A stretch of 64,000 nucleotides of DNA, taken from contig CAWDSK010000002.1 of the NCBI GenBank assembly GCA_963804995.1, forward strand, positions 480,001 to 544,000. Direction: 5' to 3'. This DNA is from an uncultured Acidobacteriota bacterium (GTDB taxonomy: Bacteria > Acidobacteriota > Terriglobia > UBA7540). The notes under the pieces are model-generated. The model was not told the DNA's origin, made no database searches, and saw nothing but the letters and a program-made list of their open reading frames with translations. Below, piece by piece: positions 1-64,000 of the stretch (the first letter of the stretch is position 1; every line of letters starts with the position of its first letter). The position numbers and the translations under genes were made by a program.

Positions 1-489
1 GACGGGCGCTTCCGCTACGTGGGTTTCAGTCCGAATCCGCTTGGCGGTGTTGAAGACACGATGGAACACCGGGTCGAGGGCGTTGCCGCAGGTCTCAGCT
101 TGCTTGGCCAGGAAATACGCTTGTTTGACTTGACCCAGAACTTGCGGCTCACCCACTACCATTGAATCCAGGCCCGAGGCCACACGGAAAAGGTGCCGGA
201 GAGCCTCCTCATCGCGATGCACGTAGAAGCAGTGGGCAAACTCGTCCAACCGAATGCCGTAGAACACTTCGGCAAACCGCCGGAACCCCGCCATGCCGTC
301 CTGCTTCTCAAAGGCGCTGAGCACAAATTCCACACGGTTGCACGTTGAGATGATCACCGCTTCTTCGATTTCAGGCTCAGCCTGTAGCCGACGCAGCACT
401 TCCGGGATCTGCCGCTCATTCAGCGCGAAACGCTCGCGGATTTCGAGGGGTGATGTCTTGTGGCTGATTCCCACGACGGTTAGGTTCAT
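1..489 (-). CDS. hemA: glutamyl-tRNA reductase, N-terminal part (runs off the left edge; absent from the ORF track)
   Basis: Manual translation from ATG 489: MNLTVVGISHKTSPLEIRERFA...IISTCNRVEF...RHLFRVASGLDSMVVGEPQVLGQVKQAY; contains the STCNR catalytic motif and GLDS-GExQILGQVK-type signature. Confidence 0.95.
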   Translation of the reverse strand, partial: MNLTVVGISHKTSPLEIRERFALNERQIPEVLRRLQAEPEIEEAVIISTCNRVEFVLSAFEKQDGMAGFRRFAEVFYGIRLDEFAHCFYVHRDEEALRHLFRVASGLDSMVVGEPQVLGQVKQAYFLAKQAETCGNALDPVFHRVFNTAKRIRTETHVAEAPV

Positions 490-942
490 GAATGCGTTTC
501 CAGAAGTTCGAATATTGGGTGACGGATGTCACATACCGCCTTCCCTATTGTCACCCGAAGAGAGATGAGGCAAGCACGATGCCATGTTGTCTTCAAGCCA
601 GTGAGTAGAAATTCCACAACTCGTATGGTGCAATTAGGCTTTGGGTTCAAGAAGATGACGGCGGGGGGAAGTCAGTGCCATAAAGTCGCCTGTAAGGAAA
701 CTCCACACTTTGATGAGTCATTTCCCGCAAAAGTGTCAGAGATTTCGCGCAAATGGTTTCCTTGCAATCAGCTAGGTCGCTCAGGAGAACCCCTAAGTTT
801 TTGTATGTCCTACCTGTACAGAAATTTAACAGCGACTCCCTGCTGGTATTCAGAGTGCATCCGAAATGTCAGGCAGGTGAATCTGATGCCACATGTCCGT
901 TTGTGAACACCTGCCCACATTATGTCAAGGAGATTTTCATCG

Positions 943-1155
943 ATGAGACTCATTCAGACATTCTTGCTGGTAGCCCTTGCGGTTGTGGTCATGGTCCCTT
1001 TCAGTTCAGGCAAAGCTGAATACGCCAAGAAGGAAGGAAGGGCCTGCACCTTCTGCCATCCTGCCGGAAAGTTCAAGGAACTTACCGACGCGGGGCAATA
1101 CTATAAGGATCACAACCACTCGCTGGAAGGATACAAGGCTCCCGCCGCCAATTAA
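943..1155 (+). CDS. very small secreted monoheme c-type cytochrome
   Basis: AGGAG RBS, signal peptide, single CTFCH motif; paralog of 3016-3228. Confidence 0.8.
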   Translation: MRLIQTFLLVALAVVVMVPFSSGKAEYAKKEGRACTFCHPAGKFKELTDAGQYYKDHNHSLEGYKAPAAN

Positions 1156-1441
1156 CCCTATAAAGGGGTTGTAAAGGGAGAGGCTCAGCTAGAAGAACGT
1201 TTCGCTTGGTCATCCGGCTGAGTAGAATGTGAACGTCAATCTGGTGGATTATCCCGCCCGGGCGTCGCATTCAGAAGCAGTTGTCGCTACAGGTTTTTCA
1301 GCACACTAGCCAAGTCTAAGTCATAATAGCTGGCCGTTGAGGCGGTTGGCTGCCCAGCCGGCTGTTTCGGTCAGGTTAGGGGCGGGGCGCACAAAGAGCG
1401 CCCCGCGCTCGTAGCAAGTTGGGAAAGAAGGGACCCAGGTT

Positions 1442-2932
1442 TTGCCGGAATCCGCCAACGCCAATGCAGGTAATCCTCGGGCAGCTTGGACGAAGCTGCG
1501 CGAAGATTTTGTCCACTTCATTCGTCCTGCCGTCTATCTCAGTCAGAATCTGATCAGCCGCACCGGTGTGGTTTTGGCCACGACGAGCGGCATCACTCTG
1601 GTCTTTTCGTTTGCCTCACTCATCTTCGGTTTTCAACCCAACCCTTACGCGGGGATTGTGGTCTTCATGATTCTGCCCGCGATTTTTGCCTTGGGGCTGG
1701 TGTTAATTCCCATTGGCATCTACCGTGATCTTCGCAAGCACCGGCGGCTGGGCACTCTTCCAGTGGCCTACCCCACCGTTGATTTATCCCACTCCGGAGT
1801 GCGAAGGACGGCACTATTTGTCGCGATCATGACGGCCATCAACGTCCCCATTTTCGCGATTGCCACTTATAGCGGGACAGAATTTATGGAGTCCACCCAG
1901 TTCTGCGGCCAGACCTGCCACTCGGTGATGGACCCGGAATACACGGCCTACCAGCGCTCTCCGCATGCGCGTGTGGCTTGCGTTGAGTGCCACATTGGAC
2001 CAGGGGCGCCATGGTTTGTGCGCTCCAAGATTTCCGGCAGCTACCAGGTTGTGGCCGTAACCTTCAAGCTCTATCCCCGTCCCATTCCCACACCCATACA
2101 TAACTTGCGCCCGGCCCGCGAAACCTGCGAGCAGTGCCACTGGCCCGAGCGGTTCTCCGGCGACAAGCTGGTCATCAAATCGAAGTATGCGGACGACGAA
2201 AAGAATTCCTCAACCAAAACCGTCCTGTTGGTGCATATCGGCGGGCGCAACCCCGACCGCAAGCTCGTGGGGATTCATGGACGCCATCTGGGCCTCGTGT
2301 CATACCTCGCGGGAGACCCCAAGCGGCAGGAGATTCCCTGGGTGAGCTATCGCCACGAGGACGGAACGGTGACGGACTACGCCTCGACGGAGACTCCGCC
2401 GAAGGCGGACTTAGTGGCGCGCGGTGAGCGACACACGATGGATTGCATGGACTGCCACAATCGTCCGACCCACACCTTCGACATGCCGGAAAACGCCGTG
2501 AACCGTGAAATAGCTGCCGGCCGAATCAGCGCCTCTCTGCCCTTCATCCACAAAGTGGCGATTGATCTTTTGAAGACAAACTATTCCAGCCGAATGGCAG
2601 CGCAGTCGGCGATACCGGAAGCTTTACGCGAATACTACCGGAAGAATTATTTCGCTCTTTACAATTCCCAGCGCGCCCAGATCGAAGAGGCCGCGAAGGC
2701 GATTCTGTACATTTACGAGGGTAACATTTTCCCGGAGATGAACATCACCTGGGGAAGCTATCCCAACAATCTCGGGCACAACGATTTTCCGGGTTGCTTC
2801 CGTTGCCATGACGGCAATCACAAATCGAAAAGCGGGGGTGAGATCACGCAGGATTGCAATGCCTGCCACTCCCTGCTGGCCATGGACGAACCCGACCCCA
2901 AGATTCTGCACGAGCTGGCGGGAGGGAACTAG
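1442..2932 (+). CDS. NapC/NirT-family membrane multiheme cytochrome c (ImcH-like quinol dehydrogenase)
   Basis: Three N-terminal TM helices; FCGQTCH (CX3CH) and SPHARVACVECH NapC-type motifs, plus CEQCH, CMDCH, CFRCH, CNACH; start codon uncertain. Confidence 0.85.
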   Translation: MPESANANAGNPRAAWTKLREDFVHFIRPAVYLSQNLISRTGVVLATTSGITLVFSFASLIFGFQPNPYAGIVVFMILPAIFALGLVLIPIGIYRDLRKHRRLGTLPVAYPTVDLSHSGVRRTALFVAIMTAINVPIFAIATYSGTEFMESTQFCGQTCHSVMDPEYTAYQRSPHARVACVECHIGPGAPWFVRSKISGSYQVVAVTFKLYPRPIPTPIHNLRPARETCEQCHWPERFSGDKLVIKSKYADDEKNSSTKTVLLVHIGGRNPDRKLVGIHGRHLGLVSYLAGDPKRQEIPWVSYRHEDGTVTDYASTETPPKADLVARGERHTMDCMDCHNRPTHTFDMPENAVNREIAAGRISASLPFIHKVAIDLLKTNYSSRMAAQSAIPEALREYYRKNYFALYNSQRAQIEEAAKAILYIYEGNIFPEMNITWGSYPNNLGHNDFPGCFRCHDGNHKSKSGGEITQDCNACHSLLAMDEPDPKILHELAGGN

Positions 2933-3015
2933 GGGTTGGGCGTAAGCTTGCTCAGCGTAATTTGTTGTCTTTTTAAGCTATAAGCGATATAAAATTCACC
3001 CCCCAGGAGGAATCC

Positions 3016-3228
3016 ATGAGGTTGCTGAAGGTTCTAGTTGCTGTTGCCATCCTAAGCGGGTCACTGCTGACCCTTGCTACTGCGAAGCCCGAGTATGCCA
3101 AGAAGGAAGGCAAAGGCTGCAAGTATTGCCATGTCACCCCGGGCAAGCCTGACCTGAACGACACCGGAAAGTGCTACAAGGCCAACGACCATTCGTTGGA
3201 AAAATGCACGGCCCCGGCGGGCAGTTAA
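3016..3228 (+). CDS. very small secreted monoheme c-type cytochrome
   Basis: AGGAGG RBS, signal peptide, CKYCH; shares EYAKKEG-CxxCH-L.D.G..YK...HSLE with 943-1155. Confidence 0.8.
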   Translation: MRLLKVLVAVAILSGSLLTLATAKPEYAKKEGKGCKYCHVTPGKPDLNDTGKCYKANDHSLEKCTAPAGS

Positions 3229-3386
3229 CCAGGAATTATCATCACGGAGGGGACGGAAGTGGCTCATGAGCCCACCCTTCCCGAGGCCCGACTACGAGGG
3301 ATAAAAGGCCCGACGTGCGTATCACCTCGCGTCTCAGGCGGTGTGTCGCCGGGCCTTTAGCGTAATTCTAAGGAGAGGGTGTGCCC

Positions 3387-3842
3387 ATGTCTGCTCCCGA
3401 GCAAAATCCAACCCCCCAGCCCGGCCGCCGATGGGTGAACTTTCTTCTGGGAGGCGGCTTGGCTGCTTCCGTGGTCTCTTTCCTCTACCCGGCGATTCGC
3501 TACATCATTCCTCCGCTGGTGGCAGAATCCACCAGCCGGTCGGTGGTGGCCGCCAAGGTCGCGGAGCTCAAAAACAACGCCGGTAAGATTTTCAAGTTCG
3601 GGTCCAAGCCCGCCCTCCTGGTGCGGACCACTGACGGCAACTATCGCGCCTACTCGGCAGTCTGCACGCACTTGAACTGCACAGTTCAATACCGTGATGA
3701 CCTGCACCAAATCTGGTGCGCTTGTCATAATGGACTCTACGATCTGGAAGGACGGAATGTGAGCGGCCCTCCGCCTCGGCCTTTGGAGACGTTTGAAGTT
3801 CACGTCCAAGGTGAGGATGTGGTGGTCACCCGCAACTCTTAG
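3387..3842 (+). CDS. Rieske [2Fe-2S] subunit of a Rieske/cytochrome b complex
   Basis: CTHLNC and CACHNG cluster boxes, SGPPPRPL motif, N-terminal RR followed by a TM anchor. Confidence 0.92.
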
Positions 3843-3844
3843 CC

Positions 3845-4930
3845 ATGAGTACTCTCTTTCGCCGCACTCTTGACTGGCTGGACGAACGGTTCGGCGCCGG
3901 AAGTATTGAGGAGTTCCTCCGCCACAAGACCGTCCCTATTCACAAGCATACCGTGTGGTACTACTTCGGCGGCATGACGCTGTTCCTGTTCATCGTTCAG
4001 GTGCTCACAGGAATCCTGCTGCTGCTTTATTACCGCCCTACTCCCAACGACGCCTTCGAGAGTGTTCAGTACATGATGACGCAGGTGCGCTTCGGCTGGC
4101 TGATTCGCTCCGTGCACAGTTGGTCGGCGAACCTGATGATCCTCGCGGCCTTCATCCACATGTTCAGCGTCTATTTCACCAAGGCCTATCGCAAGCCGCG
4201 CGAACTGACCTGGGTCAGCGGCATGCTGCTGCTTTTCATCGTCATGGGGTTCGGATTCTCGGGGTACCTGCTTCCCTGGAACACTCTGGCTTTCTTCGCG
4301 ACCAAAGTGGGGACGGAGATGGCTGGCTCGATTCCCATCGTGGGAAAGTGGTTCCTGATTTTTCTGCGCGGTGGTGAGGAAGTGACGGGCGCGACGCTGA
4401 CTCGTTTCTTCGGGTTCCACGTGGCGGTTCTTCCCGGACTGGCTACGACGCTTCTGGCCATCCATCTGCTATTGGTGCAGAGGTTGGGAATGAGCTCGCC
4501 GCCGAGCGTTGAGCGGGCCGCGGCTGAGGGGGGACCGCCACTTCGCTCCATGCCCTTCTTCCCCAACTTTCTCCTGCGCGACGCGATTGGCTGGTACGCG
4601 GCGCTGGGGGTTTTGGGCGCGCTCGCTGCCATCTTCCCTTGGGAGCTGGGAACCAAAGCCGATCCTTTCGCGGCGGCTCCAGCAGGCATCCGGCCCGAGT
4701 GGTATTTTCTATTCGTGTTTCAGACGTTGAAGTACATCCCCGCGAAGGTCTTCTTCATTGACGGCGAATTGCTGGGCATCTTCGGATTCTCCGCCGCCGC
4801 CCTGGTTTGGGTGGCTGTTCCATTCCTCGACAGGCATGTGGGCTTCGGGCGAGTCACGCGGTTCTTTACGGGCCTGGGGATCTTCGCGCTCGGGTACATG
4901 GCCGTTTTCTCATGGCTGGCTTTGCGGTAG
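3845..4930 (+). CDS. cytochrome b (b6-like N-terminus plus subunit-IV-like C-terminus in one chain)
   Basis: [34 protein letters not shown] heme-ligand helices, IRPEWYF Qo motif. Confidence 0.95.
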
Positions 4931-4959
4931 TCACTTGAGTCATGTGTCAGTTTGATGCG

Positions 4960-5024
4960 GTAGCGGCGAGTTTACCTCGCCAAATGGCGGCGTACCGATA
5001 TGGGCGGGACAGGTTCCGCCGCCC
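4960..5024 (+). repeat. GTAG-type REP-like palindrome (family GTAGCGGCGAGTTTACCTCGCCAAA)
   Basis: Related copies at 14380-14411, 19783-19852 (inverted) and 47151-47192. Confidence 0.8.
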
Positions 5025-5090
5025 CTCCAGCAAGGCCTGACGTTGGGTAAGGTGTGGCGGTGAAGATTCTGACCGCCACCCGGGATCGCT

Positions 5091-6338
5091 ATGAAAACTG
5101 CGGTTACAACACTCCTGATGTTGATCACCGCCTGGGCTTCCACCGCCGCGGCGGCCCCGGGCAAGAACTCCTGTATGGATTGTCATTCGTTGCTGGAAGA
5201 CGACCGGCTCGTGAAACCGGCCAAGCTCTTCGACGTTGACGTTCATCATCAGGCCGGATTGACCTGCGTCGACTGCCACGGTGGCGACCCCAACGATGAT
5301 ACTCCCAACGCCATGAGCCCTGCGAAAGGGTTCCGGGGAGTTCCCAAGCGAGCCCTCATTCCGGACTTCTGCGCCCATTGCCATTCCGACATCGCTTACA
5401 TGCACCGCTTCAATCCCAAAATGCGCGCTGACGAGTTGAGCCAGTACCTGACCAGTGTGCACGGCAAACGGCTGAAGCAGGGCGACTCGAAAGCGGCCAC
5501 TTGTGTGGATTGCCACGGCATTCACAACATTCTGGCCGTTTCCGATTCACGGGCGCCCGTCTATCCGACGAACGTGGCTACCACGTGCGGCCGCTGCCAC
5601 TCCGACGCCGCCTACATGAAGGACTACAAGATTCCCACTGACCAGGTGGCGCACTACCGGAAAAGTGTGCACGCCCAGACGCTCGCCCAGGGTGACACCT
5701 CCGCGCCCACTTGCACCACGTGCCACGGCAACCACGGCGCCACTCCGCCCGGCGTCGCTTCGGTCGCCAACGTTTGCGGAACCTGCCACGTCTTCTTCGC
5801 CCAGCTTTTCGAAAAGAGCCCCCACCAGGCCGCCTTCGCTAAAATGGGATTGCCGGGCTGCGTGCAGTGCCACTCGAACCACGAGATCGTGAAGCCCTCC
5901 GATGATTGGGTCGGGATGGGCGGCAATGCCGTCTGCGCCACCTGCCACGCCGCCGGCGATCCGGGCGCCCAGAGCGCCAAAGCCATGGCCCAGGACCTGG
6001 CGCGACTGAACCTGGCCATTGCGCGCGCTGAAACCGTTCTTGACACGGCGGAGCGCGCCGGCATGGAAGTCTCAAACCCCAAGCTCGAACTCGCAAGCGC
6101 GCACGAAGCTCTAATCAAAGCGCGTGTCAACGTGCACACCTTCCGCGATGCGGAAGTTGAGAAGGTCGCAAAGCCCGGTCTTGAAATCGCCACCCACGCG
6201 GACCAGGCAGGCGTCGCAGCCCTTGCGGAATTGAACTTCCGCCGCAAAGGCCTGGGAATCTCCCTCATCACCATCCTCGTGGCCATCGCCGGCCTGTATC
6301 TGAAAATCCGCCAAATGGAATCCCGCCCACAGAAGTAA
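5091..6338 (+). CDS. nonaheme cytochrome c with C-terminal membrane anchor
   Basis: Signal peptide; 9 CxxCH motifs (CMDCH, CVDCH, CAHCH, CVDCH, CGRCH, CTTCH, CGTCH, CVQCH, CATCH); helical stalk and C-terminal TM helix. Confidence 0.9.
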   Translation: MKTAVTTLLMLITAWASTAAAAPGKNSCMDCHSLLEDDRLVKPAKLFDVDVHHQAGLTCVDCHGGDPNDDTPNAMSPAKGFRGVPKRALIPDFCAHCHSDIAYMHRFNPKMRADELSQYLTSVHGKRLKQGDSKAATCVDCHGIHNILAVSDSRAPVYPTNVATTCGRCHSDAAYMKDYKIPTDQVAHYRKSVHAQTLAQGDTSAPTCTTCHGNHGATPPGVASVANVCGTCHVFFAQLFEKSPHQAAFAKMGLPGCVQCHSNHEIVKPSDDWVGMGGNAVCATCHAAGDPGAQSAKAMAQDLARLNLAIARAETVLDTAERAGMEVSNPKLELASAHEALIKARVNVHTFRDAEVEKVAKPGLEIATHADQAGVAALAELNFRRKGLGISLITILVAIAGLYLKIRQMESRPQK

Positions 6339-6418
6339 GCCAGGGTTTCGCGACTTCGTGGCGACCCCGTTTGCCGTGGTAGAATGGCCCCGCCTCGTTC
6401 GATCCCCGCTTTTGGGAG

Positions 6419-8770
6419 GTGCCGATGCAGCCCCGACTATTCCCGCTCCTCCTCGTCCTACCCCTGATTCTGACGCTGCCCCTGCGGGCGCAGCAGAAGA
6501 TCGTAGTGCCGACCTTGAGGTCGGCACAGAAACGTGCCACGGGCATCCTGCCCGTGAAGGGGCATGGCCAGGACCCCGATGGATTGGGGCAGGTCGGCCA
6601 TGGCACGTCGATGAGTGCTGACCCTTCGGCGAGCTCAGGGCAGGCTCTAAAGGTCAGCGTTACAACAGCAATCTCCAGCACGGCAAAGCCCTTTACGCGG
6701 GAGCAGGTCGAAGGCCTGGTGCGGGACGGGTTGGGCGATGATTCGGGCGCCAAGCTGATCGAGCAGCGCGGGATTGATTTCGCCCCGTCCGAGGACTTTA
6801 TTCGAACCCTCAAGGCCGCAGGCGCGAGTGAGGCGTTTCTCAAGGCGCTGCGCGCCGCCAAGCCGCCCGAGCCCGCGAGCGCGAAGAAGCCGCTGAACCA
6901 GGTGCAGGTTTTCGCCCTGCTGGTGGGCCAAGTGCCCAGCCACCGAGTCACCATGCTGGTCCAGGAACGCGGAATCGATTTTGAGCCCACGGATGACTAC
7001 CTTCAGGAAGTCCGCTTGGCTGGCGGCGAAGACGAACTGATCAGCGCGCTGAAGATTGCCAATGTAACGAAGCCCGCGCGCGTTGACCCGGCGGTCCAGG
7101 CTCGGCAGGCCGAAGTGCAGCACCACGCGGCGCACGGAGCGGAACTCGCCAAGAAAGGGCAGTACGCGGAGGCTGAACTGGAATATCGCGCGGCATTGCT
7201 GCTTGATTCTCAAAATGCGGACCTTTACGAAAGCTTGGCCTATGTCTTGAGTCAGCAAAAAAAGTGGGACGATACCGCGTCCGCTGAACGCGAGGCGCTG
7301 CGCCTGAACCCCAATTATGACTTGGCGCACCTCGGCCTCGGTATCGCGCTCGGACAAAAGGGCGACTGGGATAGCGCGATTGCGGAATTTCGCGAGGCCC
7401 TTCGCTTGAACCCGAATCTTGCAGACGCGCACGTCAGCCTTGGCGTCGCGCTCGGAAACAAGGGCGACTGGGATGGGGAGATCACCGAAGAGCGTGAAGC
7501 ATTGCGCTTGAACCCCAAGACTGACATGGCGCACTACGACCTCGGCTTCGCACTTGGGCAGAAGGGCGATTGGGACGGCGAGATCGCAGAAGAGCGTGAG
7601 GCACTCCACTTGAACCCCAGTAATGACATGGCGCACAACAGCCTCGGCTTTGCACTTCGGCAGAAGGGCGACTGGGACGGGGCGGTCGCGGAAGAGCGTG
7701 AAGCATTGCGCTTGAACCCCGATAATGACATGGCGCACGTCAACCTCGGCGATACGCTCAGAGAGAAGGGCGATTGGGATGGGGCGGTCGCGGCGGAACG
7801 CGAGGCGCTGCGCTTGAATCCCAATAATGAAGCGGCGCACGTCGGCTTGGGCAACGTGTTTATTAGCAAGGGCAACCCTGGCGGCGCGATTTCTGAGTAC
7901 CGCGAGGCGCTGCGCTTAGACCCCAGCGATGATGCTGCGCACGTCGGCCTGGGCAGCGCATTCTATAATGAGCGTGACTGGGATGGCGCGACCGTGGAGT
8001 ACCGCGAGGCGCTGCGCCTGAACCCCAACTATGACTTGGCGCACCTCGGCCTCGGCCTCGCGCTGGAGCAGAAGGGCGACTGGGATGGGGCGATGGCTGA
8101 ATTCCGCGAGGCGCTGCGCCTGAACCACAATAATGATATGGCGCACGTCAACCTCGGGATCGCGCTCGGAAGCAAGCGCGACCGGGACGGCGCGATCGCG
8201 GAGTTTCGCGAAGCAATACGACTCCAGCCTGTAAACGCAGAGGCACACTACAACTTGGCGGAGGTGCTTGTCCATTTGCCGGACCCAATCTCAGGCAGGT
8301 GGTTGGAGGATGATCCTGGTGCAGCGGCGGAATACCGAGCGGCCCTGAGAATCAAGCCGGACTACCCCGAAGCACACTTAGGTCTCGGGAAGAATCTGTA
8401 CGCCAAAACTCTAAAGCTTGTGGCCGGCAGAAGCCTGGAAGCACTGCGGAACCCGAACCTGGATTGGCCTGTCCAGAGAGAGATAATTAGAGCCAACTAC
8501 TTTCCGTGTCAGGCGAAAGGATCGAGCAGACAGGTAGCGGCGCTTCTGAACAGTGGCTCTGCGGGAGAGGCGGTTGCAGAACTGCGCAATGCAGTAAACC
8601 TGAAGCCTGACTGGGCCGAGGCGCACTACTGGCTCGCCTGCGCGCTTGAATTAGGTGGGGAGTGTGATGCCGCTGTTGCGGAGTACAGTCTTGCGTGCTC
8701 GCTTGAGCCGCAGAATGCGACGTACCGAAGCCACTGCGAAAACGGGGGCAGCAAAAAGAAAAAAAGGTGA
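6419..8770 (+). CDS. secreted tetratricopeptide-repeat protein with duplicated N-terminal RGIDF module
   Basis: Signal peptide; more than 10 tandem 34-aa TPRs (AHxxLGxAL..KGDWDGA.AE.REALRLNP); start may be ATG 6425. Confidence 0.9.
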   Translation: MPMQPRLFPLLLVLPLILTLPLRAQQKIVVPTLRSAQKRATGILPVKGHGQDPDGLGQVGHGTSMSADPSASSGQALKVSVTTAISSTAKPFTREQVEGLVRDGLGDDSGAKLIEQRGIDFAPSEDFIRTLKAAGASEAFLKALRAAKPPEPASAKKPLNQVQVFALLVGQVPSHRVTMLVQERGIDFEPTDDYLQEVRLAGGEDELISALKIANVTKPARVDPAVQARQAEVQHHAAHGAELAKKGQYAEAELEYRAALLLDSQNADLYESLAYVLSQQKKWDDTASAEREALRLNPNYDLAHLGLGIALGQKGDWDSAIAEFREALRLNPNLADAHVSLGVALGNKGDWDGEITEEREALRLNPKTDMAHYDLGFALGQKGDWDGEIAEEREALHLNPSNDMAHNSLGFALRQKGDWDGAVAEEREALRLNPDNDMAHVNLGDTLREKGDWDGAVAAEREALRLNPNNEAAHVGLGNVFISKGNPGGAISEYREALRLDPSDDAAHVGLGSAFYNERDWDGATVEYREALRLNPNYDLAHLGLGLALEQKGDWDGAMAEFREALRLNHNNDMAHVNLGIALGSKRDRDGAIAEFREAIRLQPVNAEAHYNLAEVLVHLPDPISGRWLEDDPGAAAEYRAALRIKPDYPEAHLGLGKNLYAKTLKLVAGRSLEALRNPNLDWPVQREIIRANYFPCQAKGSSRQVAALLNSGSAGEAVAELRNAVNLKPDWAEAHYWLACALELGGECDAAVAEYSLACSLEPQNATYRSHCENGGSKKKKR
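6503..6664 (+). repeat. nested palindromic elements inserted in-frame in the TPR gene
   Basis: GTAGTGCCGACCTTGAGGTCGGCAC...AAAGGTCAGCGTTAC encloses a second palindrome pair that has an intergenic copy at 46420-46487. Confidence 0.8.
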
Positions 8771-9002
8771 CCAGAGTCCTCGCCGACGAGGAGCCCAACA
8801 AAGGAAAAAAAAGGCTGAACCCGGGCCCTTGTGCGGAAGTGCGGACCCCTGTGACCCCGGACAATTCCCCGCCGTTCTGCGTGGATGCGCGCCAGGTTAC
8901 CGCAGGCTGGCGCAGACGTTAAAAAGCGACCGTCTGCGCTAGCCGACCCCGCATCTGAGAGAAGAAGCCACAGGCTTAGAAAGCAGGTCTTGCCCCTGCT
9001 CG

Positions 9003-9362
9003 CTATCTGAGATGCTGGTAGGCGGATAGGAACCATCGGGTGTACAGCGCCACCGCGAAGAAGGCAAAGCTGAGAATCCTGTTCTTATGGGACAATCGCG
9101 CCACCGCGACTCGTAACCAACCCTGATGTTCTTCGTCGCCATGACGCTCGCCGATCAGATTCGGCGTGCTCAACATAAAGCTCCACCCGAATCCGAAAAA
9201 TACCAGACGAATCCCCAGCACGGTGTTATCCTGCCTATTCTTCACCACGTCGCTGAGAACCAAGAAGAGCCCCATAAGAATAGACAGGGTACGAACCTGA
9301 AACAGGTACCCCGACACACCTAGAACGGAATGAGCAAGCCCCGCCGTCGGATCGTCGTTCAT
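9003..9362 (-). CDS. hypothetical membrane protein
   Basis: GAGG RBS, three hydrophobic segments, no recognised family. Confidence 0.55.
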   Translation of the reverse strand: MNDDPTAGLAHSVLGVSGYLFQVRTLSILMGLFLVLSDVVKNRQDNTVLGIRLVFFGFGWSFMLSTPNLIGERHGDEEHQGWLRVAVARLSHKNRILSFAFFAVALYTRWFLSAYQHLR

Positions 9363-9431
9363 AGCCCATCCTCACCGACCCCGGCTGGCAGTCTAAATCA
9401 GCCTCGATAGTTCCGCATGGCTGCGTTACGC

Positions 9432-9502
9432 ACCTAACGCTGCGGCGCTCAGCCGCGCGCCCTCAAGGCCAGTGTCCCGGCGGCTCCATTCGCGTGTTAG
9501 CC
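9432..9502 (-). other. attC-like integron cassette recombination site (imperfect)
   Basis: Minus strand GGCTAAC (overlapping the TAA of the upstream ORF)...AGCCG/CGGCT...GTTAGGT, 71 bp. Confidence 0.5.
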
Positions 9503-10195
9503 GGCGGTCTCCCCTGCAGCATCCCCAGAGAGCGCTGGCTTGTAGAACACTTCGAACAACGGGTCAGAAGTGTCGACGCACTCAATCGCGCTCCCGATCC
9601 TGAAAAGGCGTTCCGGAAAGCCGATGAACTCAGTCAACACGGCAAAGGCGGCCGCAACGCATCGACGTGCGTCGTCCGGCAGCGAGTTGATTGGTTCTGA
9701 GTGCAGGTATCGGCACCTGATCTTGTAGACGTGATTCAGTTCGGCGGCCAGACACGGCTGAAGGTAGCCCCACTCCTGAAGCGCTTTGATGTTGTCGGGC
9801 CAAGCGTTAAGAGGCCCCTTCTTCCAGAGGTGCTTTAGCCTCCGGTTGGAATGCTCGTGAAGCCGCATCCGAGCGTCATTGAGCATTCGTTCGATGGTCA
9901 CAACGGATGCGGCGAGTGCCGAGAAGTACTGCCCAAGAACGAACGTGCGCTCGATCTCCTCGATGATAGGGTCGAAGGCAACCGTCACGCGGAACCGCGG
10001 GGGTCGAAGGTCGAGGTACCTAGCCACCATCGAGTCGGTGACCAGACACTCGGGAACCATCGAGTCCAGGACTGCGTCTGCCACGTCCTTCGGCACATGA
10101 AACAGCCGGACGCTCTTTCGTGCTTCGGTCTGTCGGAAGGGACCGTCGGGCATGTAGCGCTCGCTGCCGATGGTGAGATTCACTTGGATGAACAT
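9497..10195 (-). CDS. hypothetical protein (cassette-like ORF)
   Basis: 232-aa ORF from ATG 10195 with GAGG upstream; stop codon lies inside the attC-like core. Confidence 0.6.
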   Translation of the reverse strand: MFIQVNLTIGSERYMPDGPFRQTEARKSVRLFHVPKDVADAVLDSMVPECLVTDSMVARYLDLRPPRFRVTVAFDPIIEEIERTFVLGQYFSALAASVVTIERMLNDARMRLHEHSNRRLKHLWKKGPLNAWPDNIKALQEWGYLQPCLAAELNHVYKIRCRYLHSEPINSLPDDARRCVAAAFAVLTEFIGFPERLFRIGSAIECVDTSDPLFEVFYKPALSGDAAGETAG

Positions 10196-10284
10196 TACCC
10201 CGCCTCGATTATGCGTCGGGCAAAGGCCACGGCACAAAAACGCCGCCGTAGCCCGCTGCTCCAAGTTGCGGCTCCCTCGCGAAC

Positions 10285-10689
10285 CTACCCTGCGTCGCTG
10301 TCCCATCCGTAGCGATTCCCGTCTGCGTCGAGGGGAACGATGTGAGGGATGGGCAGACCAGTTTTTTCCCGAACCGACTGGAGTATTCGGTCTTTGGTTC
10401 GTTCTCCAAAAAAGGTGGTCAGCAGAGCCTTCGTGGCGTGCAACTGGCCGCGCCGATATTCAAGCTGCGGGCTGTCCCGATACCTCGCTTCGAGATCGGC
10501 CATCATCTTTACCTGCCACTCAAGATTGCGGGTCACGATGGTAACGGCGTTTATAGAGTTTTCCATCATCGCCCGAATCATACCGGCCCTAGGGCGGCGC
10601 TCGAATTCAGCGATGCGATCAAATTCTTCCAAAACGTCTCTTGGGACGCGGAACGAAACCACTTCAACAGCTTCCCTCCTCGGTGCCAT
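10285..10689 (-). CDS. ribbon-helix-helix (CopG-like) DNA-binding protein with C-terminal extension
   Basis: VVSFRVPRDVLEEFDRIAEFERRPRAGMIRAMM fits the RHH pattern. Confidence 0.7.
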   Translation of the reverse strand: MAPRREAVEVVSFRVPRDVLEEFDRIAEFERRPRAGMIRAMMENSINAVTIVTRNLEWQVKMMADLEARYRDSPQLEYRRGQLHATKALLTTFFGERTKDRILQSVREKTGLPIPHIVPLDADGNRYGWDSDAG

Positions 10690-10695
10690 AGTTAG

Positions 10696-10725
10696 AGCAT
10701 AGTTTATAAAAGTACGAGCTGTCAA
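10696..10725 (-). promoter_or_regulatory. sigma70-like promoter, probably giving a leaderless mRNA for the RHH gene
   Basis: TTGACA-18 nt-TATGCT, 6 nt before ATG 10689; no SD sequence. Confidence 0.55.
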
Positions 10726-11094
10726 CAAGATAATAGCGGGTACGGTCAGTGCTCTCGTGACCGTGTGCTTTTCCTTTGATGACGAACCCACGGTCAATTC
10801 CAAGGACGAATTGAGAAGGGCAGTGGCGATTGACAAGTGACGAGTGACGAGTCCAACCGCGAAGATTCTTGTGTGAGGCGCCGTTCGAACGGGTGAATGC
10901 AATCCGCAGACGTAGGGGTAGGGCTCCCGACTTCGCCGGGACAGGTTGCCCTACCCGGCGTTCCGCAGGGTGAAGGCGGAACCAGGGGGCGTGTCGCCGC
11001 GGCGACTCCCCCTACACCATGCGCAACTCGATCACCGAGCGTAGGGCGTCGTTAACGGCTCTTTCACTGCGAAAAGCCGTGCGGACATCGGGGG

Positions 11095-11250
11095 TAGCGC
11101 AGGGCCCGCTCTCCGGCCCTGCGGTTCTACGAGCGGTGCGGGTCCTTGCCGCGCCGCAAACTAGATAATCCGAATTCGGTTGGGCCGCGCCGCCAAAACC
11201 ACGTCGCGGTGGAAAAGCCGCAGGGCCGGAGAGCGGGCCCTGCGCTACAA
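11095..11250. repeat. REPIN-like inverted repeat pair
   Basis: GTAGCGCAGGGCCCGCTCTCCGGCCCTGCGG ... CCGCAGGGCCGGAGAGCGGGCCCTGCGCTAC. Confidence 0.8.
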
Positions 11251-11420
11251 AGTGCCCAAGGGCTGCGGACCTACACACGGGTCTGCTACCTGGCTTCATG
11301 TTCCAACTCACCAAAGAAATGGCCTCCTGATTCAGCGGGTAGGTTTTCTCTTGAGATCCACAGTTGAACCTAATCGCTCAATAACAAAGTGGCCCGATCG
11401 GAAAAGCGGTGAGGGGTAGC

Positions 11421-11484
11421 CCACTTTTTTCGGACAATTTGCAGCCCGCCTTGCATTTTTGGGCTACCGGTAGCCCAAATCGTA
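11421..11484. repeat. GGGCTACCGGTAGCCC palindrome family
   Basis: Other copies at 21704-21759, 23124-23177 and 46249-46308. Confidence 0.8.
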
Positions 11485-11649
11485 AGCAGGGGTATTGACT
11501 TAGCCATAACAATAGTGGTTATCATAAGAGGTAGAGGCAATGGCATTCCCACGAAGCAGTGCCGAGCCTGCCATGAGTGGGACGAAGGATCGGCAGATCG
11601 GGCACCCGCGAAAAAAGCTCCCCATAAGGTGACGCTGCAATGACCTCGG

Positions 11650-11916
11650 CTCTCGCGATGTGTCGCATAATAAAGGTGTTAGCGGTTAAGACTCGAAATT
11701 TGCCGAAACCATATCTCACTCATTTAAAAAGGGTTAGCTTGAACTGCGTGAGCCGATGCGAAAAAACGCGGGGGGAAAAAATGAAGGATAGTCTCGCGAT
11801 ATTATTGAAAACAAATGGTGGCAAAATGTCGGTTTCTGGCCTTTCCACGATGTTGATGAAAACACATGAGTTAAAATCGCTCTCTCGCGATGTTGATGAA
11901 AAACAAGAGAGTTATT
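11650..11916 (+). repeat. AT-rich multi-box element (AATGAAGG + 3x GATGTTGATGAAAA-like boxes)
   Basis: Same architecture at 20100-20372 (minus) and 47240-47626. Confidence 0.75.
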
Positions 11917-12062
11917 GGAAATACGAGTGACAAGTGATGATTGCCGAGTGACAAGAAAAGACAGATTCGAAGGGCCAAATACGGGGCAGGGCAAGGTCGC
12001 GTTAGGGCCTGCGTGCAGATCAACTCGACTACCTGCAAGGCTCTCGGGGCTATGAAAAGGGG

Positions 12063-12316
12063 TTGCTCATGCAAAGGATGGAAGATTCCAGGCTGCGCCA
12101 ATTGTGGTGGCTCACCCGTGAGCTATTCAAGGTCCGCCGGGGGGCGCTGATCCGTAGAGATGTTAAAAATGAAGGTCGATCCGGCGATGTGTATGAAAAC
12201 ACGAGAGAAATGACAATTTGTCAGGCTATTTTTCGACCTTTTTTGCAGAAAATTCCGGAGTTTTGTGACAATCCACGACAATCGATCGGGATTGTGGGCG
12301 GAAAATACGCGGATTC
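12063..12316 (+). pseudogene. 3' remnant of an ANRxN-GPxTxEGK family gene with AT-rich tail
   Basis: LLMQRMEDSRLRQLWWLTRELFKVRR resembles the corrected C-terminus of 20334-21438; tail DNA is closely similar to 46803-46976. Confidence 0.6.
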
Positions 12317-12415
12317 GCCATAAATCAGTGCGTTCTAGAACCGGTGGGCGTACTATGGCGTTCCCGGAATCCCAAAGGAAATGGACTTGGAGACGGGACA
12401 CGCGGAGAATCACCG

Positions 12416-13522
12416 ATGACGATTGATCTGAATTTGGAACACCTGCCCGTTCCTCCCCGCAAAAAGGATTTTCGCATCGGCGCGGTGGGTGCCGGTTTCA
12501 TTATGCGGGACATCCATCTGGTCGCCTACCAGAATGCCGGCTTTAACGTCGTGGCCATTGCATCACGAGATCCTGCGACGGCGCGCGTGGCCGCTGATCT
12601 CCGGGGCATTCCCAAAGTTTACGACACCTGGCAGGAGCTTCTGGCTGACGATTCGATTGAAGTGCTTGATGTCGCCGTGCCGCCCCAGGCGCAACCGGAA
12701 ATTGTGCATGCCGCTCTCAAGCACCGGCACATTCGCGGCATTCTGGCGCAGAAACCTCTGGCCACGAATTACCCGGACGCCCAAGGCATAGTCGAGGCAT
12801 GTGAGGACGCCGGCGTGCGGCTGTGTGTGAATCAGAACATGCGTTACGACCAATCAATCCGCGCGCTCAAGACGGCGCTCCGGCGGGGATACTTGGGAGA
12901 GCCCGTGCTCGGCACCATTGAGATGCGCGCCATCCCGCATTGGAAACCCTGGGCGCGGGATTCCGCCCGACTGACTTTCCTGGTGATGAGCATTCATCAC
13001 CTGGATTGTTTCCGCTTCCTGTTTGGCGATCCCGAATGCGTCTACGCCAGCGCGCGCCCAGACCCGCGGACGACGTTTCCCCATCGCGATGGCGTTGTGC
13101 TCTACATTTTGGAATACCCCAATGGCCTGCGCGCCGCAGCGTGGGATGATGTCTGGGCGGGGCCCGCACTCGAAGGCGCGGCGCAGGACATCTACATTAA
13201 GTGGCGAGTGGAAGGAACCGCCGGGATGGCGCAGGGGACGATCGGCTGGCCAAGCTATCCCGCCCGCGTTCCCAGCACGATGCGGTTCACGACCCAGCAA
13301 CAACCCGGTTGTTGGATTTCGCCGACTTGGCCGCAAGTGTGGTTTCCCGACGCCTTTGAAGGGACGATGGGAGAACTGCTGTGCTCCCTCGAGGAAGGCA
13401 GAGACTCGGTCATCAGTGGGCGAGATAACCTCAACACAATTGCGCTGGTGGAGGCGTGTTATCGCTCGCTCGAACAGCATCGGCCGGTGCGACCGGCGGA
13501 AATCAAGGAGGAACACGCATGA
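12416..13522 (+). CDS. Gfo/Idh/MocA-family NAD(P)-dependent oxidoreductase
   Basis: RIGAVGAGFI Rossmann motif, LAQKPLA, VNQNMRY, MSIHHLD. Confidence 0.9.
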   Translation: MTIDLNLEHLPVPPRKKDFRIGAVGAGFIMRDIHLVAYQNAGFNVVAIASRDPATARVAADLRGIPKVYDTWQELLADDSIEVLDVAVPPQAQPEIVHAALKHRHIRGILAQKPLATNYPDAQGIVEACEDAGVRLCVNQNMRYDQSIRALKTALRRGYLGEPVLGTIEMRAIPHWKPWARDSARLTFLVMSIHHLDCFRFLFGDPECVYASARPDPRTTFPHRDGVVLYILEYPNGLRAAAWDDVWAGPALEGAAQDIYIKWRVEGTAGMAQGTIGWPSYPARVPSTMRFTTQQQPGCWISPTWPQVWFPDAFEGTMGELLCSLEEGRDSVISGRDNLNTIALVEACYRSLEQHRPVRPAEIKEEHA

Positions 13523-14341
13523 AACTCGGACTCATTAATTCCGCTTGGCTGGACTCCCCCGTGGGCACTGCGGAAGGCATCCGCCTGACCAAGGAGATTG
13601 GCTTTGACACTATCGACATCCTCGCCGACCCGCTCGAAATCGGCGTCAAAGAGCGCCGGCTCATCAAAGACACCTGCCACGCCGCCGGCCTGCCGGTAAT
13701 CAGCGTCTGTTGCTGCGCACTGGGTATCGCGGATTTCAGTCCCTCCGTCCGCCGGTTTCACATTGACCGTGCCAAGGCGCATCTGGATTTTGTTTATGAG
13801 CTCGAAGCCCGGAACCTGCTGCTGGTGTTGGGCGAATACATTTGGCAGCAGGAAGTGATTGCCCCGCGGAATCAATGGAATTGGGCAGTCGAGGCGGTCA
13901 GCGAATTGGGGAACTACGCCGCGGGGCTGGGGCTCGAAATCGCCATCGAGCTTGAACCGTTCCGGCTTTCCATTGTGAATACGCTTGCGAAAATGGTGGA
14001 ATTCTTGGATGACGTTCACGACCCCGCCGTGCGCGCCAATCTCGACATCTCTCATCTGGCGCTGGCGCACACGCCCGCGGAAGAAATTCCCAACCTCCAG
14101 GGGCGCATTGCCCACGTGCATTTTTCGGATTGCGATGGCACGAAGCACGGCGACCTGCCGCCAGGCCGTGGAGTGGTGGATTTTCGCCCCTACCTAGCAC
14201 AACTGAAGAAGGTGGGATTTGGCGGCGCCATCAGCATCGAGCTCGAAGTATTCCCCCGAGCCGGCGAAGATTGTCGACTGGGTCACAGAGGCCTATCGCG
14301 AAACCAACAAGCTGATGCTGGAGATTGGAATTCGCGGGTAG
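13519..14341 (+). CDS. sugar phosphate isomerase/epimerase (TIM barrel); 1-nt frameshift near 14248
   Basis: IELEP, NLDISH, HVHFSD, PGRGVVDF, ISIELE; corrected end YSPEPAKIVDWV...GIRG*. Confidence 0.88.
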
Positions 14342-14458
14342 CCCTATGACCATCGCGGCAATTTCGCATCGCCGCATCCGTAGCGGCGAGTTTACCTCGC
14401 CAAAGGGCGGCCTGAATCAGCTTCTGCCTCAAATTGAACCTGCTCCCCTCGAACTCGA

Positions 14459-14487
14459 TTGAAAGTTTTGGGAGATGCCGCTAAAAT
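14459..14487 (+). promoter_or_regulatory. sigma70-like promoter of rpmE
   Basis: TTGAAA-17 nt-TAAAAT upstream of AAGGAG RBS. Confidence 0.55.
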
Positions 14488-14519
14488 AAAGGATTGCCCT
14501 CGGGCCTAGAAGGAGTTCT

Positions 14520-14774
<255 letters not shown>

Positions 14775-14868
14775 GTGTGCATTGCGCGGGCGGCGGCATT
14801 TTCAGAACGTCATTCGCATTGCAGTCTAAAGCTCAAGGCTTGGCACGATCCAATTTGACCGGAGTCTG

Positions 14869-15669
14869 ATGGCTACAACTCCACCCACTGACCCCTACAT
14901 CAGCAAACCCAAGGTCTACCTTGTCGGGCGCCAGTTCGTGGCGGAGGGAGAGGTGGCGCGCTTCCTCGCAGACGAGGGAATGGTTTTCTCAACCGATGCC
15001 CCCACGGCTGCCGAGGTCCTGACTGAAATTGCCGGACGCACCTGCTACATGTCGTTTGGCAAAGGGCGAAAAAGCAATCGCGAGTATCTGGAGAACATCC
15101 TCTCCTCAAAGCACGGCAGTGTGCTGGAACACGCCGTGTGGTGCCTGCTGATTACAGGGGTCAGCCGCGCCCTTACGCACGAACTGGTCCGGCACCGCGC
15201 CGGCTTCGGCTATTCGCAACTCTCCCAGCGTTACGTGGATGAAAGCGATGCGCGCTACGTTGTGCCGCCGCTTTATCAGGAAGACTCGGCTCTGCGCGAA
15301 AAATGGCAGCAGACCATTGAGAGCATCCGCAAAGCCTATGCCGACTTGGCGGAGGCCACCACTGAATACGTGCAGCATAAGCACCCGGAAATGGCTCCAC
15401 GCGACCGGCGCAAGTGGGCGCGCCAGGCGGCTCGCTCCATTCTTCCCAACGCTACTGAAACCAAGATTTTCGTGACCGGAAATTCCCGCTCCTGGCGTCA
15501 CTTCCTCGAGCTGCGCGGCAGCGTGCATGCCGATACAGAAATTCGTCTGCTGGCCGTTGAGATCTACCGCGTCTTCAAAAAAGAATCCCCAAACATTTTC
15601 CAGGATATCGAGCTCGTGGATGAGCCCGATGGCATGCCTTCAGTCCGCGTCACGCACTCCAAGGTCTAA
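14869..15669 (+). CDS. thyX: FAD-dependent thymidylate synthase
   Basis: HGSVLEH, SRALTHELVRHR...SQLSQRY, ARSILPNATET, N.RSWRHFLELR. Confidence 0.95.
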   Translation: MATTPPTDPYISKPKVYLVGRQFVAEGEVARFLADEGMVFSTDAPTAAEVLTEIAGRTCYMSFGKGRKSNREYLENILSSKHGSVLEHAVWCLLITGVSRALTHELVRHRAGFGYSQLSQRYVDESDARYVVPPLYQEDSALREKWQQTIESIRKAYADLAEATTEYVQHKHPEMAPRDRRKWARQAARSILPNATETKIFVTGNSRSWRHFLELRGSVHADTEIRLLAVEIYRVFKKESPNIFQDIELVDEPDGMPSVRVTHSKV

Positions 15670-15681
15670 CGAGGCTCACCC

Positions 15682-17331
15682 GTGAGCACGAGCACGGTGG
15701 GAGAGCGATCTCCCGTTCCCGCCTTTGCAATCCTTCTCGGCGGATCAATCCTGACGTTTCTTTTTCTGATCGTGGCGATATCAGAACTCGGGTGGCTCCT
15801 CGGAATACCCATTCACAGTTTTGTGTTGCCCGCAGCCTTCGCAGGTTCATGCTTCGTGACCGGGTGGGGAGCGCGAAACTACTTTCGCCACCCGATCCAC
15901 ATGATCCTGGCAGTGGCCGCGCTCCTGGCCTTACTGGTGGCGGCCTCAGCTTGGATCAGCCTGGCCTTCTACGATGTCTCTTATGATGGCCAGGCGTACC
16001 ATCAGGAAGGTGTTTATCAGCTTGCCCATGCGTGGAATCCGCTCTTCGCTCGTCACATCAGTCCGCTCTCCATCTTCCGAAACGTCATATTGAATCACTA
16101 CCCCAAAGGGCCCTGGATAGTTGCAGCGTCGATGTACCGTTTAACGGGACGCATCGAAACCGGCAAGTTTGCAAACTCTCTCCTGGTGGGCGCGGCGTTT
16201 CTTATGGCGCTGGCAGTTCTCGCAGGCTTTAGAAAAAAGCTGGGCGCCTGGCCTGTGGCGATGGCCGTGCTGGTGGCGGCGAACCCGGTGGCGCTCTGCC
16301 AAATGTGCACTTTCTATGTCGATGGGCAAGTGGCCTCGCTCTTTGTCTGCCTGGCTGCCCTGTGTTTCCTGAGCGCCGCCGACAGCCATCCGTGGGTGAA
16401 CCTGTTACGGTTTGAAGCCGCCATTCTGATCATTCAGCTAAAGTTCACAGGTTTGGTGTACGTCACGGTCCTCTTCGCCGGATTTCTTGCCATGCTCGCG
16501 TGGCAGAAGCGACCCTGGCGGAAGCCCTTCTCCAGGGCGGTCCTGGCTTTGGGGATCGGGACGTTCGTCTTCGGAATGAATCCCTATGTGTTCAATATCA
16601 TCGAGAATGGCCACCCGTTCTATCCTTTTTTCGGAAGAGGAGATTTACCGAATTTCAGCCTGACGAATGATACCCCTCCGGAATTTTTGGAAGCCAACCG
16701 GGTTCGGAACCTGGCGGCTTCGATTTTCTCCACGTCCCGTGCCTGGCCGCCGGAGTCCACGCTCAAAACTCCTTGGCAAGTCGACCGTAGCGAATGGAGG
16801 CAATTTCAGGAACCTGATGTGCGGACGGGAGGATTCGGCCCCCTCTTCCCAGCGGCACTGGTGTTGTCTTTGGCGTTCCTGGCGATCTGTTTGGGGCGGG
16901 GTGGCGCCGCGCCCTGGATCGCAACAGCCACTATTCTGATAATCATTGCGTCGGTATTACCCGTCCATGCATGTTGGTGGGCTCGCTATGCCCCGCAGGT
17001 ATGGCTGGTTCCTCTGGTGGCGCTCGCGCCTCTCGGCGGTGACGAAAGACCACGCTGGCGCCGTCTTTCCTGGTTGGTATTGCTCATCCTCACTGCGAAT
17101 GTAGCTGGGATCGCCACGGTCAATTTCCGCGCCAACCTTAGCGCCACTCGCGAAATAGCCGCGAATATCCAGGATCTTCGGTCCCATGCTCCCTTTAGGG
17201 TAGCCTTCGGTAATTTCCGCTCCAGCCGTTTCCGCCTCCAGGAAGCCGGAATCCCGTTCGTCGAGGATGAAGGAATTCTGAAGTGTGATCCCGAGGTCAA
17301 AGAGTACGACAACTTCTGCATCGAGCACTAA
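15682..17331 (+). CDS. multi-pass membrane protein, GT-C glycosyltransferase-like
   Basis: About 12 TM segments; SYDGQAYH acidic loop, NHYPKG, KFTG, GHPFYPF, WWARYAP. Confidence 0.6.
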   Translation: MSTSTVGERSPVPAFAILLGGSILTFLFLIVAISELGWLLGIPIHSFVLPAAFAGSCFVTGWGARNYFRHPIHMILAVAALLALLVAASAWISLAFYDVSYDGQAYHQEGVYQLAHAWNPLFARHISPLSIFRNVILNHYPKGPWIVAASMYRLTGRIETGKFANSLLVGAAFLMALAVLAGFRKKLGAWPVAMAVLVAANPVALCQMCTFYVDGQVASLFVCLAALCFLSAADSHPWVNLLRFEAAILIIQLKFTGLVYVTVLFAGFLAMLAWQKRPWRKPFSRAVLALGIGTFVFGMNPYVFNIIENGHPFYPFFGRGDLPNFSLTNDTPPEFLEANRVRNLAASIFSTSRAWPPESTLKTPWQVDRSEWRQFQEPDVRTGGFGPLFPAALVLSLAFLAICLGRGGAAPWIATATILIIIASVLPVHACWWARYAPQVWLVPLVALAPLGGDERPRWRRLSWLVLLILTANVAGIATVNFRANLSATREIAANIQDLRSHAPFRVAFGNFRSSRFRLQEAGIPFVEDEGILKCDPEVKEYDNFCIEH

Positions 17332-17362
17332 GCCAGAAAACGCAACACGCAAGACTGGCCAG

Positions 17363-17654
17363 CGTGCCGACCTCATGGTTTTTGAATTCCCAACCTGTAG
17401 AATTCTCAAACGCCCACGTGACCCCTCACCCCCACCGCGCAAAACGTGGGGCCCCCTTCCCGCCCCGGCTGATGAAAACGCCGGCGGCGGTCCACCCTCT
17501 CCCCTCGGAGAGGGCTAGGCACCGTAAATCCCAGCCTTCTCCCAGGGGAGAAGGTGGCCGACGTAGGAGGACGGATGAGGGGTTACTTCCACGGACGGAG
17601 CGACTGAACAATTTACAACTTATAAATTCAAAAAACCATAAGGTCGGCGCTACA
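17363..17654 (+). repeat. composite MITE-like element (GTAG-type termini enclosing CCCTCTCCC hairpins)
   Basis: Inverted homologous copy at 44112-44461. Confidence 0.8.
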
Positions 17655-17671
17655 ATCGATTTCATCAACCC

Positions 17672-19639
17672 CTAAGCGCTCTTAAGGTAAGTCCAGGATT
17701 CCGGAGCAGACGGAACCGCGATCGAAATGCGGTGGCGAAACGGCGCCAATTCCTGAGCAAGCAGCCGCAGATCCTTCGGTTCAGCGTGCGTCCCCTCAGC
17801 CACCACCACCTTCACGTGCGCATCGTTCCCGTGCAGATGGCCGAGGATGCCGGCCGCCAGGCGTTTGGCACTGGAGCGGTCCAGGGCTCCTTCGATTTTA
17901 ACCAGCGTGCTGTGCAGCGCCCGTTCCATGCTGACTCGCAACTCACCGAGTTGGCCGGGGCGCAGAGCCCAGGGAGCGGTGCGATAGGCGCGCCGCACCA
18001 ACTTGGGGTGTTGGAACAAGTTGTGACGCAACGTGAATCCCGTCCAGGCGGCCGCCAGCGGCGCCAGCAACGAACGGGTACGTTCGCCCATGTTAGGCGG
18101 GCCGAGCGCAGCTCGAATCTCCGCCTCGAGCGCGGCAGCGGCTTCCGGTGTCGGTCCCGACTGCCTGGCCACGCGGAAAAGGGGATAGGCATATCGCACT
18201 TCTTCCGCCCAACGTTCGGCTTTGGCGCGCAGGTAGGGAGAGTCGGAATTGCGATAACGTTTCCAGCCCTGAAACCAGACTTCCACCGACCGCAGGATGG
18301 AGGGGCCATTCAGGCGGAAGTCCGTGTCAAAACATTCGCTCTGCAAATTCTCAATTTCGCCGGGCGTCATGGTGGGATGCTTCACCATGGAGGTAAACCC
18401 GTCGCAGGAGCGGTAATAGCGCTCCGGATCCGCCACCATGTCCGGACGCATGCGTCCCTCCTGCATCACACGGTCGTAGAAGGGGGTTCCCGGCGTGGGT
18501 CCGTAAATCAGAAACTGGGCATAAGTGGGCCGGAGCGCCAGAAATTCCCTCATCTCCTCGCGTATGATTTCCGGCGTCTGGTAGTCGAAGCCCACGATCA
18601 TGGAGGAGAGCACGGTGACGCCGTGCGAGCGTAATTCCGGAATCAATTCCTCCACCGGCTTGCCATCCTGCTTCGCGTAGCCGGAGCGTTTTCCCTCATA
18701 ACCCACCCAAACCCCGTCCACCCCGGTCTCCAGCAGTTCCTGCGGAGTGAACCGGCTCAAGGCCTTTACGGAAGCAAAAGCGAAAACGGAGATGGGCGTG
18801 CCCCGCGCGAGCACCAGCTCACGCAGGCGGATGGCGCGGTCCTTGGCGAGCAGGAAATCCTCGTCGAGAATCGCCATGCTCATGCGTGGATCGACCTCGA
18901 GGTAGCGCTCGATGACGCGAAACATGTCGTCGCCGGTGGGGAGCAGTCGAATGTGGTGGCGCTTGAAAAAGTAGGAGGTGCAGCAGAAGTCGCAGCCATT
19001 CGGGCAGCCGAGGCCGGCAAAGATCACCCCGGTGCGATCCATGGGCATGGAGAAGACTTTCAGGTCGAGCATCACCAGCGGATGATCGTAGGGCATTGGC
19101 CGCGGCGGCTCGCCGAGCAGCGCCCGGAAATAAGCCACGCCTTCTTCGCGACAGATGTGGTCGCCGTAAGGCGCCAGGGTCGCGTCGTCCAGAACCGTTC
19201 CATAACCGCCCAGGACAATCTTGGCGCGCGGCGCGTACTTGCGCACCAACGCCACTACTTCCTTCATGTGATGGAATAAAACCAGGTTGAAGGAGACGCC
19301 GACGTACTCCGGCCCCTTCTTCAATTCGCGAATCAGTTCCCGTTTCGACGGATACTGGAGCACCACGGCGGGCGCATCCAGGTTGGCGGCAATGTAGTCC
19401 AGTGCGTAGGTGAAATTCACGGAGCGGGGACTGAAGACTCCCTGCGCGCGCGTAATCTGCCCGTGCAGGACTTCATAGCCCACGCTGGGAGCGTCGCCGT
19501 GAGCGGGCCCGATGGGTCGGCATACACTGGTCAGGAGAACTTTGGGATGCCGGGGAGACGTACCCCCACCCGCCTCGCTCGCCGAGGATTCCTTCCCCGC
19601 GCGCGCGTGCGCTTCAGTCCGAGTTGTGGTCTGCATCAT
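17672..19639 (-). CDS. cobalamin-binding radical SAM protein
   Basis: GCPNGCDFC cluster motif; N-terminal B12-binding-like domain (VGVSF..KIVLGGY); DEDF; SMIVGF; PTPGTPFY; start estimated at MMQTTT. Confidence 0.85.
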   Translation of the reverse strand: MMQTTTRTEAHARAGKESSASEAGGGTSPRHPKVLLTSVCRPIGPAHGDAPSVGYEVLHGQITRAQGVFSPRSVNFTYALDYIAANLDAPAVVLQYPSKRELIRELKKGPEYVGVSFNLVLFHHMKEVVALVRKYAPRAKIVLGGYGTVLDDATLAPYGDHICREEGVAYFRALLGEPPRPMPYDHPLVMLDLKVFSMPMDRTGVIFAGLGCPNGCDFCCTSYFFKRHHIRLLPTGDDMFRVIERYLEVDPRMSMAILDEDFLLAKDRAIRLRELVLARGTPISVFAFASVKALSRFTPQELLETGVDGVWVGYEGKRSGYAKQDGKPVEELIPELRSHGVTVLSSMIVGFDYQTPEIIREEMREFLALRPTYAQFLIYGPTPGTPFYDRVMQEGRMRPDMVADPERYYRSCDGFTSMVKHPTMTPGEIENLQSECFDTDFRLNGPSILRSVEVWFQGWKRYRNSDSPYLRAKAERWAEEVRYAYPLFRVARQSGPTPEAAAALEAEIRAALGPPNMGERTRSLLAPLAAAWTGFTLRHNLFQHPKLVRRAYRTAPWALRPGQLGELRVSMERALHSTLVKIEGALDRSSAKRLAAGILGHLHGNDAHVKVVVAEGTHAEPKDLRLLAQELAPFRHRISIAVPSAPESWTYLKSA

Positions 19640-20099
19640 TGCCTCAATTGCGAGGGTTGTGAGGCCCGACTGGATTCCACCGGAGGGGGCGAAGAGTGCC
19701 ACGGGCGGCAAGATCCAACACTCTAGTGTCCATCGGGGAGTCGTCTCCGTCAAGCGAAACTTCGGTGGGGGTACCGTTTGATGTAGCGGCGGCGGAACCG
19801 GTCCCGAACTTATCGGGACGCCGACCCTTGGCGAGGTAATCTCGCCGGTCACTTCCCGATTGAAAATGTCATCGTACCCAATGCGCGTGTAGGGCGGACT
19901 TGTTTTGTAAGTCCGCGGCTTTTCCCTGCCAATAGTGAACTTGCGATTGGGCCATCGGACCATCGGATCATCAGGCCATCTATAACCAACCACGTGATCA
20001 GCCGATGGATCGATGAGCCTATGAACCGATGAGCCGGTTTTGCCTCCGCAGCCATTCATATTTCAGAATTCACCATTGAATCAATCTTGCCTCCAACGA

Positions 20100-20372
20100 A
20101 TTTCCCCTTTCTTCTCATCAACATAATGGGTTAGCGACTATAACTATCTTATTTTTCAATAATATAATGGGTTCAATGGAGACTGAAATATTTTCTACAT
20201 GTGTTTTCAACAACATAATGGGTTCAACCTTCATTTTTAATTCCCCCTTTTCTGCTGCACCAACTCCGTCGGATTCAACTAAGTTATTTAATTTCAGACA
20301 CATAGGCGTTTGGACATTTCTGCCATCCCACCCTTAAGTTCCTTTGTTTTCTAGTATATATTGGGTTAGAAG
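20100..20372 (-). repeat. AT-rich multi-box element attached to the 3' end of the ANRxN gene
   Basis: AAAAATGAAGGTTGAACCCATTATGTTGTTGAAAAC...GTTATAGTCGCTAACCCA closely matches 47485-47600. Confidence 0.78.
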
Positions 20373-21438
20373 GTCCTCTTCGCTCGCTTCCACGGCTTCC
20401 CTTTTGCCCTCTTGGCGTTTGATTTTCAGCAGCAGATTGGTGAGTCGGCGCACTTCTCGCAGGTTGGCATCTTGCATGCGCCGCATCAGCAAGCCATCCG
20501 CGTGGCTGGGCGCGACTTCCGCCGCGCGTTCGTAGGGCGAGGGCCCCGCCCAGCGACTGCTTCAGCAGGGCCTTGCGTTGCGTCTCACAACCCTCCGCCT
20601 GCCGGCTCAGGATATTCCTCAGGAGCTTGCGCGCCCGCTCCCGTGCCTTCCAGTCGTCCTTCGTGATCTTGGGGTACCGATCATCCTTTTCCGTATCTTC
20701 TCCCTCTTCATCATCGGGAAGTCCATCGATCTCTTCGGAGCCTTCGGGCCGGAGCACTATGCGCTCTCCGGAGGGGGTTAGCATAGAGACCGGCGAATCT
20801 ATCGTCTCCAGTCCGAAGATTGACCGGAAGCTGTTGATGGCGCCGCGATACCTCTCCTCTTGGGAAACTCCCTCCTTGTCCGCGCCAGGGTCCCGCAGTT
20901 GGTAGAAGAGGTCCAGGGCAATCTCACCCATTTCGGCCGCTACCCCGTCCTGCTGCAGTTTTTTCATGACTTCCAGGTCTTCGCAGGTGGTGACGTAATG
21001 CCAGCAGGCCACCGAGCGGGCCAGCGAGCGCAGCATTTCCACCGACATCTTGAGGCGCATCATCCGCGCGTGCAGCCGGTTGGGACGTCCCTGGTCAGCG
21101 CTCTGGGCGCGACGCAGCGCGTCGCCCTCCTGCGAACGATCCGCACGGTCCATCAGCCACAGGACCCGCGCCAGTCGGACCACCAATTTTTCCTGCAAGG
21201 CGCCGACGGGAGTGAATTCTTCGCGGAGTCCCGCGAGCAGTTCCTCGAAGTGAGCCGGGTCCTCCCCTAAACCGCACAAAGCCACCTCCTGCGCCCGGGC
21301 ATAGAAGCCATGACGCAGGCGCGCGGCGCCAGCGCGCTCCTTCCCCTCCACGGTCACCGGGCCTTGGGATTGATTCCCGTTGAGCCGATTGGCGGCCAGT
21401 TTCTTGTCCGACAGTTTATGTTTCTTAACTAGAGACAT
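20334..21438 (-). CDS. uncharacterised protein with AANRxNG..SQGPVTxEGK..RHG N-terminal motif; 1-nt frameshift near 20550
   Basis: GGAGG RBS; corrected C-terminus GPSPYERAAEVAP..LLMRRMQDANLREVRRLTNLLLKIKR..ILENKGT*. Confidence 0.75.
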
Positions 21439-21909
21439 GGAAAACCTCCAAGAGCAAAAACGCGTTCAGCCATCAGCCGTCAGCTTTCAGCTTACTGCCT
21501 AGTGCCGATTCCGACTTGTCAGGACTCGCAAAGGGGTCTCGCTGCCTACTGCTTATCCCGACTTGTCGGGACTCGCAAAAAGCGCTCGCTGCCTACTGCC
21601 TTCTGTTTCTCCCCAGGCCCCAAGCACCTAGCACTCAGCGCCGGGCACTTCACATTAAGATTAACATTTATCGTAGGGGTAATTGCAATGAGAAGATTTA
21701 CGCTTGGGCTACCGGTAGCCCAAATCGTACACGAGGGGCGTCTAATTGTCCGAATTCGTCCCTGCGCTACCCTCGATGTCCGCAAGTCCTTTCACCGTAG
21801 GGGGAGTCGCCGCGGCGACACCGTGGCCCGCTCGTCTCAGGGCAGGAGCAAAAAGACCGCAGTCTGCGCTGGGGAGCCGATGTACAATAGGGTCGGAGGT
21901 TGTGAAACG

Positions 21910-22101
21910 ATGCGGGGTTACGAATTCACGGTGGTGATTGAGAGGGACGAGGATGGGCGGTTTGTGGCCATTTGTCCCGCCCTCCAGGGTTGCTATACCG
22001 AGGGGGAGACCGAGGAAGAAGCACACCAACTTATTGAAGACGCCATCCGGCTGCACGTCGAGAGCCGAATTGCGAGAAAGGAATCCTTCGCCAAATTATG
22101 A
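21910..22101 (+). CDS. HicB-like antitoxin (short, no adjacent hicA)
   Basis: FTVVIERDEDGRFVAICPALQGCYTEGETEEEA..IEDAI; GGAGG RBS. Confidence 0.85.
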   Translation: MRGYEFTVVIERDEDGRFVAICPALQGCYTEGETEEEAHQLIEDAIRLHVESRIARKESFAKL

Positions 22102-22226
22102 GGGATGCGGAACTTACTTTTGACAACATGATGAAGGGGTGACCCTGGCTGGCGCAGAGATTACAGTTCGAACCGCGCCTGAGGTTGTGTGACCCGGAGG
22201 TGGCCACGGCCAATTCGTCTTGGGAA

Positions 22227-22276
22227 TTGACCGTGGGTTCGTCATAGAGTATTCTTTTAGCACCTAAAAAGGTGCT
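22227..22276 (+). promoter_or_regulatory. TA promoter with palindromic operator
   Basis: TTGACC-17 nt-TATTCT followed by AGCACCT-AAAA-AGGTGCT. Confidence 0.7.
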
Positions 22277-22293
22277 TTTAAAGGAGCAGGTCC

Positions 22294-22584
22294 ATGCTTG
22301 ACATTACCAAGGACATCCAGTCGCTGACGACCTTCCGCCGCCGGTCCGGCGAATTCATGAAGCATCTAAGAAGGAACAAGCGCCCCGTGGTGCTCACCGT
22401 GAGGGGGAAAGCAGCGGCCATCGTACAGGACGCCGAAGCCTATCAGCGATTGCTCGATATTGCCGCCCAGGCCGATGCCGAGGAAGGCATTCGTCAGGGC
22501 TTGGATGACGTCGCCCACGGACGCACTCGCCCGGCGAGAGAGGTATTTGACGAGATTCGCCGCAAACATGACATACCTCGTTGA
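22294..22584 (+). CDS. Phd/YefM-family antitoxin
   Basis: IQSLTTFRR...KRPVVLTVRGKAAAIVQDAEAYQ...GIRQGLDD. Confidence 0.9.
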   Translation: MLDITKDIQSLTTFRRRSGEFMKHLRRNKRPVVLTVRGKAAAIVQDAEAYQRLLDIAAQADAEEGIRQGLDDVAHGRTRPAREVFDEIRRKHDIPR

Positions 22585-22894
22585 GTTTGCCGCTCGCGCG
22601 GTCCGCGATCTTGAAACCCTTTATGTGGAAAAGAACGCTGCGGAGTCACACGCTGCGGGGCGCTGGTATAACGAGTTGGAGCTGGCGGTCTATGCGCTCG
22701 CATCGTACCCCCATCGCTGCCCCGTAGCCCCGGAGGCTCGGAGGATGAAGCGAGAGTTACGGAACCTGCTTTATGGCAAGAAGCCTCACGTTTATCGGGT
22801 CATTTATGAAGTCGATGAAGGCCGCCAAGCGGTGTCAGTGCTCACCATCCGCCACGGCGCAAGACGCAAGATTAAGGCGTCCGATCTCGCATAG
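22568..22894 (+). CDS. RelE/ParE-family toxin
   Basis: YLVEFAARAVRDL...PHRCPVAPE..RNLLYG..YRVIYEV..V.VLTIRHGAR; overlaps the antitoxin stop. Confidence 0.9.
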   Translation: MTYLVEFAARAVRDLETLYVEKNAAESHAAGRWYNELELAVYALASYPHRCPVAPEARRMKRELRNLLYGKKPHVYRVIYEVDEGRQAVSVLTIRHGARRKIKASDLA

Positions 22895-23304
22895 CGGGTA
22901 GCCCGGGGGTAGCGGTAGCGCAAAGGTGGGCGCCGTCTGCCCTCCTTTGCGGCCCTTTTCGGTGAATTGCGTTACCATGCGCGCCGTCGGTCCGCCGCGT
23001 ACGGCTGCCCACCATGACCGCGCATAGGTTGGCCGCCAGGCAGGAGCCTCACACAACATTGGGGCGATGAAAAGCTGCGGAGGAACGCAAAGTACGCGTA
23101 CCTCCGCGCTACCCTGCTCGTCCTGGCTACCGGTAGCGCAAATCGTACGGGAGGGACGTCCTTTTGTCCGAATACGTTGCTGCGTCACCCGGGCCCTCCC
23201 GCCGGAAGAATGTCCCACGTCGAGCCAGCCGTGGGATGCAGATGGTACGCAGGCGGATTCCGATCAGATCGGGACAGGCCGCGAAGCGTCATACTTGCTG
23301 AGTG

Positions 23305-23613
23305 ACCCCTCACCCGTCCCGCTCCGGCTGGTGAATGCGCCGGCAGCGGGCCACCCTCTCCCCTCGGAGAGGGCGATGCATTCGATTTGTGCGGTGTCCG
23401 GGAGAACATCACTAGGGCATCGGTCACTTAGCTCTTTATATGATACGAAACTCAAGATCGTTGGAGGGAAAACCTTCAGGCTTTTGATTGGCGAGGTCAG
23501 GATTCATCCACGGGTATGAGGATTAAATGTAGGATGTGCTAACCCTCTCCGAGGGGAGAGGGTGGACCGCAGCCGGCGTTCTCACCAGCCGGGGCGGGAC
23601 GGGTGAGGGGTCA
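23305..23613. repeat. inverted pair of CCCTCACCC/CCCTCTCCCCTCGGAGAGGG elements
   Basis: 23305-23374 and 23543-23613; family also at 17422-17585, 44176-44400, 48121-48274, 60880-60990. Confidence 0.8.
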
Positions 23614-23720
23614 TTCAAGAACAAATTGAAGAAGATGTGCAGTTGCCGGGCAGGTTCGAATGTTGACCCGAAATCGCCCGCTGCGCGGGCTGTGATGCTG
23701 AGCGAGTGTCGCAGGGGGCA

Positions 23721-25139
23721 TCAGATGCTCGCGGCTTTTCGATAACGCGCCATGTGTTCCTGAAGGTCAGGATTATCAGGGTCGAGGGCGAGTGCTTTTC
23801 TCTGAGTATCGACTGCCTTCTGAAAATCCTCGTTGACGAAGTAAGCTTCCGCCAGAGTATCGATGAATTCCGACTCTTTCCATTGCGTCAACTCCACCGC
23901 GAGCTGGGCGTGGGCCAGAGCAGCTTCGGGGTCGCGATACTTCAGGTCTTCGCAAGTGGCGTACAGCCACGCGAGGTTGTTGTGAGCTGCCGCCATGGCG
24001 GGTTCCAGACGCAAGGCTTCGGCGTAGTGGGCGATTGCCTCGGGGTAGAGTTTCTGTTCCGCGTAAAGATCGGCCAGCAACCTTTGGCCCTCAGCAGTCT
24101 GAGGACTCTTCCCCAATACCTTCTCAAAAATCTGCTGCGCTTTCGGGAGGTCGCCTTTCAAGCGGTAGACCATACCCAGTCTCAGTTGAGCCTCGGGATC
24201 GTCCGGGTCGAGGCGAATCGCTTCTTCGCACTCGCGCAGGGCCTGGTCATACTGCTTCTGGGCGAGGTAAAGCGCGCTCAGTTGCTCGTGAGGGCGCTCG
24301 TCGTGGGGAGCCCGGCGCGCAGCTTCCTGGAAACTTTGAAGGGCTCGATCATACTTCCGGGCCGTCGCGAACCGCGAGCCCTCCGCCAGCAATCGGTTGA
24401 CGGCCTGGGTCGTTCGATAGTGTTCCCCCGTCCCCGCCATGGCGAGCAACACCACCACGACCGGCAGCACTACCATTCCCTGTGAGGGGGACTCCACAAT
24501 TTCCCCCGGGACACGGACGTGTTCAGGAGGCGGAATCACCAGTGCCAACAAGATGCCACTCGCGAGGCCACCCAAGTGTCCCCAATTATCGATGCCGTGC
24601 GCCCAATACCCGGAGGCCAAAACGAGGACAATGAAGGGAATGATTCCCTTGCCGAACGACCTGCCCCAGCGGGGAGGAACGGCGTCGCGGTGAAGGTAAC
24701 CGGTAACCAGTATCGCGCCGGCGATGCCGCAGATGGCTCCTGAGGCTCCGGCGGAGATGTTGGTTGATACCGTCATCGACAGCAGCGCGCTGCCCATCCC
24801 CGCGGCGACGTAAATCGCGGCGTAACGCCCGTAACCGTACACACGTTCGAGCAGCGGTCCCAGGAAAAAAAGCGCGTAGCTATTCCCCAACAAATGACCC
24901 CAACCGATGTGCAGGAATATCGGCATGACCAGGCGCCAGTACTCGCCGCGCCGGAAATAGGGACCGTAAGCAGCGCCGAAGTCGAGCAGGACTCCGGTTT
25001 TTTCTGATCCCCCGGCGTACGTCTCCAAAAGGAAAATCAGCAGATTGAGGGCGAGGATGACGAAAGTGGCGATTGGCCAGGAGCGCCGGGGAGGAGAATC
25101 CTGTTGCGGTACCGGATAATTTAAAGGTTGGTCGGCCAT
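23721..25139 (-). CDS. rhomboid intramembrane serine protease fused to TPR repeats
   Basis: EYWRL, FLHIGWGHLLGN, GASGA catalytic Ser motif, GHLGG, C-terminal TPRs. Confidence 0.92.
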   Translation of the reverse strand: MADQPLNYPVPQQDSPPRRSWPIATFVILALNLLIFLLETYAGGSEKTGVLLDFGAAYGPYFRRGEYWRLVMPIFLHIGWGHLLGNSYALFFLGPLLERVYGYGRYAAIYVAAGMGSALLSMTVSTNISAGASGAICGIAGAILVTGYLHRDAVPPRWGRSFGKGIIPFIVLVLASGYWAHGIDNWGHLGGLASGILLALVIPPPEHVRVPGEIVESPSQGMVVLPVVVVLLAMAGTGEHYRTTQAVNRLLAEGSRFATARKYDRALQSFQEAARRAPHDERPHEQLSALYLAQKQYDQALRECEEAIRLDPDDPEAQLRLGMVYRLKGDLPKAQQIFEKVLGKSPQTAEGQRLLADLYAEQKLYPEAIAHYAEALRLEPAMAAAHNNLAWLYATCEDLKYRDPEAALAHAQLAVELTQWKESEFIDTLAEAYFVNEDFQKAVDTQRKALALDPDNPDLQEHMARYRKAASI

Positions 25140-25181
25140 CAGTCTCAGTCAAATGTCAGGGGTTGGAAGCGGGCGAGCCGC

Positions 25182-25769
25182 TTACGCCTTGGGGAGCTCC
25201 TCATAATAGCTTTCGCCGGCGCACGAACGGCACAAAACTTGTCCCGCGACGTGGCGCTCGCGGCCATCGTTGATTCCCTCCCCGCAACGGGTGCAGTTCA
25301 CACGGGATCGTGGCCTGCCCGGAAGGTCGCCAGGATCGAGTTTCACGCGCACCCACTGAACGGTAAACAATTCGCCGTCACCCATCACCTTGTAGGCTTC
25401 GAGTTGCGCCTGATGGGGGTCGGAAAGAGCGGGAAACATTAACTTGGCGCGCTGGCGCGAATCGTCGCGGGCCACGATGCGAACCGCGTGACCCGTTTCC
25501 GTATCGACGAAGGTGGCCGCCACCTTGCCGTAATCGTGGAACTTGAGGGTGCGCTTCCCCAACCGGCAACCCGTTACCAGGCTGATGGTGTCGGTCGCGC
25601 AACGATCGATTTCAACAAACGTTAACAGGCGCTTGCAGTGCTTTACCGGATCGTCAAACCCCAGCGCCTGCAGGCCGTAGATGGCCATGCGAATTCCCAG
25701 CATCTGGCCGGGACACATGTGGCCATGATTCTGCCCCGCCAGCGTGATGTACTCTTCCAACGTTTTCAT
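25182..25769 (-). CDS. FmdE-family protein with C-terminal zinc finger
   Basis: HGHMCPG..LG.RM, EIDRCATD, TGCRLGKR, CTRCGE..CRSC. Confidence 0.9.
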   Translation of the reverse strand: MKTLEEYITLAGQNHGHMCPGQMLGIRMAIYGLQALGFDDPVKHCKRLLTFVEIDRCATDTISLVTGCRLGKRTLKFHDYGKVAATFVDTETGHAVRIVARDDSRQRAKLMFPALSDPHQAQLEAYKVMGDGELFTVQWVRVKLDPGDLPGRPRSRVNCTRCGEGINDGRERHVAGQVLCRSCAGESYYEELPKA

Positions 25770-25967
25770 GGGCGCAGCCCGCAGTGGGAAATTATACCAT
25801 CCCGCTGCGGGCCGCGGCGTGCGTCGGCGGCGCTTGGGTTGACTTCCTTGACAGTTGCTTTGGGGTGGGAAGAGAATCGTTGTAGCTTGTCGGCGCGCAA
25901 TTGTATGGCTGGAGGGGCGCGGTGGAAAGAGGGAGAATCGCTGCCTCACGCACCAGGAGAGGAAACC

Positions 25968-27206
25968 ATGTTGGGTAAGAAAACAGTTCGAGCGTTAGTG
26001 CTGGCACTGCTGGTTGCGATGGCGAAGGCCACGGCGGTCACCCCCCCGCGCCCTGCCAATCCGCACGACTTTGCCGTGATGGCGTGGGACAACGCGCCGT
26101 CCGACCCGGAACAGTTGCGGCTGATGAAGGAGGCCGGGCTCAACATCGCGGGATTCTGTGCGCCCCACGATGTGGAACGCGTGCACGCTGCGGGTCTCAC
26201 TTGTTTCGTTTCGGACGGACGGGTAAGCGGCTACGATTGGGAAAAGCTGCCGCCGGATATAGAACTCAAGAAAAATATTGCGGCTGCGGTTCACGACGTG
26301 GCAGGCAATCCCGCTGTCCTCGGCTACCTGCTGCGAGATGAACCGCGCGTAAATCTGTTCCCAGGGCTGGGGCACATAGAGAGACTGCTGGCTGAGGCAA
26401 TGCCCGGCGGCTGGCCTTACGTAAACCTCTTTGCAGCCTTCGGTGGCCGCGCTTTCACGGGCGCCGACGACTACGAAACGTACCTGCGGGAATATGTCGA
26501 GAAGGTTCATCCCCCCTTCCTTAGTTATGACGACTACGCGCTGGTGGAAGGTGAGATGCGCGATATCTTTTACACCAATCTCGAATTGGCGCGCCGGGTG
26601 AGCCTGGAAGCGAAGATCCCCTTTTGGAATTGCATTCTTTCGACCGCCCATTATGACTACATGGTGGCATCGGACGCGACCTACGGACTTCAGGTATACA
26701 GCACCCTCGCTTACGGCGGGCGCGGCATTGAGTACTACACCTATTTCACGTCAGAGGGCGGAAACCATCACCTGGGTCCCATCGATCAATTCGGCTTCCG
26801 CACCCCGACCTGGGATATGCTGCGGCGCATTAATTACCAGATTCATGCCCTGGCGCCAACGCTGATTCACCTTCACAGCACGGGCGTTTACCACTGGCGG
26901 GATGTGCCGCTGGAAGGTCACCCGCTGGCGGAAAGCCGCCTGGTGCAGAGGATTGATGTTGCCACGCCCTCTTTGCGCCACGCGAAGGAACCGCGCTTTC
27001 TGCTGGGAGAATTTGAAGATTCCCAGGGCCGCCCTTACCTTATGCTGGTCAATAAAGACCTCGGCCAGTCCTTCACGTTCAAGATTCAACTCAAAGAGGC
27101 AGGGAAGAAATTGATCTGGGTCTCGTCTTTTACCGGAGAAGAGGCTGGTGAAACCCCGGACGCCTGGCTCGCTCCCGGCGCCGGAATGCTATATCGCTTG
27201 CAGTGA
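25968..27206 (+). CDS. secreted putative glycoside hydrolase (clan A-like TIM barrel)
   Basis: Signal peptide, LGYLLRDEP, YVNLF, LSYDDY, LAYGGRGIEYY. Confidence 0.65.
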   Translation: MLGKKTVRALVLALLVAMAKATAVTPPRPANPHDFAVMAWDNAPSDPEQLRLMKEAGLNIAGFCAPHDVERVHAAGLTCFVSDGRVSGYDWEKLPPDIELKKNIAAAVHDVAGNPAVLGYLLRDEPRVNLFPGLGHIERLLAEAMPGGWPYVNLFAAFGGRAFTGADDYETYLREYVEKVHPPFLSYDDYALVEGEMRDIFYTNLELARRVSLEAKIPFWNCILSTAHYDYMVASDATYGLQVYSTLAYGGRGIEYYTYFTSEGGNHHLGPIDQFGFRTPTWDMLRRINYQIHALAPTLIHLHSTGVYHWRDVPLEGHPLAESRLVQRIDVATPSLRHAKEPRFLLGEFEDSQGRPYLMLVNKDLGQSFTFKIQLKEAGKKLIWVSSFTGEEAGETPDAWLAPGAGMLYRLQ

Positions 27207-28477
27207 TTACTTGCTTTGCCGCCCGCAGTCGCGCACCGTTTCGTACATGGCCAGGACGTTTTCAATCGGGACGCCGGCTTGCACGTTGTGGGTGGTGTTG
27301 AAGACATATCCCCCACCCCTTCCAAAAGTGCGCAAGCGCGCGCAGACTTCCTTGCGAACATCCTCGGCGGTTCCGAAGGGCAGGGTGCGTTGCGTATCCA
27401 CACCGCCGCCCCAGAAAGTGACGCTTCCGCCGAATTCCTGCTTGAGTTCCTCCGGCGCCATGCAGGCGGCTGAGCACTGCACGGGATTGAGGATGTCGAA
27501 GCCCGCGTCAATGAAGTCGGGGATCAACGCCCGCACGGAGCCGCAGGAGTGAATGAAAGTCTTCCACGTCGTGTGCTGATGCACCCAATCGTTGACAGCC
27601 TTGTTGAAGGGCTTAAAAAGGTTGCGATAGGTTTGGGGTGAGATGAAGGGGCCATTTTGCTGCCCGAAGTCTGTCCCCGACAAAAAGGCCACCGTCACGC
27701 GCTCACCTACGACCTGGTGGATCCTCTCAAGGTTCCTGATACCCATCTCGCACTGGCATTCAAAAATCTTGTAGATGAAATCGCGGCGCGTGAGGGTGCT
27801 GACGTACCATTCCTCGACGTTGCGGATTCCCTTGGGATGTTTCAGCCAGGGGCCGGGGACCAACGCGATGTCGCCGAAAGCCGTTCCTCCAAAATTCCCC
27901 AGCACGGCTTTATCGGTCTCGGTCCAGATTCTTTCCGCCTCGCGTCCCAGATGCGCCAGGTCTTCGTCAGCAATGGGGCCAAACTCTTCCAGGTTATCTT
28001 CGAGGTTCAGGTTGTTGTCGTCGAGCGGAGCCTGGCGCGGGATCGAGTCAAAATAGAAGCCGCCTTTCGGCATGCGGCCACTGGGTGGGACGGACTTGTC
28101 TCCCTCGGGATACATCAGGATGTCGCCCTGCGCGTCCGGTTCGGTATTGAAGCCTTCGGGAACCAGCACCGGGGTCCCCGCAAAGTTGTCCAAGGCTTCC
28201 AGCCCTGGTTTTTGAAACCGAACATGGTGGCAGGCTTTCCCAGCCCCACCACGTCGACGCCAAGGGCCTCCATCAGGTCCGCCTTGATTTCACCCAGCAT
28301 TTGATAGGGTTCCATCACCTTCACAGGTGTGCCGGGCGCGTCCAGGCCGAGCGCCTGACGGAGTTTGTAGACTGTATCAACCTGCATCCCGGTTACGGCA
28401 CTAGCGCCGAGGTCAACCGGCACGCGGTCGGCTTCCTGATGATTCAGGGCAAGATTGACGCGTTCACGTGAAGTCAT
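27207..28477 (-). CDS. URO-D/MtaA-family methyltransferase-like protein; frameshift near 28185
   Basis: MTSRERV..ALNHQEADRVP, TDFGQQNG, FIHSCG, ILNPVQ, FWGGGVDTQ, HNVQ. Confidence 0.88.
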
Positions 28478-28616
28478 GGAAGACACCCCCAGGGACAAGT
28501 GGCGAGAAATCGAAAGACGAAAATCGAAACTCGAAATTCGAAACTCGCCCCGACTTTCGACTTTCGGCCTTGGTTAGGCCAGCACACGTCTCTTGTCACT
28601 CATCATTGACATAAGG

Positions 28617-29908
28617 CTAAGCCGCGGCGTCCAGACGTAAGGGATAGGCGCCATACTCGCGCGCGGCTTGATACATGGCGAGCACGTTCTCAACCGGCAC
28701 GAGCGCTTGGACATTGTGAACGGCGTTGAAAACGAAGCCTCCACCAGGACCAAAGGCCCTGATGCGTTCGCGAACCTCGTTGCGAACGTCTGCCGTCGTG
28801 CCGAAAGGCAGTGTGCGCTGTGTGTCCACCCCGCCACCCCAGAAGGTCATCCGGCTGCCGAATTTCGTTTTCAGATCGAAAGGATTCATGTGCGCCGCTG
28901 AGCACTGCACGGGGTTGAGGATTTCGAAGCCGGCGGCGATGAAATCCTCGAGCAGCGCCCACACGGAACCGCAACTGTGGATGAAGGTCTTCCACTGTGT
29001 GCTGCGGTGCACCCAATTGTTGACCTGTTTGTGGAAAGGCTGGAAAAGTTGGCGGTAAGTCTTAGGCGAAACAAAGGGCCCATTCTGAGCGCCGAAATCC
29101 GTGCCGCTAAGGTAGGCAGCGGTCACGCGGTTGCCCACCACCGCGAAAATCTTTTCGAGGTTCGCCAGATTGATTTCCGTCTGGCGTTCGAAAATTTTGT
29201 AGATGTGATCTTGCCGCGAGCTCAGGCTGACGTACCACTCCTCGACGTTGCGAATTCCCTTGGGGTGGATCAGCCCCGGCCCGGGAACTCGGGCGATGTT
29301 GCCGAGCGATAGCGCGCCCAAGTTCAGCACGATGGCCTTGTCCGTCCCAGTGTAAAGCTCCTCCGCGCGGCTACGAAAATGTTCCAGTTCCTCGTCGGTA
29401 ATGGGGCCGAACTCTTCGAGATTATCCTCGACGCGCAGGTTGTTCTCGTCCAAAGGTTCCTGCCGCACAATGACATCAAAGTAAAATCCCCCCGCGGCAT
29501 GCGCGCGGAAGGTGACGCCGAGTAGTCGCCTTGCGGGTATAAAAGCAGGTCGCCGTTCGGGGCGGTCCGGGTGTTGAAACCGGAGGGGACCAGCGCCGGG
29601 GTGCCGCCGAAGGTCTTCCACTCTTTCCACCCTTCCAGCTTGAAGCCGAACGCCGTCCCCGTGCCGGGCAGTAACACCGTATCGATTCCCAAGGCGTCCA
29701 GCAAGTCAGGCTTGATCTCCCCCAGCATCTGGAAGGGCTCGAGGATCTTGACGGGTGTGCCGGGGGCATCCAAATCCAGCGCTTGCCGCAGCCGATAGAC
29801 GGTGTCCACATGCATTCCGGTCACCGAAGTCCCCCCCAGGTCGAGGGGAAGGCGATCGGGTTCCTGGTGCGCAAGCGCAAGTTGAACTCGCTCACGGGAG
29901 CTCATCAT
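28617..29908 (-). CDS. URO-D/MtaA-family methyltransferase-like protein (tandem paralog); frameshift near 29495
   Basis: SSRERV..AHQEPDRLP, TDFGAQNG, FIHSCG, FWGGGVDTQ, HNVQ. Confidence 0.88.
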
Positions 29909-30057
29909 GGCCTAACTCCTACTTCTACGCCGCGCCCGCGCGGACCACGGCGTTCCTTAGAATTTTTGTCGGCGCGGTTCCAGGCAGCGCCAACCGGGAC
30001 CCGTCCCAACATCGTCGGGAGGTCAGCGCTACAGGACGCCATCGGACTTTTTGCTCG

Positions 30058-30696
30058 TCAGGCTGCGGCGACGTTCCTAGCCAATTCCACGGCGGCGGGC
30101 GCGTCCTTGCCGTACCCATCCGCGCCGATCGAGTGTGCCCAGGCATCGGTGACGGGTGCGCCGCCCACCAGGACTTTTACTTTTTCGCGAAGTCCGGCCT
30201 TCGACAGCGCCTCAATCACCGACTTCATATTCACCATCGTGGTGGTAAGCAGCGCCGACAGCGCCACGATATTGGCCGAGTGCTTTTGGACCGCTTCCAC
30301 GACCTTCTCAGGCGTAACGTCAACGCCCAGGTCGATGATTTGAAAACCGGCGCTTTCCAGCATCATGGCCACGATATTCTTGCCGATGTCGTGCAAGTCA
30401 CCTTTCACGGTGCCGCACACGACCGTGCCGGCGGATTTGACGGACTCGTCGCCCACCAACAGGGGCCGCAAGATGTCCGTCGAACCGCGCGCGGCGCGAG
30501 CAGCGATTAGCACTTCGGGAATGAAGAATTCACATTCCCGCATGCGGCGTCCGACTTCGTCCATGGCCGGGATGATGGCCTTGGGGAAAAACTCAGCCGG
30601 CCGAATTCCTTCCTTCAGCATTTTGTCGGTCAATTCCTTGGCTAATGGAGCTTTCCCATCGATGATTGCCTGTTGAAGTTCTTCAAAGCGTGTCAT
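30058..30696 (-). CDS. methyltransferase corrinoid protein (MtaC/MttC-like)
   Basis: FFIPEVLIAARA cap, GDLHDIGKNIV (DxHxxG), LSALLTTT, VGGAPV. Confidence 0.95.
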   Translation of the reverse strand: MTRFEELQQAIIDGKAPLAKELTDKMLKEGIRPAEFFPKAIIPAMDEVGRRMRECEFFIPEVLIAARAARGSTDILRPLLVGDESVKSAGTVVCGTVKGDLHDIGKNIVAMMLESAGFQIIDLGVDVTPEKVVEAVQKHSANIVALSALLTTTMVNMKSVIEALSKAGLREKVKVLVGGAPVTDAWAHSIGADGYGKDAPAAVELARNVAAA

Positions 30697-30714
30697 ACGT
30701 GTCTCCCTTTTAAG

Positions 30715-32241
30715 TTAGACATGGGTCTTTTGTGGAAAAGCCATCTCCTCCACAAAGATTTCTTGAAAACTTGCGTCCGCGTTGAGCGGCACATGCTCGA
30801 TCCTGGCACGGAGCTGGGCGTAGGAACCGTCCTCCCCATCGGGACTGAAGAGCGCCAGCTTCGCCCCCAGCAGCGCCGTGTTCCCGGCCGCCTCAACTTT
30901 TCGAGAGGGGATGCCGAGTAGCCCGATGCGCTCCGCGCTCGTGCGGTTGATATAATTACCGAAAGCGCCCGCGAGATAAAGCTTTTTGACATCGCCCGGT
31001 GAAGCGCCCAGCTGATCGAGCAGCATTCGGATGCCGGCGGCAATGGCTCCCTTAGCGAGTTGCAACTCGCGGATGTCCGCCTGGGTCAACGTCACCGGAG
31101 GGGACAATTCCCACGCCCCCGTGCCATTTTGAAATCGTCCGGAAGGCTGGATTCTGCCCAAATCGAGTCCCACCGCAACGGCATCCACCAGCCCGCTTCC
31201 GCACAATCCCTGAGGCGGGACGTTGCCCAGAACTCGGCAGTATAATTCATCCCCTTTCACTTTCACCTCTGAGATGGCGCCGGTCGAAGCGCGCATGCCC
31301 ATCGAAATCCGCGCGCCTTCAAAGGCCGGCCCGGCAGCCGTTGAAGCACACAGCAAGCGCTCCCGATTCCCGATCACAATTTCACCATTCGTGCCCAAGT
31401 CGACCAGTGCATTCAGATCCGCACGCTCAGCAAGGTTCGTGGCCAGGATGCCGGCCAGGATATCGCTGCCCACAAACCCGCCCAGGCAAGGGAGAAAGCG
31501 CACGCGCGCGCTGCCAGGGAACCCCAATTCGCTGGCGGTCAGAGTCTGGAGTCCCAGGTGCTCCGACTCGAAAGGGTAGCGCGAAAGCGGTTCCACATCC
31601 AGCCCGCAAAACAGGTGGTGCATTACCGTGTTGCCCACCAGGGTGACATCATGAATCTCAGTGCTCGGCACCTGCGCGGCAACTACCAGTTGCTTGATCA
31701 AGCTGCCGATTTCGAGACGAATGATGTCGCAAAGTTCCTCCAGCCCGCCTTCCGCCACCGCGAAGCGGACACGGCTCATGACATCAGCGCCGAACCGCGC
31801 CTGGGCGTTGAGCGCAGTGCGCACGGCCAGCACGCGCCCGGTCGTGAGATCGAGCAACTGGGTGACCAGCGTGGTCGTCCCCACGTCCACGGCCACGCCG
31901 AAGCCGGGCCGCGGATGGAAGGAAAAGGGAGTCTCGTCCACCAGGATGGCGGCGTCCCACTGGCGCAGCTCGATGACCAGATCATCCTCAAGCGTGCACT
32001 GGCAAGCCAACCGCCAGCCGTTCGTCAGTTCCTCCGCGCTCAGGCGCTCGCGTTGCGCGGCGTTGACCTCCACCGATCCTTCCAGCACGTGGACGCGGCA
32101 GCCGCGGCAGAGGCCCTGCCCTCCGCAGGGGAATTCTACTCCTTGTGCGAACAAAAGGTCGCGCAAAGAAGTCCCCCGGGGGGCAGTGAGCTCCGTTTGG
32201 AGCGGGCGTAATGTTATTCGGAATGTTTTCTGTTTGGGCAT
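30715..32241 (-). CDS. ASKHA ATP-dependent corrinoid reductive activator (RACE/RACo type) with N-terminal 2Fe-2S domain
   Basis: CGGQGLCRGC..RLAC, DVGTTT, FGADVMSR, DLGTNGE, STAAGPAFEG, LAGAFG. Confidence 0.93.
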   Translation of the reverse strand: MPKQKTFRITLRPLQTELTAPRGTSLRDLLFAQGVEFPCGGQGLCRGCRVHVLEGSVEVNAAQRERLSAEELTNGWRLACQCTLEDDLVIELRQWDAAILVDETPFSFHPRPGFGVAVDVGTTTLVTQLLDLTTGRVLAVRTALNAQARFGADVMSRVRFAVAEGGLEELCDIIRLEIGSLIKQLVVAAQVPSTEIHDVTLVGNTVMHHLFCGLDVEPLSRYPFESEHLGLQTLTASELGFPGSARVRFLPCLGGFVGSDILAGILATNLAERADLNALVDLGTNGEIVIGNRERLLCASTAAGPAFEGARISMGMRASTGAISEVKVKGDELYCRVLGNVPPQGLCGSGLVDAVAVGLDLGRIQPSGRFQNGTGAWELSPPVTLTQADIRELQLAKGAIAAGIRMLLDQLGASPGDVKKLYLAGAFGNYINRTSAERIGLLGIPSRKVEAAGNTALLGAKLALFSPDGEDGSYAQLRARIEHVPLNADASFQEIFVEEMAFPQKTHV

Positions 32242-32242
32242 A

Positions 32243-32803
32243 GCTTAGAAGCTGGGAGTTAGGAGCTAGGAGTTGTAGCGCCGGGCGTTAGCCCGGCAGG
32301 TGTCCCGACAGGTTGGGACGCTACAAGTACCATTACCTGCGACGCTCCACTAGAAGCTAGGAGCTAGAAGCTAGCAGAGCTCGTGAATATGAATTCAAAA
32401 GCCGGCTGACTTCGTCCAGTGCGTCCACCAGGGAATTGGTCTCAGCATAACCGAGGTCCCGCGCCAGAATCAGGTAGTAGTGACTCTCGTCCAGTGACCC
32501 CTCGGCGATGTTAAAAAATCGCGCTTTGTCCGCCTTTCCGCGTTTTCGAAATCCTTCCGCAATGTTGGCAGCAATGGAAGTAGCGGCCCTCCGCATCTGA
32601 CTTGAAAGCCCGTATGTCTCCGGCTTCGGGAAAAGCGCCGTCAATTTATAGACCCCCAATACGAACTCATGCGCTTTTCGCCAAACCACAAGATCCTCGA
32701 AACGTTTCGCGGGCGGTAGGTTCAATGGCATTTTAGCTCCTAGCACCGAAATCCTTGCTCCTGGCTCCCGGCGCCTAACTGCTAGCTTTTAGCTCCTAAC
32801 TTC
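32243..32803. repeat. inverted heptamer arrays (CTAGGAG/CTAGAAG versus CTCCTAG) flanking the four-helix-bundle gene
   Basis: 32243-32272 and 32350-32378 on one side; reverse-complement units at 32733-32803. Confidence 0.75.
32357..32731 (-). CDS. four helix bundle protein (23S rRNA IVP-like family)
   Basis: FEDLVVWRKAH...FPKPETYGLSSQMRRAATSIAANIAEG..RFFNIAEGSL.E. Confidence 0.93.
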   Translation of the reverse strand: MPLNLPPAKRFEDLVVWRKAHEFVLGVYKLTALFPKPETYGLSSQMRRAATSIAANIAEGFRKRGKADKARFFNIAEGSLDESHYYLILARDLGYAETNSLVDALDEVSRLLNSYSRALLASSS

Positions 32804-33807
32804 TGTTCCCTCGCGTACCGCAACAAGGCCCGCAAATTTTCATCCGGGGTATCGCGCGGCACTTCACACCCGGCGCTTACGATGAAGTTGTCGCCCGTTT
32901 GCCGATGGCATTCGGCCATGGCGGTGTAGACCTCTTCTGCCGTCCCGTTGCGCAGCACGCGCACGGGGTCGATATTCCCCAGCAACACCTGCTTCGGCCC
33001 CATGGCCGCACGCCCCTCGGCCAGCGGCGCAAGCGAGTCGAGATCGACCACATCGCACCCGAGTTCACCCATGAGACCGAGAATCGGGCGCGTGTTACCG
33101 CAGATATGCAACCGCGAGCGCACACGCATAGCGCGCAGTCTCGCCATCATACGCTTTTCGTATGGCCACACGAATTCCTTATAAAGCTTTGGACCCACCA
33201 GCGACGCGGCCGCATCGCCCACGCCGATCAATTCAGCGCCTTCCGCCACCTGCGCCTTTGCAAAGGTGAGTTCAAGCTCTACGACGAATGCGAACAAGTC
33301 GTTGATGAAAGGCGGGTCGTCAAAGAAATCCGTCATCAAGGTATTTACGCCCCGCAGGTCAGCGGCCTGCGCCATGGGCCCTTCGATCCACCCCTCAATC
33401 AGCTTTTCTTTGCCCACCCGTTGGCGGTAGAGGCGGAGAGCCTCTAGCCGATTGCTCATGCGGGGGCCGGTGGCGGGATCTGGAACCTTCAAATTGCGCA
33501 ACTTGCTTTTGTCAGCCAGCAAGGCGTTGGCCTCGTCGAGTGCGGGCGGTTGATCGGGAAAGAACTTCACGGACGCGCCGCAGTCAGCGGCTTCACAGGC
33601 GGGGTCCGACATGGTGTTGACGTAATCGAAATCAAACTGTTCCGCCGTGCGGATTTGCCCTTCGACCAACACACGGTAGTCGGTTGAGTAATCACGATAC
33701 TGCGCGCCGATGCGGTCGCACGCAAACATCATGGTCATGGGCATGAAGGGGAGGCTGTCTGCTGGCTTCCCCTCCAGTCTGGCAAGAATGCGTTCGCGTC
33801 CGGTCAT
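32782..33807 (-). CDS. MtaA/CmuA-type methylcobamide methyltransferase (URO-D fold)
   Basis: MTGRERI, EAADCG, GDAAASL, LHICGN (HxC), GNIDP, SAGCEVP (second Zn-ligand Cys). Confidence 0.9.
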   Translation of the reverse strand: MTGRERILARLEGKPADSLPFMPMTMMFACDRIGAQYRDYSTDYRVLVEGQIRTAEQFDFDYVNTMSDPACEAADCGASVKFFPDQPPALDEANALLADKSKLRNLKVPDPATGPRMSNRLEALRLYRQRVGKEKLIEGWIEGPMAQAADLRGVNTLMTDFFDDPPFINDLFAFVVELELTFAKAQVAEGAELIGVGDAAASLVGPKLYKEFVWPYEKRMMARLRAMRVRSRLHICGNTRPILGLMGELGCDVVDLDSLAPLAEGRAAMGPKQVLLGNIDPVRVLRNGTAEEVYTAMAECHRQTGDNFIVSAGCEVPRDTPDENLRALLRYAREQKLGAKS

Positions 33808-34556
33808 GGCGCAACTGCCTCCGTGGAGATGATGCCGTCATCGTAGCTCGCCACGATGCGGTGGCCGGGTTCGACCACCAGGAATTCCTTCGCGTCCCAC
33901 TGGCCATTTACCAGGCGCTCGATCATTCCTATGTCACCTGCGACCTTCTCGTAGGTCCACCCGCGCTCCTTCGCTTCGTCGCGGGCTCGCTGCTCAAAGC
34001 TCGCGTCGGGCTCGACGCCCATTTCGATGAAGGTGAATTGGGCGTAGTGTCGGGCCAGATTCTTGCCGAACTCCTCCCACAGATAGCGGGCATTGTCCTC
34101 GCCGTACTTGGCGACCATCTCTTCATAGCTTTGCTTCAAGCCCAGCTTTTTGCCTAAAGCGAGTTGGCCCAGTTCGCCGTCCGCCTCGCCGCGCTCAATC
34201 CAACCGGTGGTCTTGAAATACACGCCGGGATGACTCTCAAAGTAGTCCATGTAGCGGGCCGCACTGCCCAGGAAGAGCGTGATGCAGTCGTGCGCGCGGG
34301 GAACCACCAAAGGAATTTCTTTGGCGGCGAGCCCCACGATGCCGTTGTTGCAGAGCCCGTAGCCAAGCAGCAGGGCGTCGTACTGGCGCTGGTCCACACG
34401 GTCGACGGCCGCCTGTAGCCGCGCTTGCATGTCTTCACACCCGATGTCATGCAATCCTTTGGGGAGAAACTCAATATCCACGGTGTGCGGCGAGCGCGCC
34501 ACGCAGGCACAAAATTCACGAAAGAAAATTTCGCAACTTAGAAGTTTTAGACGCAT
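33804..34556 (-). CDS. DUF1638-family protein
   Basis: KLLSCEIF, GLHD, LLGYGLC.NG, PRAHDCITLFLGS, YFKTTGW. Confidence 0.85.
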   Translation of the reverse strand: MRLKLLSCEIFFREFCACVARSPHTVDIEFLPKGLHDIGCEDMQARLQAAVDRVDQRQYDALLLGYGLCNNGIVGLAAKEIPLVVPRAHDCITLFLGSAARYMDYFESHPGVYFKTTGWIERGEADGELGQLALGKKLGLKQSYEEMVAKYGEDNARYLWEEFGKNLARHYAQFTFIEMGVEPDASFEQRARDEAKERGWTYEKVAGDIGMIERLVNGQWDAKEFLVVEPGHRIVASYDDGIISTEAVAP

Positions 34557-34687
34557 AGGTTTTCTGCGACGACGCTTCGCAATATATCCTGCGGAATTGC
34601 ACAGGACCTTTTCGCGGCTGGCAGCGTGGCTGTTTAAACACACCCCTGTCTGTCGCCTGCTCGGACCCATGACGGGGCATTCGCCGC

Positions 34688-35335
34688 GCCCTGCAGGGGC
34701 ACGATACAATAGCCGGGGGCAACGCCCCCGGAACAGCGTCCAGAACATGCGCCGACCCTGACGGGGTCGATAGGTTGTGCTTCACAACCACAGATAACGC
34801 TCATCAAAGGGAACCCGGTATTTCTTCAGCAGCAGCAATAACTCTTGCTCGAAGGTTTGCCTTTTGTGTCGTTCCTTCTGACCCGTTATGTAGATCTTCA
34901 ACGCCTCCACTTGGGACTCGCCGACGGTAAAAGCTCCGTACCCGTCCTGCCAACTGAATGACCGAAACGCGTTGCCCTTCGTTTTGATCCACTTGGAGGA
35001 GCTTTTCTTCAGTTCCTCCATCAAATGGCAAAGGGCAATTTTCTTGGACTGCGAGACCAAGAGGTGGACGTGATTTTCTGTCCCGCCGGCAGCAAGGCAA
35101 CGTGACTCTAAGTTCTTCGCCGTCCCCCCCCATATATGCATAGAGCTCAGGCTCGACCTCGGGGGTGATCAACGATTGGCGGTTCTTGGTCGAAAAAACC
35201 ACATGTACCATCAGGCTTACTAGCGTCTGAGCCATGGTTGTCCTGCTGCTGAATTGACCCTTTCAGGGTCAGTAAGTAGGCGCCCACTTTCCGGGGGCTT
35301 TGCCCCCGGCTATTCAATTCATCCCCTGCGGGGAT
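34688..35335 (-). mobile_element. IS200/RAYT-like element: Y1 transposase between inverted triple-hairpin flanks
   Basis: Flanks 34688-34770 and 35254-35335 are inverted homologs (CCCTGCAGGGG..AATAGCCGGGGGCAACGCCCCCGGAA..GACCCTGA.GGGGTC). Confidence 0.8.
34782..35235 (-). CDS. tnpA: IS200/IS605-family Y1 (HUH) transposase; frameshift in a G8 run near 35128
   Basis: HVVFSTKNR, NHVHLL (HUH), KKSSSKW, FSWQDGYGAF, YITGQ (catalytic Tyr). Confidence 0.9.
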
Positions 35336-35436
35336 TCAATTGGTACCGGTCCGTAGCTTTCACGCTCGGCACGCCCCCAACTGTTAAATGCATCCCGTAC
35401 GGGGATTCACCGCGCTTGCTGCCTTCCGCCTTCTGC

Positions 35437-36316
35437 CTACTGCTTACTGCCTATTGCCTGCCCCAGGGCGCGAATGAATTCCGGGTTGGTTCCGCAGCAC
35501 CCACCCAGGAAGTTCGCACCCGCGGCGAGTAAGGCTGGCGCATGCCGGGCGAACTCCTCCGCACTCGTCCGGTATTGCGTTTGACCCTCTACGAGCTGCG
35601 GCAACCCTGCATTGGGCTTAATCCAAATCGGGAGTGGAGTTGAGTCGTGGAGCCGCTTCGTAAGGGGAGCATAGCTTTCGATGCCTTGCCCGCAGTTAGC
35701 TCCGATGACATCCGCGCCCGCGGCGGTGAGCTCGGCGGCTGCCTCCTCCGGCGTCGTACCCATCATGGTCCGGTCGTAGTTCTTTCCGGAATCAAAGGCC
35801 ATGGAGACAATCACCGGGAGGCCCACACCTCGCGCCGCCTGAACCCCGACCTTCGCTTCCGCCAGGTCGCTCATGGTTTCGAAGATCAGGGCGTCAGCTC
35901 CAGCCTCTGCCAAGGTTTCGGCCTGCTCGGCGTAAGCCGCGCGGAGTTCCTCTTCATTGACCTCCCCCATCATCAGCAGCTTGCCGCTCGGCCCGAGCGA
36001 AGCGAACACGCGGGCTCGCCCCGCCGCGGCGCGACGGGAAATTTCCACGCCCAGGCGGTTGATTTCCTTCAGGTGCTCGACTCGCCCATGACGCTTCGAG
36101 CGCCAGGCGATTGGCGCGGAAAGTGTTGGTCAGGATGACTTGGCTGCCCGCCTCCACATAAGCGCGCGCGACTTCTTCCACGCGGTCAGGGTGCGTCAGA
36201 TTCCAGACGTTGGGGCATTCACCGGCTTCGAGCCCACGCGCCTGGAACTCCGTTCCCCAAGCGCCGTCGGTAAGAATGGGTCCGTGCGAAATAAGCTGTT
36301 GTATCAAGGCGTGCAT
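35437..36316 (-). CDS. homocysteine S-methyltransferase-family protein (stand-alone MetH Hcy domain); frameshift near 36090
   Basis: DGAWGT, ILTNTF, SLGPSG, FETMSD, IGANCG, KPNAGLP, LGGCCGT. Confidence 0.9.
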
Positions 36317-36378
36317 CTATTCCTTCTTAACGATTGACGATTGAGGATTTACGATTGCCAGTTGAAATCCGTCCTTCT

Positions 36379-37224
36379 TCAATCGTCAATCGACCATCGA
36401 CAATCATCAATCCTATCTACGCGGCCTTTGGGGCCTCGAGCTTTTCCTTCACGGAAGGCACGCAAATAAGTGGCGCAATACTCGTCGCGTCCCAGCAAAG
36501 CTTCCGCCGCGCGGATATTGGCCATGAGTTGCGGGTCGCAGGGGTCGACGATACCGGCATCCAGGCCCCGCGCCATCAGCAGGACTGCAAAGGTCTCATT
36601 GAGCAGCTTGCGGACGGGCAGTCCAAACGAAACGTTACTGACCCCCGCGCTGATATGCACTCCGGGGTAACGCGCGGCGATCTGCCCGACGCCGTCCAGG
36701 ATGGCTTTGCCATGTTCGGGGGCGGTCGAGACTGGGATCACGCAGGGGTCAACGTAGATGTCGTCGAGCCCGAAGCCCTCCGCAAGCAGCCGGTCCACCA
36801 GGTGGCACGCGGTCGCAACCCGCTCCTCGGCGGTCGAGGGTGGACCTGCCTCTCCCATGCACAGCGCGATCACCTTGGGGCGGAATTCTTTCAGGACGGG
36901 GAGCAGAGCTTCGATGCGGGTCCGCTCATCCGTGATGGAATTGATCATGGCGCGTTGCTTGCACAGCGGCAGAGCGCGGCGCAGGGCTTCGGGATCGGCG
37001 CTGTCGAGGCAAAGCGGCACGGGAACGGCTTCCTGCACGATGTTCACGAGCCACGGCAGAACCTCCAGTTCCTGGCCGGGCAGACCGCCGTTGACGTTGA
37101 GCATATCGGCCCCGGCGGCCACTTGCCGGCGAGCGATTTCCTGGAAGAACTGCACGTCCCTTTTGGCAGCCGCTTCCCCGACCTTCTTTCGCGTGCAATT
37201 GATCAATTCACCGATGATGAGCAT
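36379..37224 (-). CDS. methyltetrahydrofolate:corrinoid methyltransferase (AcsE-like pterin-binding protein)
   Basis: IIGELIN, LCLDS, MINSI, YVDP, GVSNVSFGLP; true end probably TAG 36417 (GKLEAPKAA*) if an extra A at about 36443 is an error. Confidence 0.9.
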   Translation of the reverse strand: MLIIGELINCTRKKVGEAAAKRDVQFFQEIARRQVAAGADMLNVNGGLPGQELEVLPWLVNIVQEAVPVPLCLDSADPEALRRALPLCKQRAMINSITDERTRIEALLPVLKEFRPKVIALCMGEAGPPSTAEERVATACHLVDRLLAEGFGLDDIYVDPCVIPVSTAPEHGKAILDGVGQIAARYPGVHISAGVSNVSFGLPVRKLLNETFAVLLMARGLDAGIVDPCDPQLMANIRAAEALLGRDEYCATYLRAFREGKARGPKGRVDRIDDCRWSIDD

Positions 37225-37247
37225 GGAATCTAATTTCCCTCCTAACG

Positions 37248-37503
37248 GTAGATAGTGGGCAGAAGGCAGTAGGCAGTAGGCAGAAAGCAGAGAACCACAT
37301 GTTGCCCTATTCCGCCGTCCGGTCTACGTTCCTGCTTTCTGCCCCGAAGGGGCAAACCGTGAGATGCGATCCGCAGGTTGAAACCTGCGGCTATTCATGG
37401 ACGGCCCCTTCAGGGCCTGCCTACTGCTTACTGCCTACCGCATACCGCCTACTGCTTTCCGCCTTCCGCCTTCTGCTTTCTGCCTACTGCTTTCTGCCTA
37501 CTG
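37248..37503. repeat. inverted GGCAGTA/TACTGCC heptamer arrays enclosing a solo triple-hairpin element
   Basis: 37248-37293 versus 37418-37503; hairpin element at 37339-37417. Confidence 0.8.
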
Positions 37504-39052
37504 TCAACTCGATTCGCTTACCAAGGTTATCCAAGTGAACGAAACGATTGGCCAGGGCGTTGGTGCCATCCAGGCGCCAGTCGCGCGGGGGGATGAGCGT
37601 GCGAGCGAATTTTCGTGGATCGTCTCCCATCGCCAGCGCGCCGTGGTAAATCGTGTTCCAGATGCACGGTTGCTCGGGATGGACCTCACAAGTGCCGTCG
37701 ATTCGCGAGCCACCGCAGGGGCCGTTGCGCAGCTCCTTGTAGCACCAGCGCATGGAGCAGCCGGCGTAATCAAGGTGGTCTTGCAGGCAATCGCCGCAAC
37801 TCTTGCAACCCAGCGTGGCTTTGCGGTACAGGGTGGAGGGCTCAAGCAGCCAATACCACAGGCCGTGGCGCCAGGAATCCGTTTTGCCATTCGTCTTGAG
37901 GTGAGAACCAAAAAAGCGCGCGCCCAGCGAACCCTCGGCAATCAGGTGACGGTGCACCAGCTTCGAGAGCCACTGCGTGAAGGTGGCGTGGGGCTTCCGG
38001 TGGCTAAGTTGGTAGTTGCCCGTGGCGTCGCTCAAGCCCTCAGCAGCCGGGGGCAGCAGATAGAATTCGTTCGCGGTGGGGATCACCAACTCGTCCAGGC
38101 GCTTTCGCCAATCGCTTCCGATCGCCGCGGCGCGCTCCGCAATGGTCATAAAATCGCGATGCGCAAGGCCGAAGCCGCCCACGTGCGCTCCGGCAAAGCC
38201 CAGGTCCTTCACGGCCGCCACCATCAGCGCGGCCCGTTCCAGGCGTTCGGGTTTCTTCTCTTTTTCCAACCGCCTGATGAGCTCGTCGGGAATGACGCAG
38301 CCCGCCACTTCCCCGGCCTGCATCATCTGCGCGATTTTGGCCGTGGGAACATAGACGTTGGCGAGCACCGGGATGTGACCCAATCCCTCGCGCTCCAGGT
38401 ATTGCTTCAGCTCGTAAAGCTTGCGCAGGTTGTATCCCAGTTGGGTGATGATGAATCGGGCTCCAACCGCGATTTTCAATTGCAGCTTGTAGAGCTGCAT
38501 CATCAGGTCAGACTCGTGGACCTTGTAAGGGTTCACTACGGCGCCGCTGAAGAAATCAAAAGGGGTGCTGTGGATGGTGCGCGGGCCCAGGTTGTACTCA
38601 ATGCCCTTGCGCATGGCCTCGATCAACCAAAGGATGAGGACGGAGTCCAGGTCATAGACGGGTTTCGACCTGCCCGCGAAGCCCTCTTTTTGTGCGTCGC
38701 CCGTCAGGGCCAGAATGTTTTCGACACCCAGGCGGGCTAGACTGTGCAGGCGGCCTTCGAGGGACGACCGGTTCCCATCCTTGCCCGTCAGGTGGGCAAT
38801 CGGAGTCAGCCCCAGGTCTTTGATTCCTGCCACGAATGCTTCGGGGGGCAGCGCAGGGTTGCCGCCCGGCAGGTCTGTCACGCTGATGACCTTGATGCCA
38901 TTGGCCTCGGCGGCGGCTTCCTTGACGAAAGTCTCCGCCTCCACGACGTTGTGGTCCCGCCCCAGCACGAGCTCCGCCGTGCAGAAGAATTGCTTCTTCT
39001 TGAGCGCCAGCTTCAAATGGTTTCCCGTTCCCGCTTCTTCGCCTGCAGTCAT
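37484..39052 (-). CDS. metF: methylenetetrahydrofolate reductase with fused C-terminal MetV-like Cys-rich domain
   Basis: [34 protein letters not shown]-terminal [24 protein letters not shown]. Confidence 0.85.
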
Positions 39053-39165
39053 TCGTATTTCCTTTGGCCCGTCACGCTCGCCTTGCATTTCTCCGGCGCG
39101 AAGGCGGGGGTTCTGTCTGTGATGTAGCGGTCCCGATGCTCCCTAGCGGGTGCCGCGTGCCGAGC

Positions 39166-39621
39166 TTATCCCCCTGTCATCGGCTCTCGTTCTCCGTGTA
39201 AGGAGAGCGCCGCCTTATGGCTCTTGATCAGACGGCGGCCGATCAACGCCGCCAGGTGTTTGTAGAAAACCAGCCCGCTCGCACAATCTGCACGCAGAAT
39301 TTGATCCAGGTGGTGGTTTTCGATCTTCAGGACCTTGACGGGAACCAGGCATTCCGCGGACGCCGTGTACGTCTCGTTGTCCACCAGACTCGACCAGCCG
39401 AGGGCGTCGCCCGGGTCGCTGGATACGTAGGCCAGGAGTTCTTTGTGCCCCACACTCAGCCGCACGCGTCCCTCACTCAGTATGTAGAAATCCGTGGCGG
39501 GCTCGCCCTCACGAAAAATGAACGCGCCCGCCGCGTACGATTCTTCAGTTGCGGCATCCAGAATCTTCCCGCGAGTTTCCTCGCTCATTCCCTGAAAAAG
39601 GTAAGCTGTTTCCAGGTACAT
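39166..39621 (-). CDS. stand-alone cyclic nucleotide-binding domain protein
   Basis: LFQGM, IFREGEPA.DFYILSEGRV, PGDALGWSSL..YTASA; no HTH domain. Confidence 0.85.
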   Translation of the reverse strand: MYLETAYLFQGMSEETRGKILDAATEESYAAGAFIFREGEPATDFYILSEGRVRLSVGHKELLAYVSSDPGDALGWSSLVDNETYTASAECLVPVKVLKIENHHLDQILRADCASGLVFYKHLAALIGRRLIKSHKAALSLHGEREPMTGG

Positions 39622-39635
39622 TGTTCGCTCCTATC

Positions 39636-41400
39636 CTAAAACAATCCTGAAACCTTCCCGGTCTTCACATCCACATCCACCCGGCGGAATCCCGGGTTGG
39701 ACGACGTGCCGGGCATCAAGCTGATGGTGCCCGCGCAGGGGCAAAGGAATTTGGCGCCCGAGTAAACCAGCACGTCGCGAATCGGCAGCACCCAGCCTTC
39801 GGGAACTCCCTTGAGCGCCGGATCGTGGCTCAGGCTCAGGTGGGTCTTCACCATCATGGTGGCATAGTCGGCGTACTTGGGGTCGGACTTCGAGCGCTTT
39901 GGATTTGGCTTCCGCTTCGGGCGTCCAGACAACTCCATCGGCGCCGTAAACTTCCTTGGCAATGTGCTCAACCCGATCGCGCAACTTCATCTCAAGCGGG
40001 TAGAGGTACTGAAATTTGACTTCGTCCCGGCAGGCGTCCAGTACCGCGTCCGCGAGCTCCAGCGCCCCCTCGCCGCCTTTGGCCCAGTGCTCGGAAGAGG
40101 CACAGCGTGCGCCCGTGGCTTCCACGGCCCGCCGCACCAGGGTGATTTCTTCTTTCGTATCGGTATTAAAACAGTTAATACAGACCACCGGATTGATTCC
40201 CGACCGGCGAATGATGCCCAGATGGTGCAGCAGGTTGGGAAGTCCCTTTTCGACGAGCCGCAGATTCTCGCGAGTGTATTCCTCTGCCAGCGGTAATCCG
40301 GGTGCGACGCGTGGACCGCCGCCGTGCATCTTGAGGGCGCGGATAGTGGTGGTCAGCACGGAGACGTTGGGCTTAAGCCCGCTGCACCGGCACTTGACGT
40401 TCCAGAACTTTTCGAAGCCGATGTCCGCTGCAAAGCCGCTCTCCGTGACGTGAAAGTCAAACATCTTCAGGCCCAGGCGGTCGCCGATAATCGACGACTG
40501 CCCCACGGCGATGTTGGCGAAGGGCCCGGCGTGCACCATGCAAGGCTGGTATTCAGCCGTGCTGCACAAGGTGGGGTTGATTGTGTTGCGCATCCAGGCG
40601 GCCATGGCGCCCGCAACTTCGAGATCCTGCGTGGTGACGGCATTCCCCTGCTTGTCGTAGGCGACGGTGATCTCCCCCAGGCGCTTCCGCAAGTCGGCCA
40701 GGTCCGTGACAATGGCGAGAATCGCCATCAGCTCAGAGCTGACCGTGATGGCGAACTTCGATTGCACCATGAAACCGTCTTGCTTGCCGCCGATACCGAT
40801 GATGATGTTGCGCAGCGCCTGCGCGCAGAAATCGATGACCCAACCCATTTCGAGGCGCGTGGGGTCGATATCCAGGCGGCGCGTCACGCCGTGCTGCTGC
40901 AACTGCTGGTCGCTGTAATTCCGTTCGTGCTGTAAGCGCGCGGTGAGCGCCACCATGGCCAGATTGTGGGCATTGGCAATGTCGTTGATGTCGCCCGTAA
41001 GCCCCAGGGAGAACTCCGTCATGGGGATCAGCAGGGCGTTTCCACCCCCCGCCGCCGTGCCTTTCACGTTCATCGTCGGGCCGCCGGAGGGCTGGCGCAG
41101 GCAGCCGCCCACGTTTTTGCCCCGTTTCCCCAGACCTTCGATCAAACCCAGGGAAGTTGTGCTTTTTCCCTCACCTAGAGGAGTGGGTGTAATGGCTGTA
41201 ACTTCAACGTATTTCCCGTCCGGGCGGTCTTTTAGTCTTTCGATGATCTTAAGGAAATCCAGCTTCGCCAGCCGCCCCATGGGGATGACTTCATCTTGTT
41301 GCAGGCCCAATCTTTCCTGCCATTCGTGAGGGCTGGGCATCTGGCGTTCTGCCGCCTCGGAAATTTCCCAGTCCTGCATCTTCGTCGCGTCGTACGCCAT
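39636..41400 (-). CDS. fhs: formate--tetrahydrofolate ligase; frameshift near 39893
   Basis: [74 protein letters not shown]. Confidence 0.95.
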
Positions 41401-41726
41401 TCGAAAGACCCCCGATTTCCCGGTACGATTAAGTCTTCAAAGCACTTGCGGTGCCATTCCAAGGGGAGTGTGGAGAAATTCAACGCCCCTCAGGGTTATG
41501 TGACCTGGTCCTCTGGGGGGGGCCTGAGGTGGCAAAACAGGGAGTCGCGCGCCCCCACAATCGAAAACTCGTGCCTCCGCGCCCCCGAATCTCTATTCAA
41601 CATGAGAGATTAACTAACACATTATAACCTTCCGGAAATCAGAATTCCCAATTCGTCATTACGATTTTGGCCTGCTTGCCTTTTTGGGGTGCGTCAAGTA
41701 GGATGGCGGGAATTTCAGGTCACCCT

Positions 41727-42557
41727 ATGTCATCGAACGCTTCGATCAAGTTAGATGTGTGGCTGACCGTGGGTTTTGGCGCGGGACTGTATTATTTCTA
41801 CAAAGGCTTTCGCATTTTTCGAGAGTACCGCGTGCTGATGGATACTCCTGAAATCCCGATTCGCAGTGTCGCCATGGGCCTAGTGGAAATCCACGGTAAG
41901 GCCACGGGTATTCCGCCCATACCCAGTCCTGTTACCCGAACTCCGTGCTACTTCTATAAAGTGGAGATCGAGCATTGGGTTCATGATAAGAATGGCGGAC
42001 ATTGGTCTCACATTGCCACTGATGCCGACGGAAAGAGATTTTATCTCGCGGACGCAACCGGCAAGGTGCTGGTGGACGCGCACAATGCGGAATACGATTT
42101 GATCCAAACCGCCAAGGTTGAAACGGGAGGCAGTTCCGGATTGAGCTTCGGGCGCCTCTTCTCGGGCATCGGTGGTTCCACGCCCGCGGTGACCCCTGGG
42201 CTTGACACTGACCTCTGGTCCTATGCTTCCGCGGCAGTCTCCCGCCGGAAAGGCAGCGGCATTTTTGGGGGCGGTGCGAGTGCGGGGGAGCGCTATCGGC
42301 TGACTGAGCATTTGGTGTTGCCCGATCATTGGTACGACCTCACGGGGACCTGCGTGGAGAATCCCGAACCTCAGGACGAACACGACCGCAATTTGATCAC
42401 GAAGGGAACGAACGAGCCAACCTTCTTGATCACCTGGCGAAGCGAAAAGGAAATCAGACAGACATTGCGCAATCGGGCCGCCAAGTATATTTTCGGCGGC
42501 GGGGTTCTGGCTGTGGCCTGCCTGGGAATCCTACTCTTAAAATTGGGATGGTTATGA
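41727..42557 (+). CDS. GIDE-domain-like membrane protein
   Basis: N- and C-terminal TM helices; DTP..IRS.AMGLVEIHG, SPVT.TPC.FY, FYLAD.TG.VLVD, RLTEH; next to lemA; start uncertain. Confidence 0.7.
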   Translation: MSSNASIKLDVWLTVGFGAGLYYFYKGFRIFREYRVLMDTPEIPIRSVAMGLVEIHGKATGIPPIPSPVTRTPCYFYKVEIEHWVHDKNGGHWSHIATDADGKRFYLADATGKVLVDAHNAEYDLIQTAKVETGGSSGLSFGRLFSGIGGSTPAVTPGLDTDLWSYASAAVSRRKGSGIFGGGASAGERYRLTEHLVLPDHWYDLTGTCVENPEPQDEHDRNLITKGTNEPTFLITWRSEKEIRQTLRNRAAKYIFGGGVLAVACLGILLLKLGWL

Positions 42558-42578
42558 CACGGAAGGAGACATACAACG

Positions 42579-43145
42579 ATGGGTCTAGCGATTCTCGTGG
42601 GATTAGTGGTCGTCCTGGTGGTGGTAGGGGTCTTCGTCTACCTGATCACGATTTACAACAGCCTGGTGCGCCTCAAGAACGACATCGATAAGGCCTGGGC
42701 GAATATCGATGTGCTGCTCAAGCAGCGGCACGACGAACTTCCCAAGCTGATTGAAACCTGCAAAGGCTATATGCAGTACGAGCAGAAGACGTTTCAGCTC
42801 ATTACCGAAGCGCGCACGGCGTTCATGAAAGCCGGTACCGTGAGCGAAAAGGCTCAGGCTGACAACATGATTACCGGCGCGCTCAAAAGCCTGTTTGCCG
42901 TGTCGGAGAACTATCCGGAACTGAAGGCCAACAACAACTTCATGCAATTGCAGAAACGCATCTCGGAGTTGGAAGAGAAGATCGCCGACCGGCGCGAATT
43001 CTTCAACGACGATGTGAATACTTACAACATTCGCATTCAGCAACTTCCCGATGTGTTCCTGGCGCGTATGATGAACCTGCAACACCATGACCTGTTCAAG
43101 GTTGCGGAGGAGGATCGCCAGGACGTTGAGGTGAAGATGAGCTAA
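42579..43145 (+). CDS. lemA: LemA-family protein
   Basis: YNSLVRL..AWANIDVLLKQRHD.LPKL, AVSENYPELKAN.NF.QLQ, E.KI...R.FFN. Confidence 0.95.
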   Translation: MGLAILVGLVVVLVVVGVFVYLITIYNSLVRLKNDIDKAWANIDVLLKQRHDELPKLIETCKGYMQYEQKTFQLITEARTAFMKAGTVSEKAQADNMITGALKSLFAVSENYPELKANNNFMQLQKRISELEEKIADRREFFNDDVNTYNIRIQQLPDVFLARMMNLQHHDLFKVAEEDRQDVEVKMS

Positions 43146-43213
43146 GCCCCTGCGGGCAGATTTCCGGGCAAGCGGTTTGCACGCTTTACGCTTCCGCCCG
43201 AAAGGAGCCGGAT

Positions 43214-43807
43214 ATGATGCTAGCCATGATCGGCCTGGGGCTTGTGGTGGGACTGGCCATCCTCGTGTTTTTGGTCGTGATTGTTATCGCCGTGGTTGGG
43301 TACTTCGTGGGCATTTACAACAGTCTGGTCACGCTCAAAAACGACATCGATCGCTCCTTCTCCAATATTGACGTGCTGCTGAAGCAGCGGCACGACGAAC
43401 TGCCCAAGCTCATCGACACCTGCAAAGGGTACATGCAATACGAACAGAAGACTCTCCAGGCGGTTACCGAAGCCCGCACCGCTTACCTGCGCGCCTCCAC
43501 GCCCGCCGAGAAGACTCAAGCCGATAACATGGTCACCGGCGCGCTCAAAAGCCTGTTTGCCGTAGCCGAAAAATATCCGGACCTCAAGGCCGATGCAAAT
43601 TTCATGCAACTGCAAGGGCGCATCACGGAACTCGAGGAAAAGATTGCCGGGCAGCGCGGCCGCTATAATGAAGACGTCAACGATTTCAATATCCGCATTG
43701 CTCAGATTCCCGCCAACTTCGTCGCGGGCTTCATGGGACTCCAGCCCCACGCCCTCTTCCAGGTTGCGGAAACCGACCGCGAAGACGTGAAAGTCAGCTT
43801 CACTTAG
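43214..43807 (+). CDS. lemA: LemA-family protein (tandem paralog)
   Basis: YNSLVTL..SNIDVLLKQRHDELPKL, AVAEKYPDLKA. Confidence 0.95.
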   Translation: MMLAMIGLGLVVGLAILVFLVVIVIAVVGYFVGIYNSLVTLKNDIDRSFSNIDVLLKQRHDELPKLIDTCKGYMQYEQKTLQAVTEARTAYLRASTPAEKTQADNMVTGALKSLFAVAEKYPDLKADANFMQLQGRITELEEKIAGQRGRYNEDVNDFNIRIAQIPANFVAGFMGLQPHALFQVAETDREDVKVSFT

Positions 43808-43814
43808 TGCCAAC

Positions 43815-43843
43815 AAAAAAGGCCCGCTTGGGGGAGCGGGCCT
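43815..43843 (-). terminator. intrinsic terminator (U-tract on the minus strand)
   Basis: AGGCCCGCT-CCCCCA-AGCGGGCCT followed by TTTTT on the minus strand. Confidence 0.8.
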
Positions 43844-43881
43844 GGGGAAAGGAGGAAACCTGAAACGGTTTCAGTCCTATC

Positions 43882-43917
43882 TTATCTCTTCTTTTTCTTT
43901 GCCTTCTTCGCTGCCAT
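43882..43917 (-). CDS. putative 11-aa basic micropeptide MAAKKAKKKKR
   Basis: AAGGAGG RBS 8 nt upstream of ATG, TAA stop, own terminator and upstream TTGACA. Confidence 0.6.
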   Translation of the reverse strand: MAAKKAKKKKR

Positions 43918-43960
43918 ATTGTTCCCCTCCTTTGTTGGAATTTTTTGGGGCCTACGCGAG

Positions 43961-44026
43961 AGACCAGTATTTGTGGTCTGGCGCGCTCTTACCACTATAT
44001 GTAGTATGCTTCGAACAACTTGTCAA
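43961..44026 (-). promoter_or_regulatory. tandem NrdR-box-like sites next to a TTGACA -35 element
   Basis: CCACTATATGTAGTAT (43992-44007) plus weaker AGACCAGTATTTGTGG (43961-43976), 31 bp apart; TTGACA at 44026-44021. Confidence 0.55.
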
Positions 44027-44111
44027 GCAAAATGTTGGGCAATATGTTCGGCGACGATGCGCCGCTATCTTCCGGACGGTTTCGGTTCGCCTTTTTGTCA
44101 CGAGGGACTTG

Positions 44112-44461
44112 TGTAGCGCTGCCCTTATGGATTTTGAATTTAGTAACTTGTTTCGATGCCGTGCGGGTGTAAGTAACCCCTCATCCGGCCTCCTACGTCA
44201 GCCACCTTCTCCCCTCGGGAGAAGGCTATTATCCGGTTCCGGCCAGGGGAAGGTTATATCGAAGCGCCCGCTGGCCAAATTGAAGACCCATTCTCTGCGT
44301 ATGCCGATGGAGCACCCCCTTGAATAACCGCCCTCTCCGAGGGGAGAGGGTGGACCGCCGCCGGCGTTTTCATCAGCCGGGGCGGGACGGGTGAGGGGTC
44401 ACTTGGGGGCTCGGGGCGTTTGAGAATTCCAGGAATTCAAAAACCATAAGGTCGGCGCTAC
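44112..44461 (-). repeat. composite MITE-like element, second copy
   Basis: Inverted homolog of 17363-17654 with a longer central spacer. Confidence 0.8.
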
Positions 44462-44626
44462 GCTTGTCTGGATTGCCTCAGTGAGAGGGTAGGAGTAGAA
44501 TCACCGCGCTTGCGGCCGCCAAGTGCGGAGTCCATGCGCACACCCGACCTGATGCTCTTAGCTGAGCCGATGAACCGATGGCCAGATCACCGGATCACCC
44601 GATCTCCCGATTCCCCCAGGTGCCCT

Positions 44627-45997
44627 ATGAAACTCCACTTCCTCATCTTGGTTCTGTTGCTCGCCGTTGTCACTCAGCCCGCTCTGCCGCAGGAAGCCAA
44701 CGTGCCACTGGGGAAGGACCAGGTCCTGGATCTGGTGAAGTTCGGGTTAGACAGTGGTGAATTGGCGAAGCGCATCAAGGAGCGGGGCATTGACTTCGAG
44801 CCGACCGACGATTACCTCGCAACATTGAGCCAGGCGGGCGCGCAGGAGGCGGTCATTCACGCCTTGCGCGAAGCCAGGCCGAAACCCCTGACCCGCGAGC
44901 AAGTGGGCAAATTAGTGGCAGGCGGAGTGCCCAGCCAGCGCGCCGTGATGCTGGTGAAGCAACACGGTATCGATTTCGTGGCGGATGAGCGGTATCTCCA
45001 GACCCTGCGAGTGGCGGGCGGGGACGACGCCTTGATCGCGGCTCTCCGTCAGGCGAGCGCCGCCGTGACGGCGGAACTGGTGGTTTCAACTTCCCCGAAT
45101 GCCCAGGTCTTTCTGGATGGAGAACTCCAGGGGCACGCCAACGCGCAAGGTGATCTGACGATAAAATCAAAGCCCGGGGCCCACGCGCTGAAAGTTACTC
45201 TGGCAGGCAAGAATGATTTCGAGCAGAGCGTCACACTCGCCGCGCAGCAAGCAACCAAGATCCAGGCGCGGCTGGAGGATATCGTTTCACCGCCGCCGCC
45301 CGGTACCGTCCGGGAGAACCCAAAAGACGGGTTGAAGTACGTCTGGATTCCCCCTGGGACATTCATGATGGGGTGCTCGCCGGGGGACGATGAATGCTTC
45401 GACAACGAGAAGCCGGCACACCAGGTGACCCTGAGCAAGGGCTTTTGGATCGGGCAGACGGAAGTTACGGTGGCCGCCTACAAACGCTTCGCAGCAGCCA
45501 CAGTACGGCAACCGACTTTCAACGGCAGTCGGGCGAATGACGCCATGCCGATCGCGCATGTGGACTGGAATGACGCACACGACTACTGCACTTGGGCGGG
45601 AGGGCGACTGCCCACGGAAGCAGAGTGGGAGTATGCGGCGCGGGCCGGGAGGGCGGAGGCGCGCTATGGGGCGCTCAACGAAGCCGCTTGGTATGATGCT
45701 AACAGCGGAGGGCAGGCCCACGAGGTCGCACAAAAGCGCGCGAACGGGTTCGGATTGTTCGACATGCTCGGAAATGTGTGGGAATGGGTCAACGACTGGT
45801 TTGGAGAGAACTATTATGCCGCCAGCCCGGAGCGGGATCCGCAAGGTCCGGACAGTGGTCAACATCACGCTCTGCGAGGCGGGTCGTGGTACTTCAGGGC
45901 CAATGTCATTCGTTTTTCGTGCCGTGCCAAGGGGGATCCAGCCGGTCCGATCCCTGGGCTCGGTCTTCGTTGTGCGCGGGAAGTTAATATTCCTTGA
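44627..45997 (+). CDS. secreted protein: duplicated RGIDF module + PEGA + FGE-sulfatase (SUMF1-like) domain
   Basis: IPPGTFMMG, TEVT, RLPTEAEWEYAAR, NGFGLFDMLGNVWEW, RGGSW, G.RC. Confidence 0.9.
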   Translation: MKLHFLILVLLLAVVTQPALPQEANVPLGKDQVLDLVKFGLDSGELAKRIKERGIDFEPTDDYLATLSQAGAQEAVIHALREARPKPLTREQVGKLVAGGVPSQRAVMLVKQHGIDFVADERYLQTLRVAGGDDALIAALRQASAAVTAELVVSTSPNAQVFLDGELQGHANAQGDLTIKSKPGAHALKVTLAGKNDFEQSVTLAAQQATKIQARLEDIVSPPPPGTVRENPKDGLKYVWIPPGTFMMGCSPGDDECFDNEKPAHQVTLSKGFWIGQTEVTVAAYKRFAAATVRQPTFNGSRANDAMPIAHVDWNDAHDYCTWAGGRLPTEAEWEYAARAGRAEARYGALNEAAWYDANSGGQAHEVAQKRANGFGLFDMLGNVWEWVNDWFGENYYAASPERDPQGPDSGQHHALRGGSWYFRANVIRFSCRAKGDPAGPIPGLGLRCAREVNIP

Positions 45998-46554
45998 TTC
46001 TTTTTTCTTTTCCCTTAACGTCTTTTTGAGGGGGTTCCGGGGCTCTACCCCGAACGAAAATTCTTGGGGATGACCCATGCCCTCTGGTGGCGCGGGCAGG
46101 TCGGCAATGCCACGGTCAGCGCTACATCTCATTAACCCTCGCCCCCTGGGGGTTCGACGTAGCGCCGAGCCCGCACGGTAGCACAGGCACTCCTGCCTGT
46201 GAATGCGGCTCGATGTTCGAGCATATCGACACAGCCAGGAGTGGCTGTCCCACTTTACTCGGACAATTCGTTGCCCGCTTTGCATTTTTGGGCTACCGGT
46301 AGCCCAAACCTCAACATTGCCTATTGACATAGCCCAGTCGATGAAGCGCACAATAGAGGTGAGGAAGCGTTGCGTCCTGATGTGTCCAGGCAGTCCTCCA
46401 AGAACCACGGACCCCTTGGTGGGCTTCCAGCCCGTGAAAGGTCACGGCCAAGACCCCGATGCATCGGGGCAGGTCGGCCGTGCCACGCTTGGGTTGCGGC
46501 TCTGCCGCGCTGTAGCACTAAGCGCCAACGTCTTCGAGTGCCGCGCAGAAAAGA

Positions 46555-46688
46555 TTCACCACAGAGGGCACAGAGGTCACGGAGAGTAGACGGAGAAAAA
46601 ATTGCGGGTTAACAACCAAGGAAGCGGGATCTCTACCCGCGCCATCAGAAGCGCTTTTCTCTGTGGTCTCTGTGCCCTCTGTGGTGAA
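46555..46688. repeat. inverted nonamer arrays (CACAGAGGG-type)
   Basis: TTCACCACAGAGGGCACAGAGGTCACGGAG ... CTCTGTGGTCTCTGTGCCCTCTGTGGTGAA. Confidence 0.75.
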
Positions 46689-46802
46689 TCTTTTCTGCGC
46701 AGGTCCTTGCTCAAGCGGCCTAGGGTGAGTCTGGCAGCACGCGAGGCGTTCCAAATGGATTTGCTATTACACCCGACGAACACGCCGACCAACGTCCGGG
46801 AA

Positions 46803-47626
46803 GGGGCGCTGACTCGTAGAAATGTTAAAAATGAGGGAACCTCCGGGGATGTGTATGAAAACACAGGAGAGGGAACAAAATGTCAGGTTATTGTTCGAGC
46901 TTTTTGCAGAAAATTCCGGAGTTTTGTGACAATGGACGGCAATCGAACGGGATTGTGGGCCGACAATGCACAGGTTATACGGAAATTCGGGGCGAACCAG
47001 CGCCGACCTTCAGAGCCCTCCCCGAACACTTCCGGTTATCGGCGGGTTGGGACACGAATCTGAGCTCACCAATCGGCCTGGAGTTGGGCAATCCCGCACC
47101 CTCGATCAGGCGTCGCAGACGGGCGGAAGGTGGTGGGTCAAATGGAGAACGTAGCGGCGAGTTCACCTCTCCAAAGGTGGGCGTCCCGATAGGATCGAGA
47201 TCGATTCCGTCCCGTCGGCATCCGGTTGGCTCACCACCCTATCCCACGATGTTTCAGATAACAAAAGGAGTTAGCGAAGAGGAGCAAAAACTCTCAAAAT
47301 GTAACTCATTGAAACAACAAGACTAATTCAATCTGCGGAAATTTACTCAAGCCCATAAGCCACTATGTTATAGAAAGCAAAAGGGGTTAGCGAAGAGGAG
47401 AAGAAACTTGGCAAAATTCTATCTCATTGAAATAAGGCGAGTTAATCGATTCTGTTGCAAATGGGGTGAGGGAAAAAGGGGGAACTAAAAATGAAGGTTA
47501 AACCCACGATGTTGTTGAAAACAAAGAAAGAAGGAAGTGACATTTTGACTAATGCCACGATGTTTATGAAAAATAAGCTAGTTATAGTCGCTAACCCACG
47601 ATGTTTATGAAAATAAAGGGGGTTAT
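46803..47626 (+). repeat. ANRxN-family 3' remnant tail plus AT-rich multi-box element with an internal duplication
   Basis: 46803-46976 matches 12145-12316; 47240-47626 matches 20100-20372 and 11650-11916. Confidence 0.75.
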
Positions 47627-48556
47627 TGAAAGTGCGGAGGAAAGAGAAAAGAGGGACCCTCCATCGGAGACGGGGCTGGCAAGAGCAGGCGACGCGATGA
47701 TTGGGGCGAAGCCGGAAGGCGCGACAGGCGTTGGACGGGAGGTCAAAGGCGGTGAGGCCCGCTGCCCTAACCGACCCGCCGCAGCCCCCTACGACGGCCA
47801 CCAGTTTTCACCACGGCAACAGAAGACCGCAACGGCCCGACAGACTCGCGGCGAGCGACCAACGCCGCCGACTGAATGCCATGCGCCCGTGACACACTCA
47901 CCCACATCGGTAATCGGATGGATGGCACAGGAACATGAGCCCAATTCGGCCGACCGGAGATTTGCAGCAATTCGCCTGTCCAAAGATTCGATCACCCGAT
48001 GGCCCGATCACCCGATCTCCCGATCGCTCGCCCCCGCCGGCACACACTCCCCCATATCGGTTATCGGCGGGTTCGACGCCAGGGATGAGGCAAATTCAGT
48101 GGCCCGTGACAAGCGGCTTGACCCCTCACCCGCCTGCGGGCCGAAGCCGAAATTGTTTACAGTTTCCAGGTGCCCCTTCGGTGGGCGTAGGCCCGTCCCG
48201 CCTCCCGATAGAATGCATCGGGACGGCGGTCCACCCTCTTCCGCCACGGCGGATCTACGACCCCTCGGAGAGGGCTATGAATTTTCGCCTTGGGCTGATG
48301 AAGCGATCGCCCGATCTCCGGATCAACCGATCGCTAGCCCCCGCCGGCCCACACTCCCCCGCTTCGGTTATCGGCGGCCTCAGGTGAGAAGATGAATCAA
48401 ATGTGGACATCGAATATCGCCAATCACAAATCGCCATTCACAAATGACCCGATTCCCGATCACCCAATGATTCAATGGCCCGATGATTCGATGAACCAAT
48501 CCGCCAGTGCCATACTCCTCCCTAATCGAAGAAGTCTGGTCACACTGCGGGTGCCA

Positions 48557-49723
48557 TTATTTTTCAATGGAAGCCACGACCGCGTTCGAGACGAGCCGCA
48601 GGAAGAGGCCGTTGTCCACAACCAGTGGGCGACTGGTCAAGACAACGCAGATTACTTGAGTTTCAGGGTCGGCCCACTCCATGGTTCCGGGCGAGCCGTT
48701 GTGGCCAAAAGCGCGGGGCGACAAGAGATCGCCAAGATTTTTGCCAGGGGAATCGCCCAGCCGCCAGCCCAGCCCCCACGGCGCGTTGAGATGCGCATTC
48801 TGATTGGAGAGCATGGCCTTCACGGTCATCGGACTGAGCAGTCGTTTTCGGCCATCGGTGCCGCCGTTCAAGAAGGTTTGGAGCAGGATGGCCAAGTCCG
48901 TGGTCGTCGTGTGCAGCGTGCCCCAGGGGCATCCCAGATTCCGCCAGTAGGTGCTGTTGGGCCCCCAGTCGCGAAAAGCTTGCAGGTCTGTTTCCGTGCC
49001 TACCTGAACTTGCACTGTATCGGCGAGCCGGAATTTCCCCGTCCCCAGCGACGTGTGCAGCATGCCCAGCGGTTCGAAGATCTCTTTGCGTTCGAAATCC
49101 TGAATCGACATGCCGGAGAGCTTCTCGACGATCGTCGCCGCCAGCAGAATTCCCATGCTCTGGTAGCTGTAGGCCGTGCCCGGCGTGAACAGCAGTGGCG
49201 TCGCATACGTGTGCTTCACGAATTCGCTGAGCGGCGCATGGGCCTGGCGCAATTGGTTGTTTTCCGGCAACTGATCGGGGAGCCCGGAAGTATGCGTGAG
49301 CAGATTAATCACGCGCACCTTATTCCTTTCGCCTCCAGTGAATTCGGGCAGGTAAGTCGACACCGGTTCATTCAGAGAAACCTTGCCGCGCTCGACCAGT
49401 ATCATCAGCGCCGTGGCGGTCACGGTCTTGGTGATCGAACCGACAACGTAGACGGAGTCGGGTCCGACCGCGGGCGAACCGGTCTCAGAGGAAAGATGAC
49501 CAAAGCCTTTGTGCAAGACGATCATCCCATGCCGCGCTACCAGGATCGAGGCAGCGTCCACACCTCGCCCGTGAACTTCCGCATCCAACATTGCGGTTAC
49601 ACGGTCAAGCCCGGCGCGCGACATGCCCGCAGCCGCAGGGTCTCCAGTCCGAAGCTGTGCGAGTGCCGGCAGGGCGGCGAGACTCAGAACAACCAAGCCG
49701 CAGCAAACACTTCTCAGCACCAT
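48557..49723 (-). CDS. serine hydrolase, beta-lactamase class C-like family
   Basis: Signal peptide, SITK (SxxK), LLTHTSGL, YSYQS, FGHNG. Confidence 0.92.
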   Translation of the reverse strand: MVLRSVCCGLVVLSLAALPALAQLRTGDPAAAGMSRAGLDRVTAMLDAEVHGRGVDAASILVARHGMIVLHKGFGHLSSETGSPAVGPDSVYVVGSITKTVTATALMILVERGKVSLNEPVSTYLPEFTGGERNKVRVINLLTHTSGLPDQLPENNQLRQAHAPLSEFVKHTYATPLLFTPGTAYSYQSMGILLAATIVEKLSGMSIQDFERKEIFEPLGMLHTSLGTGKFRLADTVQVQVGTETDLQAFRDWGPNSTYWRNLGCPWGTLHTTTTDLAILLQTFLNGGTDGRKRLLSPMTVKAMLSNQNAHLNAPWGLGWRLGDSPGKNLGDLLSPRAFGHNGSPGTMEWADPETQVICVVLTSRPLVVDNGLFLRLVSNAVVASIEK

Positions 49724-49771
49724 GGTGTTAATACCTCGGTGGATTATCAGCTATTTGTGACGGTAACGCAT

Positions 49772-50944
49772 TCACTTCTCCACGGCCGCCACGACCGCGT
49801 TCGAGACGAGCCGCAAGAACAGCCCGTTGTCCACGATCATCGGGCGGTTCGTCAACAAGCCACAAATGACCTGGGTTTCCGGGTCAGCCCAGGCCAGGGT
49901 GCCGGCCGCGCCATTGTGACCAAAAGTTTCTGGCGAAACCAGATCACCGAGCTGGCCTCCCTCGGAATTGCCCAGCTTCCAGCCGAGCCCCCAGGGAGCT
50001 TTCAAGCTTACGTTCTGGTCGGAGGTCATGGCCTTCACGGTAGCCGGACTGAGCAGGCGTCTTCCCCCATAGACGCCGCCATTCAAAAACGTCTGGAGCA
50101 GGATGGCCAGATCCATTGTCGTTGTGTGCAGGCCGCCCCAAGGGTGACCGATGTTGCGCCAATACTCGCTGTTGTCTCCCACGCTTGCCAAACCCTTTGC
50201 ATCCGTCGCTCCGGAGGAGTCGCCGGACGCCTGGATTTGGACCGTGTCTTGAATCCGCATATTTCCCAATCCCAGCGAGCTGCCTTTCATCCCCAACGGC
50301 ACAAAAATCTCCTGCCGCTCGAAGTCGCGAATCGGCAATCCCGAAACCTTTCCGACGATCTCCGCGGCCAGCAGGATTCCCATGCTCTGATAATGAAACG
50401 CCGTGCCGGGAGTGAACAGCAGCGGAGTCGTGTAGGTGTGCTTGACGAACTCACTGAGCGGCGCTTGCGACTGGCGCAACTCGTCGACCTCGGGCAACTG
50501 ATCCGGCAACCCCGAGGTGTGCGTCAGCAAATCGCGCACGCGCACCTTGTTCCGTTCGCCTCCCGTGAACTGGGGCAAGTAGGTGGACACCGGTTCTTCG
50601 AGCGAGACCTTACCGCGCTCGACCAAAAGCATCAGCGCCGTGGCGGTCACGGGTTTGGAAATCGAAGCGACAATGTACACGGAATCAGGTTCGACGGCGG
50701 GCGCCCCGCTCTGCGCGGATAGATGGCCATATCCCTTGTGCAGAACGACGGTCCCATGCCGTGCCACCAGGATGGAGGCGGCGCCAAGCCCTCGCAGGCG
50801 AACTTCTGATTCCAGCAGCGCGCTTACACGGTCAAGCCCGGCACGCGACATGCCCACGGCCGCCGGATCTCCAGGTCGAAGCTGTGCGAGCGCCGGCAGG
50901 GCGGAGAGGAGGAGAACAACCAAGCTGGCAGAGATTTTCACCAT
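49772..50944 (-). CDS. serine hydrolase, beta-lactamase class C-like family (tandem paralog)
   Basis: Signal peptide, SISK, LLTHTSGL, FHYQS, FGHNG. Confidence 0.92.
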   Translation of the reverse strand: MVKISASLVVLLLSALPALAQLRPGDPAAVGMSRAGLDRVSALLESEVRLRGLGAASILVARHGTVVLHKGYGHLSAQSGAPAVEPDSVYIVASISKPVTATALMLLVERGKVSLEEPVSTYLPQFTGGERNKVRVRDLLTHTSGLPDQLPEVDELRQSQAPLSEFVKHTYTTPLLFTPGTAFHYQSMGILLAAEIVGKVSGLPIRDFERQEIFVPLGMKGSSLGLGNMRIQDTVQIQASGDSSGATDAKGLASVGDNSEYWRNIGHPWGGLHTTTMDLAILLQTFLNGGVYGGRRLLSPATVKAMTSDQNVSLKAPWGLGWKLGNSEGGQLGDLVSPETFGHNGAAGTLAWADPETQVICGLLTNRPMIVDNGLFLRLVSNAVVAAVEK

Positions 50945-51140
50945 AGGTTTGATATCCCCCCGGGTCATATGAGCCGTCCCACGGTACCGAGACCCGGAAG
51001 GTTTGTCAACGAACCCAAATGCGACGAGCTTGAGCCCGCTTTGGGCGGCAATAACCTTGCTTGTGAATTATCTCAGCCTTGAGTTCACAGTGCTGCTGAC
51101 TTATGATTCTCCATCTGAAAAAATCCACGGGGAGACCTCT

Positions 51141-52052
51141 ATGAATTCACGCATTCATCGCCGCAAGTTTATGCAATCCGCTGGACTGGGGGCCCTGGCA
51201 GGGGCAGGGCTGGCGCTACCCCAGAAAACCGCCGAGGGTCAAACCCCAGCGACGCAGAAGCCCCGGCTGCTGGTGGGCTTGTGCGCCTACTCCTACCTCA
51301 AGTACCTCGACGCTGGAAAAATGACCATGGAGGAATTTATCCTCAAGGGCGTGGAGTTGGGCGTGAATGCCTTGGACATGACCACCTACTGGCTGAGGTC
51401 AACGGACTCTGATTACCTCTTATCCTTGCGCCATCTTGCCTTCAAGAACGGCTTGCCTTTTACGGGCGTGGCGTGCGGCCCTGACCTGCTCCAAGCCGAC
51501 AAAGACCTGCGCCGCCAAAATCTGGAGGAAGTCAAGACTTGGGTCGATCGCACGGACTTGCTGGGCGCCTCGCACTTGCGTGTCTTCGCGGGATTGCTTC
51601 CCGCCGGAGTAACTACGGCCCAGGGAATAGAGTGGACCGTGGAGTCCATGAAGGCGGCCTGCGACTACGCAGCCAAGAAGGGAATCACGCTCGGTGTTGA
51701 GACCCATGCGGGAGTCACGCAGAAAGCTGATGCCGCGCTCGAGATCATTCACCGTGTCGACTCCCCGTACGCGGGCATTACTCTCGACATCACCCATTTC
51801 CTTGGCGACTCCGACGAAGATATGTACAAACAAATCGAGGCCTGCATTCCTTACGCTACTCAAACGCACATTCGCGAGATTTTCGACAACGGGCATCCCA
51901 TCGACTTCGACCGCGTCTGGCAAATGTTCGCCAAGGCCGGCTACAAGGGATACATGTCGTTGGAGTACCAGGGCCGGGAAGACGTTATGGTCGCCGCACC
52001 CAGAATAGTTGAGCGGATGAAAACGTTGGGTAGGAAGTACTCGTCGGTTTAG
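51141..52052 (+). CDS. Tat-exported sugar phosphate isomerase/epimerase-family protein
   Basis: HRRKFM Tat signal, LRVFAG, LGVETH, LDITHF, GYKGYMSLEY. Confidence 0.85.
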   Translation: MNSRIHRRKFMQSAGLGALAGAGLALPQKTAEGQTPATQKPRLLVGLCAYSYLKYLDAGKMTMEEFILKGVELGVNALDMTTYWLRSTDSDYLLSLRHLAFKNGLPFTGVACGPDLLQADKDLRRQNLEEVKTWVDRTDLLGASHLRVFAGLLPAGVTTAQGIEWTVESMKAACDYAAKKGITLGVETHAGVTQKADAALEIIHRVDSPYAGITLDITHFLGDSDEDMYKQIEACIPYATQTHIREIFDNGHPIDFDRVWQMFAKAGYKGYMSLEYQGREDVMVAAPRIVERMKTLGRKYSSV

Positions 52053-52079
52053 TGTTGACTGGCCGTGCGGGTATGACGA

Positions 52080-53321
52080 TCAACCCTGGCGGGCCTCAGA
52101 CAAAGCCGGTGTTTTGCGGTCTCTGAGCATCCTGCTCCCAAAGAAGGGCAAGCCCGAGAGCAAAACTGCTACTGCTACGACAAATCCGGGATAGTAAGAG
52201 TGCGTCGTGGCGATGAGCAGGCCGGTGGCGATGGGTGCAACGATGCCTGAGAGGTTTCCGCCAAAATTCATGAAGCCCGTCCACAACCCAACCTTATCGG
52301 ACGGCGCCACGCGCTGCAGCAAGGCGAGCATATTGCCGGTGGCAAGGCCCACCAACGCTGCCCCGCCTATCAACAGGATTGCACCCGTATCGTTCTCGAC
52401 GAGTCCGACCGGCAAGAACATCAGGCTGCTGAGAAATGCAGCCGTGATGACTACTTTGCGGCTGCGCATTTCGCTCCAGCCGAAGTGCACCAGGCGGTCC
52501 GCGATCCAGCCGCCCACAGGTTCAGCGGTCCCGTAAATCAGATAAGGGATGGCGGCGAAAGCGCCGGCTTTGCGCAGCGGCATGTGCCGCGACACCACCA
52601 AGTAGTCGGGCAGCCAAGTCACCAGGAGGTACCAGTAATAGCCGTAACAGAAATTCGCGCTGGATAACGCGAGAAGATTGCGGTCCATCCAATCGAAGGA
52701 TCGGCCGGGGTTGTGCCTGGTTGCCGGGGAAGGGGACTTGGTGTGCACGGGATAAACAAGCAGCCAGGGGACAATCCAGATCAGGCTCGCAAAACCCACC
52801 CAAAGGAAGGTGTTCTTCCAACCCAGGGCCACGACCAGCATGGCAATCAGCGGCGCCCCTATGGCCAGTCCGGTGCGGGTGCCGCAGTTGACCAGTCCGG
52901 AAGCCAGGCCGCGGTCCTTGGCATCGAAGAACAAGCTGACCGCCTTCATGCCGCCGGGCAAGTAGACCGACTCACCCACGCCCAGAATGACGCGCAGGAC
53001 GATCAAGATGCCCAGTGTGGAGGCAAACGCGGTAAAACCGCAAGCCAGTGACCATAGCGCGAACGCGCCCGCATAGAGCCAGCGCAGGTTGTAGCGATCG
53101 GATAACAACCCCATAGGCACTTGCATAAATGCGTATGACCAGAAAAAAGCAGAGAGCAACACCCCTTTGGCCGCCGGGCCCAGGTGCAGATCAAAGGCAA
53201 TCACAGGCAAGGCCACCGAGATGATGGCGCGGTCCAGATAGTTGATGAACCCGGATATGAACAACAGCCCCGTAATCGCCCAGCGCCGCGCGTTCGATAC
53301 CCCTGCACTGACACTGGTCAT
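52080..53321 (-). CDS. MFS transporter (anion:cation symporter-like)
   Basis: INYLDR, SAFFWSYA..QVP.G...DR, LG.GES, TWLP.YL; about 12 TM segments. Confidence 0.92.
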   Translation of the reverse strand: MTSVSAGVSNARRWAITGLLFISGFINYLDRAIISVALPVIAFDLHLGPAAKGVLLSAFFWSYAFMQVPMGLLSDRYNLRWLYAGAFALWSLACGFTAFASTLGILIVLRVILGVGESVYLPGGMKAVSLFFDAKDRGLASGLVNCGTRTGLAIGAPLIAMLVVALGWKNTFLWVGFASLIWIVPWLLVYPVHTKSPSPATRHNPGRSFDWMDRNLLALSSANFCYGYYWYLLVTWLPDYLVVSRHMPLRKAGAFAAIPYLIYGTAEPVGGWIADRLVHFGWSEMRSRKVVITAAFLSSLMFLPVGLVENDTGAILLIGGAALVGLATGNMLALLQRVAPSDKVGLWTGFMNFGGNLSGIVAPIATGLLIATTHSYYPGFVVAVAVLLSGLPFFGSRMLRDRKTPALSEARQG

Positions 53322-53589
53322 TCCCACACTCCGTGAACCCCCACACCACCGCCTGTCACGCGTGGGTCAGGCCTTCCCGTCACACTGGTTAAGGTGTTCC
53401 CCTTGCCATAGTGCCATGTTTAGCGCCGTCATGTTAGCTGAATCCCAGGTTACTCCGGAACATTTTCTCTTGCCCTGCTGGTCTTTTGGTTGTCGCAAGC
53501 CCCGGGCTTTTGATTGACCGCTCTCCCGCCGCCCATTTAACATTGTCGGTCCATACCATCTTTCAAGGGGCGCCACCAGGAGAGGACAT

Positions 53590-55686
53590 ATGCACCTCCG
53601 ATTTGCGGGAAGAATTCCGATTCCGTTCGTTGCTTTGATTGCGAGCCTGGCGGTGGCCGCTCCCCTCCTGGCGCAAGGACTCGTAACCAGCGACCTCTAC
53701 CTCTTCCGCTCGGTGAAAGAAGTGGCACTATCTCCCAACAATCAGCGGGTCGCTTACACCGTGACCATGTTCGATCGCCCCGGGCGGCCCTATTCGCAGG
53801 TTTGGATTATGGACCTCGCGAGCCACCGGAGCACACGCCTTGGTGAGGAGAAAGGGGCAAGCTCGGAACCGGTGTGGTCGCGGGATGCCAACTGGCTGGC
53901 CTACCTGGGCGGCGAGGGCGATCAGGCCGGGCTTTGGGTGGCGCGCGCGGATGGCTCCGGCGGCACATTTCTCGCGCCGTTGATGGGCTCGAACTCTCCT
54001 CTTCCCGACCAAGGCGCGGTGATCACCTGGTCACCCGACAGCAAGCAGATTGCCTTCGTCTCTTCGACCCCGGGGCCTGAGACGGCCGACGCCCAGGCCG
54101 ACCCTATGGTGATCACGCGCTATCTCTACAAGCCCACCGCGACGGAAGGCTTGACGCATTTCAATGACAATCGCCGATTGCACATCTTCGTGGCCGACGT
54201 TGCCACGCGGCAGGTTCGCCAGATCACTCGGGGGAGCACCGATGAACATTCCATCGACTGGTCGCCGGACGGCAGGGAGATCCTCTTCGTCTCCAACCAC
54301 GACCCTAACTCCGACGAATTCTTCAATTACGACGTTTTTGCCTTGAAGGTCGCGGATGGCAGTGTCCGACGCCTGACCGCCACGGAGAGTTGCGAGTATG
54401 CACCGCGTTGGTCGCCGGATGGAAAAAGCATCGTCTACGCCGGCACCAAGCGCGGGCTGACCGACCGCGAAACTACCATGGAAGATACGCACGTCTGGCT
54501 GATGGATTCTGACGGAAGCCATCGCCGCGAGATCGGCGCGGGGATCGATAACCGCCAGGGGCAGCCGCAGTGGTCACCGGAAGGCGATGCCGTCTATTTC
54601 ACGATGGAGGAACGCGGCAGTGTTCACTTGGTCCGCCTACCAATTTCGGAGTCCGCCTCAACGGGCGCGCCGCAGGTTGTGGTGGCTGCGCCTGGAACGG
54701 TCGGCGGGTGGTCGGCCGGCAAAGCAGGCTTGGTGGCCTATGCCCTCACCACTCCGCGGGACATGGCGGAGCTATATCTTCAGACGGGAGGCGTGCCTGC
54801 GCATAAGTTAACCGACTTGAACGCCGCGATTCTCGCGAACCAGAAAATCGCTGAGGTCGAGCCCTTCACGTTCATCAGTAACGATAACAAATACGAGGTT
54901 GAGGCGTTTCTGACCAAGCCGCAGGGTATCACCGAAGGGCTGCCGGATATGGCGCTCGCTGCCAAGCATCCACTCATTGTGAGCCTGCACGGCGGCCCTC
55001 ACGCGCAGAGCGGGCCGGCCTTCAACATCAAGAATCAGATTTATGCGGCACACGGTTGGGCGGTGTTGCAAGTGAACTATCGGGGGTCTACGGGCTATGG
55101 CCAAAAGTATGCGGACCCGGTTTTTGGCGACCAGGACGGAAACGAAGCCCAGGACGTCCTTTACGGGGTCAGTGCCGCCCTGCGCCGCTATCTGTGGCTC
55201 GACCGGGAGCGCATGGGCCTGGAAGGCACGAGCTACGGCGGCCAGTTGACCGAGTGGCTCATCACCCAGACGAATGAGTTCAAAGCTGCGGTGCCCATCC
55301 GAGCGATCGCCAATATCGTCAGTTATAACTACATGACCTATTACAACCAATATGAAGAGATGGAATTCGGCCAGTTCCTGCATCAGGGGAATTGGATGGA
55401 CTTCGCCTGGGAGCGCTCCGCTCTGAAGCACGTGGCGAACGTCCACACCCCCACTCTGATCCTGCACGGGGAGAGCGACGCGGACGTGCCGATTGCGGAG
55501 TCCGAGCAGTTCTTCATCGCGCTCAAGGACGTGGGTGTGGAAACCGTCTTCGTCCGCTATCCCCGCGAAGGGCACGGATTAAACGAGACCCGGCACTTGG
55601 CTGACTCGATCGACCGCAGCATGGCGTGGTATGAGAAGCATTTCCCCCACCCCGGCCAGGAAGGCGTGACCAACGTCCAACCGTGA
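53590..55686 (+). CDS. S9-family serine peptidase with TolB/PD40-like propeller
   Basis: WSPDG repeats, HGGP, NYRGSTGYG, GTSYGG, HGESD, EGHG. Confidence 0.93.
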   Translation: MHLRFAGRIPIPFVALIASLAVAAPLLAQGLVTSDLYLFRSVKEVALSPNNQRVAYTVTMFDRPGRPYSQVWIMDLASHRSTRLGEEKGASSEPVWSRDANWLAYLGGEGDQAGLWVARADGSGGTFLAPLMGSNSPLPDQGAVITWSPDSKQIAFVSSTPGPETADAQADPMVITRYLYKPTATEGLTHFNDNRRLHIFVADVATRQVRQITRGSTDEHSIDWSPDGREILFVSNHDPNSDEFFNYDVFALKVADGSVRRLTATESCEYAPRWSPDGKSIVYAGTKRGLTDRETTMEDTHVWLMDSDGSHRREIGAGIDNRQGQPQWSPEGDAVYFTMEERGSVHLVRLPISESASTGAPQVVVAAPGTVGGWSAGKAGLVAYALTTPRDMAELYLQTGGVPAHKLTDLNAAILANQKIAEVEPFTFISNDNKYEVEAFLTKPQGITEGLPDMALAAKHPLIVSLHGGPHAQSGPAFNIKNQIYAAHGWAVLQVNYRGSTGYGQKYADPVFGDQDGNEAQDVLYGVSAALRRYLWLDRERMGLEGTSYGGQLTEWLITQTNEFKAAVPIRAIANIVSYNYMTYYNQYEEMEFGQFLHQGNWMDFAWERSALKHVANVHTPTLILHGESDADVPIAESEQFFIALKDVGVETVFVRYPREGHGLNETRHLADSIDRSMAWYEKHFPHPGQEGVTNVQP

Positions 55687-55868
55687 AGGCGCGGAGGAGG
55701 TTGATGAGGCACATGCACCATGGAAAGGCGCAGCCTTTGTCACCGCGGCGACCAGAGCCGCAGGTCGCTACATGTCCATATGAGAGTGGTTTGGACAACC
55801 CTGTTCCGGAACCGCCCCTACAATACATGAAATACCGGCCCGCTAGCCGCGCCCCCAGGCACCGACCC

Positions 55869-57047
55869 TCAGTAACCCGTAACCCCGGCTTTGTGGTAGA
55901 ACTCTCTGACGCCCTGGTATTCCTCGTGCAGCTCCACCAGGCCCAGGCCGCGCAGCATCTGGCGGATCGTCATATGCGGGTCATTCGACCAGAACATCCC
56001 GCATTCTTCGTCCTGGTAATAACGGTAGCCCACTTTATCGCCGTAAAGCTTCGTGAGGGCTTCACCCCTTTGCAGGGTCCGACTGTACCCGACGATGGCG
56101 TAGCTCAGGTTGAGCTCCTGCACCAGGATGTTGTCTTCAGGAGGGTTGATGTTACCCACCTTGACTTTATCATCCCGCATGGCCCAGGTTACTTGAGAGA
56201 CGATTTTGCCGGTGGGTTCGAAGATGGAAGCGTTGTTGTGCCAGGTGCTGGAGACGATGTAGTAGTGATTATGTTTGGCACGACAGGCCGGCTGGGAAGT
56301 CTGGGGAGATTGGCTTGGCCAGGCCACAATCTCAGCCCCTTTGCGGGCCAGTTCCCCCCAACCGTAATCAAAATCCATGTCGTAGCAAATCTGCATCCCC
56401 AGCTTGCCGAAATCACACTGGAAGACGGGTACTTCCTTCCCGGAAGTGCAGCCATGTTCCATGGAGCCGGTTTTGGTATCGACCACGAGCTGCACCTTGC
56501 GATAAATGCCCACGACCTTTCCCGTCCGGTCAAAAAGAATCGCGGCATTGGAATATCGGTTGGCAGCCCGATCCTCCTGGAGGTAAGTGGTCGCGATAAT
56601 GTAGCAATGGCACTTGCGCGCCTCGCGAGCGAAGGTGTCCTGGAGTTGACCTTCCAGTGGATACGACCAACTCGCCACGGTCCCTTTGTCCTCGCCTTGA
56701 CCGGTGACGGCTACTTCCGGCAGCACCGCCAGATCCAAACCGCGGCCATACTTCTTCTCGGACTGCGCCTGCATGCGGTCGACGATTGCCATCAGTTGCT
56801 CCAGGCGTTTTTCGAGGCCCGGATATTTCCCCCAGAAGGGTTGCATGACGGTGCCGACGATGACCTTGCGGGGCGGTTGGTCCGAGGTGCTCTTCACGGG
56901 AATGTCTGCCCCCGCGGCGCAGAGTGTCAGCAAGCACCCCAGGAACCCCATCACTAACTTGACGAGTATGCGTGTTGGAATTAGGCGTTTTGTTATCACA
57001 ATCCCTCCGTTGCGGAATGATCCGGCAGGTAGCCACGATATCGCCAA
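55869..57047 (-). CDS. carbon-nitrogen hydrolase (nitrilase superfamily), probably exported
   Basis: VLPE / YRK / ICYD Glu-Lys-Cys triad; true start probably downstream of 57047. Confidence 0.88.
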   Translation of the reverse strand: MAISWLPAGSFRNGGIVITKRLIPTRILVKLVMGFLGCLLTLCAAGADIPVKSTSDQPPRKVIVGTVMQPFWGKYPGLEKRLEQLMAIVDRMQAQSEKKYGRGLDLAVLPEVAVTGQGEDKGTVASWSYPLEGQLQDTFAREARKCHCYIIATTYLQEDRAANRYSNAAILFDRTGKVVGIYRKVQLVVDTKTGSMEHGCTSGKEVPVFQCDFGKLGMQICYDMDFDYGWGELARKGAEIVAWPSQSPQTSQPACRAKHNHYYIVSSTWHNNASIFEPTGKIVSQVTWAMRDDKVKVGNINPPEDNILVQELNLSYAIVGYSRTLQRGEALTKLYGDKVGYRYYQDEECGMFWSNDPHMTIRQMLRGLGLVELHEEYQGVREFYHKAGVTGY

Positions 57048-57224
57048 GCCCGAACATCCGCCAGTTTTAACGGTACCAGTCCTGACCGTGCGATTTTCTC
57101 ATGCCTGGGGTCCGGCAGCAACACGCCGTCGTTAATCAGTGGGCGTTGACAATGCAGCAGTGTTAAGGTAGCGTCATCTGCGAATTTGGTAAGGGCCGAA
57201 GGCCATAGACGTAAGGAGATTATC

Positions 57225-60200
57225 ATGCGACGAATTCTATATCTAGTGTGTGTAGCCTTCCTCTGCGCCCTGAGCGCGCACGGCCAGGAGGCGGCGCTCA
57301 CCGGCTTAATCACTGACGCCTCAGGCGCCGTGGTACCGCAGGCTACGGTCTTGCTGCGCAACCAGGATACTAGTGCCCAATATCAGACGGACTCCAATGG
57401 CGCCGGCGTCTACACTTTCCCGTTCGTGAAGCCCGGGCCCTACGAGATTAACGTCGAGAAATCCGGGTTCAAGAAGGCAACCCGAACAGGTATCAAGCTG
57501 GAACGTCTCGCAGAATGCCCGAATTGACATTGCCTTGGAAGTAGGGCAGACAACCCAGGTCGTGGAGGTAACGGGGAGCGCTCCTGTGGTTAACACGACG
57601 GACGCGACCGTTTCGCAGGTCATTACCGGAAAGCAGATTGTGGACCTCAACCTGAACGGCCGGAACTACGAAGCCCTGGTCATCCTGACCCCCGGTTCCT
57701 CTCCTGATAATCCCTCAGGTTCGCAAGTGAGGAGCGGCATTGGGTTTAACCCTACTGAAGCTGGTGGGAACTCCGTTGTTTCGGTATCGTTCAATGGCAA
57801 TCGGTTAGGAGCCAACACTTTCGCCATTGACGGCATGGACACGGCCGATGATAGTGGGGGAGGCTGGTCAACGGTGGTCGTTCCGGACGTTGACTCCATC
57901 TCCGAGTTCCGAATCTCCACTTCGAACTATGGCGCTGACGTTGGGAAACGCGGCTCCGCCTTCACCGAGATCGCAACTAAATCCGGGACCAAGGACTTTC
58001 ATGGCACCGCCTTCGAATTCGCACGCAACGAAGCCATGAACGCCAACCCTTGGTTTGCCAACCAGGTGCCCTGGAGCGGCTTACCGGCATCGGACTGCGG
58101 CGGGAATCCTGCCGGACCCTGTAATGCTCCCAAAGCCGCCCTGAAATTAAATGATTTCGGCTACAACTTTGGTGGGCCCTTCTACATTCCCGGCCACTAC
58201 AACACCGACAAATCCAAGACCTTCTTTTTCTGGACGCAGAGTTGGGGCCGGTATCGAACCGGGACCGTCTTGAACGCGACTGCGCCCACAGTCCGCATGC
58301 GCAGCGGCGACTTCAGCGAGTGCGACCCCGCGTCAAACAACTTCAACGCCATTGCTGCCTCCAACTGCACGTTGCCGATTAACAATGCTACCGGACTGAC
58401 TTTCCCTGGGGACATGGTCCCCGTTAACCCCAACGCGGCGACGCTGCTCAATGCGTTCGTGCCTTTGCCCAATAGTGGCCCGGTGGGCTGGGAGTCCGCC
58501 CCGGACCTGCCCTCGAACTCCCGCCAGGAGAGTCTGCGCGTCGACCAGAACATTAGCGACAAGACCACCCTCTTTGTCCGCTTGACTCAGGAGGCTTGGA
58601 ACCAAGAGATTATTCCCACGCTATGGTCATCCTCCGTTTTTGACACGGTCCAGACCCATCACGCGCTTCCTGCCAAAAACGCTGTGATACACCTGACCCA
58701 CAACTTCAAGCCCAACCTGATGAACGAGTTTGTCATGGGGTTCGTGAATGACATTCAGAGTGAAAGCGACTCGGTCGGTCCAGGATCCATATCCGGCTCA
58801 ATCACCAAGCCCTCTTCGTGGACCGGCGGTACGATTTTTGCCGTGAATCGGAAATACTCGGCTCTCCCCGGCATCACAGTTGGCGGCGGTACGCCATTTA
58901 GCTTTTCGGAGGATCCTGCTCCTTGGGGAGTTCCCGGCCTCGGCAATTTCTCCTCTACATTCTCTGCGGCTGATACGCTGGTCTACATGGTGAGGAAGCA
59001 CACCTTAAAAATGGGGCTCTCCTTCGTGGACACTCACGCTGACGGCGCACTCGCGTCGGCCAACCCGGAGGGCAAATACACGTTCCAAGCCCATTCACCG
59101 ACCTCCACGGGTAATGCCCTGGCTGACATGTACCTAGGCATCATCGACAGCTATCAAGAGGGCGCGTATGGTCCGGGTGGTGCGCCGATTAATGGGGTGG
59201 GTTGGAATCGCTCGCGACGACATGACTTCGAACCCTTTATTCAGGATGACTGGAAGGTGGACCGGAGATTAACCCTGAATCTCGGTCTGCGCTACTATTA
59301 CTATACGCCCCAAAGCGATGTATCGAAACCTTCCAACGACGCCGACTTCTTCCCGCAACTTTACAATCCCGCGGCGCAAGCCCAGCTCAATTCCGCCGGC
59401 AACATTGTCGCCGGCACGGGCTACAACTACTCTGAGATTGGGAATGGGCTGGTGAGATGCGCGTCAGGGGGGATCCCGCGGGGATGCCGAAACCAGCCTG
59501 CCGACTTGTTCGCCCCGCGATTTGGGTTTGCTTATGATCCCACGGGGAGCGGTAAGACCTCGATCCGTGGCGGGTACGGCATCTTCTACGATCTCGGCAA
59601 CGGCGAGGGCCAGTCTCAGAACGCTGCGGGGAGCCCTCCGAATACCTTCAACACCACCGGCTACAACATCGTGGGATACCAGAACGTTGTTCCCGGTCCG
59701 CTGCCACCCGGCTCCCTGACGGCTTGGCCCGAAAATGGTCCGTGGATGGGTGTTCAGCAGTACAACCTGACCCTCGAACACGAGTTCCCAGCCCATAACT
59801 TTGTGAGCATTGGATATGTGGGGACTTTGGGACGCCACTTGAGCCGCAATCATGGCCTCAATCAGGTTCCCAACGGGGAAGGGATCGTCAACGTTCCCGA
59901 GTTGGCCGGGGCCCCGGGCTGCGACGCCTTCGGCAACTGCAATGTCCAAAACGCCCTGATCAATTCGGAAGAGCCGGCCCTCTTCTTTGCCCCGTATCGC
60001 GGATATAACGGGATTACCACCAACGAGCTCTCCGGATCCTCACACTACAACTCGCTGCAAGCGACGTACCGGCATCCCGTCGGGCATGGCCTCAATTACC
60101 AGCTTGCTTACACGTATGCGCATGCCATTGACAACGCGAGCCTATCAGCCTCCTATGGCGTGGACGACACCAACCTGGATCGCTGGACCGGCAATTCGGA

Positions 60201-60834
60201 CTTTAACCGCACCCAAAGCTTGCAGGCGAGTTACATCTACGACTTGCCTTTTTTCAAGAACAATCCCAATCACCTCGTGAAGAACGCCTTGGGGGGATGG
60301 CAGTTAAGTGGAATAACCAGCTTCTACACCGGATTACCTGTGGACTTCAATTGCGGAGGGACGGGCCTGGCGAGCGGCATCGGTCAGGGCATGCGCTGCA
60401 ACACGAGTGGGCCGCTCAAAATCCAGAAAGGCGTCACGAACGACCCTGTGTACGGGCCGGTGCCCACATGGTTTAACCCGGCGGCGCTTCAGCAGCCTTT
60501 GGCGTCGCAGTATTTTTCCAATGGGGAAGCGGGGATGTTCGGCTATATGGGACGGAACGTTCTGATTGGGCCGGGCCGGAATAACTGGGACTTGGGCTTG
60601 CACAAGAATTTTCAGACGCCCTGGTTCGGAGGCGAACACGCTTCTCTTCAAGTTCGCCTCGAAACCTACAATACCTTCAACCATCCGCAGTGGGATTCCG
60701 TTATCGCCTACTGCGGGGGTAATACCCCGGCGGGAACTGCGTGCAGCGGCACCGCCAACAACCTTGGGAATGGTGAGGTTAATGGCACTTGGAACCCCCG
60801 TAACATCCAATTGGGTATGAAGTTCCTCTTCTAG
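57225..60834 (+). CDS. Oar-like TonB-dependent receptor with carboxypeptidase-regulatory N-terminal domain; frameshift near 57502
   Basis: G.ITDASGAVVP.A.V, LNGRNY, TKSGT..FHG, QDDWKV..LTLNLGLRY, C-terminal RNIQLGMKFLF. Confidence 0.93.
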
Positions 60835-61071
60835 ACCGATGGCTCTTGCTTCAGCCCTTTAGCGCAACGCCGGTGGCACCCGCCACCGGCGTTTTCATCA
60901 GCCGGGGCGGGCCGGGCCTACGCCCACCGAAGGGTTACCTGGGAGCCGTAAACAACTTCGGCTTCGGCCCGCAGGCGGGTGAGGGGGTTACCCAGTAAGG
61001 AATCGAGGATCAAGTAAGGGCGCTTCGCGAACCGCCCCTACAGTACGTAAACCCCCCGCCGGCCCCTACCC

Positions 61072-62133
61072 TCACTTTGAATCCGGCGGGAGAGTGTAAT
61101 ACTGGTACGACACCTCCCAGGTAAATTCACGGCCGGGTTCGATGGTCATCGCGACGAAAGGCTCTATGGCCAGCACGCTGCGAATCGACCACAGATTCAG
61201 GTGCGAGAGCGGACGATTTCCGCGGATGAGCATGCCGGCGCCCACGTGGCGGTTCTCGATGCGGATCTCGTTGTCTTTGGGACTGTTGCCATACCCCAGC
61301 ATGGGAGTGCTCACCACATCCTTATTCGCGAGCGTCTGCAAGTAGACCACCTGGTTGCCACGAATCTCCGCCAGGTCTTTGTGGGGCGGCTCCGGGGAAT
61401 GAATCTGGAAGGGAACCGTGAGGGAGAAATCGGGACCGGGCGGCTGGTGGTCAAGCACCAGGAAATTGTGATTGTAGACGCTGCTGTGGATGGTGAGGCG
61501 GCCGGTGTTCTTCAAGGTGTGCTCCAACACCATCTCCGGCTTGCCGGGAATGAGGCGCACGGTCTTGTGATAAACGTAACCGTAGCCAGTGGCCGGGTCG
61601 GTCAACTCCTGGGTGAAGTCAACGGAATCCGGATGCGTTTTGACGCTCCATTTGCCCGGGTCAACAATCTCGTACTGCTTGACGTAATCGTATTTTGCGC
61701 TGACTTTGCGCAGCACTCCCACTCCGATCTTGATGAAAGTGCCGCCCACCTTGGCCTCGTCGAATCCGAGTGCGCTCTGGTTGGTATCAAACTCTTCGAC
61801 AGGACCGGGGATACCGGAACAAGTTGAGGCGACGATTTCCGCACCCTCGTACTCGAAGTCATTGACCCGTGGATCGACGCGGCTATACCAGGGCCCGTAA
61901 TAGTTGTGACCCTTGTACTCGAGTGCGGCAACGACTCCTGACCAATCGAAGCGCGTTCCTCGATAGTATCCCTTACGGGCATCGGGCAGATAAAGTTTAG
62001 CCCGAAGCGGGCCGTTAGTAATTTCCGCCTGCGGCACGTCCGCTTCCGGCGCGTCCCAACTAGCCGCCAAGCCCAATACCACGGTCAGGGCCAGCACCGC
62101 CGTCGATCCGATTGCAAAAAGTGAGTTCATCAT
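61072..62133 (-). CDS. secreted hypothetical protein (possible mutarotase-like beta-sandwich)
   Basis: Signal peptide, GYYRGTRFDWSG, YNHNF, AIEPF; fold assignment is a guess. Confidence 0.65.
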   Translation of the reverse strand: MMNSLFAIGSTAVLALTVVLGLAASWDAPEADVPQAEITNGPLRAKLYLPDARKGYYRGTRFDWSGVVAALEYKGHNYYGPWYSRVDPRVNDFEYEGAEIVASTCSGIPGPVEEFDTNQSALGFDEAKVGGTFIKIGVGVLRKVSAKYDYVKQYEIVDPGKWSVKTHPDSVDFTQELTDPATGYGYVYHKTVRLIPGKPEMVLEHTLKNTGRLTIHSSVYNHNFLVLDHQPPGPDFSLTVPFQIHSPEPPHKDLAEIRGNQVVYLQTLANKDVVSTPMLGYGNSPKDNEIRIENRHVGAGMLIRGNRPLSHLNLWSIRSVLAIEPFVAMTIEPGREFTWEVSYQYYTLPPDSK

Positions 62134-62514
62134 TTTTGACCTTCCGTTCTTGAGGGTTGATTGCCACTTGCCAATCATTGTCTCCTGGCAGCCAGTGTTT
62201 TAACACAAGTTGCGGGTACTTTTATAGCTGGGACTTCGCACCATGCCCAACCTCTTCGTAGCGCGGTCCCCCGGTTTTGGGGTCCGCGGTTCTTAGTTTG
62301 GAAAACCCAACAATCACTATCCCCGGCGGTTGTGCCATGCCACCCTACGTGCGCAGAACCTTGGAGCCTCATTGAAACTCCTGTAATATGACTCCGCAAG
62401 GGGCGGGTTGGGAATCGCAAATAATGAGTTGCACCAAGACGACAAAGCCCCAGGACTCCGGCCGGCCTGTGCCGGGATAGCCTGCCCTGCTCATCCCGAT
62501 TGCCAGGGGAAAGG

Positions 62515-64000
62515 ATGGAACTCATGGAAAAAGAGCGTAAACCGATTGCCGGGTCAAACCGAGGGAACGGAGTTTCGCGTCGGCGGTGGCTGCAAGGCAT
62601 GGGGTTGGGCGCCACAACTGGCTTTGCGCAGAGGCTTTTTGCGGTTGGAAATTCCCACGCGATAGATGGCGATGCGTCGGGGGCGGTCGGCGGAGACGAA
62701 GCGGAACCAGCGCAACTTCTTCCGGGAACCCGGGCACTGACCGCTACCGGCGATTTCTCCGTGGAAATGCGCAAAGGTTTCGACCTGTTCCTGAGCCGCG
62801 AATTGGACCGTTCCATCGAAGCCCGGCAAAAGTTTTGGCAGAGGAACACATCCTCAGCCGCGGCATACATCGACTCCGTTGAGCCGAACCGGGCACGCTT
62901 TCGAACCATCATCGGATTGGTCGACACGCGAGTTCCGGTCACTGCACTCATGTACCAACACACGACGGAGTCTCCCGCGCGGGTTGCCGAAACGGCTGAC
63001 TTTACGATCGACGCAGTATCCTGGCCCGTGCTGGAAGGAGTCTCCGCAGAGGGCTTGCTGCTCAGACCAAAAACTAAACCTGCCGCCCGCGTCGTAGTCA
63101 TTCCCGATGCCGACCAGACCCCGGAAATGCTGGCGGGACTCGCAGCGGGAACCCCACCCGAGCAGTGGCTGGGCCTGGCGCTTGTCATGCGCGGCTGCCT
63201 CGTGCTGATTCCCACCTTGATTGACCGCAGCGATACCTGGTCAGGCAATCCTGCTGTCTTCTTCACCAACCAGCCACACCGCGAATGGATATACAAACAG
63301 TCGTATAGCTTGGGACGGCACATCATTGGATACGAAGTTCAAAAAGTTTTGGCGGCCATCGATTGGTTCGCCAAGGATAGAGGGAACGACCCGCAGAGAA
63401 TCGGCGTGGCGGGTTACGGCGAAGGTGGGCTCATCGCTCTCTATGCGGGCGCGGTGGACGGCCGGATTGACGCCACTCTGGTCAGCGGCTATTTCAATTC
63501 GCGCCAGCAGGTGTGGCAGGAGCCGATCTACCGCAATGTTTTTGGCCTGCTGCGTGAATTCGGGGATGCGGAGATTGCCAGCCTGATTGCTCCGCGTAAG
63601 CTCATCATCGAGCACAGCCCGGGGCCACAGATCGACGGTCCTCCCAAGCCTGAGGCGGGTCATCACGCAGGCGCGGCCCCGGGGATTTTGAGGACGCCGG
63701 AGGATTCCTCCGTCGCGGCGGAAGTCAAGCGAGCCGCCGAACTCGTGCCAAAAACCGGAGCCTTCGAGGGCTGGATCACCCTCGTGGCGGGGCCCAACGG
63801 AACCCCGGTTAGTCCCACTTCCCCCCGCGCCCTGGCACGGCTGTGCGAGGCTGCGGGGGTCTCAGCGGGCGTCGTCCCACCAAAGAATTCCCTCCTGCCG
63901 GATGCCCGCCGGAATTTTCAACCTTCAGAACGCCTGCATCGTCAAGTACAAGAACTCGTCGCCTACAACCAAAAGTTGTGTCATCAGTCGCAGGGCTGCA
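62515..64000 (+). CDS. Tat-exported alpha/beta-hydrolase (dienelactone hydrolase-like), partial; absent from the ORF track
   Basis: Open frame to the right edge; SRRRWL Tat motif; GYEVQKVLAAIDWF..IGVAGYGEGGL (degenerate nucleophile elbow); VSGYF. Confidence 0.8.
   Translation, partial: MELMEKERKPIAGSNRGNGVSRRRWLQGMGLGATTGFAQRLFAVGNSHAIDGDASGAVGGDEAEPAQLLPGTRALTATGDFSVEMRKGFDLFLSRELDRSIEARQKFWQRNTSSAAAYIDSVEPNRARFRTIIGLVDTRVPVTALMYQHTTESPARVAETADFTIDAVSWPVLEGVSAEGLLLRPKTKPAARVVVIPDADQTPEMLAGLAAGTPPEQWLGLALVMRGCLVLIPTLIDRSDTWSGNPAVFFTNQPHREWIYKQSYSLGRHIIGYEVQKVLAAIDWFAKDRGNDPQRIGVAGYGEGGLIALYAGAVDGRIDATLVSGYFNSRQQVWQEPIYRNVFGLLREFGDAEIASLIAPRKLIIEHSPGPQIDGPPKPEAGHHAGAAPGILRTPEDSSVAAEVKRAAELVPKTGAFEGWITLVAGPNGTPVSPTSPRALARLCEAAGVSAGVVPPKNSLLPDARRNFQPSERLHRQVQELVAYNQKLCHQSQGC

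Follow-up and report, generated by a model that had tools for sequence, protein, structure and literature searches.

In the genome of an uncultured Acidobacteriota bacterium a gene of the ANRxN...GPxTxEGK family is carried in a polar unit that begins with a conserved 5' block and ends on a box array, and 45 such units are dispersed in the genome, always running from 5' block to array in a single orientation. Five of the 45 hold the N-terminal part of the gene, and three further gene copies lie outside this set. The family is read here, tentatively and with slightly less than an even chance, as a lineage-specific, modular, dispersed DNA unit which behaves as selfish or mobile DNA and has gene-less derivatives. 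Besides the window, i.e., the whole stretch of 64,000 nucleotides that was analysed, the whole genome (7.55 Mb) was searched with profiles for the box array, the 3' coding end, and the 5' block.

Anatomy and Polarity of the Unit

The original prediction had placed one gene and four gene-less tail pieces in the window, and all five are present within a few bases of where they had been put:

11429-11906, plus: unit A, with a 5' block at 11429-11501 and then a gene-less box array at 11769-11906
12049-12326, plus: 3' coding end and tail fragment of a second paralogue (LLMQRMEDSRLRQLWWLTRELFKVRR..DVKNEG..DVYENT)
20105-20372, minus: box array of the gene copy, with further boxes 135/136, 51, and 40/41 nt apart
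20334-21438, minus: gene of the ANRxN...GPxTxEGK family, ATG at 21438
20334-20546, minus: C-part of the broken gene, in the other frame
20545-21438, minus: N-part of the broken gene
21439-21686, minus: leader, from the 5' block to the start codon, with 7-nt tandem words of GCAGTAG / GCTGAAA type
21687-21793, minus: 5' block of the gene-bearing copy, with TTCGGACAATT, palindrome TTTGGGCTACCGGTAGCCCAAA, and -35-like TTGCAA (nhmmer match 21687-21754, pair alignment, sequence)
46259-46331, plus: 5' block of unit B (nhmmer match, repeat family)
46805-46986, plus: tail of unit B, second paralogue type (..NVKNEGTSGDVYENT..), without coding remainder upstream
47244-47620, plus: boxes of unit B, singles at 47244-47274 and about 47360-47390, then a standard three-box array at 47478-47620

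In the gene-bearing copy the homology to the sister copy C2:725017-726641 begins at 21793 and the common 3' end of the family lies at about 20105; the bin that holds its box array has a GC content of 0.436 versus about 0.58–0.60 around it. As had been noticed from the letters, the last codons of the gene run into the AT-rich array, the first box of 20105-20372 overlapping ..ILENKGT*, and arrays without the gene were located at 11650-11916 and 47240-47626, the gene-less tails spanning 11650-12326 and 46805-47620. The two coding-end fragments reported at 12063-12316 and 46803-46976 are 78–87% alike, and both match the C-terminus of the intact paralogue C3:26900-27876. The positions of the four pieces described as tail-only stand, but the pieces are not bare, as units A and B each open with a 5' block of the gene type. 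The fragment at 12049-12326 lacks a separate 5' block; the closest one belongs to unit A and lies 548 bp upstream.

The gene of the window is interrupted by one indel, just as had been proposed. The first frame from the ATG at 21438 stays open as far as 20284, the C-terminal end of the family (...LLMRRMQDANLREVRRLTNLLLKIKR...ILENKGT*) is found in a second frame with its stop at 20334, and the break is a single surplus G in GGCGGGGCCC, near 20545-20549. When four DNA runs (metagenome contigs of relatives) were compared, base 20549, exactly one base, was missing in 4 contigs from 3 of the 4 runs, and such contigs span the 3' gene/array junction, for example, over 19992-20766. The same frame break was found in two copies, which indicates either the copying of a dead gene or an assembly artefact; a programmed frameshift at this shared break was set aside, the site being a plain G-run with one surplus base and the relatives reading through.

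The complete form is about 1.45–1.8 kb long and consists of the 5' block, a leader of short tandem words, one gene, and the box array. The 5' block combines TTCGGACAATT, a 22-nt palindrome with a CCGG centre, and a -35-like hexamer, before which about 70 nt are likewise conserved. The palindrome GGGCTACCGGTAGCCC, with a conserved GTAG, is present at 66 sites; the palindromes of relatives carry different arms around the centre, in which GTAG or GCAG is retained. The leader of the window copy (21439-21686) folds no better than shuffles (z = −0.72). The boxes are about 30 nt long and AT-rich, the first one beginning within the last codons of the gene, and the unit ends on a fixed AT-rich array (...AAAGGGAGTTA). 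The genome has 73 matches of the box pattern GATGTTNATGAAAA and none of the reversed pattern, and the recurrence of the boxes is not due to chance. Their spacing is quantised, with intervals of 40/41 nt (35 cases) and 51 nt (42 cases) that approximate 4 and 5 helical turns.

The profile count of genome copies, which had been suggested as a check, gave 85 matches of the box array, 33 of the 3' coding end (25 of these gene-less), and 126 of the 5' block, beside the 45 block-to-array units; 69 of the 126 block matches cover at least 45 model positions, and most others are the palindrome on the opposite strand. The 5' block stands upstream and on the same strand in 59 of 77 long arrays, never on the opposite strand and never downstream; the other 18 arrays have no block within 2.5 kb, and many blocks have no array. 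Among N-terminal gene matches, 8 of 11 have the block 88–249 bp upstream. Six copies match the N-terminal query over its full length, and 5 of them bear out the predicted linkage of the tails to the 3' end of the gene, having the box array about 300–350 bp downstream; a more distant seventh copy, C3:27307-27876, is also followed by a box array. Sister copies change partners at the palindrome and within the array, so that the ends of the units are mosaic; recombination among copies is thus frequent and could alone move pieces.

Gene-Less Derivatives and Dispersal

Of the 25 gene-less coding-end matches 18 retain the 5' block, on the same strand and no more than 900 bp upstream, and the gene-less pieces are therefore mostly internal deletions, while 7 of the 25 have no block within this distance; the reading frames of the coding-end pieces are mostly broken. 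Remnants of the coding end that lie between block and array show the gene-less units to be descendants of gene-bearing ones, and most copies are shorter, the gene having been lost by internal deletion with both ends kept. The variable 5' break points and the common 3' end of the coding end, on which the original prediction was built, were found again: the breaks range from model position 1 to 150, and most copies end at 196–206. The break points cluster in groups at positions 9–11, 68–71, and 110. Since subfamilies share their deletion points, deletion came first and copying afterwards, the gene-less forms having been copied further.

The same break points had been taken to suggest one-ended or RNA-mediated spread. 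An RNA intermediate, or a replication from the 3' tail that stops early, would leave a LINE-like 5' truncation and might make use of a group II intron reverse transcriptase. The common 3' end with variable breaks, the 7 pieces without a block, and the richness of the genome in group II introns (49 sites matching the intron 5'-end motif) are consistent with this route. Nevertheless, the 18 pieces with a block keep it including the sequence before the -35-like hexamer, which would be absent from any transcript; because the retained block precedes the presumed transcription start, it would be missing from a retrocopy, which makes RNA-mediated spread unlikely. The hallmark of a retrocopy, a 5' truncation that loses everything upstream, is thus not what these 18 of 25 pieces display, and the same is indicated by the 59 arrays with a block upstream. 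The recurrence of deletion points in subfamilies and the lack of an A-tail and of target duplications argue in the same direction, and the sole ORF of the unit matched no reverse-transcriptase family. On the sequence evidence the retained 5' blocks largely refute this route already, and it is considered very improbable.

Several observations favour the reading of the units as selfish or mobile DNA. Recent copies with unrelated flanks are represented by one pair 95.4% alike over 1651 bp and another 98.2% alike over 1438 bp, and in the class of units of about 573 bp the pairwise identity reaches 93%. In genome G071 four of five compared gene copies are about 90% identical over about 820–950 bp containing the gene alone. 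The positions are non-syntenic in relatives, contrary to what would be expected of fixed loci: 5 relatives keep the neighbouring radical-SAM gene and none of them has a module beside it, the site C1:206558-207179 is a spacer of 60–96 bp in 3 relatives, and at 6 of 6 mappable unit loci of G015 and G007 the genome G000 is without the unit. Rearrangements between species have break points that are marked by the units. Against mobility, the copy upstream of gyrA occupies one shared site in 7 of the 29 genus genomes and is stable there.

The number of boxes ranges from 1 to 94 across all 29 genus genomes, while of the 119 genomes searched outside the genus none has more than 7 and 117 have no more than 2. 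The palindrome variant, with its 66 sites here, has 7, 7, and 1 in three congeners and 0 in 25. Across the 29 related genomes, genome size correlates with the number of genes of the family (rho 0.80) and with that of boxes (rho 0.76), and the correlation between these two numbers (rho 0.70, same genomes) is therefore confounded. Two genomes of 93–98% completeness have 7 gene matches with 2 boxes (G148) and 5 gene matches with 4 boxes (G015).

Two checks of insertion, for empty sites and for target duplications, had been proposed in the original prediction. No exact empty/filled junction was obtained within the genome or in relatives, where presence and absence are seen at orthologous sites with spacers too diverged or rearranged for junction reading and where three further loci have their flanks on different contigs. 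One candidate for an empty site within the genome, C2:651113/652257, was rejected, having a REP hairpin on the left and the 5' end of a group II intron on the right. Ends could be defined, to within a few bases, for 22 of the 45 units. Between their 30-nt flanks the longest direct match has a mean of 4.0 nt (maximum 6) versus 4.2 nt for swapped partners, giving no indication of target duplications, and between their 50-nt ends the longest exact inverted match has a mean of 5.3 nt (maximum 7) versus 5.2 nt for swapped partners, giving none of terminal inverted repeats.

Autonomous transposons with MITE-like derivatives are known for few gene-bearing copies and many internal-deletion copies that keep both ends. 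The present units resemble them in subfamilies amplified after deletion, in a copy number that varies strongly between sister species, and in non-syntenic positions. They differ in the lack of terminal inverted repeats and target-site duplications (22 of 45 units), in the dissimilar ends, a palindrome block versus a direct box array, and in a sole gene for which the family and fold searches and the conserved residues gave nothing transposase-like.

The Encoded Protein and Its Superfamily

By the measure of its sequence the gene is a real, fast-evolving one, which is under purifying selection with dN/dS of 0.31–0.51 in 15 pairs. With a threshold of E ≤ 0.001 the profile search for its superfamily, clustered at 50% identity, yielded 28,910 cluster representatives, and with E ≤ 1e-10 it yielded 12,083; the superfamily is multi-copy in many Terriglobia genomes. 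The intact paralogues and 12 distant relatives gave no Pfam, NCBIfam, PHROGs, or PADLOC match at or near threshold, and the family scans agree with the earlier impression that the protein has no transposase, integrase, or reverse-transcriptase signature. Among the columns at least 90% conserved in 58 members N20, S24, E59, and three Arg stand out, and no transposase- or recombinase-type Asp, His, Tyr, or Cys is found in them. The ENKG box is not a protein motif, since 7 of 18 aligned family proteins stop before it.

The protein is predicted to be all-helical. The structure search that had been proposed assigned no fold: the whole-protein model (pLDDT 76.2) had no Foldseek match at E ≤ 0.001 and its best VIA-align hits (Z up to 9.8) were designed or generic helical bundles, and the N-terminal 125 residues (pLDDT 85.8) reached a best Foldseek E of 0.47 (PcfF) and a best Z of 6.0. 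These fold matches reflect a common helical arrangement only and exclude no family. Comparison of the profile with PDB sequences gave chance helical matches only (best E = 0.0085, HLA chains), and the nearest clusters in the ESM Atlas are Acidobacteriota proteins without a name.

Thus a very large superfamily without a name or a Pfam, NCBIfam, PHROG, or PADLOC model obtains in this genus its first handle, as the gene is accompanied by conserved non-coding parts that persist after its loss, which makes a binding test (boxes and palindrome, as DNA and RNA) well defined. A limited literature search on repeats and mobile elements of Acidobacteria and Terriglobia gave nothing on the unit or the protein among the matches listed.

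Competing Readings and Related Systems

In the preferred reading of a selfish or mobile unit, copying would proceed at the DNA level into intergenic DNA, and the two conserved ends would be the cis sites needed for it. The original prediction had also mentioned a binding protein with cognate sites, and a nucleic-acid-binding protein of this kind is part of the preferred reading as a best guess: the family protein would bind the boxes and/or the palindrome in trans without being a classical transposase, and another enzyme of the host or of an element would perform the DNA chemistry. Any movement of the units would take place without a known transposase, inverted repeats, or target duplications and would mean a new kind of mobility or a new hitch-hiking strategy. 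A more specific proposal, unlikely on present evidence, is a new class of selfish elements, in which a helical non-enzymatic nucleic-acid-binding protein acts with a species-specific head palindrome and phased tail boxes that define the copied DNA, and gene-less derivatives parasitise the protein in trans; it would give the superfamily its first function and would mean the spread of DNA without an element-encoded transposase.

According to another explanation, which is rather unlikely, the units are transcription units and not a transposon: the 5' block would drive an RNA whose unstructured A-rich array offers many binding sites, as a platform or sponge, to an RNA-binding protein. This might be the protein of the family itself, in a type III-like addiction pair, and the gene-less copies would be selected RNA genes or "antidote-only" loci multiplied by duplication or recombination. 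The gene-less copies indeed retain the parts of a transcript, upstream block and array in one orientation; the array is conserved as nucleic acid where the frame is destroyed, its box is not a protein motif, it folds worse than shuffles (z = +1.44), as with single-stranded binding platforms, and no intrinsic terminator follows it in the three copies scanned. A co-oriented gene comes next downstream in 30 units and an oppositely oriented one in 14, and for 1 unit no downstream gene was found. Against transcription units stand the sigma-70-type consensus scan, which detected no site in the 5' block of any of the three window copies and also counts against the preferred reading, the conservation of the 70 nt upstream of the -35-like hexamer, a box number ranging more widely within one genus than would be expected of an RNA regulator, and the near absence of boxes in G148 and G015, which keep the gene. 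A sigma-70-type site, TTGACA-16-TACCAT, is present upstream of the gyrA-linked copy. The search for box hairpins gave a mean best stem of 3.31 for same-box flanks versus 3.43 for swapped flanks and no stem covariation, the column-wise search of the boxes revealed no antidiagonal, and Rfam on three loci (14,915 bases) gave one chance-level row of 32 bits versus a gathering score of 268. In type III toxin-antitoxin loci such as ToxIN, exact tandem repeats precede the toxin gene and the RNA is structured. The units share with them a protein gene and direct repeats in one presumed transcript and a multi-copy, patchy occurrence; however, the repeats here are downstream, 40/41/51 nt apart with unlike spacers, and predicted to be unstructured, and the protein resembles no known toxin or defence protein.

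It is also conceivable, with a still lower probability than that of the new class, that the parts have no link at all: boxes, block, REP hairpins, and 7-8-nt word arrays would be separate components of the dense BIME- or BOX-like mosaic of intergenic repeats that is typical of these genomes, and the gene an ordinary decaying paralogue family in repeat-rich spacers. Several other repeat families do share these spacers, namely REP hairpins, heptamer arrays, and the CCCTCACCCC...GGGTGAGGGG hairpin family, and the mosaic boundaries, the 18 long arrays without a block, the many blocks without an array, and the confounded gene/box correlation agree with such independence. It is opposed by the fixed order and orientation of block, gene, and array, with 0 of 77 arrays wrongly oriented, by arrays that begin inside the last codons even in paralogues only 45–59% identical and in congeners, by the coding-end remnants between block and array, and by paralogues 30–55% identical to the gyrA-linked copy that carry the block at the same upstream distance. 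In Streptococcus pneumoniae BOX elements have the order boxA - boxB(n) - boxC, and BIME/REP mosaics are likewise modular. Similarity to these lies in polar intergenic modules with a head and boxes about 40–50 nt apart, in dozens of copies and with no transposase inside, whereas the full form here holds a protein gene with its stop codon in the first box, and its boxes have no hairpin and are nearly fixed in number and spacing. If the units are immobile, they are abundant head-block-plus-array modules before unrelated genes, gyrA included, which would bear on the rewiring of expression in large soil genomes.

REP/REPIN sequences are short palindromes tied to RAYT (Y1/HUH) transposases. The present family is similar to this system in a GTAG palindrome in dozens of copies, one associated gene family, and species-specific variants, and differs in that the associated protein is not a Y1 transposase and the palindrome is on one side of the gene only. 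None of the 14 Y1_Tnp (PF01797) genes has the palindrome CTACCGGTAG, present at 64 sites, within 1.5 kb. Putative mobile promoters and promoter reuse were described by Nijveen, Matus-Garcia, and van Passel (2012, PMC3575422); the present block differs in being the head of a longer unit with gene and tail and in a promoter not picked up in the three window copies, and is alike as a highly similar upstream block before unrelated genes, the next of which is co-oriented in 30 of 44 cases.

The unit and its modules in the genome

Profiles made from four pieces of the window were used for an iterative search of the whole genome (G000; 7.55 Mb, 58.5% GC, 9 contigs, written C1, C2 and so on, with the window at C2:480001-544000). 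This search returned 126 matches of the 5' block (69 covering at least 45 model positions, the remainder being for the most part opposite-strand readings of the palindrome), 85 of the box array, 33 of the 3' coding end, and 66 of the tail of a second paralogue type; the gene itself was located by tblastn with its N-terminal 298 residues at 6 full-length and 5 partial N-terminal places. The order and orientation of the modules are constant (5' block, optional gene, 3' coding end, array), and a count of units extending from a block to an array gave 45 in the genome. An array match of at least 90 model positions was obtained 77 times; a same-strand 5' block lies within 2.5 kb upstream of 59 of these arrays, no opposite-strand block occurs in that range, and no array has a block downstream.

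The 5' block begins sharply at T(T/C)CGG(A/G)CAAT, with TTT-GGGCTACCGGTAGCCC-AAA about 25 nt past its start and a -35-like TTGACA, TTGACT, or TTGCAA about 20 nt further on; the 5' side of the unit carries TTCGGACAATT and the 3' side ends after the last box (...AGTTA). The 3' end of the array is common to all, directly after the last box (...AAAGGGAGTTA), and subfamilies or unique flanks lie beyond it. The window array at 20105-20372 is AT-rich (GC 0.436 in its bin versus about 0.6 nearby) with TCCCACGATGTTGATGAAAACAAAGGGAGTTA as box consensus, and the start-to-start spacing of boxes is quantised (40/41 nt, n = 35; 51 nt, n = 42; 135/136 nt, n = 14). Elsewhere in the genome three to four tandem 5' blocks occupy 430 bp at C5:300706-301133 without gene or array. 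One distant paralogue lacks the ENKG end and precedes a different box variant, AAAGCTGAGAACATGTTGAAAACAAAG (C6:1344507-1345700, C1:567645-567730, and C1:80257-80340), which is also found elsewhere as pairs 54 nt apart; each gene clade may own a box variant built on a common TTGAAAACAAA core.

The starts of the gene and of the two gene-less units in the window are as follows:

Window 21438, minus strand: start of the gene ORF, which opens with MSLVKKHKLSDKKLAANRLNGNQSQGPVTVEGK
Window 11429-11501, plus strand: 5' block at the start of gene-less unit A
Window 46259-46331, plus strand: 5' block at the start of gene-less unit B

The family reading frame of the window gene shifts by one base near 20545, and the C-terminal end LLMRRMQDANLREVRRLTNLLLKIKRQEGK...YILENKGT* lies in the other frame with its stop at 20334. 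The original prediction of one indel in this gene was correct: in comparison with three intact paralogues the break is a single additional G in GGCGGGGCCC, and one base is missing at 20549 in four metagenome contigs (relatives 90–95% similar; 3 of 4 runs). The sister copy (C2:725017-726641) shows the identical apparent break, with 97.7% protein identity over the N-terminal part. Each of the gene-less arrays reported earlier was found again in the window, as were both coding-end fragments, which match the C-terminal end of a further intact paralogue (C3:26900-27876). Small ORFs adjoin the gene-bearing unit at 21890-22894; judged by eye from their motifs, one of them (MRGYEFTVVIERDEDGRFVAICPALQGCYTEGETEEEA...) may be similar to HicB-type antitoxins, and those at 22294-22584 and 22460-22894 may resemble a Phd/YefM-ParE-type pair.

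Gene loss and proposed spread of the unit

The 3' coding end follows the gene in 8 of its 33 matches and is gene-less in the other 25. These gene-less pieces start at model positions 1 (three times), 8, 9 (twice), 10 (twice), 11, 35, 39, 68, 69 (three times), 71, 80 (twice), 95, 96, 110 (four times), and 150, and nearly all of them terminate at positions 196–206. Thus the predicted pattern of conserved 3' ends with variable 5' loss holds for the coding part. However, a 5' block is retained 71–548 bp upstream in 18 of the 25 pieces (7 have none inside 900 bp), which indicates that internal deletion removed the gene. In the window only the fragment 12049-12326 is without its own 5' block. Break points are common among copies, namely, at 9–11 (block 73–75 bp away) and at 110 (array 88 bp away), and therefore the deleted forms were copied after deletion. 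The reading frames of the gene-less remnants are mostly broken, while the array and the final ~60 nt of coding sequence remain conserved as DNA. Because 7 of 18 aligned family proteins stop before the ENKG box, this box is regarded as a nucleic-acid feature which the ORF only overlaps in some copies.

Recent copies are found in unrelated surroundings: the window copy and its sister are 95.4% identical over 1651 bp and C6:1401862-1403299 and C4:37155-38592 are 98.2% identical over 1438 bp, in both cases with unrelated flanks, and nine gene-less units of 563–592 bp can be aligned end to end with pairwise identity up to 0.93. The units are non-syntenic in relatives of the same genus. The radical-SAM gene adjoining the window copy is conserved in five of them (G013, G003, G017, G007, and G005), with none of the four modules in the 6.3–6.4 kb beside it. 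The genes flanking C1:206558-207179 are adjacent in G013, G005, and G008, with 60–96 bp between the aligned parts versus about 920 bp in G000, and the counterpart in G003 and G017 holds other box-bearing DNA; at three further loci the two flanks fall on different contigs in five relatives. Eight palindrome-variant loci of G015 and G007 are each a gene-less unit, and the 6 whose flanks could be mapped sit where G000 has no unit.

Copy numbers differ considerably between genomes. Sites of GGGCTACCGGTAGCCC with at most 1 mismatch number 66 in G000, 7 each in G007 and G015, 1 in G147, and 0 in the 25 other genomes of the genus, and a search of 120 other genomes of the class for the 20-nt palindrome form (at most 2 mismatches) gave a single site, in one genome. 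Relatives possess the same architecture; their arms differ and the centre is CCGG or CCCG, as in TTTCCTGCCGGTAGGAAA. The box pattern is present in all 29 genus genomes (1 to 94 per genome; backward controls 0–1) and reaches at most 7 per genome in 119 genomes searched outside the genus, while gene matches at E <= 1e-40 number 0–17 per genome (in 28 of the 29). The number of genes correlates with that of boxes (rho 0.70); this is weak evidence because each count also rises with assembly size (0.80 for genes, 0.76 for boxes) and the genomes are kin.

One copy is stably placed:

G000 C2:130794-132223 (L001:2001-3430), co-oriented with gyrA: intact 371-aa paralogue with box array, directly upstream of gyrA

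Six further members of the genus (G017, G004, G145, G008, G018, and G147) keep it in this place, from which it is absent in G005, G003, G086, and G013; the proteins of this site are 59% identical across species versus 66% to a copy elsewhere in G086. This stability counts against simple transposition, as do the mosaic boundaries between sister copies and the fact that no exact insertion junction was obtained. One apparent empty site in G000 proved to be a false one, with a REP hairpin on one side and the 5' end of a group II intron on the other. Neither terminal inverted repeats nor target duplications were found in the 22 units, out of 45, whose ends could be defined.

The family protein and the non-coding parts

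The gyrA-linked protein is the closest intact paralogue; a search that scored 8000 candidates gave 616 relatives of it at E <= 0.001. Among 120 listed relatives the source names are "hypothetical protein" and one automatic label "predicted transcriptional regulator", and the taxon, where given by the few source names, is Terriglobia. A profile of 18 members matched 28,910 cluster representatives at E <= 0.001, 12,083 at 1e-10, and 288 at 1e-30, and no family match was obtained in Pfam, NCBIfam, PHROG, or PADLOC. The predicted models are all-helical (helices up to 64 residues) with a disordered middle of variable length, and fold searches with them gave only generic helical matches. Across 58 members, conservation reaches 90% or more at A16, N20, S24, G26, G32, G58, E59, P77, W94, R95, and R98, a set that does not look catalytic. 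The dN/dS of 0.31–0.51 (15 pairs) indicates that the gene is real and constrained. Of 121 genomes of the class, 38 contain the wider family, frequently with many copies; in G071, 4 of 5 compared copies are ~90% alike over ~820–950 bp which contain only the gene and short flanks.

Compared with shuffles, the box array has less predicted folding (z = +1.44) and the leader folds no better (z = -0.72); box flanks pair no more than swapped flanks, and no Rfam family matched. In consensus scans the 5' blocks of the window's three copies gave no sigma-70-type site, and a good one (TTGACA-16-TACCAT with TG) lies upstream of the gyrA-linked copy, which is without the palindrome; by eye TTGACA-N16-18-TAnnnT precedes the relatives' copies, and we infer a putative promoter in the unit. 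Among the copies scanned, none has an intrinsic terminator after the array. A crude ORF call based on GC3 placed the next gene-like ORF downstream in the orientation of the unit in 30 cases and in the opposite one in 14; in 1 case there was none. Arrays of 7-nt words (GCCTACT/GCTTTCT type) were also seen in leaders and spacers (window 21462-21521, 35400-35473, and 37398-37520), some forming inverted pairs (37254-37291 and 37472-37509, for example), and in relatives' gene leaders two halves of such arrays look complementary by eye.

Interpretation and further elements

A selfish, mobile modular unit is the reading that fits best, being favoured by fixed polarity, descent of gene-less from gene-bearing forms, amplified deletion subfamilies, non-synteny, and copy-number swings. 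The conserved head and tail would be its cis-acting parts; the family protein, which does not look like an enzyme, may be the factor recognising the boxes and/or the palindrome, and the DNA chemistry would then be performed by something else. RNA-mediated 5' truncation, which the original prediction had offered for the variable 5' loss, is largely excluded by the upstream blocks still present.

The main rival is that the units transcribe a box-array RNA, as a protein platform or as part of an addiction pair. It accounts for the same retained parts of the unit; however, it fits less well, for boxes are nearly missing from certain complete congeners in which the gene is retained (G148 and G015). 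That independent repeats came together by pure coincidence is unlikely in view of the strict module order and the coding remnants.

Further elements were noticed. The 5' end of a variant group II intron (GTGCGCCGGGATAAACCGGCAGGAAGCAGAGGATG...) begins directly past the last box (...GGGAGTT/GTGCGCC) in 4 units outside the window, mostly as short stumps:

G000 C2:652253-652340: variant intron end
G000 C6:158091-158130: variant intron end
G000 C7:25746-25710: variant intron end
G000 C1:206552-206460: variant intron end

The main intron family differs in following REP hairpins (...GGTCTG/GTGCGCC) at most of the 49 motif-matching sites, and the box-array end may be a homing target for a second intron lineage. 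A further element lies within the window:

Window 34878-35129, minus strand: Y1 (IS200/RAYT-type) transposase match, between 45-nt inverted repeats
Window 34689-34733 and 35289-35333: the 45-nt inverted repeats, containing CCGGGGGC...GCCCCCGG

The region 34689-35333 resembles a RAYT accompanied by REPs of its own and has no relation to the unit palindrome. In G000 this palindrome is absent from the 1.5 kb on either side of all 14 Y1 (RAYT/IS200-type) genes. Finally, nine tandem copies with a 102-nt period, 60–75% alike, at window 7187-8302 are probably a repeated protein domain.

Follow-up and report, generated by a model that had tools for sequence, protein, structure and literature searches.

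On the minus strand of a 64,000-nt stretch of DNA from an uncultured soil Acidobacteriota bacterium (the window), a region of about 210 bases (44026..43815) carries, in this order, a TTGACA hexamer, two NrdR-like boxes, a Shine-Dalgarno sequence (SD), an open reading frame of 11 codons, a pyrimidine tract and a terminator. The 11-codon frame is the only ORF in this unit. The locus raises the question of whether so short a frame is a real gene, whether its functional product is the peptide or the RNA, and whether it is controlled by NrdR, the repressor whose boxes are known from the promoters of ribonucleotide reductase (RNR) genes.

When the minus strand was re-read, all elements named in the original prediction were found in their predicted places. 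The unit opens with the -35 hexamer TTGACA (44026-44021), which lies within the extended element CTTGACAAG. The presumed -10 element, TACATA (43998..44003), follows 17 nt after the -35 and is atypical in having no final T. It had been described as weak and, because the usual final T is missing, our consensus promoter scan did not call the promoter of the unit. An NrdR-like 16-mer, ATACTACATATAGTGG (box 1, 44007-43992), encloses the -10, and a second, weak NrdR-like 16-mer, CCACAAATACTGGTCT (box 2, 43976-43961), has its start 31 bp downstream of that of box 1. The SD AAAGGAGGGG (43933-43924), which is complementary to the 3' tail of 16S rRNA, is placed 6 nt before the ATG of the short ORF (sORF, 43917-43882, with its TAA at 43884-43882). 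The codons of the latter are ATG GCA GCG AAG AAG GCA AAG AAA AAG AAG AGA TAA and its product is MAAKKAKKKKR. Between the stop codon and the anti-Shine-Dalgarno-like pyrimidine tract TTTCCTCCTTTCCCC (43858-43844) there is a small hairpin, CUGAAACCGUUUCAG (43874-43860), whose sequence differs between genomes. The unit closes with an intrinsic terminator (43843-43815), which consists of the stem-loop AGGCCCGCTCCCCCAAGCGGGCCT (43843-43820), in which seven of the nine pairs are G-C, and of the six T residues after it (43820-43815). All these features are on the minus strand.

The predicted RNA has a length of about 175-179 nt and a folding energy of -58.6 kcal/mol (z = -3.14 when compared to shuffled sequences). 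In the minimum-free-energy fold its SD is fully paired, and a 5' stem-loop (43986-43954) is seen, the apical part of which corresponds to box 2. The downstream neighbour on the minus-strand side is the 3' end of a LemA gene on the plus strand (43214-43807), which is thus in the convergent orientation. The unit is bounded by its conserved -35 and its terminator, and these two elements appear to mark a short, independent transcription unit.

The unit is shared by nearly the whole genus and is also found in other genera of the family, which is more than chance would explain. A family-wide DNA search detected it as a single copy in 27 of the 28 other genomes of the genus (75-90% identity); the single exception, G010, is a genome of 85% completeness that yielded only short matches. 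When 40 relatives were searched at the DNA level, the unit was matched within the genus only, and the family-wide search yielded full-length or 3'-half matches in other genera too. In total, 94 of 133 genomes and 23 of 30 genera gave some match at E <= 0.01; this tally also counts short matches in which a paralogue was hit, and it takes in seven genomes that are flagged as unpublished. An exact 23-mer spanning the pyrimidine tract and the terminator was found in 36 species-level genomes, all of them titled Terriglobia or Acidobacteria(ota). For the alignment we used 42 loci, 20 from the genus and 22 from other genera, which are kin and not independent observations. Invariant or nearly so across them are CTTGACAA, CTACTACATAT, an SD, the ORF, the pyrimidine tract and the terminator. 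The -35 hexamer TTGACA is identical in all 42 loci, and the -10 sequence TACATA sits inside the invariant CTACTACATAT. Thus, of the arrangement that was to be sought in Acidobacteriota, namely ribosome binding site, sORF, terminator and boxes, the frame, the ribosome binding site and box 1 are kept in relatives.

The alignment speaks for translation of the sORF. The frame is intact in all 42 copies of this locus (locus 1) and in 9 of 9 copies of the paralogue described below (51/51 together). A start codon GTG occurs in one copy, the stop codon is TAA or TAG, and an SD was found before every orthologue. The locus-1 ORFs have 11-16 codons, with variants such as MAAKKKAKKKKR, MPAKKKAKKKR and MAVKKAKKKKR, and all insertions and deletions within them are in frame (3, 6 or 15 nt). 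In the 19 genus copies of the same length (10 codons compared), the variable sites at codon positions 1, 2 and 3 number 0, 1 and 8, respectively; the corresponding numbers for 14 copies from other genera are 3, 1 and 10. Pairwise comparison of codons gave 165 synonymous versus 42 nonsynonymous differences in the genus and 305 versus 86 in the other genera. About 7 of the 11 codons encode Lys here, the orthologues have six to nine Lys, and about eight of the eleven residues of the peptide are basic; the Arg codon is AGA, AGG or CGG among orthologues. Purine-for-purine changes in the Lys codons are confined to the third position, with the exception of the last codon, in which AAG (Lys) and AGR (Arg) replace each other. 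This argues against a mere constraint on a purine tract at the level of RNA. Based on this comparative evidence, selection on the sORF at the amino-acid level can be regarded as shown, and the proposal of a stand-alone unit with an 11-codon gene is supported: the unit appears to be bounded and its ORF is, as judged from related sequences, coding.

A second line of evidence comes from the paralogue. Most genomes of the family hold a second stand-alone unit, which in this genome is located outside the window (contig C2, 775788-775823); there it gave no match with blastn-short and was found by pattern search. It encodes the same peptide, in the form MAAKKKAKKKR, and has the same extended -35, which is also common to the RNR promoters of the family, followed at the same spacing by TAWACA as -10. 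Its 5' hairpin, its SD context (GGAGGAGAAUAGA) and its terminator are all unlike those of locus 1, and the 3' tail of locus 1 is missing from it. The occurrence of the same peptide in a second unit with unrelated UTRs indicates that the peptide is a functional product, and we consider this the strongest argument for the peptide itself.

The genes around the two units were also inspected. Locus 1 has tandem LemA genes on one side and, upstream, beyond a repeat element, an FGE-sulfatase/PEGA gene. Among 18 paralogue loci examined, the paralogue adjoins rmuC in the convergent orientation in seven genomes with a scannable flanking frame of at least 250 aa, and in four of these seven a gene for a VWA-domain protein is on the other side; at three further loci the VWA gene only was found. 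In the genome studied here the paralogue is located between the VWA gene and rmuC. Neither set of flanking genes explains the function of the unit.

The part of the unit which is most conserved at the nucleotide level is not the sORF. The 45 nt that precede the T-run hardly vary in the 20 genus loci, two single-base variants in the loop being the only differences, while the rest shows approximately 80% identity. All 20 genus loci have an identical pyrimidine tract, which is almost constant in other genera as well; the terminator stem is invariant and its loop nearly so in the genus, with compensatory stem changes in a few genera. The 16S rRNA of this genome ends with ...GGATCACCTCCTTTCT, and the pyrimidine tract has the 9-mer CCTCCTTTC in common with this 3' end. 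The SD of the unit itself contains AAAGGAGG, the perfect complement of this 9-mer, and SD and tract could pair at -14.6 kcal/mol. Across orthologues, no signal of co-evolution was detected (-14.09 kcal/mol for cognate versus -14.36 kcal/mol for non-cognate pairs of SD and tract). The long-range helix of the consensus fold shows no informative covariation, since all of its pairing partners are invariant. The tract is a candidate seed for base pairing with target RNAs; it may work in cis or in trans, or be bound by a protein.

The conservation of this tail could indicate that the unit codes for nothing and works solely as a small RNA with an anti-SD seed, the ORF being incidental. An Rfam search of positions 43000-45000 (E <= 10) gave no family at threshold and only sub-threshold matches driven by the terminator. 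Among them was RF00519 (suhB/mmgR), with 24.7 bits (E = 0.024) where the gathering score is 41; the unit is not a member of this family, but the sub-threshold likeness speaks for the non-coding interpretation. Such an RNA would not, however, be expected to show the observed pattern over codon positions, the in-frame indels and the conserved SD and start codon, nor Lys codons in which purines change at the third position only, apart from the basic-for-basic swap of AAG and AGR at the end. Moreover, the paralogue is without the tail and still encodes the same peptide. We consider an incidental ORF to be highly improbable, the least credible of the explanations weighed here.

It is also conceivable that the act of translation matters and not its product. 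The sORF would then be a sensor of Lys codons or of ribosome availability, and ribosomes on it would open the helix formed by the pyrimidine tract and thereby switch the stability or the trans-activity of the RNA. The high proportion of Lys codons, here and in the orthologues, is compatible with such a sensor, as is the consensus fold, in which the purine-rich 3' end of the ORF pairs with the pyrimidine tract; in most paralogue copies, too, the final codons form pairs with CCUCUUU on the far side of the stop codon. Classical attenuation is excluded by the absence of a downstream gene, the next one being the convergent LemA gene. Furthermore, a Lys sensor does not account for the conservation of the Ala/Pro and Ala/Val positions and of the terminal Arg, which is kept even through changes from AGR to CGG. 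The post-stop hairpin is absent from the paralogue of this very genome, and the helix, having invariant partners, receives no support from covariation. A sensor of this kind thus seems very unlikely to us, if less so than an incidental ORF.

We now turn to the control of the unit. NrdR is a repressor that senses ATP and dATP. Its boxes, with the consensus acaCwAtATaTwGtg, usually come in pairs, which in other bacteria are located approximately 31-32 bp (about three helical turns) apart upstream of RNR genes. The original prediction had proposed tandem NrdR-like boxes upstream of the sORF while noting that no RNR gene is present in the window, and this is correct: the sole RNR gene of the genome, as defined by PF02867, is on contig C6 and encodes a class II-type enzyme (978-988 aa). 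The unit with its NrdR-like boxes thus controls neither an RNR gene nor nrdR. The repressor itself is encoded in the genome (contig C3, 527318-527758), as revealed by a match to TIGR00244 over the full length with 199.3 bits (cut-off 124.65). In the RNR promoter of this genome, two boxes exactly 31 bp apart are located just upstream of TTGACA-N17-TAGAAT.

To describe the boxes of this lineage, RNR promoters were taken from 30 genomes of the family, of which 26 were used; of the other four, one was left out because its upstream sequence was limited to 50 nt, and three because no combination of -35 and box could be recognised with the filter applied. The 26 promoters have a box A, CCACAAnATcTTGggG, and a box B, ccACcAnnnnTtGTag. 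With the spacing held to 30-32 bp, the two boxes are 31 bp apart in 20 promoters, 30 bp in four and 32 bp in two; with the spacing left unconstrained, 31 bp was found in 17 of 26. A symmetric matrix was built from the 52 boxes, which themselves score 9.2-23.8 bits. NrdR boxes have also been described for the nrd promoters of another bacterium (PMC3848588).

With this matrix, box 1 of the sORF unit reaches 17.3 bits in this genome, well inside the range of the RNR boxes of the family, and 6.2-20.6 bits across the 42 loci. It is the best match in 40 of them (at +19 from the -35, 10.9-20.6 bits) and the second-best in the remaining two; in one of the 40 (L100) the position is offset only because of an extra TTGACA upstream. 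In the whole genome of 7.55 Mb, box 1 is among the top eight single sites. The result for box 2 was less clear. It scores 9.3 bits here and 0.6-13.8 bits across loci, compared to 9.2-23.8 bits for the true boxes, in line with its earlier description as a weak match. A second match is nevertheless found 31 bp downstream of box 1 (32 bp in one locus) in 39 of 42 loci; for the other three, only a box 2 register located 3 bp upstream was listed. The spacing of 31 bp given in the original prediction is therefore right in the 16-bp register of NrdR. A spacing of 28 bp belongs to a different register, that of the 15-bp palindrome ACCACAA-A-TTGTGGT in the genus. No tandem site was detected with the RNR-box matrix in the paralogue promoter.

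A genome-wide search for tandem sites with a spacing of 30-32 bp revealed four loci only that reach 22 bits, all of them in promoter regions: the RNR promoter (36.4 bits), the promoter of a D12 (Dam-like) DNA methylase (27.3 bits), the sORF locus (44026..43815; 26.6 bits, third-best) and the promoter of an N6_N4 DNA methylase (24.6 bits). Since the sORF locus had first been picked for its NrdR look, its rank in the genome is not an unbiased test. The N6_N4 methylase site was rejected as a conserved NrdR site, since the gene is an accessory one that occurs in just 2 of 29 genomes of the genus and no boxes are present at the single orthologue detected; with one methylase site absent from the only orthologue found, a four-locus regulon is not established. 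A search for further sites of the palindrome motif ACYACAWATWGTGGT (up to two mismatches) gave two matches on contig C1, which are the inverted ends of a small repeat.

The operator role of box 2 is uncertain because box 2 is also the top of the conserved 5' RNA hairpin. The sequence of the inner stem shifts between genera while its pairing is kept, from ACCACA:TGTGGT through GGCC(A):(T)GGCC to GCCACC:GGTGGC. In the outer stem, 86.9% of the cells are paired and compensatory changes were found in three of four pairs; its covariation score was reached by 0 of 500 shuffles, but a score almost as high was obtained with a slide of -2. These observations could be explained by a micro-gene that is real and yet not controlled by NrdR. 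Box 1 would then be the -10 and start region, box 2 a stabilising 5' hairpin, and the likeness to NrdR boxes coincidental. The scores of box 2, which mostly fall below those of true boxes, and its stems, which change in sequence and stay paired, are as expected under such a coincidence, as is the fact that in the genus box 2 forms a perfect 15-bp palindrome with a register 3 bp off that of NrdR. Further, the paralogue promoter shares the TACAT core without NrdR-like flanks, and the constant centre of box 1, TACATAT, is also accounted for by its function as -10. Finally, no nrd gene is nearby.

However, a -10 element and a hairpin do not account for everything that is conserved here. On either side, box 1 has CTAC...GTGG (TAGTAG when read on the other strand), in agreement with the half-sites of RNR box B; these flanks are needless for a -10 and are missing from the paralogue. 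In the loop of the hairpin, the CAAnATcTTG core known from RNR box A is preserved, a feature for which a hairpin has no need, and this is why we did not adopt outright the interpretation of box 2 as an RNA hairpin only, although it is kept as a rival. The spacing of 31 bp (32 bp in one) in 39 of 42 loci is that of the RNR promoters, and strong tandem sites of this kind are as rare in the genome as described above and confined to promoter regions. A coincidental likeness is thus, in our opinion, a serious contender that is nonetheless unlikely. Control of the sORF unit by NrdR remains the explanation we favour and is likely, with considerable room for doubt. Of the two boxes originally proposed, the first stands well, and the second stands in part, being a low-scoring site that doubles as an RNA hairpin; in comparison with the nrd boxes of the same genome, they resemble the RNR boxes of the lineage and have the same 31-bp spacing.

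When compared to known NrdR operators, the sORF unit is similar in that nrdR is present, that two 16-bp boxes are 31 bp apart over core promoter elements, and that the score of box 1 is within the range of the RNR boxes of the family. It differs in what is controlled, an 11-codon ORF and its RNA instead of an nrd gene, in the weakness of box 2 and its double use as a hairpin, and in the position of the boxes, which are located at the -10 and downstream of the start, whereas the RNR boxes of the family are upstream of the -35.

Small RNAs that also encode a small protein are exemplified by SgrS/SgrT, RNAIII/delta-haemolysin and SR1/SR1P. Like them, the sORF unit appears to be short and to have a promoter and a terminator of its own, and it combines a small ORF with an RNA segment that is conserved separately. 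The peptides SgrT, delta-haemolysin and SR1P are, however, far longer than 11 residues, and the sORF peptide differs from them in being almost pure Lys. With the anti-SD RNAs of Alphaproteobacteria (RF00519 suhB/mmgR; NfeR1) the unit shares a single-stranded motif of the CCUCC type directly before a Rho-independent terminator; in contrast to suhB/mmgR, it is from another phylum, has a coding ORF with its own perfect SD and scores below the gathering threshold. Very small and highly basic peptides are known from ribosomes, namely eL41, Thx and the mycobacterial bL37/bS22. The predicted product of the sORF is likewise tiny and polycationic, and its strong SD predicts expression. It is about half as long as these peptides, it is encoded by two gene copies that are predicted to be differently regulated, and we know of no sequence relationship between it and eL41, Thx or bL37/bS22. 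A short ORF rich in one amino acid and followed by a terminator is also reminiscent of attenuators of the trpL/hisL type. In contrast to these, the sORF unit is not followed by a gene on the same strand, it showed no alternative pairing that could act as an antiterminator, and residues other than Lys are conserved in its peptide.

To see how far such peptides extend, the peptide pattern was searched within the class. It matched 35 of 47 genomes of the family (three of the family genomes in this search are flagged as unpublished) and none of 253 genomes from 12 other families of the class; the reversed pattern, used as a control, gave no matches. In a scan of all prokaryotes with one genome per species, the pattern was found at no fewer than 118 loci, and among the matches listed, most of those in frame are from Terriglobia. 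When a GAGGTG SD was required in addition, 11 loci remained (complete list), and 11 of 11 were in frame, when 4 in 10 would be expected from the allowed gap lengths alone. Ten of these 11 loci are outside Acidobacteriota, mostly in DPANN archaea. The holders of these look-alike micro-ORFs are Woesearchaeota (three), Pacearchaeota, Nanoarchaeota, Aenigmatarchaeota, Methanosarcinales, Levyibacteriota, Elusimicrobiota and a further bacterium with two tandem copies, and several of the look-alikes have promoter-like and terminator-like signals of their own. With 9-12 codons they are too short to tell homology from convergence.

Based on these observations we propose the following. From a promoter with a strong -35, an RNA of about 175 nt would be transcribed, with a 5' hairpin, a near-perfect SD, the 11-codon ORF, the pyrimidine tract and the terminator. 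We infer that NrdR occupies box 1, which overlaps the -10, and also box 2, the weaker of the two, at positions of about +15 to +30, so that the promoter would be shut when NrdR is in its DNA-binding state. The unit would in this way be co-regulated with the single class II-type RNR, a notion for which there is fair support, while the second unit, which has no boxes, would supply the peptide independently of NrdR. More speculatively, the pyrimidine tract might mask the SD of its own RNA in cis or act in trans on SD-like sequences; in either case the unit would be a dual-function RNA. Equally speculative is the role of the peptide: as a polycation, it may bind a polyanion, be it DNA, RNA or the ribosome, as DNA synthesis steps up. 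Taken as a whole, this account, with a real micro-gene, a selected peptide, NrdR-type control and speculative roles for tract and peptide, is in our judgement somewhat more probable than not.

It is tempting to go further and to speculate that an oligolysine polycation is made from two genes, one apparently constitutive and the other switched by NrdR together with RNR, and serves as a replication-coupled counter-ion or chaperone for new nucleic acid. In function, this would be comparable to replication-dependent versus replacement histone-tail genes. As part of the same speculation, the NrdR-controlled copy would, through its mimic of the 16S anti-SD, damp translation initiation, and the look-alikes in DPANN, CPR and Elusimicrobiota would be convergent or ancient members of a class of oligolysine micro-genes. 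This extended scenario as a whole is a long shot, and we rate it even below a coincidental likeness of the boxes to those of NrdR.

In the literature, no description of an NrdR-controlled small RNA or ORF, or of an oligolysine micro-gene, was found in openly searchable full text. The unit would thus be a coding small RNA with an NrdR-type operator, and its peptide would belong to a class for which we found no description. With 11 codons, the sORF would be among the shortest protein-coding genes with comparative evidence of selection at the amino-acid level, and it escapes gene callers and protein databases alike. Should NrdR control it, the NrdR regulon would extend beyond RNRs to a small peptide and its RNA, and the unit would offer a direct handle on the other adjustments that are made when DNA precursors are short. 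The promoter sites that resemble those of NrdR mean that the peptide may be tied to DNA synthesis. Last but not least, two differently regulated copies in this family, along with look-alikes in ultrasmall archaea and bacteria that are only distantly related, point to a simple and reusable solution which annotation has overlooked.

A second stand-alone unit related to the sORF unit of the window, which encodes MAAKKAKKKKR, was found in the same genome outside the window, at C2:775,730-775,925 (paralogous loci L104-L113 and L294). It encodes MAAKKKAKKKR and has a promoter of its own; its 5' hairpin and terminator differ from those of the window's unit, and it lacks an NrdR-like box. In other genera, at loci with identifiable neighbours, the paralogue is flanked by a VWA-domain gene and rmuC. 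Both sORF promoters (in the window and at L104-L113) have the perfect extended -35 element CTTGACAAG and a -10 hexamer ending in A, which is TACATA in the window (43998-44003) and TAWACA at L104-L113. The -10 hexamers of the RNR promoters of the family mostly correspond to TAnAnT.

Besides the sORF unit and the RNR promoter, tandem NrdR-like sites (at least 22 bits, boxes 30-32 bp apart) are present in this genome only upstream of two DNA methyltransferase genes, at C6:379895-379943 and C3:1235557-1235604 (L292 and L293). One of these genes is D12/Dam-like and the other encodes an N6_N4 methyltransferase; the latter is accessory, and NrdR-like boxes are absent at its sole orthologue found. The top single match to the NrdR matrix in the genome (23.2 bits) lies within one of the two inverted terminal repeats (C1:630549-630563 and 630788-630803) of a small element of approximately 250 bp, and it is probably not an operator.

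In the window, a GIDE-domain membrane protein gene (41667-42557) precedes two LemA-family genes in tandem (42579-43807; 188 and 197 aa). The T-run of the sORF terminator is located on the opposite strand, 8 nt past the end of the second LemA gene. Just upstream of the sORF unit lies a multi-copy repeat element (44121-44461) with 17 further matches in the genome and no match in Rfam. Its 58-nt core (approximately 44341-44398) is found at many sites in genus relatives with 93-100% identity.

SD-led ORFs of the form MAAKK..KKR with 9-12 codons were also found in DPANN archaea, Methanosarcinales, Levyibacteriota, Elusimicrobiota and one further bacterium, which harbours two copies in tandem (look-alike loci L297 and L299-L307; also L130, L145, L148, L157, L173, L179, L186, L202 and L224). 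When the peptide pattern was searched together with a GAGGTG SD in one genome per species across all prokaryotes, all 11 matches were in frame, one of them from the Acidobacteriota family to which the sORF unit itself belongs.
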